From NCBI RefSeq assembly GCF_037042905.1, contig NC_087249.1:42718001-42782000 (forward strand): a DNA stretch of 64,000 bases, read 5' to 3'. The notes beneath the pieces were generated by a model. The model did not search any database. It was not told where the DNA came from and was given only the letters and a program-made list of their open reading frames with translations. The stretch comes from Lytechinus pictus. Lineage: Eukaryota. Made by a program: the position numbers and the translations under genes. The first letter of the stretch is position 1, and each line of letters opens with the position of its first letter. Shown here one piece after another: positions 1 to 64,000 of the stretch.

Positions 1-242
1 CACAACAGTGAGGTCATATAATCATGATTCAAATCACGATATCGTTTATTCGAACATTTCCGTACGTGATTCTGCAGAAACGTCTTTCCAAACGCCCCTT
101 TTTTCGTGTTTCATGTTTGTGATTCTAATCATGATTATATTCAATTTTGACTAAACGCAATCGTGATTCTGCAGAATCATGATTTGAATCATGATTCAGA
201 TCATGATTCTAGGGTAAAAAAGTGGCGGATAAACGCACCCTA
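1..242. mobile_element. Right end of a MITE rich in AATCA(T/C)GATT palindromes (cut by window edge)
   Basis: Repeated aatcatgatt motifs ending in ...taaacgcaccc|taa. Confidence 0.5.
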
Positions 243-380
243 AGGTGCACCAAAGATCTGAAGAAATTTTTTTTTTGAAAAGATAAGAAAAAGAGGAGAG
301 AAGAGAAGAACTAGGAGTGCATGAAGAGGGAAAATCAAAGTACAATTTGCTCAAAGGTGAGTGTGCTTTGAGTGGGTTAC

Positions 381-429
381 CTGTAGGGCCATGTCCATTG
401 TCAGGCGAGGCTCTGGTCAATATCTGAAC
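381..429 (-). CDS. Candidate 49-nt micro-exon (VQILTRASPDNGHGPT)
   Basis: Polypyrimidine tract plus caccag| acceptor, and ACAG|gtaacc donor. Only one frame is open. Confidence 0.35.
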
Positions 430-735
430 CTGGTGGTGGGAGAAAAAGAGGAAAGAAAAAAAAAAGACCAATGAACATTGGTATACAAAGGTCACGGATA
501 GAAAACTGGTTCCCTTGGCTATCATAGGTATGATATGATATCAAACACATGCAGGCCTAATTCCATATGAAAGGTGAGTTTCTTGCACTTTTGATAAAAT
601 GATGTGCACCACCGTTATCAAAAAGAGTACCTACGATAAATTGAATAAAGTCCAGGGCCCTGTTGCATAAAAGTTACTAACTTTGTCGTTCAACAGTGTT
701 TTCCATTGAATTCTTGAAATTTGATTGGATCTTGA

Positions 736-1129
736 GGTTTATTTCCGATCGGTCTAATGCCAATTCGTCTACTATCATTTGGTCTACCATCAGTTCATCC
801 ACTATCCACATGGTCTAATTGCCATTTCGTTCACTCACCATTTCGTCTAATAACCAGTTGGTCCAATAGCCATTTAGTCCATATACCATTTGTTCTAATT
901 GGACTAAGTGCTAATTGCGGGAAATGAATGAAAAGAAAATGGGTATAGGACCTACTGGTTATAGGACGAAATGTTCATAGTTGAACTGGTGATTAGACAG
1001 TGATTATTGTGGTTATTGAACCCAATGGCTGTTAGACAAAATGTTGATGGACGGAATGGCATAAGACTAAATGAAGTTAGACCATGTGATGAGTGGACGA
1101 GTTGGCTATAGATGAATCAGCAGTTTACC
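736..1129. mobile_element. Fold-back MITE with internal CCATTT(G/C)GTCTA sub-repeats, 8-bp TSD (Merlin-like, tentative), nested in a Harbinger-like MITE (~655-1208)
   Basis: Termini GGTTTATTTCC...GCAGTTTACC; flanks gatcttga/aatcttga. The first half of the sub-repeats is inverted relative to the second half. Confidence 0.7.
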
Positions 1130-1449
1130 AATCTTGAGCAGCGTTGCCACAGAAGTTACAATTGGACGGCAAAATTACTATAAAAGCAACTTTTAGTAAC
1201 AAGACCCTGGGGGTACACAACTCATTTAATCCAGTATCTGAAATACAAGTTGTAATTATGATAATTGTCGTTTATGTACCGCTTGACAGATATATCTTAG
1301 CCCTGATCATCAGATCAGATTCTGCCTTGCCCCCAGAAAATGTTAAACCTTTCTCCACTCCCTGAGGAGCATTCCAGTATGAATTTCCAAACTCAATTTT
1401 CTATATATTAACATAGAATGTGCTTTGTACTTTTGATATTAGAGCCCAC

Positions 1450-1715
1450 AGGGATACTCCGGGCTGAAGATATTCATATCTAAATAAATAGAGTAGTATT
1501 CACAGAGCAAAATGCTGAAAATTTCATCAAAATCGGATAATAAAGAACAAAGTTATTGAATTTTAAAATTTGCATTATTCTGGTGAAACAGTTTTAGGCA
1601 TGTCTTCATGAATATTCATTAGGTGGGCTGATGATGTCACATCCCCACTTTCCTTTTCTTATGTTATTACATGAAATCATAATTGTAAATGATGTGTCTC
1701 CATTATGATGAAATA
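1450..1715 (+). mobile_element. Truncated copy of TTAA-MITE family B
   Basis: Matches the left half of 27499-28108 (gggctgaa...aatgctgaaaatttcatcaaaatcggataa). Confidence 0.65.
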
Positions 1716-1738
1716 AATGAATAATCAATACCTCTATA

Positions 1739-2724
1739 CAGTGCGTATCAAAAAAAAGTTTACACTTTGAAAAAGCCCTGGAAATTCAAAAATATACAAC
1801 ATGTGGGTAATATTTTCACATATAATCTTGGGTTTGGGTCCCATCTATCCAATGAAAGTTAAAGTTTTGACAGAATTTTACACTTGAGTGAGCACTGTCC
1901 ATTTTTGTAAAGCTCGCAGAAATCTGTTTGCGCAGAAATGCTCGTTTTCACGCTGTGTCAAGGGGAAAGGGCCAAATCAAACTTACCCTGCGAAACATTT
2001 ATCATACATTTCCCTTGCACGTTTAGTCAATTGAAATAAAACGGATACATTCAAGCATTTTGTAACAATTTTGCCACCCAAATTGAAATTTCAACATTTA
2101 GTAGGCACAACCTTTACCCTTTTTGTGCCAGCTGGATCTGAGGACATAACTGAATCTGAACAAAAGTTTATATCAGACATCTCCAGCATTTTTTCACTGA
2201 GTTTTTATCATTTAAGTGGGTTTACATTTCATTTTACATTTAATACTTGTTTCTCCACACTTTTCCAAAGCTTGACAATGATTAACAAAATTAAAATCAA
2301 GCCTAAGCCATTTCATATAAATCACAGCTCAGTGTAAAGCAAATATCGTCTCGATGGCCTCGGTGTGTGGGGGAGTGGGGTGGGGCGCAATGCACTCTTC
2401 GAAGTGTTTTGGGCAAGGAAATAAGTTTAAAAAGGTAAAAGATATCTTCAAATCAATTTTACTAGCTAAATTCCACAATTTCTTCATAATTAAGGTCTAC
2501 TTTTATTTGCATAACTATTTCAAAGTTCTGCGTAAATCATTTTTCACTAAATTTTCAAAAGTAAGTGGTGCTCACTCAAGCGAAAACATTTTTCGACAGT
2601 TATATCGTCATTTGCTTAAATGGATCTGTACCAATGTTAAAATGTGGAAAAATCTTCAGGATATTACAAATGTATAATTTTACAGGATTTTTTCAAAGTG
2701 TAAACTTTTTTTTGATACGCACTG
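1739..2724. mobile_element. Non-autonomous Tc1/mariner-type element
   Basis: ~36-bp TIR CAGTGCGTATCAAAAAAAAGTTTACACTTTGAAAAA at both ends, TA TSD at 1737-1738 and 2725-2726. No transposase ORF. Confidence 0.85.
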
Positions 2725-2966
2725 TACACATGTATATATATCTAAATATATATATAGTACAGGTCTGTCATCATTCTTAATCTTAATACCTATATGTCTT
2801 ATACTCTCAAAGTGTTAAAAGAGAAAGAAAATGTGTTGCTTCTTGTATGTTTTCTACAGATTGTCAACACAAAATGACAGATAATCTAATAGTACCGTAT
2901 TTAAACTATTGATCAAAGGACTATTTTGGGATTGTTCTTTTTCTCCAAATGCCGAATTGATTCCTG

Positions 2967-3121
2967 GGGGGCGTTTCATCAACATTTTTGTCCGACAAGT
3001 TGTCAGATCTGACATCTTTCCTTGATTTTGATTGGCTGATAAGCAATGTTACTATGGTAACTGTCGGATAAAATGGGACTTGTCGGATAAAACGTCTGAC
3101 AAGTCCTTTCATGAAACGCTC
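2967..3121. mobile_element. Short PIF/Harbinger-like MITE
   Basis: Termini GGGGGCGTTTCAT...ATGAAACGCTC, internal inverted tgtccgacaag/cttgtcgga. A degenerate relative lies at ~40966-41340. Confidence 0.6.
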
Positions 3122-4099
3122 AAGAATGTTGCTCCCATTTTGCTGTATTCGAGTGTCCACACACCATTTGGTAGGCATACAGAATGTACTACCACTACAA
3201 CCTATGATCACGAGACCTCGGCAAAATGGTGAAGAAAAAAAAAAGAGGGCCCTGCCCCAAAACAAGTACGTGTACCAATTCCCAACTGCAAATATTTGCA
3301 CCTCCGCTTCATGTGCGTTGTTCCTTCATATTCAATTTTACAATCCAATTTTGAAATTGATATTGCCCCTCAGCAAACACGTGGAGAATAAAAGCAGGAA
3401 TTTGAGTAAAACAACAATTTTTTCTACATAAACATAACACAACAGTAAGAAAAGAGGAATTGAAGAAAAGTGTCTGTGTCTTTCAGTGTTTGTTTGTGCC
3501 TGACATATTTACCCCGAATGAGAGCATCATCATTTCTCTCTTCATGCCAAACTAGAGGAACCATTTTTTTAACTTGTTTTATGCATGTTTGAACTTCCAT
3601 AATTGAAGCATTTGAATTTGAATCTTGAATGTGACAAGAAAACCCATAAGGAATCACCATGACCTTCAAGCCAAACATCTGGGTATCTTGAAGAAAGAAG
3701 TGAGGCAATTGAAGAATTAAGATTTGTTGTTTAATTATCATCTTCATTAATCTCAACCTCACTCAAAAACTTTCCCTTGCAACAAAATATCCTTTGGATT
3801 GATTTCGAGGGAAATTTAGAGGGACCATGATGCAAATCATCTTTAAGAACCCAATATTCTGATCTTATAAGTAAAAAAAATTGAGTGATGGTTATCATCA
3901 CTTTTCATTTGAACTTTTGCAATGTTTGAATTTATCTAAATAACTACACTTGCCTCCTGCTAGTGATAGAATATTAGAAAGTTATCCATGAAGATTGTCA
4001 CTTGGTATTAATAATTGATACGCCAACTGTTCATGTTAATTTGCATAAACATTGGACTCATTACTTCAAAATAATTGGCTTATAAAATGTTGTAACCTT

Positions 4100-4292
4100 A
4101 GTAACAAGTGTTATAATATCAATGTTAACTTCAAATGTATAGTGTATGTTGGAACCCTGCCTACAAGCACTTTGCTTATTAAGGGTATCCCTCCATTTTT
4201 TAATAAAATATACTCTGTTTATTACATGTCATATTTTTATGTATGCTGATTTATAAAGATGGTAAATAAATTGAAATTGAATTGAATTGAAA
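4100..4292 (+). mobile_element. Probable 3' end of a CR1/L2-type LINE
   Basis: Stem-loop-like ggaaccct...agggtatcc, then AATAAA and an (ATTGA)n tail. Similar tails at ~21200-21258 and ~31020-31095. Confidence 0.4.
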
Positions 4293-4980
4293 TAGTGTCA
4301 ATTTAATGCACTGTGATAAACGCATGCATTTCGTACTGGATGTTTTTATTTTTACTAACCGTGTCAATGCGTGAAATCTTCATAAACCAAGGTTTCAAAC
4401 CAAAACCACCTTTGTGAATTTGGACCTAGATGTCCCCCCCCCCCAGACCACAATTGCACCCATAGTGCTTGGCCCAAGGGTATTGAGGACAAGCTGAGGG
4501 TACAAACAGTCTGAAACCAGTTGCACAGCTGCAACCCTCCCCCTCCATCAGATACATTCACACCAGCCCTTTCAGGAAAAACTACAAAGTATAGACAGCG
4601 TGAAAGCACAGTACACAAAGTTATATTATCAGGATGTAGGCTCAATATGATATAGAAGAACAAAATTATCCACAAAATAGTACAGTGTAGGTGCTTTTCA
4701 AGATTATATCGATGACTTCTTTTGCAGGGATTTCTCCAAGGTCACAGTAATATGTGCAGTGTGAAAGAGAATTCTGGAAAAATTTAATGTGAAGCAAGAA
4801 GAGCATCTTTCACCAGTCTTGTCTGGACAAGGCAGGTGTGAATAAGAAAAATATTGGGTGATTTGACGACTGAGAAATTACTTGCAATGCACAGGTACAA
4901 GTTTCCTGATCGTGCAGGTGTGAACACCTCTTCAAGAGTATCATCACAGCCAGAAGATGATGGGGGAGAGGGCTCTATTT

Positions 4981-5209
4981 TTACTGCGCAAACAACATTG
5001 GCGAGAGCATCTTTTGTTCCACAAGTGTCATCGACAACAACGATGCATAAGTGGCCGACAGAAGGGGTTGGCCCCTGCCTGCCTGCCTGAATGGTCGGAT
5101 GAAAATCAAAAGCTTCCTGTCTGAGAATGGCACACTCTTGTCGTCCTCGAGGAGTGGGAGAAGAAGCCGATCAACAATGATTGCTTCCTGTTTTCCTCTG
5201 GGACTGAAA
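4981..5209 (-). CDS. Candidate downstream exon of the same unidentified gene
   Basis: Acceptor tttttgtgcag| with a phase-2 start that joins the 16935 donor in frame (PP-S-FSPRGKQEAIIVDRLLLP...LFAQ*). GC-richer than its flanks. Confidence 0.35.
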
Positions 5210-6402
5210 CTGCACAAAAACACTTCAGGAGAAAAATATCATAACTGAGAAACCAGACAAATTTGCACAAGAGCAGCAACGGAAATACAGTTGTAGCTAT
5301 GAAACTGAAGGGGCTACTTGTTGCTAATGTAGACACTGCCCGAATTGCGAGGCAGTTAGGAGATATAATCGGCCCCATTCATGCCCAATATGCTAAAAAC
5401 ATTGAAATTAATGTCATTTGTGGATGCAATTACCGAGAGCTAATAGAAAAGTCATATAGAACCAAATATAGGAGAAAGACCAGGGGCCTACTGCATTAAA
5501 CTTAACATTAAGAATAAGATTCATTTCTATGCTGAAAAATTTTACCAACTTACCATGGTAGAAAACATTCTAGTAATCATAAATGATATGCATGTTGCAA
5601 TTATATCCTTCTAACTTCTCATTAAGAAACAGGAGAAGTAATTTCATATTTAATTCACACAGATCATTACATGCATTTGATTTTTCTTAATCATTTATAA
5701 AGTCTTGTTAAAATGCATTCTTGTTCTAAGAACGCTTTTCTTATTGATATCTAGTATAGTTTATATCATATTTAGCATACTCAGCCCAAACAAATCATAT
5801 GTTCACATATATACAGTATGGATTGAGATAAAAAAATACTTTCTACTTGCAAGAATTCTTACAACTTTGTGAGAAACTTGAAAAAAAATATCAAATGCAT
5901 CTTATCTTATTACCAAGCCCTATATTATTTCTCAGTTTGACTCCTGAACCAAATAATGGCATCAAAACAAATACAAACCGAGACATTTTTATTATCATTT
6001 TTCCTGCTCAAGATACATTCACCCTCCAAAAGTCTATATATACTTCTATTCCGGTTGAAACTCCAAAGTCTGTTTAGGAATTTTTACAACAACAAACACA
6101 TTAAAATGGCAATGTCTTTTTGAGTCAACAAGGCAATCAGTTACCATTGTATTTAATTACTTCCTTTTTGGTTACTTATTAACAGAGCCCCCAGAGTTGT
6201 TGTTCATGAAAAGTCATGTTGGGGACTCCTTTACTGGGACAGTCAGTCTGTCTGCTGGCTTGTTGGTGTTGTTTTTGGGTTTTTTTAGGGTGAATCTTCT
6301 TTGGGGGGGCACAAAAAAGAGTCTTACTTGTCTATGAGGACTGTCATTTTTTCTCCCAGGAGAAAGCTACGTCAGTGGCATGGGGGAAGTGTTGGATATG
6401 AA

Positions 6403-6800
6403 AATTTATTTCCAATTCATCAATTGCCAACTCATCTACTAGTACTGTCATTCCGTCTACCGTCAGTTCGTCCACTATCCACATGGTCTAATTGCCAATT
6501 CGTTCACTCATCATTTCGTCTAATAACCAGTTGGTCCAATAGCCATTTTGGTCTAAATGGACTTAGTGTTATTTGCAAAATGAATAAAATTGAAATGGAT
6601 ATAGACCAACTGGTTATGGGACGAAATGGTCATAGACGAAATGGTGATTAGATGAAATGATGGTTGTACCAAATGTTTGTTAGAGGAAATGTTTATGGAT
6701 GGAAATCATGGAATGGCATTAGACTAAATGAAAGTAGACCATGTGGTGGTTGAACAAGTTGGCAGGAGATGAATCAGCTCCGGGGAATCAGCAATTTACC
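6403..6800. mobile_element. Second copy of the Merlin-like fold-back MITE
   Basis: Perfect 8-bp TSD GATATGAA (6395-6402, 6801-6808). Same internal sub-repeats as 736-1129. Confidence 0.75.
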
Positions 6801-6814
6801 GATATGAATGGGTC

Positions 6815-8890
6815 GCTTTTCGTGAAGTGGTTGTGAAAACCACTTTCAGGTGATCAAATGGGAACGCTAGCAAAGCATTCTTCCAAACTGGTTTCCTGAA
6901 CCAGTTTCCAGCAAACTAGTTTCAAGGGTGTGATAGAGGCTGTTCTCGCTACATTCCTAAAACTAGTTTAGTGGAAAATAGTTTAACGCGTAGTGAGAAC
7001 GGATGAAGCGGTCTTGGAAACGATCTTCCAAACCAGTTTGGAAAACCACCTCGCGATGTAGTTTTCAAGATCGCTTTGCCTCGTTAAACTGCTTTTAGCG
7101 TGAGGACACAACCGTTCTTCAGGAAGCGATCTTCGCACATTTTGAGCGCTGCGGTTTCGAATTTCACGCGAAACATGTCACCAAACTGAGAGCATTTCCA
7201 TAGCAACAAGAGCGCTTTAAGTGAAGTGATTTTGAAAACCACTTTCGTGTGATCAAGTGGGAACGCTAGCAAAGCGCTCTTCAAAACTGGTTTCCTGAAT
7301 CGGTTTCCAGTAAACTAGTTTTAGACAGCGTAATGAGAACGGCCTCATAGAGGGAATGGGGTCTGACGAAAGAAAAGAGAATGTGATAGTAGAAGCATAG
7401 ACCTATGGTAGAAGGGATGGGGTATCATTGGCCCCATTCTCATTACCGTCCTAAAACTAGTTTACGGGAAACTAGTGAAAATGGAAACTAATTTAACATG
7501 TAATCAGAATGTCGAAACAGTCTTGGAAGCAATCTTCCAAACCAGTTCGGAAAACCACCTCGCGATGTAGTTTTTTTTTTTCCACGATCGCTTTTCCTCG
7601 TTAAACTGGTTTTAGCATAAGTGAAGACACAACCGTTCTTCGGGAAGCGAACTTCGCACATTTTGAGCGTGCTGAACCGGTTTCCAGTAAACTAGTTTCA
7701 GAAAATATAATGAGAATGAGTCATAATATCAGAAGCAAGGGGGAGGCATTTGGACAGGATGAATTCAGTAAATATAGAATCATAGATAAATATAAAGTTA
7801 AATAATGATATAATATTCTGGAGCAAGGGACAAAGGGCTGTTATTGTCCCGTTGATCTGCTGTTTTCTTTACTGTGACATAAACTCACTTTGATGATACC
7901 AAAAGGCAAGCTATAATGCAAGTATAAAAACAAAATTAAGGATGTTTACAAGGCAAATATAACATGAACTCTTTATCTGTTTCTGTGTCTGGGCCAATAT
8001 TTTATTGCCAGATCGTGGGACGTTATGAGAACTAATCACACTAGTTCAAACTGTAAACCAAACTCTTACAGAAAGACAAGTGATTCAACAATCAATAAAA
8101 CTTTTCGTTCATTTTCTGACCTATAATTCCTCCCATGTACTCCTCTTAATCATGTCCAAGCATGGGCCAAGTTACAGAAGACATGTTTATTATTATTTTT
8201 TTTTTACATTTCTAAAAGCTACGACAAAAAAATGATAAAAAAATAGGAATGCTTGACGACCCCTTAATATGCATAGGGTGCTTCAAAGCGCAAGAATGGG
8301 TCAACTCACTAATAACGACAAATGATCTATTCATAGTAAAGCAGAACAAAACAAGATGAGGAAAAAAGAAGAAGAAATAAGCAGTGCGTATACCTCCATT
8401 ACACAAATTATCAAAGAGGTATGTTTTTAATCAGTGATTTGACTTCCATTTCAATTTAGGTATTGTACACTTGGAAGTGGAATAGGGCCTAGGACCCCGT
8501 TGTCATTACTGTCCTAAACTAATTTACTGGAAACTAGTTGATCGTGTAATGAGAATGGTCTAAGCAATCTGTCAAACCAGTTCAGAAAACCACTTCGCCA
8601 TGTAGTTTTCAAGATCGCTTTCCCTCGTTAAATTGGTTTTACCGTGAGGACACAACCGTTCTTCGGGAAGTAATCTTCGCACAGTTTGAGCGCGCTATTC
8701 CACACACTGTGTGTAGAATGCCTACGCTGTGGTTTCAAATTTCGCGCGAAACATGTGACCCCCACTGAGAGCGTTCCCATAGCAACAAGGCCACTTTACG
8801 TGAAGTGGTTTTGAAAACCACTTTCGGCTGATCAAATAAAAGTCTTGCAAACTGGTTTCCTGAACCGATTTCCAGTATCTAGTTTGAGAA
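6815..8890. mobile_element. Cluster of four copies of one Harbinger-like MITE (partial 6815-6930; 6937-7345; ~7431-7722; ~8490-8890)
   Basis: Shared aaactagttt sub-terminal palindromes and core aaaaccacctcgcgatgtagttttcaagatcgc. TIR aggctgttctc/gagaacggcct in the 6937 copy. Confidence 0.7.
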
Positions 8891-9905
8891 AGTAAGAGGA
8901 TGGTGTCAAGGTATACCTCTCATTTAAATTTTTTTATACTCTCAACAAAGTTCATTCGTCCCTTTAAGCGTTTGAACTCTAGAAAGTATCTCAAAGTTGT
9001 TGATAATTCACCTGGTAATGCTTACTAAAAGACATTGGACTTGTACCTCCTCTGTTAGTGTTTCAACAAGAATCTGTTAAAGCTAATCAGTGTCTTATCT
9101 GCACATAGATATCCATGTCTCCAAAGAGAAAACATTAATATTGGAAAACACTCAAAGACATTGACATGAATTATCAAAGGTTCGCAAATACTATGAGTAC
9201 CAAAGCGATGACATCACAAAAAACTTTTTTTTTTTGCATTTCAGCATTTGTCCACACAACCCATACTGGAATTGGAATCAGTCCATGGAAGCCCAAGATC
9301 TTCGGCCCAAGGACTTGGTTCTTATTTCCAGATGGGACATCTTCATTTGGGCCTTATCCATCAGGTCCACAATTCATGTAGTCTGAATAGTCCTTGGGCC
9401 ACGCGTCACAAGGTCTAATGAACATTTGGCCTAAGTATCATTTGGACTAATCACCAAATGGTCCAGTATTTTATTCATCTTATTTAAAGCAAAAATGGAT
9501 GAAGACTGGTGACTATTAAAGCCAGGTGGATTTATAAGAAATATATAGACAAAAAAAGGTTAGTCCAGAGATGTTTATTTACCAACAGTGTTCAGTGTAT
9601 ATAAAAAAGCGAATTGATACTGTTACATTCTAAAACTGGGCCTTTTCATTTCCCATACATTTGAGCATGACAAACATTTAAATGGTGTATGCAAATAGCC
9701 CTTATCATGACTCTGTTGTCTGCAAATCGAAAATGTGTGCGTGGTTTGTCTCAGACAAACTCCCTTTTCATTGCATGAACAATGGATTAAAGTAACAGTC
9801 ATCGTGCCAACTCAGGGGTGAAAAGACATTATGCAAAGTTAACGCCCTTTTAGCAGCTTCAGTCCTTCTACGGTCAACAAATTGTCTTTTTACGTGCACA
9901 ACAAA

Positions 9906-10461
9906 TACCCTTTTTACACAGGATTTTCTTAGCCCCGGACTATCGCTAACCCCATACTATCGTTAACCCCGTACTATTTTTCTTCCTTTTCACACATGCC
10001 AAATTGTTATTGCTAACCCCGGATAAGGAATGCTTGCTTTTCACACACGAAACTCGCTAACCCCGGACTAGTGGTAGCTCATTCACTCGTACCTTTTTAC
10101 ACATGCTAAAATTTCCTTAACCCCGTACTATAGGGGAGGCTAAAATTGCCATTTAGCCCCACCTATAGTACGGGGTTAAGCTTAGCCCACTTTCGTTTTA
10201 CACTAGCGATCTTAACCCCGTACTATCGCTCTTAGCACCGCAATTGCTGGGATAACCCTGCTTTTTTGCAGGGCCAAATAATCCCGTACTAAAGGTTGGG
10301 TTAGCCCACTTTGCAAAAATGCTGTGTAAAAAGAAAGTGGGCTAAGCTTAACCCCGTACTATAGGTGGGGCTAAATGGCAATTTAGCCCCACCTATAGTA
10401 CGGGGTTAAGGCCCACCTATAGTACGGGGTTAAGGAAATTTCAGCGTGTGTAAAAAGGGTA
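9906..10461. mobile_element. Palindromic MITE with AACCCCGTACTAT sub-repeats
   Basis: Termini TACCCTTTTTACAC/GTGTAAAAAGGGTA. The inner segment 10090-10461 is itself a near-perfect palindrome. Confidence 0.7.
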
Positions 10462-10699
10462 GTAGTCAAAACACATTAGTTAGAAATGGGTTCCGACAGT
10501 TAAAAATATTTAGGACAGTCAATGATATGCCATAGAATATCTGAACTTGGTGCATCCGAAAAATTGAGTGATGAGCGTCTTCCCCTGAAGCTCATTTTCA
10601 ATGGCAGTATTAAAAGGAAAATGAATCCAAATCCAAAGCCATTCTTTGAAATAGAAATCTGAAACAGAAAACTTGTTTTGCCCAATTGATCGTGGGCCC

Positions 10700-10858
10700 T
10701 GCAGCCAATGCGCAGCGCCAGATCGACGAGGCTCTATCCCTTGTATTGTTGAACGCCAAACAGGGTAGCAGCAATGTCTTTTGGTCTGACTCAGCCGGGG
10801 TTTGAACACCCGCCCTCCCAGTAGTGAGACGGACACTCTACCAACTGAGCCAACAGCC
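10700..10858 (-). mobile_element. tRNA-derived SINE fragment
   Basis: The minus strand has a Pol III A box TGGCTCAGTTGG (10841-10852) and B box GTTCAAACC (10799-10807), but no complete cloverleaf. Confidence 0.65.
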
Positions 10859-13197
10859 CAACACACCGGTTATCAAATGAAGATTAATCCGATAGTGACT
10901 AATAATAAAGCGTGAATATTAATGAACATGAACATGCATATAAGGGAGATCATCTTACATTCAACACATGACATGGCTTCCAGCAGATTTTTTTTTTTTT
11001 TTTCTGAAAATGGGTGCAATAACCGTTATCTCCCGGTGGGGGGGGGAGTCAAATATATTGCTGTACACACGCGTGACCAAAAAACATACCCTAAACATGT
11101 TGGCTAGTCTTAAAAAAAAAAGCTTTGGGGAAAAAACATACCCTAAACACGTTTGACCCCACGATTGACCATTGACCAGTCTTTCAAAACCACCCTTTTT
11201 CTTGAAAATCAGTGTTTTTGATACACTTAAAGGAGACTTAAAATAGGTCCAGCTAATTATGTTGGCCATGGATATGCAAAAAAAAAAAAAATCTGGGTGG
11301 GGGTGCAAGGTGCATAAAATATTTCGAATAAACTCAAATGCAAGAGAGCGCAGCAAACCGATTTTGTCATGGGGCGCCTTTGTATCTTTCTTTTGTAAAA
11401 TTGAAGGATTTTGTGCACTGTTGGTGAATTTTGCAAACATTTTCGGTATAAACATGTAAGTTTTCATTTTTTTGGGGGGGGGCAGGGCTTCTACCCCCTG
11501 CTGCATACGGCCATGGAAGAGTAGGAAAAAGGTTTCAAATCAGGAGCATGATCAGCAAAGTGAATTAATCGTGCATACCAAGGACAGGCAGAAAACTTTA
11601 TATATATCGGTACTCTTTGACTTCATAGTCACATATCCAATTTACATAGAAAAGCTGTCATCTGCATCGTTTTCTGCTTTATTTGATCTTTTTATTCTCT
11701 AAATATATTCCGGATTCTTCATTTTATTATGATATAATAGCTTATAAATGGAAAAGAGACAAACAATCTCCCAGTGACCATTTCCTAAAGGTGTAGAATT
11801 AATCCCTAGATAATCCTCTTTATATAATCCACTCACATAAGCTGCGTTCAGGAAGCGTTTGAAAGCTGGAATTATTAACATGAATTGAATCGAGTGTGCC
11901 CATTTGAAACATTTTTGCTATCGTGTTACCACTTTTCGAAAAATTTCAAGATGAATTTTCTAATTTTCTGTAGCATCTGCTAAGTTGTCATTAGAATTTG
12001 TTATGCACAGTCACCCAGTATTTAGCTTACATATTTATTCAAATTAAAAATGTAAATTTTGGTAAAGTGCATTTAACTATTTTGAATCATTAAGAGATCA
12101 CATCATGAATAATTATGTTCTAAGACAGAAATGACATATATGATATGGATATAAAGAAATGTATTGAGAATTTCACATTTTCACACAGAATCAACGGCTG
12201 AAAAAATAAACTGCCTATACACCTTTATAAACATTAGAATGTTAGATGATACTCATTTATAATTCACTATGGACCCTTTACAACAGGCTTTAAATTGAGT
12301 ATACATGGAGGGCAAAGTTGGGATTGAGACTGTTATCCTAGGGGACGAGAGGTGAGGAAAACCCCAGATTTAGACTGTTGTCCGGGGGTATCTACATTTT
12401 TATTTCAAATTGGAGTTAAAGAACATTTTATGCAAGCATCATTTAGAAAAGTCTGTTTAGAATATTGGCTTCCCAGAGATTGAGATTAGTCATTTACATG
12501 ATAATGTCCTATTACAAGAAAATCTACAAACTAATTGGAAACCAACAGCCAGTGGCTATCAAATGAACGTTCAATTTTTTTTTCCTAAATGCCCTCTTAA
12601 ACAATGAAATCTTTCTGATTGACAATGTCTCTCAAGACATTGAAAGAGTTAATATTGAGTAACTGTTTCGCTCTTAATTACAGCTCCTAGCACCTGTGCT
12701 GGCAAGAAAGTCCATTCCGACACGTCTAACAATATCAGCTGGTAAGTGGCCTACACCCACACAAAGGGCCCAATTCTGATCCTATTGTCCTGCCTAAAAG
12801 GATGAAAAAAGAAGCCCATTTGTTACTCTAGATAGTGCTCCTGGGCTTTTCAGCCATTAAACCTGATCATGCTGAACAAACTTTGAAAATAGCGGCTCAA
12901 TAGGCTCTTAGGGGGTGGGTTTGAAAGGGGGAAATTATGCCTTATTGTAATGGTTTTTTTTTTCTTCAGGGGCCCTATTTTATGCCATGATGATAGGAAA
13001 TATCTGTCATTTGAAAATCTTTAGGGTATCAGAAGTCTTGCTCTCATAAAGTGTTTTCGATGAATGAAGAACGAATCGGCACTCAATAATATGTCTCTCA
13101 TTTGTTTGTGATGACATTAATGTTCCCGACATTTTAAATGAATACCCCCAATCTCAATCTGCCAGCTAAATGAAAATGATATGCTGTGTGATAACAG

Positions 13198-14873
13198 CAG
13201 GGGCTGCGGAATGGTTTTAAAAGTGGGGGGGGGGCTGACCATGCTAAAAATCACAATCAGATGGTAATTTTCATGTTTTTGTACACGCAAGCCTTGAAAT
13301 AAGCGGGCGCTGAGCGCAAATTCGCGCTCATAGAGCCATCAATTGCGCCCATTAAGCCCCAAAATCATCAAAATTTTGACGACCGGGCGCAAATATTTTC
13401 CAGGTAATTGCGCCTGCCGTGAGTGAGCAGTGAAGCCATATCATACATGTAATTTAAATATCTGTAAAGCCAAAATCAAGTAACTTTCAATTTACGATAA
13501 ACACAGTTTAAAATTGCCAAGTGCGTCTTTTTTTCTGTACCATGACTACGTCCGTCGTTTTTTTTTCTGTAATACATGTGCGCGCGTGCTTCCGGTAGCG
13601 GTTTTTCCATACTTCACCATGTGCAATTTCTAATGCACACATTTCCAGTTGGGATATCACAATTCTGCGATATAGTAATTCAAATTGCACAGGAGATAAA
13701 TCCCTGTTCACAGCACATACGATGTGCGAGTCTTTTATCCTCACAGTCGCCGACTTTGCTTGTCAAAACGGAGCCTTAATAATCCAAAATCACTTAGCAT
13801 ATAGTTGTGAATTGTAGCTTTTTAATTTCTTTCTTGGAGAGGGGTAAATATCAGACAATAAATCATCAAACAAGGCTCCATCTAAAAACAAAAAAAGAGG
13901 ACGCCGTGTACTTGAGTGTGGCCAGCTAGCCAGTTTGAGCTCATGTTCTCTGCCAGAGCTCTGGGTGAGAATTTTATCAGTAATGGCCTAAGTGATGGTG
14001 ATTTTCCGTTTCAGATACAGTTTAGATTTCATGTTAATTTTTGAAAACTGTCAAAAAACTTTATGATTTCTTCATTGTGATGAATATTTAAGTTATTAAT
14101 GAATACATTTTCACCGAATTTAGATTCTCCCAGAATGAAAGGCATTTTCTGTGGAGATCTGCGTTTTCAAATAACTTGTGAAAAACTTAAGGTACATGAA
14201 CCTACAATACATGTACATAGCCTGTGGCTATGTGCTGGAATTTGAATAGACTGAGTTAGATATTGATTTCATTTCTTTAACATAATTTATATGCAATCCA
14301 AGTGCACCTCACAGTCACAATCACACACAAACACTCACCCACACCCGTGATTCTAACCATGAAAAAAAACCTTAAATTTTTTTTTTTTTTTTCTAAATTT
14401 ATTATTATTTGATCTGAATTCTCTCTTTCTCCATCTCTCTCTCTGTTTTTATATTTTTATTTTATTCATTTATTTAGATTTTTTTTTTTTGGGGGGGGTT
14501 CATTGATCGTGGTTCATTAAAGATGAAAAATAAATAAGCCCATGTGTGTGTGGTTGTAAAGGGGATGTGTAGTGAGGGTGTCAAAACACACTTAAACATT
14601 TAAATCTGATTTCTTAAATGTCTGAATAAGCCTAATACTTAGGATATGCTATTCATGTTCTAATTAAAAAAATGCAGGAGCTGCGCCTACTATAAACAAA
14701 TTTGCGGTGTGGTTCACCGTTATATATATATTTTTTTAATTGCCCCCGGTTCCAGAAAATTGCCACCGGCTCACAGGTGCTTATTTCAAGGCTTGTGTAC
14801 ACGATTTTGGAAAAAAGAGGGGGGGGGGGCTAAAGCCCCAGCCCCCGCCCTTCCCCTGTTTCCGTGGCCCCTG
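13198..14873. mobile_element. Short CAGGGG-terminated MITE with 5-bp TSD (host of a nested element)
   Basis: TIR CAGGGGCTGCGGAA/TTCCGTGGCCCCTG; direct repeat AACAG at 13193-13197 and 14874-14878. Confidence 0.65.
13288..14795. mobile_element. 1.5-kb non-autonomous hAT-like element nested in the MITE above
   Basis: 17-bp TIR CAAGCCTTGAAATAAGC; perfect 8-bp TSD TGTACACG (13280-13287, 14796-14803). Confidence 0.85.
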
Positions 14874-14923
14874 AACAGTGCATCTTAATGGAATAGGCTT
14901 ACCAGAAACAAATTTATTGTTAA

Positions 14924-15507
14924 AGGAGAATGAAACTCTTGGAGCAAGTTAGCTTTTGTGAAAGCAGAAAAATCAAAGTATAAGATCAACAAAAGTTTGA
15001 GTAAAATAGGACTAGCAATAGAAGAGTTATGAGCATTTGAATGTCGAGATCACTAATGCTATGGAGATCCTCCCATTGGCAATGCGACCAAGATCTATGA
15101 TGTCACATATGAACAACTCTCCCCTTTTGGACACTGAAAACATACCCCAAAACATCTCTTTTGCCTCATTCTAATCATATGACAAACGATTCATCAATGA
15201 TATAATGTTGTGAAACCTCTGTACTTGTCCTCTCATAAAGAGAACACCTCACCTTGTGATAGACTCTATAAAAGTGAGAATATAAGTGAAATAAGTACTA
15301 AAGTAATGAGGGAGTTGTACGTGTGTGACATCACAGATCTTGGTCGTATTGCCAATGGGAGGATCTACATGGCATTAGTGATCTCAATATTCAAATGCTC
15401 ATAACTTTCTCATTATTCATTCAATCTTCCTCAAACTTTCAACAATATGTTTCTTTGGTTTTTCTCTTTGATATGGATTCAGCTGGTTTCAAGGGTTTCA
15501 TTCTCCT
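14924..15507 (+). mobile_element. TTAA-targeting (Kolobok-like) MITE family C, copy 1
   Basis: TTAA|AGGAGAATGAAAC...GTTTCATTCTCCT|TTAA; 584 bp; near-identical to 58807-59390. Confidence 0.85.
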
Positions 15508-15927
15508 TTAATATCTTAGTAAAAGGTAAGATCAAGAAAGTGTTTTCAATGGTCATGGTTTCTTCCAGGAATGGGCTGACAAGTAATTGTGATATTCTAA
15601 ATGGAAAATCATTGTTAATATCTCTAGTATACCTTTAGTGTTTTACTGTGGAGATCTATGTAGAATGTGCTTACTGGTACCAGTGATATTCCAAGATATT
15701 CTCATATGAAATTTATGTTAAAATAGGAATAAGGATACACATCTAAAAGGCGTTTTCACTACAAAACAGGATAAAGGGCCCATCTCTTAACTTAGAGCGT
15801 GGAAGTAAAAAGGATGTATTTGGAGCAAGAGAGTGCAACATTGCCCCCGGATCAAGGCCTGTTTGAGCAGATTAGATGGATATCAAGCTAACTAAAGTTT
15901 CAAAATACAGACAAGATACTTTACATT

Positions 15928-16267
15928 AGGCGGTGCTGCACCAGCCCGAGTTTGCTCAATCTCGAGATTCAAGAAACCCTATCTCCACCATAGCAAGAAG
16001 AGCGATTCTTGCTCGAGCGAAGCATCGATGCATTATGGTCTGACGCCATGAATAAACAATCCCGAGTGCGTCTGCACCTGCGAATTAGCGGGATAATTCG
16101 AAATAATCCCAAGTTGACCTGGGATTGCAATCTCGAGATTAATCCTATGAACTAGCGCGATAATTGAGTCTCCATTACAAATAATCTCGAGATTGTTCAG
16201 ATCGGGATAATTTGCCGGATCAGAAATAGCGCGCTAATTTGACACTCGGGCTGGTGCAGACGGCCCT
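15928..16267. mobile_element. Harbinger-like palindromic MITE
   Basis: TIR core ctgcaccagcccgagt/actcgggctggtgcag; internal aatctcgagatt palindromes. Confidence 0.65.
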
Positions 16268-16289
16268 ATTCAGTACAAGGTGGAAGGAT

Positions 16290-16556
16290 AGAAAATGAAT
16301 CAGAATGAATTCATTCATTCATTCATCACTTTGAATTACAGATTGAATGAATTATGAAACTGATGCATAAATGGATAGACCTACCCAATAAATGAGTGAA
16401 TGATTGGATCAGTGAACGAATAGATGAATGAATGAAGGAATTAATAAATGTACATGTATGAATGGATGGATGGATGGAATGGTTGCATAGATGAATGAAT
16501 GGATGAATATCTGGATGAATATGCGAATGAATGAATGAATGAACGAACAAATGACT
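16290..16556. repeat. (GAAT/GGAT)n microsatellite abutting an assembly gap
   Basis: Visible tetranucleotide repeats; N run 16557-16874 follows. Confidence 0.85.
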
Positions 16557-16934
16557 NNNNNNNNNNNNNNNNNNNNNNNNNNNNNNNNNNNNNNNNNNNN
16601 NNNNNNNNNNNNNNNNNNNNNNNNNNNNNNNNNNNNNNNNNNNNNNNNNNNNNNNNNNNNNNNNNNNNNNNNNNNNNNNNNNNNNNNNNNNNNNNNNNNN
16701 NNNNNNNNNNNNNNNNNNNNNNNNNNNNNNNNNNNNNNNNNNNNNNNNNNNNNNNNNNNNNNNNNNNNNNNNNNNNNNNNNNNNNNNNNNNNNNNNNNNN
16801 NNNNNNNNNNNNNNNNNNNNNNNNNNNNNNNNNNNNNNNNNNNNNNNNNNNNNNNNNNNNNNNNNNNNNNNNNNACCAACTGAATAGAGAGGTTTGGCAA
16901 GGAGTGAGAAAAGCCGATGAGCAAACGTGCTTAC

Positions 16935-17172
16935 CTGGGTGGGTAAATAATGCGATTCTTGAGAAGGTTCACCACAGGAAGTGGAAGACCCAGAGAGTTG
17001 ACAAACATCGAATCCATTGGAATGAGGGCTATTGATCCATCCAATTGTGTAGGTAGAGGCCTGGTCATGGGGATACACACTTCATACTCGAAGGGAAAAT
17101 GTCTGAAGAAGAAAGCCAGACCTAACCAATGAGAGGTATCGTATTCGTGGGCGAGGACAACACACTTTCTTC
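16935..17172 (-). CDS. Candidate internal exon of an unidentified minus-strand gene
   Basis: Bounded by cctttactttag| and CCCAG|gtaagc. 238 nt with one frame fully open (phase 1 to phase 2: RKCVVLAHEYDTSHWLGLAFFFRHFPFEYEVCIPMTRP...KNRIIYPP). No protein family recognised. Confidence 0.45.
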
Positions 17173-18440
17173 CTAAAGTAAAGGACAGTAGAAGAGACTG
17201 AAGTGAAGAAACCATGTTCTGGCTTTTTTTTTCTTCAAAACAACAAATGTTAAAAAGAAAAGAAGAATGCAGGATGTAACAAAAGTGCCTTAAAAAAAAA
17301 CACTTGAAATCCAGTAGACCTATGCATTCCAAATTACAAAAAATTCAAGAAATGTTTAATATTTTATGTAATTATCTCACACTGATTTTCAATACTATAT
17401 AGTGAAATGTGAATGTCAGAAGAATAATTTTATGATATCTGATAAATTGGGTCTATCACACACATGGCCATGGGAGGGGAGATCTACAACCACTTTATTT
17501 TAATCGCTCGATCGCCATCAGCGCAGCTACAGCTGAGCGTAAGAACATGCCAGCCAATCCGCTGGCGCGTCCGTATGCTCAGCTGTAGCTGATGGCGATC
17601 GAAGAAGAAGCTGGCTGATCCCGATCTATTTGTCATCAAATTTCACTATTTTCAAGCATATTTTTCGAAAGGTGGTAAGCTGATTGTATTTGATATAAAT
17701 TCATCTTTATTATTTCTTCCTTTTCCCCCGTCAAAAAAACAAAATATAGCCTCGGTCTCGATCGGTCATTTTGTTTTGAATTTTGAAAGGAGAGGTATCG
17801 CGACAGAACTTTTCATTTTTTTTGAGGTTCCAGTCTGTGCCTCGATGTTGACCACGATTTGTGTGTCACGATAGACCTTCATCCATACAATCGCAGTAAG
17901 TGCATAATTTCTGTTTCCACACTTTATTAAGATTACTATTTAGACCCCAATCTACCCCAGTGTCTCCCTCGTTTTGCACGGTCGACTCCTGGGCTCCGGC
18001 CCGCGAAACGGGCCGGAGCTCCCTGGGTTAAGTCTAGCCTAAAAAGTTGGTTAACTAGTATTTAACATTAGACCCATCCATCTTTCAAAATCAAGTTTAT
18101 TGTAGTTTATATTTTCAGATCTAAACGTTTCTACAAGCAGACCTAATTGTGGTCCTACAGTGTACCATTCGAATGGAACCCCACCTGTTTCTACCTCGAG
18201 ATTTAACCACGCTCAATACAGAATGACAACCAGTCATGAAGAAACGTTGGTCAATAACTTTGTCCCACACATACATATTGATGTTAGCATTTGTTAATTT
18301 AGCATGACAAATATTGGATTAATCATAATTCATAGGATAGGGTCTAACATGAATGATTTATCAATTCCTAGCAATATCATTGAACTGGAAACACGTCGAA
18401 TTACTTCAAAGAAAAATACATTTAGATCTAGAGGTCTTAC

Positions 18441-18510
18441 CAGAACTGTTTTCCCAAATCCCAAGCTTCCAAGCCTTTCTCTCAGCGCCATCATCAATGC
18501 GTCTTCCCAG
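18441..18510 (-). other. 3' part of candidate first exon of the unidentified gene
   Basis: Donor TCTG|gtaaga at 18441. The phase-1 frame is open and compatible with the 17172 acceptor. The sequence continues into the CpG-rich segment 20776-20952 once the hAT-like insertion is removed. Confidence 0.3.
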
Positions 18511-20775
18511 CAGGGCCGTAGCTAGAGGGGGGGTATGGGGGGGTGTGACACCCCCCCAACATTCATGGCAGTCGGCAAAATCATGTACCAGTTGGCAAAA
18601 TTGAGGATAGGGGAGAAAAAGAAAGAGGGAAAGAAAGGAANNNNNNNNNNNNNNNNNNNNNNNNNNNNNNNNNNNNNNNNNNNNNNNNNNNNNNNNNNNN
18701 NNNNNNNNNNNNNNNNNNNNNNNNNNNNNNNNNNNNNNNNNNNNNNNNNNNNNNNNNNNNNNNNNNNNNNNNNNNNNNNNNNNNNNNNNNNNNNNNNNNN
18801 NNNNNNNNNNNNNNNNNNNNNNNNNNNNNNNNNNNNNNNNNNNNNNNNNNNNNNNNNNNNNNNNNNNNNNNNNNNNNNNNNNNNNNNNNNNNNNNNNNNN
18901 NNNNNNNNNNNNNNNNNNNNNNNNNNNNNNNNNNNNNNNNNNNNNNNNNNNNNNNNNNNNNNNNNNNNNNNNNNNNNNNNNNNNNNNNNNNNNNNNNNNN
19001 NNNNNNNNNNNNNNNNNNNNNNNNNNNNNNNNNNNNNNNNNNNNNNNNNNNNNNNNNNNNNNNNNNNNNNNNNNNNNNNNNNNNNNNNNNNNNNNNNNNN
19101 NNNNNNNNNNNNATCAACTTCGAAGAAGGTTACGACTTATGGAGTAAAGACAACCAGTTGGCAAATCCAAGTCCATGTAGCCAGGCTTAGAGCCCTACTA
19201 GTCAGCATAATAAAAGGACAAAACAGATGGAGCTATAATAACGCACGAAGTAAGCCCCCGGTCCTCCCCCAATATAAACAAGCTTGTGAGTTTGCAAATT
19301 ATACCACAATTATTGACGATTTAACAAATACATTAGATTTGTAAAATTAGAAGCAAGACAAAGTGATGTACAAGTACTGCCCCGTTTCAGAACTGAAAAG
19401 AACAGAACACAAGACTTAAAAAACTAGTGACTCTGCAGTTGGCAAATTCATGAAGACAAGTGTACAACTTGTAGACTTGTCTACAAGTTTGCAGTTGGCA
19501 AAAAAAACACAAGTTATTATTGTTTTATGTTATTATGTAGTGATATATGCATTTTCATGACTATATACTTAAAGTGATTGCCCCCTTTTAAGGCCTTAAT
19601 ATATAAAACATTTCCAGTCTGTGTTTACGTTTGCACTGGTGTGGACCGATATAGGTACCGGGCTGGTGTTAAATCAACACCGGCGTTTTTTTTTTTGCAG
19701 TGCATGAATTCCCGCTAGACAGTCCTTAAAAATGTCCCTTTTCTGATCTAATTATAACAAATTTTCAGCTCGCGCTTCGCGCTCGCATCACTTGATTAGT
19801 GAAATAGTAAATTCCTACAAACAAGCCATAGAATGCCCCTCTTCAGGTCTGAATTTCAAAAATTGTCAGCTTGCGCTTCTCGCCCGCAATATTTCATTAT
19901 TAAAATACGTATCATGTTCATGATTACAATGACCACAACAAGTGCTGTGCTTAGGTGTAATTATAACAAAATCAGCAAGCGCTTGGCGCTTGCATTAGAT
20001 GACTATGATGAGATACGTACGCACTTCATGAATTCCAAAAGATAGTCCTTAAAATGTCCCTTTTTAGGGTCAAGTTATACAAAAAAATTTCCGCTCGCGC
20101 TTCGCGCTCGCATTGTTTGTTTTGTGAGACAGGTACATATCATGATTAAAAACTTTGCTTATAATGTCCCTTTTTAGGACTGAATATCAAACATTTTCAG
20201 CTCGCGCTTCGCGCTCGCATTATTTGATCACTAAGATACATATCCGTTTAATTGCACAGCCCTTAAAATGTCTCTGTTAGGTCAGTATACCTGGCAATTG
20301 AGCGCGCTTCGCGCGCCCAATTAATGACACAACATTTTTGCTGGTCCCCCAAATGCCGCGACACACGGTACGCAACTGTTAGCAGTAGCACTCTTGAAAT
20401 TTTAGTTGAGACATCTTGCACAGAAGGTCAATTAAAAATTAACAAATCTTTGATTTTGATATTATTAATGCATAGGGTATATCATTATACTGCAAGTTAG
20501 CAACTACGGCACAGTAGCCTTTCTATTTTGCTCCAAAATGTTTATTTTTACAGTGCAAATATCTTTGTATATCTTTGTATAATTTACCATAAAGTGTTCA
20601 CCAAATGCCACTAATTTAATTCTAAAAATTCAAATCTTTTGGCATGTGATTATTGTAGGGGGGCACATCCCCCATCAGAGTCCCCCTGTGCTCACGTTGG
20701 CGCTGTCACGCCAAATTTAGTTGGCAAATTTAGCTGGTACACCCCCCCAACAAAATGCTTCTGGCTACGGCCCTG
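18511..20775. mobile_element. hAT-like non-autonomous element (spans gap 18641-19112) carrying GCTCGCGCTTCGCGCTCGC units
   Basis: TIR CAGGGCCGTAGC/GCTACGGCCCTG; perfect 8-bp TSD CTTCCCAG (18503-18510, 20776-20783). Confidence 0.85.
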
Positions 20776-20952
20776 CTTCCCAGGCCGCGCCGGCCGCCAC
20801 GCACGGCCAGCGCAACAGAACGAGCATAATTTGCATAGATGCTCGTATGGCATGGTGTTGCGGATGCATAATGGAGATAAACAGAGGATGGAGATGCGAA
20901 CAGTTTAATACATCTCCACGATCGAACAGAGCTAGAAGTTATCTCCGTGGAC

Positions 20953-21138
20953 CACTAGCGTACCTACGGGGGGGGGGGCAGGGGGTGCACTCTGCCCCCC
21001 TGACGAGCCACAACCCAACGAAAACCTTTATTTTTTTTATTTAAGACCTTTTTTTTTTTTTTTTTTTTTTTTTTTTCTTGTCAAAATTTTTGGCGGCCGA
21101 TTTTGCCCCCCCTGTGGAAAATCCTAGGTACGCCACTG
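20953..21138. mobile_element. Short hAT-like MITE
   Basis: Termini cactagcgtaccta/taggtacgccactg; 8-bp TSD CCGTGGAC (20945-20952, 21139-21146). Confidence 0.8.
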
Positions 21139-21309
21139 CCGTGGACAGATGAGATGGACGATTGTCTCAATGTACTTTGTAGTTTACCCCAAGTTTTACT
21201 TTTGAGGACCGCACTGGTGACTTGCCAAATAAAATCAATCAATCAATCAATTAATCAAAGCTTGATTATCTTTTATTCAATGGCGCACGGCAATGCAATG
21301 CAAAATGGC

Positions 21310-22269
21310 AGAGCAAAAAAAAAGGAGAAAGAAGATAATAAAAAGAAGGGAGAAGAAAGAAGAAGAGGGAAATAAGAGGAAGACGAGTGAATAAATAATG
21401 GGAAGACAAAAGAAAAGAATCTTTCATGTTACTATATAAAATTTTCGCTCGCGCTTCGCGCTCGGATTGTCTTTTCGATGAGAATCATATCTTGCTCAAA
21501 AGGGTGATATGGAGTCGCCATGTATGTTGCTGCATATATGTTCTTTATTTAAAATGTGTTTGAAATTATCCAGTATCAGATCAGAACTTTTATCAATAAT
21601 TTTCTGCTCGCGCTTCACGCTCGCATTATAAATGATACCCAATTTACCATATCCTATTCATGATTTACAAAATATGAATAGAGTGTCCCGTTTTTAGGTC
21701 TAAAATCTCAAATTTCTTTCGCTCGCATTAATTGTTTAGTTACATACCTATCCCATTTCACATTACGAAAAGTGTTTAGAATTACCATTTTTTTAGGGTG
21801 GAATGTCAAAAATGTTTAGCTTGCGCATCGCCCATAATTGTATTATGTACCTTCTTCGTGTGTAACTATAATTAAACAGTCCTTAACAGGTCCCTTTTCG
21901 ATCATGCCAGAACATTTATTAAAAAATTCTGCTTGCGCTTGGTGTTCGCAGTAATTATCTAGTTACATACGCATTTTGTTCAGGATCACAAACATTGCCC
22001 AGAATGTTAAATTTTCAGGACAAAATACATGAAAGTTTAAGAAAAATTAGCTCACACGTCGCGCTCGCACTTTTTATATAGGGCTTATGAGATTAATCTC
22101 ATATTTTTGTTGCTTAAAGCTATCGGGGAAATATATAATTTTGGGCCCACCCCCTAATTGGCGAAAGTCGGATTGGCCCTTGTGACACGCACAGAAAAAA
22201 AATGTTGCCCCCCTGAAAAAGCAAGGACCCCTCAGTGCCCCCAGGAAAAAAATCCTAGCTACGCCACTG
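21310..22269 (+). mobile_element. Degraded element of the GCTCGCGCTTCGCGCTCGC family
   Basis: Collinear similarity with 32150-33830; ends in the hAT-like terminus ctagctacgccactg. TSD not found. Confidence 0.6.
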
Positions 22270-23335
22270 CATTGACGCCCCCCCCCCCCCGCCAAGTTAC
22301 ACGACAAAGAAAAAAAGGAGAAAAGGATAGAAAAGTAAAAGTAAAGATAAATGGTGAAATATGAGAATTTCTCTGAATATTAGTATAGGCCTATGTCAAA
22401 ATCCGCCAGTGATATTTTTTTATGAAGGTCTATAGCGAGATGACCAATTTTGAGAAGTATATTGGGGATCTGGATATGAATTCATGAGACAAATAAGAGT
22501 CCACGTCCAGTGATTTTTCACCGACAATCTTATTCCGAGCCAATCAGATGCAAGGATTTCAGTAGCTTACCATAAAATAGTCAGTGAAATCCACTTTTTT
22601 TCATGAAGTGCTCTCCTGGAACTGAAGACTACAAGTACAACCTGTCAAGATGATGCCAACGCAACAGGAAGCGACTCTGTTGACCTTTCCCACAAACGTG
22701 ACCCTTTCAAGTTCACATGACTTTGAGAATGGATTGAAAAGTTTGAACAAGCGCATGCCCACTAGTACAGTGATGTATAGGCCTATACGAAAACAAAAAA
22801 CATCTCGTCATCCCCGGTCTCTTTCTCTCTCTCTCTCTCCATCTCTCTTTTTATCTCTTCCTTTATTTTAAATTTTCTGTACCTTTAACTGAAAAATGAG
22901 GCGCCACTTAATTTTCATCTTATTTCAGTAATTTTTCTTTAAAAAAAAGTTTACTCTTTTGCCATGATAGGCCCATACAATCGTGGCGGAATCGTGGCCG
23001 ATTGCAGAGAGATCGAGGGGGCCGGTGGTTATACTCCCATATCAATTCAAGAGCTATTGACAAGAGATTTTGCTTCTTTTAGGGTCCAGATATTTTACTC
23101 TTTGGGTATCAGACTTAGATAATGTCTGTACAGTATATGATGGGAGTTGATGTGCCCCTTTAAGAGAAGCGGTACCTTTGAAGGGACTCACAATGACGTC
23201 GGTGTCGACTTTCCTCATACCTGGCGGACACGTGCGTGAGGAGGGCTTTCCCCACGATCACAGGTGTACAATTTCCTCCCGTATTACCCCAAATAGTCTT
23301 TGGAGCCAGATGCTTCATGTGAAACAAAATATTAA

Positions 23336-23912
23336 AGGTCAAGTCCACCCCGGGAAAATGCTGACTAGCATAGTGCTGGAAGTGCTGAAAATTTCATCAA
23401 AATCGGATGTAAAATAAGAAAGTTATGACATTTTAAAGTTTCGCTTATTTTTTCACAAAACAGTGATATGCACAACTATATAGGTGACTCAGTCGATGAT
23501 GTCCATCACTCACTATTTCTTTTTTTTTAATTATTTGAATCATACAATATTTCATTTTTTATAGATTTGAAAATAAGGACCAACTTGACTGAACCATATA
23601 GTATTAAAATATGCTAATTCCACATGTTCAGGGAGGTATTAATCGTTGTATCACTTGACAATGAGGAGAAAATTAGAATATTTCATATTTCATATAATAA
23701 AATACAAAAGAAATAGTGAGTGGATGACGTCATCAGTCTCCTCATTGCATACCAGCCAGGATGTGCATAGAACTGTTTTGTGAAATTAAGCGAAACTTAA
23801 AAATGTCATAACTTTCTTATTTACATCCGATTTTGATGAAATTTTCAGTGTTATGCTTGTTGGATTTTTCTCTTTTTATTCAAACCAACTTTTGTTGGGG
23901 TGGACTTGTCCT
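23336..23912 (+). mobile_element. TTAA (Kolobok-like) MITE family A
   Basis: TTAA|AGGTCAAGTCCACCCC...GGGGTGGACTTGTCCT; right TSD decayed. Confidence 0.8.
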
Positions 23913-23939
23913 ATTCATTAAACGGGGTGGGGGTGATTA

Positions 23940-24123
23940 CACTCTGAAAAAAAAGGTTATCATTATTGGGTAAAATGGGAACATACTGGTTGGGTAAAAG
24001 ATTTTACGCAATGTTGCGTTGAAATGGCCCAATATGAGGTTTACAAAAATGCAAGTATAGCATACATGCATGTTCCCTTTCTACCCAATATTGGATTAAA
24101 TTTTACTTAGTGCTTTTAGAGTG
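23940..24123. mobile_element. Small CAC-terminated MITE with TA flanks (EnSpm/CACTA-like, tentative)
   Basis: ta|CACTCTGAAAA...TTTTAGAGTG|ta with internal inverted ttgggta/tacccaa. Confidence 0.5.
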
Positions 24124-25019
24124 TACCATAAGGCTGATAAAAAATACCATCAGCCGATCTCTTGGAGCTCATGAGGCCAATGATTTTTGTGTCATCTTTA
24201 AAACGACACATTTTAATGGTCATTTTGTTGGTTATGATCAGGTCTAGAGTCTTAAGACCGAGATCTCCATCTCGGGGGGGGGGGGGGGGGGTGAAAAGAA
24301 AAGAAAAGAGAGACTGGTGAAATGTGGTATCATCTTTTGAATATATGTCATAATCTATCACAAAATTTGATTTTTGTATTAACTAAAAAATGCCGAAACA
24401 TTTGCTCGCTTGCTTCACTCGCTCACAGTTTGTTTTTATAAATTTTGCCCGATACCCCAGATCTAGCTCCTATTTTTTTATTTTGCTCATTACGCCACTG
24501 GGATTGTTATATCGGATTTCAATTTTTGTTTTTGCCATATTCAATGAATTTTTCTTTAATTCTTTGAGTGACAAGTTCATGCTAGGCCTACACACAATAT
24601 TGTTGTTGACAATTTTTGAAAAGAACTGTGGGAAGAGAATGAAAGAAACGCCTGTGTGTAAGTTTAGTTGCTATAACCATGGACCTATAGGTCCATGCTA
24701 TAACGAACATCTCTCATTTAGGTTTCTCCTCTCACCTTCCTGCCTGAGGCAGGCATGGGATGCGGTTTGAAAGACATATTCTTCCAAAGATTCAGTTTAA
24801 AGAGAAAGTTGATTTTAACAACGATGTGAATGTTAGAGTTTAAATTTCTACATAATTTCATCTATTTTTATTAATCTCGTCATAGGATAAAAGTTTTTTT
24901 TTTTTTCCTATATAGTGTTTTATCAAAATATGATTTAAAAAAATAAAGGAAACAAAAAATAAACGATTTCTTAAATTATCTGAAACGAAAAAAGAAGAAG
25001 ATGAAACTGCGGCAAGTCA

Positions 25020-26390
25020 GTTGTCCGTCTCAATAATACATCGTTGGTAACTGAAGCAAGTTTGCGATCCATTGCAATAATGCGACATTGGCAGCATGGC
25101 CATACACATACATTTTTTGCTGGGGAGGGGGGCAGCACGCCTAATCTTTTTCGAGAAAAAAAAACCTCGAAAGCGAGGCAATTTTTGCTTTTTTTTAAAA
25201 GTGGAATTGAAGGATTTCTTGCATACTTTAGTGCAATTTCTTGAAAATTTTCAACAACAAAAAATTGTCAAAATTTATGGGGGGGGGGGGGGGTTAACTG
25301 CCTGCCGCACCTGCCCCCCCCCCCCCCCCCCGCTGCGTACGGCCATGATTGGCAGTTGAAACAAGTTCTCGATCCGTCGCAACGTTGACCCACTAGGTCC
25401 CATGGTCCGAGTCGCAATTATGCGACATTGGTAATTGAAGCAAGTTTGCTAACATTGCAATAATGCGACATTGGTAATTGCAGCAAGTTTGCTAACATTG
25501 CAATAATGCGACATTGGTAATTGCAGCAAGTTCGTGGTCCGTCGCAATAATGCGACATTGGTAATTGAAGCAAGTTCGTAATCCGTCGCAATAATGCGAC
25601 ATTGGTAATTGAAGCTAGTTCGCGATCCGTCGCAATAATGCGACATTGGTAATTGAAGCAAGTTCGTAATCCGTCGCAATAATGCGACATTGGTAATTGA
25701 AGCAAGTTTGCTAACATTGCAATAATGCGACATTGGTAATTGAAGCAAGTTTGCTAACATTGCAATAATGCGACATTGGTAATTGCAGCAAGTTCGTGGT
25801 CCGTCGCAATAATGCGACATTGGTAATTGAAGCAAGTTCGTAATCCGTCGCAATAATGCGACATTGGTAATTGAAGCTAGTTCGCGATCCGTCGCAATAA
25901 TGCGACATTGGTAAATGAAACAAGTTCGCGATCTGTCGCAATATTGTGACATTGGTAATTGAAGCAAGTTCGTAATCCGTCGCAATAATGCGACATTGGT
26001 AACTGAAGCAAGTTCGCGACATTGGTACTCATTGAAGCAAGTTTGTGATCTGTCGCAATAACGCGACATTGGTAATTAAAACAAGTTTGTGATCCGTCGC
26101 GATAATGCGACATAGGTAATTGAAGCAAGTTTTGGGATCCGTTGCAATAATGCGACATTGGTAATTAAAGCAAGTTTGTGATCCGTTGCACTAACGCGAC
26201 ATTGGTAATTGAAGCAAGTTTTGGGATCCGTTGCAATAATGCGACATTGGTAAATGAAGCAGGTTTTGGGATCCGTTGCAATAATGCGACATTGGTAATT
26301 GAAGCAACTTGGCTGTTTGTCGCAATTATGCGACATTGGCAGTTAATGAAGCATAAGTTCGCGTTTAGTCGCAATAATGCGACAATGGTC
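25020..26390. repeat. 43-44-bp minisatellite array (~25 units)
   Basis: Unit gcaataatgcgacattggtaattgaagcaagttcgtaatccgtc and a 43-bp variant ending tttgctaacatt; interrupted at 25095-25347. Confidence 0.9.
25095..25347. mobile_element. hAT-like MITE inserted in the minisatellite
   Basis: Termini CATGGCCATAC/GTACGGCCATG; perfect 8-bp TSD ATTGGCAG (25087-25094, 25348-25355). Confidence 0.8.
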
Positions 26391-27498
26391 ATGAGAGGGA
26401 TTGATATTATTGTGCACATCTTAATTCTTCGAATCTGTATTTTTAGTGCATAATCTATATAGGTTTTTGAGCTTGATTGATTTACAGTCGCATTTTTAAG
26501 GTAGAAACAATCAGGAACATCTCTGAATTCACATTTTGGCACTTCAGGTATCAGTCGTTTGTAAAGTCGTCTGGAAAGTCGTGCATAACTTGACAAAGAC
26601 CTCAATGAAACTGTCTCCGGAACACATGCGTATCCATTACACCATGCAGGGACGTGAGAGGGAGAGGAAATTAGGGGGGTTCAAATCTGCGCCTTAAATG
26701 AAACACTGGCCAATTTCAGTACACTTTTGGGTGCAATCTTGCATCCTAAGTGAAAAATGTACAAAATGCACCTTCTATTTCTGTTTGCACTCGGAAATAT
26801 CTGTTTGCATCCTATAAGAGGAACAAATTCTGACAATATTTTTTTGCTTTAAAAAGTAGCAAATTTACACGTTTCAAAAAACGTACAACTCTACACCCTA
26901 AATTATGCAAAGTGTAGTTAACAGCTTCTAATCTATAGCGTGCAATGTTACACCGAAGAGGAGCACATATAGTGTTGTTTTTGAAAGGTGCAAAATTGCA
27001 TTATTTTTTTCTTATGTAGTGTATGCGTTTAGTCAAAGAAAATGCAGTCAGAAGTGAAAGTTTTTAGCATTTGAACAGGAAATGTAGATAACAAAATTGT
27101 TACCAGGCCATACCATTCAAACCAAACACAAATATTTATCAGATTCATTCAGAACAAACTAAAAAGCATTAAACAGGAAAAATAATATGTGATTTTGTTG
27201 AGAGCACAAATGTTGAAATTTGACAGGATAACACCTGACTAGCACGGCTTGATCTGTCTCATGTGATTCTGTAAAGAGAGGATCATGGATTTAGCAATTA
27301 GGAGGGACATATGCCAAGTGATATTATGGTTTTGGTAGATGAGACACAACAATTGAAGCTTGGTCCTCTTTGGGGACCGGAAACCTCCGACTGTCTCGCG
27401 GAGCGGCAGCAGGTTTTTCCCGTCACTTGTCGTCAGGAGAGCAGACTTGGAAATAAACTTGACCGATGGCATTCAGACCTATCAGAAGGACATCTTAA

Positions 27499-28108
27499 AG
27501 GGATGGTCCGGGCTGAAAATATTTATATCTAAAAAAAGAGAGTAAAATTCACAAAGCAAAATGCTGAAAATTTCATCAAAATCGGATAACAAACAAAGTT
27601 ATTAAATTTCAAAGTTTATCAATATTTTGTGAAAACAGTTATACAAATTATGCACATCGTCATGAATACTCATTAGGTGGGTTGATGATGTCACATCCCC
27701 ATTTTCCCTTTTCTTATGTTATTACATGAAATCATAAATGTTTCATTTTTTTCATACACCTGTAAATGATGTGTCTCCATTATGATGAAATAAGTTGCGG
27801 CAATAAAATAACTAATGCACTTAATCAGTTGTCAATCCAATTGTTTTAGTTCTTGGTAGAAAAAAATTTAATAAACCTAATTTCATATAATAAAATACAA
27901 AAGAACTAGTGGGGATATGACATCATCAGCCCACCTAATGCATATTCATAAAGACGTGCCTAGAACTGTTTCACCGGAATAATGCAATTCTTTAAAATTC
28001 AATAACTTTGTTATTTGTTATCCGATTTTGATCAAATTTTCAGCATTTTGCTATGTGAATTTCACTCTGTTTATTGAGATACAAATATTTCCAGCCTGGA
28101 CCATCCCT
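27499..28108. mobile_element. TTAA (Kolobok-like) MITE family B
   Basis: TTAA|AGGGATGGTCCGGGCTG...CAGCCTGGACCATCCCT|TTAA; long imperfect inverted arms. Confidence 0.85.
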
Positions 28109-31100
28109 TTAATGACTGGTATGTAACCCAAACAAGCCAAGCTCGCAATGTGTGGTTAGTCAAACCTGATACGTTTCAGTAACACACACCCCCCCCCCCT
28201 CCTCCTTCCAACATAAAAGGTGAAGAAGTCTGCTAGGTGATAATCCTGAATCACAAAAAAAAAAGGTGCTACCCATACATCGTTTTTTGGGAGTTCAATC
28301 TTGGAATATACAGTGATTTCCAAAGCTCTGACCTCTTAATTTACCCCAATACTTGTTCAGAAAAAATTGCCATATTGATATGCACACGAGGTTATTCTAT
28401 GGCGATTGGCAGCTTTGTGTTGAATTTGTATTTTTTTAACAAGTGCACACCTAGTTACCAATAATGCACATAGCAGTTACATTTATTTGAAAGCAGGATA
28501 AAAAAAGCAATGTAGATTAAATGCGTTACTCAGGGCATAGGTGCCTCGGCCGGGGATCGAACCCCGGACTTGCAGGCACTGGCCCGATTCAGGAAGACTT
28601 ACAAAACCTACAATAATTATGTCCAATTCTTAGAATGTCAGAACTAGTTCAGAAGTTTTAGAACATTATGTCCTGGTTTCTCTCCCTCAGGAAATGGAAT
28701 AGAATCTGTACAAAAATCAGTTTAACAAAATGAAGCAACATGATAATAAAAACAAAGGGCTGGTATGATTGCAAGTCACGATGTGCAGGTGCGTATAATG
28801 GCTGAAATTATGTTTTTTGGTTATTTACAGGGCGATATAACTTTCTATTCTCTTATCACAATTGCAATTATCATTATGACTATAAATTCGATCGAAATTT
28901 TAATCCGAAATGAATTCATTTTAGTTTAAAGGCGGATATCCCCGGAGGTTTGGTCAGAAACTGGTCCAACGTCAGCCTGTCATCGGATGCTCACGGAACG
29001 AAAGACAGTCTCCTTGGGTAATGACGGGGTGTTTAGCCCGGTATCTCATTCCACCATCCTCCTGCTCATTCCGGAAGAATTATATTATAGAAAATATCTT
29101 CCCATCTTTCTCCCCCCTGCCTGATTTAAAAACTATCGCACGAACTTTAAATTGGATTTGAAGCCTCGCAACATCTGTCACAAAACGCCGCGCGCGGAAG
29201 CAGCAAGACCGCGTCCCGGTGGGGCAGGTGCCGTATTGAATTAGAAACCATCGGAAGCGAAACAACAGCACCAACTGTTTCTCAAGAAAAATAAAATAAT
29301 GTAAGCCAACTGTATCTGATGCGGGCCCATAAACAATTTTCGAAAGGAAGGCTGAGAAGACCGAAGTGGTGGTGGATAGTCATTTCGAGATGGATGGAAA
29401 CGATTCTGGCAGGGGTAAAGACAGGTGGATCAAGGGACTGGAGGAGGAGATTGAGGGGTATCAGCACATTTACGTGGTTACCATGACAACCGTTTGATAC
29501 AGAGCCTGAGTGTGGTGTGCATGTTTCTTTGGATGTTGGTGACGAGGGGGACCAGGCCTTGGTGGAACCATGGAGCTATTGTTAATAGCTCCATGGTGGA
29601 ATGGGTCTTAGTAGGGTCCATGTTAGAACGAAGGCCCGAACGAAGGTGTTCCAGGAACTAAAACAGGGAAGGGGGGGGGGGGCATGGAAGGACTGGTGGG
29701 TAAATGACGGGAGATTTTATTAGAGTATATGCTGACATTCCAATTTATTTTGTATTTGATTCTTCGCGAATATTAAAATTTTGAACGCTTGTATTATTGC
29801 ACCCTCACTCGATCGGTACTGTTTTCTATTCTTTAAAAGGACCAATTTAAACACGGACATCTTATACCATAGACATACAGTGAATTGATATCAGAAATCT
29901 AAAAGATCAAATCCCGTAATTTTTCAGCCATTAGATATTGAGAAGATGGTTTTACATATATAATATAAACAAAACAAGATGCGCGAATATCTTTATTTTA
30001 TTCTGACACACCCTGATCAAAAATCGCAATATATATATCTACTAAACATATTTCTATTTCATAAAATCCACAACATAACTGTGTTAGAACATATACGTTC
30101 ATGATTATAATGTATGTATGGCCTTGAACAGTGACATGTAATTTCAGGAGATTTGCCAAAACTGCAGCTACAAATTGTGCACCTTATCCTTCGATGCAAA
30201 TAAATGCTTCCAGTGAAGCGACGTGATTACGAACGACGTATCACATCGGTCGCTGCGCTCGCTCGCTTGCATATGTTTACGTACATTCCCTTGCCCCTTT
30301 TCGAAGATACCCCCTCCCACGCCGCGCACACACCCATGGGTTGCAACACTCGAATGCTGAAGACATATTGGTCGGCTTCTTATATATTCATCAGATTAGA
30401 GATCAAACAGATTTTAGACTCCCTCTTAACTAGTTTTTCCTCCACTTCCCATCTGGAAAAAAAATCTGACCTCTTCCGCGACCGGTATAATACCCTCTCA
30501 GGCTATCGTTCATTCTTGCTCCTGCATTTCCCTCTCTAGTCTATTCAACGTACAAATCATGCCCTCGAGATCGCCATCACAAGACCGGCTCTTTCTCTCT
30601 CCCCTTTCATTCTCTTCTCCTTCAACTTTCTTATATACTTCAAAGTCTGCTCTCCTGTCCCTCTTTTTGGTTTTATCGAAAATCTCCAACATTCCAGTTT
30701 GTAAAGTACTTGTTCTGTTTTCTTTTGTAGCGGAGTAAAATTACCTCTTTGCGCCGGCATTATTCCGAATACTTGAAGGTCATGTTTTGGGACCAAGTTC
30801 CCAATAATCTTCAGAGACAGAAAGGAAAGCCTCAGCCCCCATATCTGCCCCTTTTTTTCATTATGCGGAACAACCAGGTCCACGCCCATGAAGTTAGGAT
30901 ATTATTCAACCAAAGTTATATTCGAAAAAATTTGCTTTACAGTTAGTAGTTTATATCTGATAGGTTGTTGTTTATGGCGGAAGTGGAGATGGGGAGGGGG
31001 GCAGTTCAGTTGATTATACATTATTGTCTCAAGCCCACTAATTGTATATAATTATATACGTATGTCAAACAAGACAAATAAATTACAATCAAATCCGTTT

Positions 31101-31468
31101 GGCATCTAATACTAGTACATGCATGATGGGGACTTGGCTCTTTTCAAAAATTAATTTTTCAATTACCAAATATTTCACAGGAACATTTTTATAAAGCCCC
31201 ACCCCTCCCACATTTCCTTCTTTAGACCATAGAGCTATTACATGTTTAGACTATCTCAACTTCCTTTTTTAGGGGGGGGGGGGTAGTTAACTTTTTGTAG
31301 AGAGGGATTAGTCTTGAAAATACAAAGAACCAACGATGTTCTCTAAGTCCAAAAGCCCAGGTGGTATATTGTCTTATGTCCTCATGAAAGAAAAGTATAA
31401 TTTGAAGTAAAACTATTGAAAAAATGAGATTTTAGCCATTTTATGTATCGGAGTACATGGAAGAAGAG

Positions 31469-34400
31469 TATGGTGGCCCTGAAGGGACATCGCAAATAGA
31501 CCAAATCGCGAATATTCACGACGAAATTGGCGACGAAATTCACGACGTCGCCAATTTCGTCGTCAATTTGAATATTCACGACGAAATTGGCGACGAAATT
31601 CACGACATCGTGAATTTCGTCGTGAATTTGTTTTGCTTGCCTGGGCGGTATGCGGGTTGAAACCAATTCGTCTGCTGCTAATTCCTCCACTCACAACAGG
31701 GTCTACATTCATTTAGTCTAATGCAATTCTGTCCATTAACTTTTCGCCTAACAACCATATATATGGTCCAATAACCATTTGGTCCAGTCATCACTTCGTC
31801 TATAATCACCAGTTCGTCTATGACCATTTCGTCTCATAACTAGTTGGTCTAATATCAATTTTATTTTCCTTAATTTCGCTCAATTAACACTTAGTTCAAT
31901 TAGACTAAATGGCATATGGGATAAATGGCAATCGGACCAACTTGGTTATTAGACAAAATGGCAGTTAGACCATGTGGATAGTGGACGAACTGAGGGTAGA
32001 CCAATTGATAGCAGACGAGTTGGCATTAGACCAATTGAAAAAAAAAACATTGAAACGACAGAACGATGTCCACTGCTATCCATATGCATAGGCGGATCCA
32101 GGGGGAGGAGGGGGCCGAGGCCCCCCCCCCCCCTATTGGCAGAGCGAAAAAAAAAGAAAAAAAAAAGGAGGGAAAAGAGAGTAGAAAAAAGAAGAGGAGG
32201 AGACGAGTGAATAAAGTAAGATGAGGGGAAGACATTGAAATAAAAAGAATATTTCATGACCACTATATAAAATTTTCTTGTTCAATATGGAGTTTAAATA
32301 TCAAGTTTGGAAGTCAATAAACAAAACATATTTCATCTCGAAAATCAAAATTTCATTATTTTGCGTGATTTACAAATTGAAGTTTAAAAAGTGTTCTGTA
32401 AATACGACAGTTTTATGGTCTGAATATTAACATTTTTCGCTCGCGCTGCGCGCTCGCAAATTTCGATTTATCAGGTACCTATTATTTTCGTGTATTCCAT
32501 AAAGTTTTCAAAATGTCCCTTTTCAGGTCTGATTGTCAAAACGTATCAGCTAGCGCTGCACGCTCGCATTTTGATCGTATGTCTCAATATTGATTACTAG
32601 TATACAATCCCCTTTTCATGACAATGCAAAGAATTAGGCTCGCAATTTGCGCTCGCATTAATTGTTAAAATATATTAACTGATGCATCCTATTTATAATT
32701 ACAAAAGTGCTTGAAATGTCCAGTTTTCAGGCCATAATATCATCAGACTTCATGCCCTCATTAGGCATTAATGAATAAGATATTAATTTAATAATAGAAT
32801 TGTCCCTTTTGTTTCATCTTGCGCTTAGCAAGAGGAATAGGAAGACATTCATCATTTTCATATGATGACATGTCCTATACATGTCCTAAGGATGTACCGG
32901 TCCCATGTCAAAACTCAAAATAATTATAATGAAAAAAATCAGCTCTGTGCAATCCATATCCACCTTGCAATTTTCTTACAAAGTGCTTGAAATATAGAGC
33001 TGAAATTGACTTTTTTTCAGATCGGAATATCAAATAGTTTAAGCTCGCGCTTCGCGCTCGCTTTGATTTTCATGATAAAAGATGTATTTAGAATGCCTAG
33101 ATTCTAGGTCTAAATATGAAACACGCGCGCGCATGTTTATTCAGATATTCAACTTGTTCTCTATTCAAATCATTATCCAGTTTCAGATCACAATATAAAC
33201 AGTTTTCTGCTCGCACTTTGTGCTCGCATCATTAATGTAGGAATTACTCATTCTTTTCCAAATTTACAAAACATGAATAGAGTGTCCCGTATTTAGGTCT
33301 AAATCTCGATTTTTTCCGCTCGCGCTTCGCACTCGCATCAATTGTTTAGTTATATAGCTATCCTGTTCACGATTACAAAAATTGATTAAAATTTCCGATT
33401 CTTTATGTAGAAATGTCAAAATTTTTCAGCTTGCGCTTCGCGCTCGCATCAATTGTTTATTATATACCTATTCTGTTTAAGTTACAAAAAGACCTTAGAA
33501 TTTCCATTTTTAAGTAAAAATGTCAAAAAAAATCAGCTCGCGCATCGCGCTCGCATTATTTGATTTTTGAAATATATTATAACGTCTTCATGACTAACTG
33601 CATGCAGTCTTTAACAGGTACCTATTCCACCAATTCATTTCTGCTCGCGCTTCGCGTTCGTAGTAATTATTTATTTGCATACACATCTTTTTTAGGAAAA
33701 CAAACATTGCCCAGAATGTTCAAATTATAGGAAAAAATACATAAGATTTCCAAAAGAATTTAGCTCGCGCTTCGCGCTCACATTATACAAATAAGGATTA
33801 TGATATTATATATTTATGTTGATTTATAAGAATAAAGCTAAGAAGACCACCCCTTCACAGAAACCAAAAATCATCTTCGAGCGGCCGATCGGGGAAAATA
33901 TGGCTGAAAAATAATTCCGCCCCCCCCCCCTATTGGCGAAGGCTGGATCCGCCCCTGGAACACCTAACAGGCAATGCGAGTGCGAAGCGCGAGCGAAAAT
34001 TTTGTATAGTGACATGAAAGATTCTTTTTATTTCCATGTCTTCCCCTCATCTTACTTTATTCACTCGTCTCCTCCTCTTCTTTTTTCTATTCTCTTTTCC
34101 CTCCTTTTTTCTTTTTTTCGCTCTCCCAATAGGGGGGGGGGGGGCGGGCCCCTCGGCCCCCTCCCCCTGGATCCGCCTATGCATATGGGTAGCAGTGGAC
34201 ATCGTTCTGTCGTTTCAATGGTTTATTTTCAATTGGTCTATAATGCCAACTCGTCTGCTATCATTTTGGTCTACCATCAGTTCGTCCACTATCCACATGG
34301 TCTAACTGCCATTTTGTCTAATAACCAAGTTGGTCCAATTGCCATTTATTCCATATGCCATTTGGTCTGATTGAACTAAGTGTTAATTGGGCGAAATGAA

Positions 34401-34738
34401 GGAAAATAAAATTGATATTAGACCAACTAGTTATGAGACGAAATGGTCATAGACGAACTGGTGATTAGACGAAGTGATGACTGGACCAACTGGTTATTGG
34501 ACCATTATGGATGTTAGGCGAAAAGTTACTGGACAGAATTGCATTAGACTAAATGAATGTAGACCCTGTTGTGAGTGGAGGAATTAGCAGCAGACGAATT
34601 GGTTTCAACCCGCATACCGCCCAGGCAAGCAAAACAAATTCACGACGAAATTGGCGACGAAATTCACGACGTCGTGAATTTCGTCGTGAATATTCGCGAT
34701 TTGGTCTATATTTGCGATGTCCCTTCAGGGCCACCATA
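31469..34738. mobile_element. Composite fold-back element with ~750-800-bp inverted arms
   Basis: Termini TATGGTGGCCCTGAAGGGACATCGCAAAT and its reverse complement; 3-bp flanking repeat GAG (31466-31468, 34739-34741). Arms ~31469-32277 and ~33995-34738. Confidence 0.85.
32087..33957 (+). mobile_element. hAT-like element (CA(T/G)RGGCGGATCC termini) forming the core of the fold-back
   Basis: cataggcggatcca...ggatccgcccctg; about a dozen GCTCGCGCTTCGCGCTCGC-type motifs. No TSD. Confidence 0.7.
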
Positions 34739-36561
34739 GAGTAGTCCTTGCCGTACATCACTATACAATCATGACTTGTATGCGGCCAATTTGAAGTTCC
34801 GTGGGTATAGTGATTACCACTTTTTACAATTTTAAAAAGTTAATAACTTTCTTATTGTTTGTCCAATATTGCTCAAAATTTTACCTATCAATTTGTCTGA
34901 TTCTTCTATTTCCTCTACAAACAAGTTTTATTTGGGTTGGATTCCCCTTTAAATATTGTTATTTTTACCGATCTCTGTGGCCTATAATGGGGTATTGACT
35001 CAAATGTTATTGACTTAATTGGTATTGGTCGCTATCACGATGTAATTGACGTAACATAGTCCTGTCAGATTCACTTTCCGACCAATGGGGCAATGAAACG
35101 AATATTTTGAAGCTGTTAACTAAGTTTAAATAGGGAATGCCATTTTTTAAAGCTTGCGAGTGAGCAAAGAAATCGAAGCAAATTCAACATAGTATGCATG
35201 CATGGACCTAGGACCATGGGTATATGCAATATAATATGTTCATTTTAAGAAGATGACCATGGACCTGCTAGGGGTCTAACCAACCATTTTCAATAACAGA
35301 AATCGATGCCAACTAGAAATAAAACAAAAATCAATGATTCAGCAAAATGGGCATACCTTTTTTTAGGGGGGGGGGATGAGGATTTTTTTTTTCATTTAGA
35401 TTTTCTTGGGTCTCCAGTTCCAAAACTCCTCAACATTTTGAACCACATAATATAACATGTAAAATGTGATGATATATAGGATTTCGAGGAAACCACTTCA
35501 TAATTTCGAAGAGAACATTTTGGAAAAGCCATGCGTCGGCATTTTTGGCACACCGTTTGTTTGGTGAGCTTAATTTGCTTATTGCTCAGTTCCAACTTGG
35601 CATGTGTGCACGACGTGTTTTATAGCGGAAATCATCAACGAGTATTTATCTCTCGAAGTTTGGCGCGAAATAGATTGTCTGGTCAAACAGAAATAAGGTT
35701 TATGATCATTCACGGATGATGATAAAAATGACAATGAATGCAAGAGGCTCGATTTACCACCTGCAATAAAACAAATCCGTGTATTTTCTGCATTTCCGAT
35801 ATTGTGGATGGGGGAGGGGGGGGTGGGGGGAAGGCCCGGGGTACAACCATGTACGGGCTGAAACGTCGGCAAAAATGTTGAAGAGGACCCTGCTTTCCAA
35901 TCGCTGTAAAATTTTGAGTGTTTGACGGATGGGCAGAGAGCGCTCAAACAAACAATTGCCAGTGTAATTAGAGGAGGCGGAGAAGCGGGATATCAAAAAA
36001 TCAAGGTATAAGTCAGAAATTAGGTCACACGAAATGACCTTTGCTCACCCTTATCTTGGGCCTAATCTATTTGCGTTCGTTGTTTGACCATGGACGTATG
36101 TACTCTAAACGGGCGGGAATCGTCCGACATTTTATTTTCACACATTCCTGTTTTTTTTTCTATCTCTATCTCTCTTTATTTCCCAATCTCATCTTTGTTT
36201 TATCTTATTATGGAAGAGATAAAATGACGGTCATTGCACTCATCCACATTATGTTTAAAAGGCGTGTAGATGGATGATTCTGGTAATCCGGTACATTGGA
36301 TCAGGAAATTTTATGTTTCCCGATGCTCGGTGTGATATAGCATTTCCTAATTTTAATCATAAAACTAAAATAACTTACTGAGTTATGATAAAGAACACAT
36401 AAAATGCCTATAGGCTATATAGAGGCAGTTGAATAGCCAGAGATCACAAATTTATATTAGTTTCATTTCGTTAATTTATTTTTTTCCTTAAACAATTACT
36501 GATATATCTTCTTTCTCTTTTTTCTTTGAAATTCATTTTTTTGGGTAAGCCTCATTATCAA

Positions 36562-37155
36562 AGTACAAGTCCACCCCAACAAAAAGTTATTTTGAATAAA
36601 AAGAAAAAAATCCAACAAGCATAACACTGAAAATTTCATCAAAATTGGATGTGAAATAAGAAAGTTATGACAATTTAAATTTTCGCTTGATTAAAAAAAA
36701 CAGTTATATGCACATTATGGTCAATATGCAAATGAGGTGACTGATGACGTCATCTCCTCACTATTTCTTTTTGTATTTTATTATATGAAATATGAAATAT
36801 TCTCATTTTCTCCTCATTGTCAACTGAAACAATGGGTATTTCCTCCACGAACATGGGGAATTAGCATTGTTTATGGTTCAGTCAAGTTGGTCCTTAGTGT
36901 CAAATCTGTAAAGAATAAACTATTGTATAATTCAAACAATAGAAAACAAAATAATAGAGAGTGAGGGACATCATTGACCGTCTCATTTGCATGTCACTGA
37001 GTTGTGCATATCACTGTTTTGTGAAAAATAAGCGAAACTTTAAAATGTCATAACTTTCTTATTATATATCCGATTTTGATGAAATTTTCAGCGTTATGCT
37101 AGTTTGATTTTTCTCTATTTATTCAAATCAACATTTTCTTGGGTGGACTTGACCT
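36562..37155 (-). mobile_element. TTAA (Kolobok-like) MITE family A
   Basis: Reverse-orientation copy of 45062-45653; ends GTGGACTTGACCT|TTAA. Confidence 0.8.
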
Positions 37156-38334
37156 TTAAATACAAAAATAGTATTAAGCCTAGTAAATCTTTATTCAACT
37201 ATAAAACTCTTTAACCTTTTACTGTCATTCTCATTTGAACTTTCTATTATTTTATTTCATGGGGGGGGGGTCGTGTCTTTCTCCTCAATATATAAACCTT
37301 CTTTTGGTGAACATAGTATAGGATATGCCAACTTTTTATTGGGGTTGCAATGGTTATTAAAAAAATACCTACAAAATTACTTTGCCAAAAAAAAAAACAT
37401 GTGCAGTTATGTTTTTTTTTTTAAAATACTTCCGGAGGTCTTGCCCGCCAGTTGTGGCTATAGTCTGTATGCGCAGACCTGTTTTAAATGTAATGTCATT
37501 TTCTTAACCAAATTTGAAATAGCGCAATGAGACAGGATTAACCGCTAATAAACGCAATTAAAATTTAAGCATGGTTGTGCATTGAAGTCGATTTACAGTG
37601 GCATGAATTTCTTTACCAGAATCAAGCTAGAGCCATTGTCTTTATTCATTATTTTTTTATGAGCAGAGGATTTGCAGGTAGACTAAACCGTGACCACATG
37701 AACAAACACTAGGTAAAATCCGAAGCCCACGTGCAAAAACGACATTTGAAGCGATTATAATAAACTGTGGTTTCCCTTTTTATTTTCGACATACACACCT
37801 GAACAAGTAATTCCGGTATAGGCTAGAAATTCAGGCAGTATTCTGCAACTCATAACCAAAAAAAATACCATTGCTCCTTTCCCGTTTTTTCCTTCGATCT
37901 GGTCAGAATGAAAACATCAATTGAATTATAGAGTGGAGCACTTACTTCTACATTATAATCATAGATGACGAACAATTAATTAGAGAGTAGCAGCTACATC
38001 GTGTTCTCGGTTCACATAGACTGAATTCTTAGACTAGTACAGGTTAAACTCACTCCTCGTACCTGGGCGGCATTTATGTGAAGATGTGAATAAACAAAGT
38101 GAGAGGTACTGAGGGAGAGCGAGAGAGGGGAGGGGGGGGGGGGTCTCGGTGTTTGCTTCCTTCGCTCTCTGGGGCTACTTCCTGTTCAATCATGTGTAAT
38201 GTAAACCACAGGTTAATGGCCGATAATGCTTGCAAAAAAATGGGAAACAAAGAAAAAAAGTACAAGACTTATCGGGTGTATCAACCTCCTCGTGTACACG
38301 TGACAAAGGCGTACCTCCATACCTCCTCACCACA

Positions 38335-38560
38335 CGTCCACCACCACCATCATCACCATCGACGTTATCGTAATAACGACCATAATCATCTTCACCACCA
38401 CCACCATCGGCACAATAACCACCTTTACTATCATCATCATCATCATCATCATCACTATCATCACCATCATCATCATCATCACCATCATCATCATCACCAT
38501 CGTCATAATCACCACCATTATCACCACCATCACTATCTTCGCATCGTAATCATCATACAG
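38335..38560. repeat. (CAT/CAC)n trinucleotide microsatellite
   Basis: Visible repeat; it generates the spurious poly-His and poly-Met ORFs. Confidence 0.9.
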
Positions 38561-40289
38561 TCATAAAGTAAAGTCATTATCATTACATTCGTCATTCGTC
38601 ACTTCAAAACATTACGTCCAAGAGATTGGACTGGGTGGGGGAGGGAAGGGGGCACCACACCCCACCAACACGGCCTCCGTCCCTACCACCACGGCTACAT
38701 CTGGTCCCTATCATCCATCCCCCGCGCTCTCCTCTCGGAATCCCAACCATGTCAGGATGTTTTTAATCAACATGGCGTCACATCACTCCCATTAATTGGT
38801 GGCCAGGGTCTCCCTTAACCTAATTGACAGACAGGCGTAGGATAACCATATAGGACTTCCACAACGGAATGGTATCAGAGGACATATCCACGGGCGCTTC
38901 TTTTTTTTTTCTACATCGAAATGGAAGTGCCAACATTAATACGGTAATGGTAATGATTCATATTGCACAACTATCCAGACTGATGAGGGAGATAGCCCTC
39001 GACGGTGCATTAAATATACAACAGTAAATTTGAAACTTTACTTACTATTCTTTTTTTTCTTCCTTAGCTGAATATCAAATATAGGCTGTATTTAGATCAA
39101 AATAATCATTTCAATGTATATTTATTTTTAGACAAAATTTTATTCTAATTCAGTTGAATTGCCTGTTAGAGATCGACGAAGCGCAAATAGCGCTTCGTAT
39201 TCCAGCCGTTAGCAAGGAGACGTACGTAAAATTATGATGGAACACAGTAGCGACGGCAAAGGAATGATGATGAGGGGGGGGGGGGGGGTGGCAGTCTCTT
39301 GATGGGATTCGAACCCTGTTGTGATGTTTTGATACTGACAAGAGAATCGACAATCATTTCATCCGACTGATATAGTCATTCATTTTTATCACAATCTTTA
39401 AGAAAAACACGAGTGATCTCTTTCATTGTGAACGTATATGGTCCTAACCTCCCAACATTTGTCATCCTTCATTTAGGCTTTAAGCACCCCTCTGCATCAA
39501 GCCAGGTAGACAATAATGATCCATGTTGAGCGGGCACCTTTTTAAATTTTGTGGTAACTTTTTACAAGGAATTCTTAACGCACTCTTTATTAAGTATTTT
39601 CATCTTGAACTTAAGGCCACTGTAGTTATGACGTCAGTCACTCCACACAAGACCGTGTTTGGGTACATTGTCAAGTTATCACTTGGCCATAAGTGGGGAG
39701 AGGGTGTTGATTTTTTTGGGGAAAGGGGCTAAAAAATAACAAGACACAATTGTAATGATTTGTTTTTCTTGTTTTTTGGACAGGGGACAATCGTCGTGAA
39801 ATGTATAAATCCACTATCGACAAGATGTGCTGCTATAAACTGGCCTTTCTTTGGCAAGATCTCACACTTTCGAGCCACCCCCTCATTTTTGAAGAAAAAA
39901 AAACACAATTAAAATAAATTCGAATGTTTAGAAGCTGGTCTACAACATTACAGGGACCAGGCTGTGCTTGTGTAACGTACATCAGAACCGCCAATCCGCT
40001 GCGACCCACCCTTCCCCCCAAAAATAAATAAATCACTTACACGTGTGAAAACGTTGCATAATCTTGCTTGCTTGTCATCTTGTCTGACGTTATCAACATC
40101 ATTAAATTAAACCCAGCTGAGCATCCCTTTAATTACAAGATTCCTACATCTCCAGTATTGTATGTGTGTGTGTGTGTGGGGGGGGGGGTGAGGAGGGTAA
40201 TTGCATGGGTTGCTTGGGGGTGGGGAAATAGGTACGGGGCGGGGGTCTAATTTCGAATTTCGATAGCCCTAACTTGCAGGTATACAAGA

Positions 40290-40528
40290 ACGCCGGTGTT
40301 AATTTAACACCGGCCTGGTATCTATATCGGAAAACGCCAGAGAAGTGTTGAAATCAACACAAATTTAGAATCAAATCGATACTTCGTTTAACACTGATGT
40401 TGCTTAAATGCCAAATTGATGTTAAAGGTTAGCCTAACACCAAGCCGGCGTTGTTTCAATACCTCTCTGGTGTTTTCCGATATAGATACCAGGTTGGTGT
40501 TAAATTAACACCGGTGTTTTTGCAGTGT
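40290..40528. mobile_element. Palindromic MITE with CACTGCAAAAA terminus (CACTA-like, tentative)
   Basis: ccggtgttaatttaacaccgg...ggtgttaaattaacaccggtgtttttgcagtg; a related fragment lies at ~19635-19702. Confidence 0.55.
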
Positions 40529-41026
40529 ATCCGAATTCATAATAGACACTCTTTGTGAGACCTATATTATTATTGGCAAAAGGAATTCCTGAATCAATGG
40601 AGGATCCAGGGAGGGGCACATCCGGCCCGTACCCCTTGATATAGAGGCATAACAAATATATATTTTTTGAGGGGAATATGTCATGCATGCGCAAATGAGG
40701 ACCCCCTTTTTTGGCGGTCTAATTTTTCCTGACACGAATCACCATTCATTCGGAGTCTTTACTGGGGAGCTTGTCAAGTTTTTTTGGACAAAATACCCCC
40801 CCCCCTTTTTGGAAAGTCCTTGATCCGCCCCTACTATGAATGTCTTAATAATTGAGAGAATTCAACACGGATTGGTCCAGGATTCAACATAGAGGGGCGC
40901 ACAAGGAAATATGAAAATAGAGGGGACAATTATTTTCTAAGATCTTTGCAGGCCCACCCTTCTTCGGGAGCGTTTCAGGAAAGAACTTATAGATGTTTCA
41001 TCTGACAAAGCATGTTTAATCCGACA

Positions 41027-41247
41027 CAGGGGCGGATCCAGGAATTTCCAAAAGGGGGGCACATTTTCCCCCGAAAAAAATTTGACAAGAAAATAACAAA
41101 AGGGTTTTCACCAAAAATTGAAGGTCATTTCGTCCACGGGCACACTTGTGTGAGAATGGCATATTTATATATTTTTGTAATATGGCTCTCAAGGGGGGGG
41201 GGGGGGGGCACGGGTCGGATGTGGCTCACCCCCTGGATTCGCCACTG
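41027..41247. mobile_element. Short hAT-like MITE nested in a Harbinger-like MITE
   Basis: CAGGGGCGGATCCAGG/CCTGGATTCGCCACTG; perfect 8-bp TSD ATCCGACA (41019-41026, 41248-41255). Confidence 0.85.
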
Positions 41248-41689
41248 ATCCGACATTTACCACATTACTTAGCATCTCAGCCAAATCATAACCAAGGGAA
41301 GTTGCCAGATCCGACGACCTGTCTGATGAAATATGTTTAATGAAAATTATAGTAGATAATTTTGATATAAATTACAAAAGAAATAGTGAGTGGGTGACGT
41401 CATCAGTTCCCTCTTGTGCATATACTGACTAGGATGAGCATGACTGTTTTGTGAAATAACGTTGAAACTGTCATAACTTTCTCATTTTACGTCCGATTTG
41501 ATGAGATTTTCAGTAGTAAGCTCGTTTGATTGTTCTTTTTATTCAAATGAACATTTTGGGGTGGATTTTCCATTTAACGACGTTCAAACTCCTCCCTCTC
41601 TCTCGTACTTCCATGTATATCAGTACGCACACACTTTTCTTTATCCCTCTCTCCCCCTCCCTCATCTTCCTATGGCTCACTCTCCCATC

Positions 41690-42122
41690 TCCCACTGCCA
41701 ATTTGTCTTCTGCCAACTTGTCCACTCACGGTCACCGCATAGTCTACTTTCATTTAGCCTAATGCCCTTCCGTCCATCCACATTTCGTCTAACAACCATT
41801 TGGTCCAATAACCATTTGGTCCAATCATCACTTCGTTTAATCACTATTTCCTCTATGACCAGTTCGTCTCATAAGTCATAACCAGTTGGTCTAATATCCA
41901 TTTAATTTTCAAACAGTTAACACTTAGTCCAATTAGACCAAATGGTATATAATGGACTAAATGGCTAGTGGACCAAATGGATATTAGACGAAATGGTGAA
42001 TGGACGAATTGGCAATTAGACCAAGTGGATACTGGACGAACTGATGGCAGACCAAATGATAGTAGACGTCTAGGCGAGTAGGCAATTGGACGAATTGACA
42101 TAAGACGAATCGGAAATAAACC
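41690..42122. mobile_element. Further copy of the Merlin-like fold-back MITE (opposite orientation)
   Basis: Ends in gaatcggaaataaacc, the reverse complement of the 736 terminus. Same sub-repeats; left end degraded. Confidence 0.65.
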
Positions 42123-45061
42123 AGTTCATTTGGATCCTCTTTTTCTTTCTCTCTCCCACATATACCCGCGTCCTAGCTCTCATCTTCTTATTTCAACCAT
42201 GTCCATGTTTCAACCCTCAATCAAGTCCATACTTATAATGGCATTCAGAACTCTGGCCTTTTCACATCGCACACTCTCCAAAACATATTGAACTCCAATA
42301 GTACAATAAACATGAAGTCAAATTCATTCAATTGATTTTCTCAAGATTTTAATGCCTTCCTGGAAAATAAATAATATAATAAAATAGAACTTCAAATATT
42401 TCCTCCTTACGACATCGAATGCATGATAAATAACCTCATGATCGTGTTGAATTTCCAACTTTCAATCACGAAGCAAGGATAATAAAGTTGATAAAAATTG
42501 CATTACATTTTGATACATTCGTGAACTGATATAAAGGACTATTATGTCTGGAACCGATTCCACATATACGGTCAAATATTTGAGTAAACCGGTTGTGCTA
42601 AAATCAATCAAATATACACTGTTTTTTATGATTGTATCCCATTAAAAATGATTGGAAAATATGAATATTAAAATGTGAAAAATCTTGCTCGGATAATGAT
42701 TTTAAAATCTGTTAACACGGAAGGTCATAAAATACTTGTGATAACATTTAAAATCAATGTGAAGTAAAAAGATTTTATTTCATCTGCTGAGTGGCAATAG
42801 ATGTGTGAAATAAAAATGATTTTCCGTATTAGTCACTGACTTTCTGTTCTAAAACATGAAATGTGGAATCAATTCAGAAAATTAGGCACATTTTGTAGAA
42901 ATATTCTTTCTAAGTAATGTTTGGGCCGTCTCCTTAAGTACCCGATCCAACTGGACCAACTCACTGGATAAATGATCTTCTCTTACAGTAAATATGTCTT
43001 TATTCACAAAGCCAACTTCGTTTAAAAAATACATTAAAATACCCTTAATACACTATTAAAATGGTGAAATAGCCAATAGGAAATATTCAAGGGTAGTGCA
43101 TTCCAAAATTGAAATTATATTTTGCTATTTTCAAAATATCGTTAATTATATAAAAAGACAAAGTCAGGATATAATTTCAATTTCAAGATTGGCAATACCT
43201 CACCCTAAGTATATAATCTGAGCCGAGTTTACATTAAAGATGAACATCATGTACCCGATATAATTATTGAATACCTGTACGTACTCTTTTCGCTAAGAAA
43301 GTAAAGGTATCAAGATCGGATATACTTGTAACTTATTTTGATCACGATAACCGTTTCTGGAAATCTACAATTAATAGCCTGCCCTCTTGCGTCGTACATG
43401 TATAAAAGTCACAATACACTTGGGAGAGCGGGAAATTCCATCGTACTTTATCATGCCGTCAAAAAGTATGGATTTTTATAGATACCCCATGAAAAAAATG
43501 TCAGAATACATGTAGTACAATTGTTTTCAGCACACATGTGTACTATTACTATATTTCAAGGAAAGTATGTCTCGTTTTTACATCAAATCTTGTCTGTATA
43601 TTATCTGCATACACCTAAGAATTCAAAGTACTCTACTTTGTCTCCTTCATAAACGGGATTTCACTTTCCATGAGTTGAATTGGCGGCCAATTATTTGAAA
43701 AGTTGTCACCCAATCTTGGATATTTGTTCCTCTCTGTATTATTCAGACTGGCTAACTTTTCTCCCCTCCGAGCTGTATTATTAGGTTTATTTCTATTGGA
43801 TCTCGATAGAAAAGGTGTAGAAACCTTACAAAGTGGCTGGCAAACCGGTGGATAATCTCTGCATGGTTCAAAACGTGAAATGAATTGATTCCACATTAAG
43901 GTTTTCTTTTTTTATAAGTTCTTTTTTGTAAACAATTGGCAGTGAGTTGTTTACAGAAGTAGCAGAGGCAGGAATGCTTGCACAAAATAGTGGAGGAGGT
44001 CCGTTTTTTCTAGTTTGCCTTTAAAACGAGCGTATGGGCCTATACTTCTTTTCCCTTTTTTACCAGACTCAAATCAAATAGTAGCTATCGGATTATCAAG
44101 CGGGATTTATTGGCAATTCAATTAGACCTAAAGTATGGACATTCAAATTGATGAAGAAACGTGATGTATGTAGGCACTGTATATCGGTAAACGTCTGAAA
44201 ACATATCATTTCTGAAGGCAATCATTTAAATAAATGCATAGGGGGGAAAATATCCTTCATAATTATCACACTGTCATATTTCGACCTCCAAATATGTAAT
44301 GACGATATCATAATCCAATAACACTTTTCAATATGTTGTATAACACATTACTGAGTTTTACAGAATATAAATCTTTACATACTCTCTCATAGCTTAAATG
44401 AACTCTTACAAATTTGTTTATACTCTATGTGACATACTGAAAATATACACGAAGTGTAATATTATAAGAAACAAAAAACTGAATACAACGGTGGCAGTGT
44501 TTAGGAATACAAGAACGACAAACGAACAAATAAAAAGGAGGAAAGTTTATGAAGAAAATAGAATGACTAGACATGAATACTTAGTATTGTAAGGCATTAA
44601 TTTGTATGATAAGTTTAGAACTGTTATTCGGAACATCATGTTCTTACAAGAAATACAAACCAAAGAGACAGATTAGAAAAAATAAATAAAGCAATTTGAC
44701 TTGAATTTTGGTCAAAATGCGAGTACGTGGGGCAAATTTCGTTTGAATTGACCGATAGTAAGCGGGGCACAAAGAGTTCAATACGTATTTAACTCTATGG
44801 CGGGTGGACATTAATCGTGTAAAAACGAAGAGACAACGCATGCGCAGAGAGGTTCGTTGGTTCTCCGTTCCATCTCGATCTCACGTTCTTCTTCATCAAA
44901 GGAACATAATCATGTGCAACATCAAGACTTGTGTGGATTACATGTACAGTAAGGAAGTAGCAACTCTGAATGAGTAGGACAAAGTTTTACTTCATTTACA
45001 CGTGTGACCGAGTAGCGAGAAATCGCAAATTGACTGAACTCTAAACGTCTATGAATGTTAA

Positions 45062-45653
45062 AGGTCAAGTCCACCCCAGGAAAATGCTGACTTGAATAGA
45101 TAGAGAAAAATCAAACTAACATAGTGCTGAAAATTTCATCAAAATCGAATGGAAAATAAGAAAGTTATGACATTTTATTATTTCGCTTATTTTTCACAAA
45201 ACAGTGATATGTACAACTAGGTGAGTCAGTCGATGATGTCCATCACTCACTATTTCTTTTGTTTTTTATTGTTTGAATTATACAATATTTCATTTTTTAT
45301 AGATTTGACAATAAGGACCAACTTGACTGAACCATATATTATTAAACAATGCTAATTCCACATGTTCAGGGAGGAATTAATTGTTGTATCACTTGACAAT
45401 GAGGAGAAAATTAGAATATTTCATATTTCATATAATAAAATACAAAAGAAATAGTGAGTGGATGACGTCATCAGTCTCCTCATTTGCATACCGACCAGGA
45501 TGTGCATATAACTTTTTTGTGAAATTAAGCGAAACTTTAAAATGTCATAACTTTTTTATTTTACATCCGATTTTGATGAAATTTTCAGTGTTATGCTTGT
45601 TGGATTTTTCTCTTTTTTATTAAATCAACATTTTGTTGGGGTGGACTTGTCCT
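45062..45653 (+). mobile_element. TTAA (Kolobok-like) MITE family A
   Basis: TTAA on both flanks; TIR AGG(T/A)CAAGTCCACCCCA. Confidence 0.9.
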
Positions 45654-45832
45654 TTAAATTGTTTTCAAAATGTATAAACCCTATCGCCAAACGACGACGC
45701 TCATGTCCGTCTCTAATCGCACATCTTTCATGGTTTGTACCAATGTGATGAAAATATGAAGATGCAGTAATTTCGAGAACTCTTCATCTTCCCTATGAGG
45801 TGCGCATCGACAACAGAATCCATAACATTTAA

Positions 45833-46433
45833 AGGACAAGTCCACCCCAATAAAAAAAGTTGATTCGAATAAAAAGAGAAAATCCAACCAGCATAACACT
45901 GAAAATTTCATCAAAATCGGATGTAAAATAAGAAAGTTATGACATTTTAAATTTTGCTTGATTTCACAAAAACAGTTATGCACATCCTGGTCGGTATGCA
46001 AATGAGCAGAATGATGACATCATCCACTCACTATTTTGTTTTGTATTTTATTGTAAGATATATTAATATTCTAATTTTCTTCTCACTGTCAAGAGAACAA
46101 CGATTAATTCCTCCCTGAACATGTGGAATTAGCATTGTTTAAAACTGTGTGGTTCAGTCAAGTGGGTCCTTATTAGGAAATCTGTAAAAAATGAAATATT
46201 GTATAATTCAAATAATAAAATCAAAAGAAATAGTGAGTGAAGGTCATCATCGACTATCTCAATTGCATGTCGTTGAATTGTGCATATCACCGTTTTGTGA
46301 AAAATAAGCGAAACTTTAAAATGTTATAACTTTCTTATTTTACATCCGATTTTGATGAAATTTTCAGCGTTATGCTAGTTTGATTTTTCTCTATTTATTC
46401 AAATGAAAACTTTTTCTGGGGTGGACTTGACCT
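45833..46433 (-). mobile_element. TTAA (Kolobok-like) MITE family A, inverted relative to its neighbour
   Basis: TTAA on both flanks (45829-45832, 46434-46437); same TIR. Confidence 0.9.
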
Positions 46434-46517
46434 TTAAGTAACCGATGTTGCATTCGGCATGGAATACCTATGCTGAAAGCGGGGAGTTAACCTACGCAGT
46501 CTGCAATACCGTTTGAC

Positions 46518-47412
46518 AACAAGTGGAATGCCTCTGGCCGTCTCACCTGCATCACGCGATTCAATATAGCAGCAGTGCTGATTTTGAAAACTACTATAAC
46601 TCGCACAAGATGTTCAGTGATACTTGGTTACTCTTATTTCCACGTTTTATGAACTAGACCAATACACTTATAGAGATATGATGGCAATTCAACAAATACC
46701 CCCAACGTGGCCAAAGTTCTTTGACCTTACATGACCTTTGACCTTGATCATGTGACCTGAAACTCGCACAGGATGTTCAGTGATACTTGATTACTATTAT
46801 GTCCAAGTTTTATGAACTAGACCAACACACTTTCAAATTTATGGCTGTAATTCAACAAATACCCCAATTTGGCCAAAGTTCATTGACCCTAAATGACCTT
46901 TGACCTTGATCATGTGACCTGAAACTTGCACAGGATGTTCAGTAATACTTGATTACTATTATGTCCAAGTTTCATGAATCAGATCCATAAACTTTCAAAG
47001 TTATGATGGTAATTCAACAGATACCCCCAATTCGGCCAAAGTTCATTGACCCTAAATGACCTTTGACCTTGGTCATGTGACGTGAAACTCATGCAGGATG
47101 TTCAGTGATACTTGATTAACCTCATGTATAAGTTTCATGAACTAGGTCCATATAATTTCTAAGTTATGATGACATTTCAAAAACTTAACCTTAGGTTAAG
47201 ATTTTGATGTTGATTCCCCCAACATGGTCTAAGTTCATTGACCCTAAGTGACCTTTGACCTTGGTCATGTGACATGAAACTCAGGCAGGATGTTCAGTAA
47301 TACTTGATTAACCTTATGGCCAAGTTTCATGAACTAGGTCCATATACTTTCTAAGTTAGGCTGTCATTTCAAAAACTTAACCTCAGGTTAAGATTTGGTG
47401 TTGACGCCGCCG

Positions 47413-47455
<43 letters not shown>

Positions 47456-47511
47456 CGCCGTCGGAAAAGCGGCGCCTATAGTCTCACTCTGCTATGCAGG
47501 TGAGACAAAAA
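46518..47511 (+). mobile_element. Helentron-associated (HINE/DINE-1/Tsp-like) non-autonomous element with internal ~163-bp tandem repeats
   Basis: Starts AACAAG. Subterminal inverted repeat gtctcacctgcat (46540-46552)/atgcaggtgagac (47494-47506), 3' stem-loop 47481-47506, core units at 46606, 46769, 46931, 47094 and 47286, (GCC)n tract 47406-47462, A-rich end, no TSD. Confidence 0.75.
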
Positions 47512-50500
47512 TGACTATCATTTCTCAATTCCATCCTGGTCGCAGCCAGTACATGTTGTAAATAGGCTTGGACAGAGACGTCCATTGTGCTCGTTCAAAG
47601 TCATTTGTTTATCTGTAGGCAGCAGAGCCAAGCACTCGATCAGTAACAGATGCTTAAATCGGCAACATACATAATACAGCGGCCGAGACCCATTAGCCAA
47701 ATTACCCGAGGTACCTTCATTTCCGGTACTCAAATGGCTCTAACGACACAACAATGGCTCAATGCAATTTCCTGCGTGGCCGAGAATTAAAATAAATGAT
47801 TTTCTTTTCCGTTTCGTTAAAAAGAAAATAAAAGAGAGGCAGAAAGATAGAGGTAGGAAAAAAGGGTTGAAAGCAGGCGACAAAAACAGCGCAGGTAAGC
47901 AATGCAAAACATTGAAAACAAAGAAAAGTGAACAATGGGTATTACGCGTGAATTCATAATCGTAGGCGCAATCTCTTTATGATACATTTCCTGTACTGAA
48001 ACAGGCGTCGCATTGAAGAGTATGTTTGTTCATTAAGTAAAAACAGGAAGGCGTAAATTTAAAACTATCGACAGATAAAAAGAGATAAGCAAGCATGTAG
48101 ATGTGAGAAATAAATTCAGAGAAAAACAATAGCAATAACAAAACCCTCTACGAAAGGGTTAAAAAAAAAAACACGATCTGAATTGATTTATTGATTAAAA
48201 GGAAATCGTATATTGAGATAGGGAGTGTGTGACTGTGTGACACTATAACCGCCCATTATAATTTTTTTTGTGTGTGAGTGTAAGGGGGTGGGGGATGGGG
48301 CTGGCCGACCCGGGGGGTGATGCTATGAAGGAAGCTATAGGCTCCTAGGGCTCGGTGGATGAATAAAGATATCGGATTAAGCACAACAGGGTATCAACCG
48401 AAAGTGTTCCAAAGGGGTTCAAACAGTTCCGCGGGGGAGCCCAAGCGAAGCAAGCCCCATAGAGTGGAATGCTTAATTGCTTCCCTTCGTCGTATTTTGA
48501 TCGATATCGTAATCTGTTGGTCAATAAGCCTGCTTTTTAATTTCCGATCTGCTCACTGCCGCTATTGTTTACAGACCCAAGCCACTCTTGCACTCCCTTT
48601 ACAAGACTGACAACTAAAACATAGTCTTATTGGGACCATAAGCGAGGCCCCCAACTCCAGCAAATAAAACCTTTTCCTGATGCAGATTTGATAATCAATG
48701 ACCATTTCGGTCAATTATTAATACTTTTAAATTGTATGATATATTTCCCCCTTTTGTGGCGGTGCATTATCCTGACCCCCGCCCCCAAAAAAGTCAGCAA
48801 CCTTTACGACAGGGACAAGCATGCAGTAGTCTTATTTTAGTGGAGTTCGAACACTATTATTATCCCGTGCCACCAACCTGAAAATGAATAAAAAGTCAGT
48901 AATAATCACGAATAACATTGCCCTAGGATGATCGACATGTCCATTTTTTCAGCTTCCATCAGCCCGACATAATGATTGCAAAAAGAGCGAGAGAAGGGTC
49001 TGTTTTTCTTGGCTTTTCACATCAGGTTTTAACAAGACCCAAGTTATTTTCATTTGGTAGCGCGGATGGGAAGGCGCAGTTCCGACATGGAATTATGACG
49101 AACAATGCGTTCAGGAAAAGATTTATTTTTTGCCTTTTCTCTCATATATTTTCCCTTCTCCCGCATGTTTGGATTTGTTAGCGTTCTACGTCAACAAACA
49201 AGAACGTTTTGTAGGTAAACATTGCTTCCAAAAAGCATTCCCAATTACGCCGAGCCCCAATTTCTGCTTCCCATTGTAAAGAGAAAAAAAAAATGGTCTG
49301 AAAGTTCGTGAACAAATCGCAAAGTAGTCATTAAGGGACAAAGAAAGAAAAGAGGGAATCAGAGACATTACTGATAAATAGAAAAATGAAATGAGACTTG
49401 TTAAATTAGTGAGTGATGACAAATATTGTCAATGTTCGTATTCTGTTGTTAGTTTCCTAACGTCGGAAAAGCATGAACAACATGCTATTATGCAACATAA
49501 AATGAATACTCTTTCCTCTTCAAAGCTACTGCAACAATGTGAAAATTTGGTTAATTGGGTGTAAATGGCATTTCAAAATCGTAAAAGTTAGGGTGAAGTG
49601 AACTAATGAAATATTTGGAACTTATAAGGAAGTGATTGCATAATATCAATTGTGCAATGTCACCATTTAAAAAGATGCATATTCTAACGATATGAAAGGA
49701 TTTAGACTACATTACAGGCTTAAATGAAAAACTGAAAATTTGAAGTTCACAAATTTATGTATATGGGCTTAAAAACAACATGTATACATTGATGTGATCC
49801 ATATGACACGCCATGTGCAACCTTACACCTTTCTAGAAATATAGGTAGTTCACTAAATCAAACCATTGATATCTTTATAAATATGCATGACGTTACAGTA
49901 TGTAAAGTTTGAATCACAAGTTCAGGACGAACTTTTTTTTCAACAATAAACAAGCGCGAACATTATTTGCAGACGTCATTATTCGAGAAAATCAATTTAA
50001 ACGTAAAAATGAATTTCAGAATTCACCATCATGGTGCAGACAGATGACAATTAGAGATTGAAGGGTCTAAATGAGCACGGTTATTTTTGTTAACCCTTTC
50101 CAACAAGCAAGTTCATTGGGGTCTCCGAGCGCGAAACTAGCGCGAGACCGAGGTAATGAACTTGCGCACACACGGTATTGAGTTTGTGCTCCACCCCTCC
50201 GGCTGGCGATGCAGGAAAGCGCATTGTGAAACGAGCGGCAGGCCAGGGCGAATTCGGGTCTCCTCTGCGCTTCCCACAATATACAAGCCGTGTCCTGGTT
50301 TGTAATTATTTTCTGGTGCAATGATTATATTGCTTGTTATTGTTGGAGTAATGCACACACAAAGAACCAAATCGGCGACGGAGCCCCTGCCCAAAAGAGC
50401 GAGGAATAAAAGTTTTTTTTTCTTCTTCAAAAGACCTGCGGAATTCTGCTTGAATGGTGAGCAAAAGGGGAAGGGAAATGGTTTATTCACTGGAGCAACG

Positions 50501-51127
50501 TTCCGGTGGACTTGAAAGTCTGAAGAAAATAAATGGAAACAAGGAAGGGGTTACAAGAGAGGGTAAATTTGAATTTGGTCATTGCAATTGCAGAATTTAG
50601 CTTGATGCAGTAATTAAATGAATGCGAAAAACACGAATTGCAACTACAAAAAAAAATTAAGGTTGCACATGCAGGGTTTTAAACAAAAGTCGTCGGCTGA
50701 CGAAGTGCTTTTCCCTTCAATTTTGTTTTGGGGGGTGGGGTTATCAAACGAATGCCTACAACTACAAGTGTGAATACTCTATAGACCAAGCTATACGTGT
50801 AGGCCTATATATTTAGGAGGGCTAACTTTAAATATGTGAAAATGAAAAGTAACGTCCCAGAACTGTTCACAAAGATGTCAAATTGTCGACAATGGGTTCA
50901 ATTATATGGCTCGAATAATGATGTCAATTGCAGCTTAATGTTAAAAAGGAAGCCATTCTTACAATTCGGCTTGGTTTTGGTTCTGGACTACTCGAAGGCT
51001 AGAAGCAAATATACCGAGTCCGACTTGAAAGGTTTATTGAAATTGCCTGCTTGCATGCGCAGAATTGAAGCAACGGCCGGTCTTCGTTCTTCACCGGAAA
51101 AAAGAGTGGTAAAAAGGCAGGCACCTG

Positions 51128-51299
51128 GTGGGTGTTTCATAAAGCTGTTCGTAAGTTAAGAGCGACTTTAAGAACGACTGGTGATCCTTTCTTGTGGTAA
51201 ATGGTATATTCATTGGCGATGGTTAAACGCGTAAGAAAGGTTCACCAGTCGTTCTTAAAAGTCGCTCTTAACTTACGAACAGCTTTATGAAACGGCCCC
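51128..51299. mobile_element. PIF/Harbinger-like palindromic MITE
   Basis: ~60-bp inverted arms (gtttcataaagctgttcgtaagttaagagcgacttt...); 3-bp TSD CTG (51125-51127, 51300-51302). Confidence 0.85.
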
Positions 51300-53988
51300 C
51301 TGGAACAATAGGGCTTCGAAGGTCTAAAGGTGTGCCAATCTATGCTTGAATAAAGACGGAGAGGAAGCCTAAATTGAATAGAGGGAGGGTGGGAGAACGA
51401 GAATAAAAGCAATGTGTGCTTGCTAAGCGTTGCAGGCCATCCGGAGATTGTGGCCGTATGAAGGCCAACCAGCCGTGTGTGAAGCGGAAAGCGATCGCAG
51501 GCGACTGCGGTCGCAAACACGGAGAGGGGACTTCGGAGAGGTCAACATGATAAAGAACTTGGGCTTGCTCATTCGCACAGGAAATGCCATGCACTAATTC
51601 AATAAATTCAGAGGCATTTCTGTTTTCGATCTTCATGTCTGTTTGAAAAGACGTTGAGGATTGAAAATGAGGTTGGGTCGATGAGTTGAGGGACAGTGGG
51701 GCATGGATAGAATGGAACACTTTTGAACATACAATGAGAAGCCCAATGAATTGTGATTGGTTTGTCATCGCTTTTTCCTCCAGAGAGATGAGAAAAAGCT
51801 AGAATGAAATATTCAAATGGATTTCCCCTCATTTATTTTGACATAGGGCATAGGCCATCGGGTAGTGCTGGAGCCTGTTACGTAAGCACCCCTGCCAAGA
51901 CGGCGTCTTTTCAAATCCACTAGGGTATCGCGTTTGGAAATGATATACCGCCATAACGTATCAAGTGTGTGGGGGCCCCAGATAAATTATATACTCCCGT
52001 CGATGGTTAGACAAAAACAAAATTCATGAAAATCAAAGCGGAATAATCTTCAACCGGGAATTCCCTGCTTTAACCGTGGACCGACATGTGGCTATTTGAT
52101 CCAATCCCGCCGCTAATGAGTGGTGGTTTGTGCTTTACAGTCTGGCAAGTACATGGACATTCAAAACCTTTTACTACCATTTTTATGGTGTGACGGCTGG
52201 GGAATTCAATATGTTACAACTTTAAAGTTTTTAAATGTCCAATAAGTCACTAGCTTGGACCTGCCCTGTATTATCCCATGGACCTATTTCGTAATAGGTC
52301 CATGATTATCCATGCTTCGGGATTTAATCTTGATAAACCCAACACATAGATAAGGTTATGGGCAACCCAGCCCCCATACATCTGGTTTATGCTTAGTGGA
52401 AGGTTCCTGTTTACTCTGGTCCCTTACTAAACACTCCACGACCCCTCGAACAATATGGAGTCTCAAACTAGTCCAATAGACAAAATATCTTTTCTCCAAA
52501 AGCGTTACCAGTTTTATGTACACAACACACAAGGAGAAGATGGTAGCGATCTCAAAACCCCGCCATCTTTCCTTCACCATTCTCAACCGATAGAGCGTAT
52601 TGCATCAGCTGAATACTGATCGCGCGAGAGAAGTGCGATTAGAGATATCGAACGTACGCCGTATATGCGTAAAAAAAAAAAAGAGTACATCGGCTGTGAT
52701 AGAACTTCACCGTTATCTGTTCTACCCATTTGTCTAACTCTGGCCCCAAGCTAGTTCATACAAGGTCTATAAATATTAATAGGCCATCACGGCTGATATG
52801 CTATCTCGTGTCAAATTGCACACATTATAGCAGAACGAACTTGCATAACGTTACCTTACACTGTGCATGCGTTGTCTCTTTGGGGGTCCTTTAGAAAATA
52901 ATTTGTTAAGGGATAATACTCATCACTTTTGAATATCAGAATGCCTTACAATAAACGTGACACTATATTCACTTCTACTAATGATGTTGTGCACATCATG
53001 CAATGTAATGTCATCCACTGAACAAAATAATACCTGTTTTCTGGGTGACTTCTGATATACACATTACACAATACATTATGCAAATGTACATCGATTTAGG
53101 TTAAATAGAGATGTGACAAAGTATAGGCACATTATTCTGAATCTAACTCTTTCAGAAAGAATATATTTTCTTCCATACATTGTTCCATAGTCCATAGCAT
53201 CATAGAACCAATCAATGTTCTTGTAAATCAATAGAAACAAAAAATGTACAAACTCGTTTTCCTCTTTCATTAAATTATTTTAGTATTTGAAGCTCTATAA
53301 TAAATTTAAACATTTAGCACACTACATGAATAACAAATTTTTGATGTATATTTGTAGTGGCTCATTTATGTCTTAATTGCACCTATTTCGAAATACATGT
53401 ACATCCCTCATCCTCACTAGTTGTTGGACAACACACTGTCTACCAGGACCGTGAGTCAGACCACCTTATTTGGTAGGGACTGCACAAATACAAAACAATA
53501 CCATCATGAAGGGACTCTTGCAGTGTCTTCTGGCGACTTGGAGACGTCTTCCTGCAAGCTTCATGAAGCCAGGCCAAGAGGCACTGTTGTTGTCTACTAG
53601 TACCCCATTCTTGAAGCCTCGCCTCTCCTGCAACCCTTACCTTACTGGAACTGTTCGGTGGTCGATAATGACCCTATCAAGCCACATCTCAGAGATGTGA
53701 CGAGAGATCATGGTAAACATTTCATCGTCCTGAACTGCTCTCTGCAGAATTCCTCTCCAACAGTTCCAGGGTTGATTTTGCAGCTCTCCTGGATTGTGCA
53801 GGTGTGTAATTGTAGAGGTCCATGAAGACCACGATGCCAGTATAACATCCACAAGATACGATGTAAGAATCATCCATAATGTTGAATGCACGAGCCTTCT
53901 GCAGGATGCACCGTTCTCATATTTGACTGTCATCTTGTTGAATACAAACATGCAGCTAACATATAAAGATTTGGGGTGTTGCTTACTC

Positions 53989-54813
53989 TCATAACGCGTC
54001 ATATGCTTCACCGTTCTCCCATCTGCTGCACTGACATCCTTGTCTTCCCTGAGAATGGCATTGTCTGTAGGCTTCGAGTGCTCCTCGCCCAGGAAGGTAA
54101 CAACATAAACAAGGCAAGCATAAGGACAAGAGACTCAAGCAAGTCCATCTAGTACATCGTAAGTGAGGCCGACAGGAGCAAGGGTCATCAGTACAATAGG
54201 CGTACTCTCTGTCTGATTCTCTTGCACAATGATAAAATAAGCTTTTTACGCATGTCATGCATGTACAGCAGTTTAGAACACACTCCGGAGAGCATTCGCA
54301 CCTTCCGTTGCAACACCACGTACTTGGTAGTCTATTGCTATTTCTGCACTTCTCACACCTACAATAACCACACTGAGGGCAAGGAAATGGATCCTTACTC
54401 AGTTTTTCTTCTCCTTTCCCATGAAATTCACCACGATGTGTCGGTGTTATCGGTGATGACTGTTCGCTTTTACCTTTAAGTTTCTCGTCAGGTTTTGATT
54501 TCACAACTCTGAGTACTTTCGCTTTACCTTTGGGGTCCCTGATCACAATGAGATCACTTCTTGGATGCCCTTCATCTCCAGAGTTCTCAGCAGATCTTGA
54601 GTTTGGCGATTCGTTATTATTCCTACCATTTAGTCTATCGTTGTTGGTGTCCACGTATTCATTAGGTCGCGCCTCGTCTCCAGTAGCTGACCTGAGCGTC
54701 AGAAGATTGCGATTACGCCAGCCTTGTGGTAGCAGGATAGGGATTGATCCTGTCGGCGAGCCGTGTACAGACGTGGGCTGCCGTACTACCAAATCTCCAC
54801 CATCTTGGGCCAT
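53989..54813 (-). CDS. spry: Sprouty (RTK/ERK signalling antagonist), single coding exon, 274 aa
   Basis: ORF 53989..54864 encodes a C-terminal Cys-rich SPR domain (CPQCGYCRCEKC...LPSTWCC...CTCMTCVKSLFYHC...DDPCSC...RWTCLSLLSLCLPCLCCYLP) and the N-terminal c-Cbl-binding motif PNEYVD. Counting from ATG 54813, the Tyr is residue 53, matching vertebrate Spry1/4 Y53 and Spry2 Y55. There is no EVH1 domain, so it is not Spred. A polypyrimidine acceptor (ttttgctttctctgcag) puts the exon start at 54849, just upstream of the ATG, as in vertebrate Spry genes. Confidence 0.93.
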   Translation of the reverse strand: MAQDGGDLVVRQPTSVHGSPTGSIPILLPQGWRNRNLLTLRSATGDEARPNEYVDTNNDRLNGRNNNESPNSRSAENSGDEGHPRSDLIVIRDPKGKAKVLRVVKSKPDEKLKGKSEQSSPITPTHRGEFHGKGEEKLSKDPFPCPQCGYCRCEKCRNSNRLPSTWCCNGRCECSPECVLNCCTCMTCVKSLFYHCARESDREYAYCTDDPCSCRPHLRCTRWTCLSLLSLCLPCLCCYLPGRGALEAYRQCHSQGRQGCQCSRWENGEAYDAL

Positions 54814-57800
54814 GGGTGTAACATGTGGCAGCTCTGTTCGCCATAAACTCTGCAGAGAAAGCAAAACAGAATGAAGATTTAATTGACAGACTACTTATAT
54901 CGACTTAATTGGAAAGAGAACAGAACAAGTTTAATCAAATGACACATGACGTTGTGATTTGCTATGAAACAGAATTACAGATGTGCAAACATTGTAGTTA
55001 CCGACATGTACAGTATCAGTATTCTGGGCTATGCAACTATTGCAAGATGAGCAACACCCCCCCCCCCCAATTGACAAGAAATGTATGCATCGCAGGCCGC
55101 AGGTTTTTTGACAAAAACTGCATAACAGCAAATTGACTCGCTTTTCCATCACCTAGTACAAGAATAGGGCACATTGTATGATGCATTTCTATAGCATCCA
55201 TAGATGTATGTTGTTTTGACTCGCATTCTTCCTGGCGTTCCTCTAGGAAAAATTCCAGAGATTCCTAGGATTAGCGAGCGATAAGTGTTTGGTCAACAAG
55301 CCGGATGACCAATGGCCTTCCTAACCAGACCAGTCAGCGGAGGGCAGGCAAAGGGAAATAGGAAACGGAGGGACAGAGAAGAGGAAGAATAACGATGTTT
55401 TACTATAGATCAAGGACAGACAGCCCTTTGAAGGTCATACATGTATATATCCTTAAAATAATCAGCCACATTTATAGAGAAGCTTCATCAGTCCAACCAC
55501 TGTATCTTATGGAATCACCGATTTATTGGGTAGTCTGGACAAATCCGGTGGAAGAAATTTCCAAAAAAGGTCGAACTAAACAATCAATATGAACTTCAAA
55601 GATGGAGATAGATTCCTAGTACGTTTATACTTAAAACGCCACCAAGTCGCCGTCTACATGATCTACAAATTTATGTCAGTTGGTGATTTCCTATAGCGAG
55701 CTACAATAAATCAAAATGACCTGTAGCATTAATTTCATTCCCGAGAAAGAATTGCTTTTTAGAAAGGTATTCATTTGAATAAAGTTTTCCTGCAAGTCTT
55801 ATACCACCTACATACTGCAAATAACATCGAAAATATGGTTTCATGGTAAAATTATATGCAAAAGGTTGATTGGTCACGTAACTAAGACAATTAATGTTTA
55901 GGCTATTACCAAACGAAAGCAATAATGAAAGCCTTGCCGTTCATAACTAATGTTCATGCAGAACTGTAAAAAATGTATACGTATAAATAACCGTGATAGG
56001 ATGCAACATTTGGCTGCTCGCTTATCAGTGGAATAGGCAAAGTGTTTGTTATGAAGCGCTGCACAAAGAAATGCGAAAAACAGATTAGGAGAAAAAGGGA
56101 AAGAAAAAAGAGAGCTCGTTTTGGTCCGGAAAGGGACGATTTATGACTGATGTGCTTGCTCGCTCGCTTGCAATGCCCGAGGCGAGTGTTCGTGTGATAA
56201 ACGTCGATCAAATTACATGTAAGATTCGAAAACACGCACACACTGTCCTCGTGAGTTCACACTCATATACATGTGTATTTGGGAAGATGTAAACATTTCC
56301 TCTTTATGTACACTTTATTCGTTGCTTTTGGCACATTTATCTGTGCATTACACAATAATTTTTTTTTCGCGTGTCGAGAGAAGTATGTAAGGAGTTTTGC
56401 ACAGCAAGTCCTTTAGAGGGAAAGGTTTCTTTTGCGCCTATTTTGCGGAAATTTTGAATGTAGGTGTATCAAAATCTCAAAATTCACAAAACTATTTAAG
56501 TTGGTAATCGCAAATCCCCTTCAGAATTGAACTTCGCAAACTTAGATCCTAAAACATTTTAAGTTCATTTAGTCGATAAGAAAAAGGGGTGAGGGACAAG
56601 CCATCCGCATCAGATTCTATATGCAAAGTATATAAACGATGACAACAGATTTCCCAGAGAGTATTTGGGAAATGTAAATTTTGGCGGAAGTACAGCCGAA
56701 GAACGTGCTCTGACTTTGATTTTTGACAGGTGCGGAAACGAAATATGGTCCTTGAGATCTTTACACCTGTTAACATTCTGTACTGAGATCTCGGAACGGA
56801 TCGTAAGAAAGGCAGAAATTCCCATTCAAGGACGACTTAAATCTGCCCTATAATCTCGATATCATATGCCAGAAGTACTCGGCCCTCTCACTAGTCGGAT
56901 CTCCGTTACCGATGCCACCCTACAAAAAGTGCGTTATGCACGACAGTTGGCTCCATATTTCAAAATGAGGGGTGGGGCTGTGTCGTAGATGCAGTGTAAG
57001 CACACCCGAGACAGTTGTAATAGAATATAGGTTGAAATACTTGAATAGTTGAACTATGCGGACCGTGAAAGCATGCTGATCAACGAACACCATCACATTC
57101 ACGCGGTATATTTTTTAAATCATTATTTCTACCGTCAATAACCGTAAAAAAGCAATATGGAAAAAATTATGTACACGGAGGAAATTTGTCATAGGAAAAA
57201 TATAGGTAGTATTAATAATCTGCCAGTAATTTTCTTTCAAAAGACCTATCCGATGAGCTGGGGTTAATCTACATTGCAGGTAAGGTAAACCTCTGCGAAA
57301 TGACCCTGAGGGAGAGAAAAATCAATGTTAGCTTGAGTTTGAACAAGGCAACGGCCAAGAAAATATGCACGCACTAGAAAATACATCCGGTGTGAACTTG
57401 AGAGACTCCAAGTTGAAGACATAGCTGGAAAACCCATCAGGATTTCCAAACAGAGAAAGAAAATGGAACGAATCAACGGCTGCCCAGTGTGACCAACGGG
57501 TACACCTCACGGTACTGAGACAAATACTCACTTTCAGACAACTTGGGAAACGGAAAAATGGTGCGATTGTCACGTCAACAGTTTAACGGCTTCATACAGA
57601 ACGTTGTATCTTTGGATGGATGGCCCATGCATGCAGTTCCATGGATGAACTATGCAGAGCCTCCAAAATGTGGTTCAAGTAAAGTTATAGAACAAACATT
57701 TAATAAATGCGCCATTTTTTCATTGCACGTTTCTTTTTGTATTAGAAATATCAAGACATCCTGAGGAAACTGAATTTACAACTTAAAGTAGTTTTATCGT

Positions 57801-58806
57801 GTAGGCTATTTCCAGATGTCGCACAATTCAACTTCACATCGTACACTGTACTATTTGTAGGCCTTACGTACATGTAGGTACACCAACTACACATGGTACA
57901 TCTCCAAGTTTATCTCCCAAGAACGTGCATATTAGAATGCAAGTTTAGATGATTTAACTTCTGTTGTCCAATATTGTGGAATTGGAATAGCGCGGTTGAG
58001 GCAGAGGTGCAATGAAGCCTACGTATTGCCAATAACTGATGCATTTTCCGGGCATGGCTTTGCATTGGGGTCTGACATTACCCGGCATCGCCCTGATAGG
58101 GAAAATGAAATTCATCGCAGCTAATTCAATATTTATATCAATTGGTCACGCAAGGTCACGTTTTAATGGCAGACATGTTATAAAACAGCCAATCTTCGTG
58201 TATTTTCGTTTTTCAGTGCGACTCAGAATTGATTCACTATTCGAATTCACGCATCTACAATGCAGATGGAGAATTGCCTCTCTTCCCTTCTTGAAGAGGC
58301 ATGTGCATGTAAACGTACCGACACCAATTTCTACAATTACTCCTGAATAAGTCAAAAAAATATATTGGGTAATGCCAATCTGTGACCACAACTATTAACG
58401 TCAGATCCAATGGCATATATCAGTCAGAATGCAGCCAGTTTGTATCTGTTCCGTTGCTGTGACTGCATGTATCAGGGTGTAAAACTGTTTCGTTCAAAGT
58501 TAATATATTTGACGATAATGATAGTGCTCTGGGTGAATACATAATGCTGCACAAATTGTACATGATGTATTCAACTACAAATTCACGATCAATTATATAA
58601 ACTATGAACCACAAATGTTACACCTAGCAAATTAGTCTAGTATTGAGACTCTAGTAGCGCAATGTTTAACAGACTCAAATTTTAGAATCCATTTGCTCTT
58701 TCAGTATATACATTTACATAGATTATAATTATAACATGTCATTTTTCAAATGAAAATGGAATAAACGACGCAAAATATAATATCAAAACTTCAAATCCTA
58801 CCTTAA

Positions 58807-59390
58807 AGGAGAATGAAACTCTTGGAGCAAGTTAGCTTTTGTGAAAGCAGAAAAATCAAAGAATAAGATCAACAAAAGTTTGAGTAAAATAGGACTAGCA
58901 ATAGAAGAGTTATGAGCATTTGAATGTCTAGATCACTAATGCTATGGAGATCCTCCCATTGGCAATGCGACCAAGATCTATGACGTCACAGATGAACAAC
59001 TCTCCCCTTTTGGACACTGAAAATATACCCCAAAACATCTATTTTTGCTCATTCTAATCATATGACAAACGATTCATCAATGATATAATGTTGTGAAACC
59101 TCTGTACTTGTCCTCTCATAAAGAGAACACCTCACCTTGTGATAGACTCTATAAAAGTGAGAATATAAGTGAAATAAGTACTAAAGTAATGAGGGAGTTG
59201 TACGTGTGTGACATCACAGATCTTGGTCGCATTGCCAATGGGAGGATCTACATGGCATTAGTGATCTCAATATTCAAATGCTCATAACTTTCTTATTATT
59301 CATTCAATCTTCCTCAAACTTTCAACAATATGTTTCTTTGATTTTTCTCTTTGATATGGATTCAGCTGGTTTCAAGGGTTTCATTCTCAT
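58807..59390 (+). mobile_element. TTAA-targeting (Kolobok-like) MITE family C, copy 2
   Basis: TTAA on both flanks; 584 bp; near-identical to 14924-15507. Confidence 0.85.
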
Positions 59391-62092
59391 TTAAATACTA
59401 TTTTACAGAGACCAGTTTAATTTAGCCTTTCGATCATCAATAATTGCGTTGATTCTGAGTATAACCTACATGATATGTAATGGGAAAACTTCTTAAACGA
59501 TTTGGCGCAAGAGAGGAACAGCATAAAATCAATGTAGGCGTACATTCTACCATAGAGCTCTTAATAGCTCCATGATTCTACCATACCCCATGTTGTAATA
59601 TAGGCCTACCTCTCTATGGAAACCAAACATTCTAAAAAGTAAAATTCAGTTTACAGGGTATTACATGTACGTATGTATACATGTATCTAATGCAGTCAAG
59701 TCTTAATTTAGTACATGTAGATCTGGCATTCGTACATGTAACTGGTGGTTCAATGGATTAACTACACTGTCTACAACTTCAAAAAACAAGTATCAGAGAT
59801 CGGTCCCACTTCATGTTTCATTAAATTTCACATTGACATTTCTACAATTAAAATTATGTACAGATTCAGTCTGAATGCATCTCATTTCGCTGTATTGCAG
59901 TGCACTAATGCTAAGACAAACATTGTATATTCGTCAGTTAATTGCGTGGAGTTCCAGTGTATGGGCACAGACGGGTATACTATGTACCGAGTATCGGCAA
60001 ACCCTCGTTTATTCCCCCAATGTCAAGGAGTTTCCAAGATCAACATCAGATATATATTGCGACTATTGCGGGTTATCTGTTACCCTCACCCCTCTAATTA
60101 CCTTGCTCAGCTTCCCGCAACATCCCCACCGGATGTTTGCGAACAAAGGGTGTTAAGTGGACCTTCTAGTATAGGTTTAAAACATGGCATTATAACCTGT
60201 TATTCTGCCTGTCTCCAATATCGACCCACGGCAAGCCGAGGAAAACCCAATTGACAGAGATCGAGAGCTGGACAATACCCGGTCGTTCTATAAACTTTCC
60301 CCGCTCATTCACTCAGAACAATAGGCTAATCGATGATTTTTTTTCTTTCTATTTGAGGGTCGTTCCTCAGAGCCTTGATTCAAGGTGAATTTCGCAACAA
60401 TGGACACCGTTTTCCCTGTCAAACGTCTTGCCCATCACTGCCCACTAATCACCCAGCCGCTTGACGGAGCCGTTTAGCTTGGCTCAATAATAGATTTATC
60501 AAGTCTTTAAACCTTGTTTTTTAAACCCCACTTGTGAAAAGGGGGGTCTCGCTCGCGATAAACCTTAAGAAATTGCTATAGTATAATCCTCCATAGAGGC
60601 CAAGCGAATTTAATGCGTTCAAATTGAAATAGGGTTTACATGGAAGAAGCAATAATTATTAATAGGCATGGAGAGAAGCTGTATTTTTTTTATCAGTTTG
60701 TAAAGCAGTGGATTATCTCATGATAAGCTCCACTCGCGATCTCGTCTTGCGGAAGGCTATAATATGAAATTGCCATCATCGTGCATCAGTAGACAAGTGC
60801 ACTGTGCATGTAAATGCAATAGTGAAAGCATGGTTATACTATACTAGTAACTAGTCCATGTTTATAGTATTCATCTTCATGGTTATAGTATAGTACATGG
60901 TATGGCACAAGACGCGCAGAGATGTAACTTGAGTTGATATAACTTCTGACTACGATAAATCGGTGAAAGGCAGATTGTACACGAGTCAGTCTTTAATCAA
61001 ACGGCGAATAGGCTGAAAATACCTTTAAATTTACAGAGGGGGGAACTACCCAAAAGTTGAAGCCATCATGATTTTCAAGAAGGCTTATAGAATTTTACTT
61101 TGCAAATACATATACGCAATTAACCATAAATTTTGCAATTATTACATATTCACATATTGTTTAAGAACAGGTTTAAATACACATATTTCTCAATGTACAA
61201 AACTACTAAATTTCATCGAGAATCGAGATTATATTACCAAGAGGACGGGGCTTTCAGATAACTGCTTACTACAAAATGCGATTTATATTAAAATGATTTT
61301 GCTTTCCCTACTTCATAACAGATCCATATAACCCAGCCACTTTTGAGGATTTCGGGGATATTTATGCATGTTCAAAACAATCACGTACAGTACATCACGA
61401 TCATGAACCATTCATCATAATGATGTTTACACTGCGTCATGAAACATTACTCTTCGTCAGTGGTTCGTGTCGAGTCTACAAAATGTTCCCCCAATGTTTA
61501 AATCATCAAATACAAACACATTCGGACGAAAACTCATATTTTTCAATCAAGAAGCGGGAGTGAATATGGCCGTCGGTGTACTGCAGAAAAGTGTAGCCTA
61601 CAATCTAAAACAGAAGGGTATAAAAAGTTGCCAACGTGTTCATTTTCTTGGGTTTTCTTCGTGGTTCTGTAAATAGAGGCTGCTGGCAGGCAACCCAACC
61701 AGCGTCAGAATGGCATGGTCATGGGATGGGAAAGATCAGGTTGAGGAGTTGGGGGCCAGGCCACGTGCACAGCGGTGCATCTTGATAGGTCGTCTCCCCC
61801 AAGGGGGGCTCGGGGTATGACATGGCTGCCGATTTATGATCGCCTGTGGGGGTTTCCAGCTGCTCCCGTTATTGGCGACTCTTCCCTCCCTACACATGTA
61901 CATCGGATAATGTTGGATTATTTGTTGATTTTCGATGGAACAGGACTGGTAGTACTTTTAGATATGCAGATGTAGGTTTTTTTCAGAGATGATTTAAACT
62001 GATTGCCCCGTTTTCAAAAGTACTTGGAAAGCTGATTAGAACCTGGCAATGAGGCAGTCTTTCTGTTCACCATTCTTAATGAATAATTTGGT

Positions 62093-62464
62093 AACATACG
62101 ATTTGATGAATATTATAAATCTGTAACCACGTCATGAGAGATAAAACATTGGTTCATTTCATTGTTGGACTTTTCTTCTCTTCTGCATTCTGCTTCTTCT
62201 ATTTTAGTTCCTTTCATTTCTTCGTCCATTTCACCACTTTCACTGAGTACAATATTCGTGAATCATTATTCACATATTTTTTTTTCCAATATAATTTGAC
62301 CAATCCCAGTATGGTTATAAATATAAGTATTACTCTACCCTCAAATTCAATATAGATTTAATAAAAAATATCATGTATACCGTCCTCTGGTATATTTGGT
62401 AACAACTAACATACGATTTGATGAATATTATAAATCTGTAACCACGTCATGAGAGACAAAACAT
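62093..62464 (+). repeat. Local ~57-bp direct duplication (62093-62149 and 62408-62464)
   Basis: aacatacgatttgatgaatattataaatctgtaaccacgtcatgagaga(t/c)aaaacat occurs twice, with one mismatch. Confidence 0.85.
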
Positions 62465-63201
62465 CAATGGGAATTCAATGAAATATTAATCATAACCATG
62501 GTCCATAATAACCAGTCATAACCATAATAACAATCTAGTTAAATCACCGTGCCAACAGATTCTGCATTAACGAGAATGCCAAGATTAAATGAAACGCAAA
62601 CTTTTTTTTTGAAGGGGGGGGGGGGGAGTCCAATTTGTCCAACTAGCCAAATTAATGAACAGAATTTATAATCCATGTCATCTGATATTGTTGTAATGTG
62701 TATGCAATATGGAATTCATGGAATTGGGTATGCTGGAATATTTGCATGTTTAGAACAAAAAGAGCAAGGGTATTTTAGCCACGCTGAACATTATTATGCT
62801 AACGATTAAGTTTCAACTTACATAAACTAAAGCATGTAAATAGTTAACTTCAATGTCTATGGCATGGGCATCATGTCATGGGCATGAATCATGATGAGGC
62901 AATGGCAATGCTCTCGTATTCATGGTATTGACGTAGTCATGGTCGTGCTTGTATCTTATCGCATAATATCAATGGGTTACAAAACTAAATACTACTTACT
63001 ATGCACCTGCAGTAAACGAATCCTCGCATGCATTTTCTCTTTCCCCATTTTTTTCCTTATGTTAAGCATTCATACATGGCACACAAATGCAAAGTAGGCC
63101 TAAGCTTGTATTTCAATGGGCATCCGCCCGCTTCGCGGTGGTGCTGGGGATAACTTATTTCGACGCGACCCCTACATTTCGGGTACCTTAGCCATACTTA
63201 C

Positions 63202-63480
63202 GCTTCTATTCTGCTATTCCAAGACGAATAATCGAACTCATTCGCCATCCACCACTTTCAATAGTCATCATCCAGCTAAAATGGTCACAACAACATAAAA
63301 TACTCCACAGAAACGGGCTGACAGTATATTCCAGTAAGTAGTCCCAACGAGTTACAGCAATCGTATAGAGTCCAAGTTGGCCGTGTGTGTAGGCCACAAA
63401 CGGCGATGGTACTGTGTCGCTCAAGGGAACAGAGCGGAAATTGCTAGTTCCTGTGTACTGTCGTGCAGGCCAAGTGCTAT
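63202..63480 (-). other. Candidate non-coding first exon of sprouty
   Basis: Strong donor AAGC|gtaagtat with the exon ending at 63202, in CpG-rich, repeat-free sequence about 8.4 kb upstream of the coding-exon acceptor. The 5' boundary is approximate. An alternative strong donor GAAA|gtgagtat lies at 57532. Confidence 0.4.
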
Positions 63481-63900
63481 AATACTCCCGTATGCTTTAT
63501 TTACCGGTACACGGGGGGCCTCGAATTCTTTTCACCCAGTCACATATCCCTCGAAGTTCGGCCGCTCGAAGTCACGGCATGAATTCCGTTCATATGCAAA
63601 TACAGGGGCGTGCAAATAGTGTGTGTACGGGCGAGTGCACCTTGAATCTAGGGGTGGGTAGTTTGATTATGACGAGCGCATGCCCACATGCGGGATTATC
63701 ATTCACATACCAGCTAATCAAGTGATTTCCGGTTTGAAACAATACCCCTCTGGTTGCGCACCCTCCATTCGAATCCAAGACGGATTGGCCCGGTTTTTCT
63801 TTAACTGCTTGACAGCCAAAGCCGCCTGCTCATACGCGATGATATCGAGATAATTATCCGGCGTGGCTCTATCCCTCACAGCTCTGCAGAAATGAAGGCA
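63480..63900 (-). promoter_or_regulatory. Candidate sprouty proximal promoter
   Basis: CpG-rich. Contains octamer ATGCAAAT (~63594), ETS core CCGGAA on the minus strand (~63727) and CCAAT on the minus strand (~63784), immediately upstream of the candidate first exon. Confidence 0.3.
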
Positions 63901-64000
63901 ACAAGGGCCACCCCCTCTCGGCGATGATGGATCATTCCAGCCCCTCCGAAGGATGGTAGGTTGCGAATGATTTGCGACGCCGTAATCTCCCGGGGATCAG

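Follow-up and report, generated by a model that had tools for sequence, protein, structure and literature searches.

Short CAT...ATG inserts between 7-bp direct repeats in Lytechinus pictus, probable excision scars of a P-like DNA transposon family

Features of the locus

The DNA analysed here (the window) is a 64-kb stretch from the painted sea urchin, Lytechinus pictus. Among its eight longest ORFs Sprouty was the sole match to Pfam, and the other window reading frames had no counterpart in the protein collection. The window contains at least seven short inserts of 10–28 nt, each lying between direct repeats (Table 1), a density of about one per 9 kb. Six of these had been listed in a first-pass annotation of the same DNA and were found letter for letter where it placed them; the size range which it gave, 12–28 bp, holds for those six but not for the additional seventh site, which has 10 nt. 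The flanking 7-bp repeat is exact at 6 of the 7 sites and carries one mismatch at the remaining one. Two assembly gaps (16557–16874 and 18641–19112) are more than 5 kb away from every insert, and since the finding concerns separate small sites it is independent of continuity across them. The stop codon of Sprouty lies 1.7 kb upstream of the 52270 site.

Two further sites are of lower standing. The degenerate case at 62490 has the sequence previously described, but its insert does not end in ATG and its membership is uncertain. It also occurs in L. variegatus, in an altered, longer and more complex form; being common to both Lytechinus species it predates their split, and is thus old and without secure assignment. 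The candidate at 35201 is unconfirmed because its flanks carry no matching 7-mer.

Table 1. Putative scar sites and related features of the L. pictus window
Feature	Position	Strand	Sequence	Composition of insert
GACC-type scar	7389..7414	.	GTAGAAG x2 flanking 12-nt insert CATAGACCTATG	11-nt left stub + 5-nt right stub, 4-nt overlap
GACC-type scar	24671..24704	.	CTATAAC x2 flanking 20-nt perfect palindrome CATGGACCTATAGGTCCATG	11 + 11 nt stubs, overlap AT
GAGC-type scar	29562..29602	.	27-nt insert between GTGGAAC/GTGGAAT (one mismatch)	12-nt left stub + 15-nt right stub, without filler
GAGC-type scar	31221..31251	.	TTTAGAC x2 flanking 17-nt insert CATAGAGCTATTACATG	13-nt left stub + 4-nt right stub
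Additional scar, absent from the first-pass annotation	42191..42214	.	TTTCAAC x2 flanking 10-nt insert CATGTCCATG	4 + 7 nt stubs, 1-nt overlap
GACC-type scar	52270..52311	.	ATTATCC x2 flanking 28-nt insert	12-nt stub + TCG + 13-nt stub
GAGC-type scar	59544..59581	.	ATTCTAC x2 flanking 24-nt insert	14 + 14 nt stubs, overlap TTAA, one substitution
Degenerate candidate	62490..62522	.	TCATAAC-CATGGTCCATAATAACCAG-TCATAAC	
Possible decayed scar	35201..35218	.	CATGGACCTAGGACCATG	10 + 10 nt stubs, overlap TA, one substitution
Empty target site, counterpart of the L. variegatus insert	52006..52012	.	GTTAGAC	

Enrichment and repeat length

A scan for CAT...ATG inserts of 6–60 bp between exact 7-bp direct repeats returned eight matches in the window, against a mean of 0.155 and a maximum of 3 in 200 dinucleotide-preserving shuffles, that is, an enrichment of approximately 50-fold. 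Six of the eight belong to the scar family, while a single unrelated repeat, present in two copies, accounts for the other two (at 1671 and 27726); the 29562 member falls outside the eight because of the mismatch in its repeat. When all 64 trinucleotide/reverse-complement end pairs were considered in the real sequence, CAT...ATG alone stood out (8 versus a mean of 0.4), the rare matches with other end triplets sitting in tandem arrays. Repeat length is strictly 7: there were zero matches at 8 or 9 bp, and no member of the scar family was found at 5 or 6 bp.

Comparison with sister species and outgroups

With L. variegatus 21 kb could be aligned, and two sites could be checked in the sister species. 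The 59544 site is empty in L. variegatus, which has one TTTCTAC with CATACC immediately after it. Conversely, L. variegatus possesses a 30-nt insert (CATAGAGCTATTCTCTGTAATAGCTCCATG; L001:12674–12717) around which GTTAGAC is duplicated, and at this locus L. pictus has a single GTTAGAC, as do the outgroups, S. purpuratus and two more urchin contigs. As one side has a single 7-mer and the other an insert plus two 7-mers, these are lineage-specific insertions which duplicated their target. At every site an insert was gained along with a 7-bp duplication of its target and, as read from the aligned sister and outgroup sequences, these two gains each fall within a single lineage. An empty site with one 7-mer and no insert is the opposite of the outcome which the first-pass annotation had set against its own proposal.

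The 52270 scar lies inside a stretch of approximately 100 bp missing from L. variegatus, which makes the comparison uninformative for that site. The L. variegatus locus stops approximately 90 bp before the 42191 site, and the Sprouty contigs in Logan, which either come from less closely related urchins or lack the necessary length, added no further orthologous sites. Two L. variegatus candidates (L001:6594 and L001:14550) were rejected, being common to both species and without the family ends.

These results bear on the suggestion that the inserts are chance or functional hairpins (e.g., regulatory palindromes) unrelated to transposition. Some 20 genomes of Latescibacterota and Gemmatimonadota do share a near-identical 28-nt palindrome, CATGGAGCTATTGGCCAATAGCTCCATG, conserved at a single orthologous locus; this bacterial hairpin without repeats, which was taken as a control, shows that the palindrome alone is not diagnostic. 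However, a flanking direct repeat is present at 0 of 21 bacterial matches versus 7 of 7 window sites, and the excess over shuffles likewise argues against hairpins. The empty orthologous sites refute this reading for the window, and we give it practically no weight.

End sequences and junctions

The stubs have a common end sequence, CATRGASCTATTA..., and every one of them starts CATG or CATA. Both of the end types recognized earlier (GACC and GAGC), as well as the variable centres, were seen in the inserts, and most likely the element family has at least two subfamilies which differ at end position 7 (CATRGACCTATTA... and CATRGAGCTATTA...). In the small sample of eight Lytechinus inserts (seven from the L. 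pictus window and one from L. variegatus) each has its own centre and all have the ends in common. Five of the eight can be split fully into two end stubs with a microhomology overlap of 0–4 nt; the other three hold a short filler (3–5 nt) between the stubs. The junction microhomologies include AT, TA and TTAA, and no two junctions are alike.

The insert lengths are 10, 12, 17, 20, 24, 27, 28 and 30 nt. All are thus under twice 17 nt, the ceiling predicted for footprints by the first-pass annotation, and no longer inserts were found between 31 nt and 30 kb, a range which the scans spanned. Filler apart, the inserts consist of sequence from both element ends and nothing else, with no more than about 15 nt from either. 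These lengths would suggest a long cut stagger, but the longest stub common to all Lytechinus inserts is 13–15 nt and not 17.

One might argue that the 10–30 bp palindromes are themselves mobile, as minimal non-autonomous units that comprise a pair of terminal repeats and rely on a transposase acting in trans. Terminal inverted repeats, perfect 7-bp duplications, lineage-specific insertion and the fact that no longer element was seen nearby are all features that such units would display. A moving unit would, however, carry its own centre, and the centres of the eight Lytechinus and three metagenome inserts (see below) differ by junction structure and not by point substitutions. For the same reason a MITE-like unit was rejected, since it would need the same internal sequence at many loci and all 11 centres differ. 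Drosophila P transposition requires internal transposase-binding sites. Several of the inserts are so short or so uneven that two functional ends would not fit (e.g., CATGTCCATG, or the site with stubs of 13 + 4 nt), and the P binding sites lie beyond the terminal repeats (PMC7776569). The extremely small mobile units which the first-pass annotation offered as an alternative are therefore disfavoured by their differing centres, and we regard them as improbable.

Also improbable are extreme internal deletions made in place by interrupted gap repair from a sister copy, with the outermost end bases left behind. Most post-excision repair in Drosophila does consist of incomplete synthesis followed by end joining (PMC2895639), and fillers of 3–5 nt could be traces of repair synthesis. 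Yet this mechanism predicts a wide spread of retained lengths, of tens to hundreds of bases, whereas nothing was found between 31 nt and 30 kb, and the stubs end at about 13–15 nt, as expected if overhangs alone survive.

Target-site motif

Symmetrised counts over the small sample of eight sites gave G10/16, T15/16, N, N, N, A15/16, C10/16. T occupies target position 2 in 8 of 8 sites (chance probability 7e-5), and palindromic GT...AC edges are present in the duplicated target bases.

Search for a parent element

CAT/ATG ends of any kind, taken with exact or near-exact 7-mers, were paired over distances of up to 30 kb, and only the small inserts came back. Good matches to the 13-mer end were all within scars. 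A 3.27-kb fold-back element at 31466–34741, which adjoins two scar sites, was considered as a parent and rejected because its ends are TATGGTGGCCC. Two elements of approximately 600 bp (45058–45659 and 45828–46440) and an insertion at 58807–59391 are flanked by TTAA and belong to another superfamily.

Autonomous P-superfamily elements code for a transposase with a THAP domain and an RNaseH fold that a GTP-binding insertion interrupts. The long elements with these ends and a THAP/P transposase that the first-pass annotation had anticipated did not appear in about 150 kb of eukaryotic DNA. The window, 21 kb each of L. variegatus and S. purpuratus and the remaining contigs yielded no element with the scar ends, long or short, and no P/THAP-like coding sequence, and six-frame translations of the window and eukaryotic loci showed no THAP-like motif. 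Sea urchins are reported to have homologues of the P transposase (THAP9) (PMC10983969). The literature searched contained the scar end sequences only as unrelated primers, and nothing on P elements or excision scars of sea urchins turned up in it.

Origin of the inserts

We believe that the inserts probably mark donor sites from which members of a cut-and-paste DNA transposon family were excised, and that this family most likely belongs to the P/1360/Galileo superfamily. This proposal, already made in the first-pass annotation, gains support from the enrichment, the empty orthologous sites and the length ceiling. A full element would insert at a GTNNNAC-like target and later be excised by a transposase which cuts the 3' strand at the element edge and its complement deep within the terminal repeat. 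A 3' overhang of end sequence would stay on each flank, and end joining, including microhomology-mediated joining, would seal the overhangs; the expected product has one copy of the target at either side and, between the copies, two stubs that meet at the junction. Even if elements are few, repeated hopping would add scar after scar without raising their number, and the presence of seven scars in 64 kb devoid of the element would then be accounted for.

The DNA searched yielded neither a parent element nor a transposase, so the assignment to this superfamily, which is suggested by four concordant signatures of ends and targets, is circumstantial. The scars might instead derive from a non-P transposon of an uncharacterised or little-studied superfamily (e.g., Dada-like) with deep cuts and 7-bp duplications. 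With no transposase in hand there is no homology tie to P, and for many eukaryotic superfamilies the cleavage chemistry is not known. Those with known chemistry leave other kinds of scar. Excision by hAT, Transib and MULE elements proceeds through flank hairpins that give inverted copies of flank bases, with duplications of 8, 5 or 9–10 bp; a Tc1/mariner footprint has 2–3 nt of element end between the TA duplication, and piggyBac excises precisely at TTAA. The hAT, Transib and MULE footprints were rejected in view of one conserved insert sequence unrelated to the flanks and a 7-bp duplication, and the Tc1/mariner footprint because the 7-bp duplications vary in sequence and the stubs reach 15 nt. 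Four independent features of P, 1360 and Galileo, namely a 7–8 bp duplication, CAT ends, a GT...AC target and long stubs (PMC3698922, PMC4168063, PMC2895639), also count against this alternative, which we consider unlikely.

Relationship to known systems

The background on P, its 17-nt stagger and Galileo on which the first-pass annotation had drawn agrees with the literature (PMC7776569, PMC2895639, PMC10983969, PMC3698922, PMC4168063). After excision of Drosophila P the donor flanks retain 17-nt 3' overhangs (PMC7776569, PMC2895639), which give junctions of the form target-CATGATGAAATAACAT-insert-ATGTTATTTCATCATG-target (PMC2895639; PMC7776569); the P end itself starts CAT (CATGATGAAATAACATA; PMC2895639). 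The layout of our inserts matches the repair junctions recovered after P excision: like the footprints of Chan, Yu and McVey 2010 (PMC2895639) they run target copy, stub, microhomology or short insert, stub, target copy, with stubs starting CATG, short palindromic microhomology junctions and a length below twice the overhang. Unlike P, the duplication here is 7 bp and not the canonical 8, the end sequence is different and the longest stubs are 13–15 nt. Furthermore, the scars studied here occur naturally as abundant, lineage-specific alleles of an echinoderm, whereas those of P were recovered in a laboratory assay.

Galileo and 1360 make duplications of 7 bp, occasionally 8 (PMC3698922), and the Galileo target consensus is GTANTAC (PMC4168063). 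The 7-bp duplication and a palindromic target edged GT...AC are shared with them, but the inner target here is GTWNWAC, with T favoured at position 3, and the long fold-back terminal repeats of Galileo are not apparent at the urchin scars, the family being known here from scars alone. Among deuterostome P-like elements (Pdre2, THAP9), zebrafish Pdre2 has the end CATACCTGTCAAC, a 13-bp terminal repeat with a CATA start (PMC10983969); the end part common to the urchin inserts is likewise 13 nt and starts CATA or CATG. Pdre2 differs in its 8-bp duplication and its otherwise unrelated end sequence, and the zebrafish genome has Pdre copies with bodies where the urchin DNA examined shows scars only (PMC10983969).

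Natural, species-specific footprints found by comparison of close species have been described from Asian and African rice genomes, where filler or deletions are also common in DNA-transposon scars (PMC4423477). The rice scars are those of Mariner, Harbinger, Mutator and CACTA and rarely keep the element ends, and insertions exceed excisions two- to eight-fold in superfamilies with usable counts (PMC4423477). In the urchin window, by contrast, scars exceed elements (7 to 0) and both ends are consistently kept.

Significance

If our reading is correct, sea urchin genomes hold a dense record of cut-and-paste transposition in which one scar stands for one insertion plus one excision. The junctions would reveal germ-line break repair, with its microhomology and short fillers, and the stub lengths would report transposase cut geometry outside Drosophila. 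It would also follow that a P-like transposon was mobile after the split of L. pictus and L. variegatus. Inserts of 10–30 bp are invisible to standard repeat annotation, and small indels and perfect palindromes of this kind therefore go unannotated. Were the window typical, a genome would hold approximately 100,000 scars. It is possible, though on balance doubtful, that Lytechinus has a P-type family which is still active or was so until very recently, that it hops often enough for its scars to far outnumber its copies, and that excision scars, unannotated as they are, contribute heavily to the small insertions of urchin genomes. Because L. pictus is under development as a genetic model (PMC11361634), a mobile element native to it would be of interest in practice.

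Related sequences in other collections

Related scars were found in three eukaryotic metagenome contigs. Two of these (L018 and L019) have the same ends between exact 7-bp repeats, and the third (L016) has an exact 8-bp repeat; the centres of all three inserts differ. The L018 insert, of 32 nt, equals two 17-nt overhangs ending TA and joined at TA, and metagenome inserts of 32 and 33 nt fit 17 + 17 - 2, the search pattern having admitted inserts of up to 34 nt. No match to the 18-mer end was found in viral_contigs. Were the Lytechinus family indeed so active, the same ends in contigs from unrelated metagenomes would point to horizontal spread among marine animals or to unusually strong conservation of transposase-binding ends. 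L018 also carries a LINE fragment, the homologues of which are metagenome proteins.

Occurrence of the probable excision scars

The window carries seven members of a family of short CAT...ATG inserts flanked by 7-bp direct repeats. The first-pass annotation had claimed six of these, each of which matches the window letter for letter, and the regular expression that it proposed recovers four of the six with exact repeats. A wider scan, for exact 7-bp direct repeats flanking any 6–60 bp insert that starts with CAT and ends with ATG, gave eight sites; 200 shuffled versions that preserved dinucleotide composition averaged 0.155 and never exceeded 3, which bears out the predicted enrichment. Six of the eight belong to the family, including 42191, which had been overlooked; the seventh member, 29562, is not among the eight because the two copies of its repeat differ at one base. 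The remaining matches, 1671 and 27726, were rejected, as both fall in copies of a single unrelated repeat. Their inserts (30 and 52 nt) are deletion variants of one another, and represent either an old nested insertion amplified with the host repeat or else a coincidence.

When all 64 trinucleotide ends were scored on the unshuffled window, CAT...ATG gave 8 sites against a mean of 0.4, and the few non-CAT matches sit in tandem arrays. The window scan revealed no CAT...ATG inserts between 8- or 9-bp repeats, and no site of the CATRGASC family (GACC and GAGC end types together) between 5- or 6-bp repeats. Two assembly gaps (16557–16874 and 18641–19112) lie more than 5 kb away from every scar and are irrelevant, because the finding is a set of separate small loci.

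Probable scars and other features of the window and of the compared loci (L001, L. variegatus Sprouty locus; L015–L019, metagenome contigs)
Feature	Coordinates	Flanking repeat and insert	Stubs or insert	Remarks
Scar 7389			11 + 5 nt stubs	4 nt in common
Scar 24671			11 + 11 nt stubs	AT in common
Scar 29562			12 + 15 nt stubs	
Scar 31221			13 + 4 nt stubs	215 bp before fold-back element
Scar 42191	42191–42214	TTTCAAC-CATGTCCATG-TTTCAAC	4 + 7 nt stubs	1 nt in common; found by exact 7-bp repeat scan
Scar 52270	52270–52311			
Scar 59544			14 + 14 nt stubs	TTAA in common; one substitution
L. variegatus-only scar	L001:12674–12717	GTCTAAC-CATAGAGCTATTCTCTGTAATAGCTCCATG-GTCTAAC		
L016 scar		8-bp repeat GATAACAT	29-nt insert	
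L018 scar		CTAGGCC	32-nt insert	
L019 first scar		GTTTAAA	33-nt insert	one GAGC end, one GACC end
L019 second scar	L019:141–186	GTAATTC-CATGGATCTATCAACTAGACAATGAATCCATG-GTAATAC		begins CATGGATCTATCAACTAG; related family; 24 bp from first
Rejected matches	1671–1714, 27726–27791	ATGAAAT-CATAA...TTATG-ATGAAAT		in two copies of one interspersed repeat
Possible decayed scar	35201			460 bp after fold-back element
Fold-back element	31466–34741			3.27 kb
TTAA-flanked elements	45058–45659, 45828–46440, 58807–59391; L001:8314–8920, 17237–17859			about 600 bp
Tandem array	25411–26388			about 22 copies of 44–45 bp
Triple 19-nt unit	L015:2351–2417 (= L017:1381–1447)			no flanking repeat
Sprouty	53989–54813, minus strand			

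Orthologous sites in other urchins

Comparison with the window drew on the Sprouty loci of L. variegatus (L001, 20.8 kb) and S. purpuratus (L002) and on several contigs of other urchins; L001 shows 83–95% identity to positions 42302–64000. An empty allele, one of the checks proposed earlier, was found for 59544: in L. variegatus TTTCTAC occurs there once and runs directly into CATACC. One scar is present in L. variegatus only, its counterpart being one GTTAGAC without insert in L. pictus (52006–52012), S. purpuratus and two further urchin contigs. The degenerate site at 62490 occurs in both Lytechinus species, decayed differently in each, and therefore predates their split. Site 52270 is uninformative, as its stretch of about 100 bp is absent from L. 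variegatus and unalignable in the outgroups. From the comparisons at 59544, L001:12674 and 62490 it follows that the family has inserted and duplicated its target in each of the two Lytechinus lineages after they separated, and probably before then as well. The empty sites practically rule out that the inserts are chance or functional hairpins.

Anatomy of the inserts

The inserts of the eight Lytechinus scars measure 10, 12, 17, 20, 24, 27, 28 and 30 nt, and both termini of every one are pieces of a single end sequence, CATRGASCTATTA. The description of two end types with variable centres was accurate: S is C at four sites and G at four, and the eight centres are all different. Stub lengths were scored against an 18-mer end, CATRGASCTATTAACTAG, deduced from the window and the metagenome relatives. 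By this measure five of the eight inserts consist of two stubs only, with an overlap of 0–4 nt. Three contain filler; 59544 is counted among these as scoring allowed no mismatches, while the other two have stubs of 12–13 nt flanking 3 or 5 nt (TCG, CTCTG).

Since no centre is shared by any two inserts, and several are too short or lopsided to hold two working ends, it is improbable that the inserts are small mobile units themselves. Scans to 30 kb in the window, L001 and L002 gave no member longer than about 30 nt, so that there is an upper limit near this length, below the ceiling of about twice the cut stagger that the first-pass annotation had predicted, and no element body. Interrupted gap repair in place would predict a tail of longer remnants; this tail is absent, and we consider such an origin very improbable.

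Mechanism and superfamily

Footprints of the P type are textbook matter from Drosophila experiments, and we know of only one well-studied eukaryotic transposase, that of P, which leaves so much of its ends behind. The cuts that the P enzyme makes are staggered, one at the border of the element and that in the opposite strand 17 nt further in, within the terminal repeat, so that both donor flanks retain 17 nt of end sequence as 3' overhangs (PMC7776569, PMC10983969, PMC2895639). The overhangs are sealed by end joining, often with microhomology and often with short templated inserts. The layout of Drosophila P excision junctions, for example target-CATGATGAAATAACAT-TTAACATAAC-ATGTTATTTCATCATG-target (PMC2895639, Table 1), is identical to that of the urchin inserts. 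The urchin sites are probably excision scars. A transposon with CATRGASC ends would have been excised from each of them after insertion, by a P-like staggered cut inside the terminal repeat.

Duplications of 7 bp are made by 1360 and Galileo (PMC3698922), and the Galileo target consensus is GTANTAC (PMC4168063). The NT-NNN-AC trend reported for the urchin repeats is present: the symmetrised target, G (10/16), T (15/16), N, N, N, A (15/16), C (10/16), fits that of Galileo with its GT...AC edges. Ends start with CATG in P and with CATA in zebrafish Pdre2, whose terminal repeats are 13 bp (PMC2895639, PMC10983969), and P-transposase homologues are said to occur in sea urchins (PMC10983969). The parent transposon probably belongs to the P superfamily, a slightly less firm conclusion than that of excision.

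Search for the parent element

No parent element was found in the window, in agreement with the earlier claim, and no transposase; nor were there strong matches to the end sequence outside the scars, or a THAP-like motif in any frame. Another superfamily with a long stagger may have produced the scars, an origin that we regard as unlikely beside the P superfamily.

Two candidate parents were rejected. The fold-back element, in which inverted repeats of 200 nt (88–97% identity) are nested, has ends (TATGGTGGCCCTGAAGG...) differing from those of the scars. The TTAA-flanked elements also have other ends: the copies terminate in AGGTCAAGTCCACCCC...GGGGTGGACTTGACCT, and the 58807–59391 insertion ends differently (AGGAGAATGAAAC...). 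Some of these are present in one Lytechinus species only, and a TTAA-targeting family has therefore also been recently mobile.

The echinoderm host is new, as is the family, whose end sequence is found in no paper of the searched literature. The balance is also new: seven scars were found in the 64-kb window but not one element, and the L. variegatus 21-kb locus adds one more scar. By contrast, a catalogue of the natural footprints that other superfamilies left in rice has more insertions than excisions wherever a superfamily gave usable counts (PMC4423477).

Relatives in metagenomes and bacteria

JGI metagenome contigs were scanned for CATGGASCTATT, 0–10 bases and AATAGSTCYATG, a pattern which inserts longer than 34 nt could not match. 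Six contigs matched, three of which (Ga0126339_10131605, Ga0126339_10100725 and Ga0056126_10020518) are eukaryotic-looking, with one LINE open reading frame, one EGF exon and a GC content of 34–42%; all three (L016, L018, L019) have exact flanking repeats at their scars. One substitution aside, the L018 insert equals two 17-nt overhangs, CATGGAGCTATTAACTA, joined at the terminal TA, and is the closest approach to a stagger measurement here, although the search pattern stopped at 34 nt. The proximity of the two L019 scars is reminiscent of local hopping, a known behavior of P elements. L015 contains three tandem 19-nt units resembling an element end (CATGGAGCTATTCTAACAA), with AATAGCTCCATG closing the third; they may have arisen through complex repair involving templated copying, or be unrelated.

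Across 185,579 genomes of bacteria and archaea the same pattern matched 21 times, never with flanking repeats; 20 of the matches come from a single hairpin locus that is conserved in Latescibacterota and Gemmatimonadota. As these bacterial hairpins lack the flanking repeat, it is the repeat, and not the palindrome by itself, which is diagnostic. The locus (L020–L040, about 20 genomes, and metagenome contig L014) holds a 28-nt perfect palindrome, CATGGAGCTATTGGCCAATAGCTCCATG, with conserved flanks, and is presumably a conserved hairpin. Its arms coincide with the urchin GAGC-type stubs.

Gene content

Sprouty is the only recognizable gene of the window, its product being identical at 273/274 residues to the L. 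pictus RefSeq protein and at 266/274 to that of L. variegatus. No convincing coding sequence was found elsewhere in the window; several long spurious reading frames arise from the tandem array, which has unit matches of 78–89% and a higher-order period of 262 bp. Two scars, L. pictus 52270 and the L. variegatus-only one, are found downstream of Sprouty, no more than 2 kb from its stop codon, where the two Lytechinus species give a good alignment (88–95% identity).
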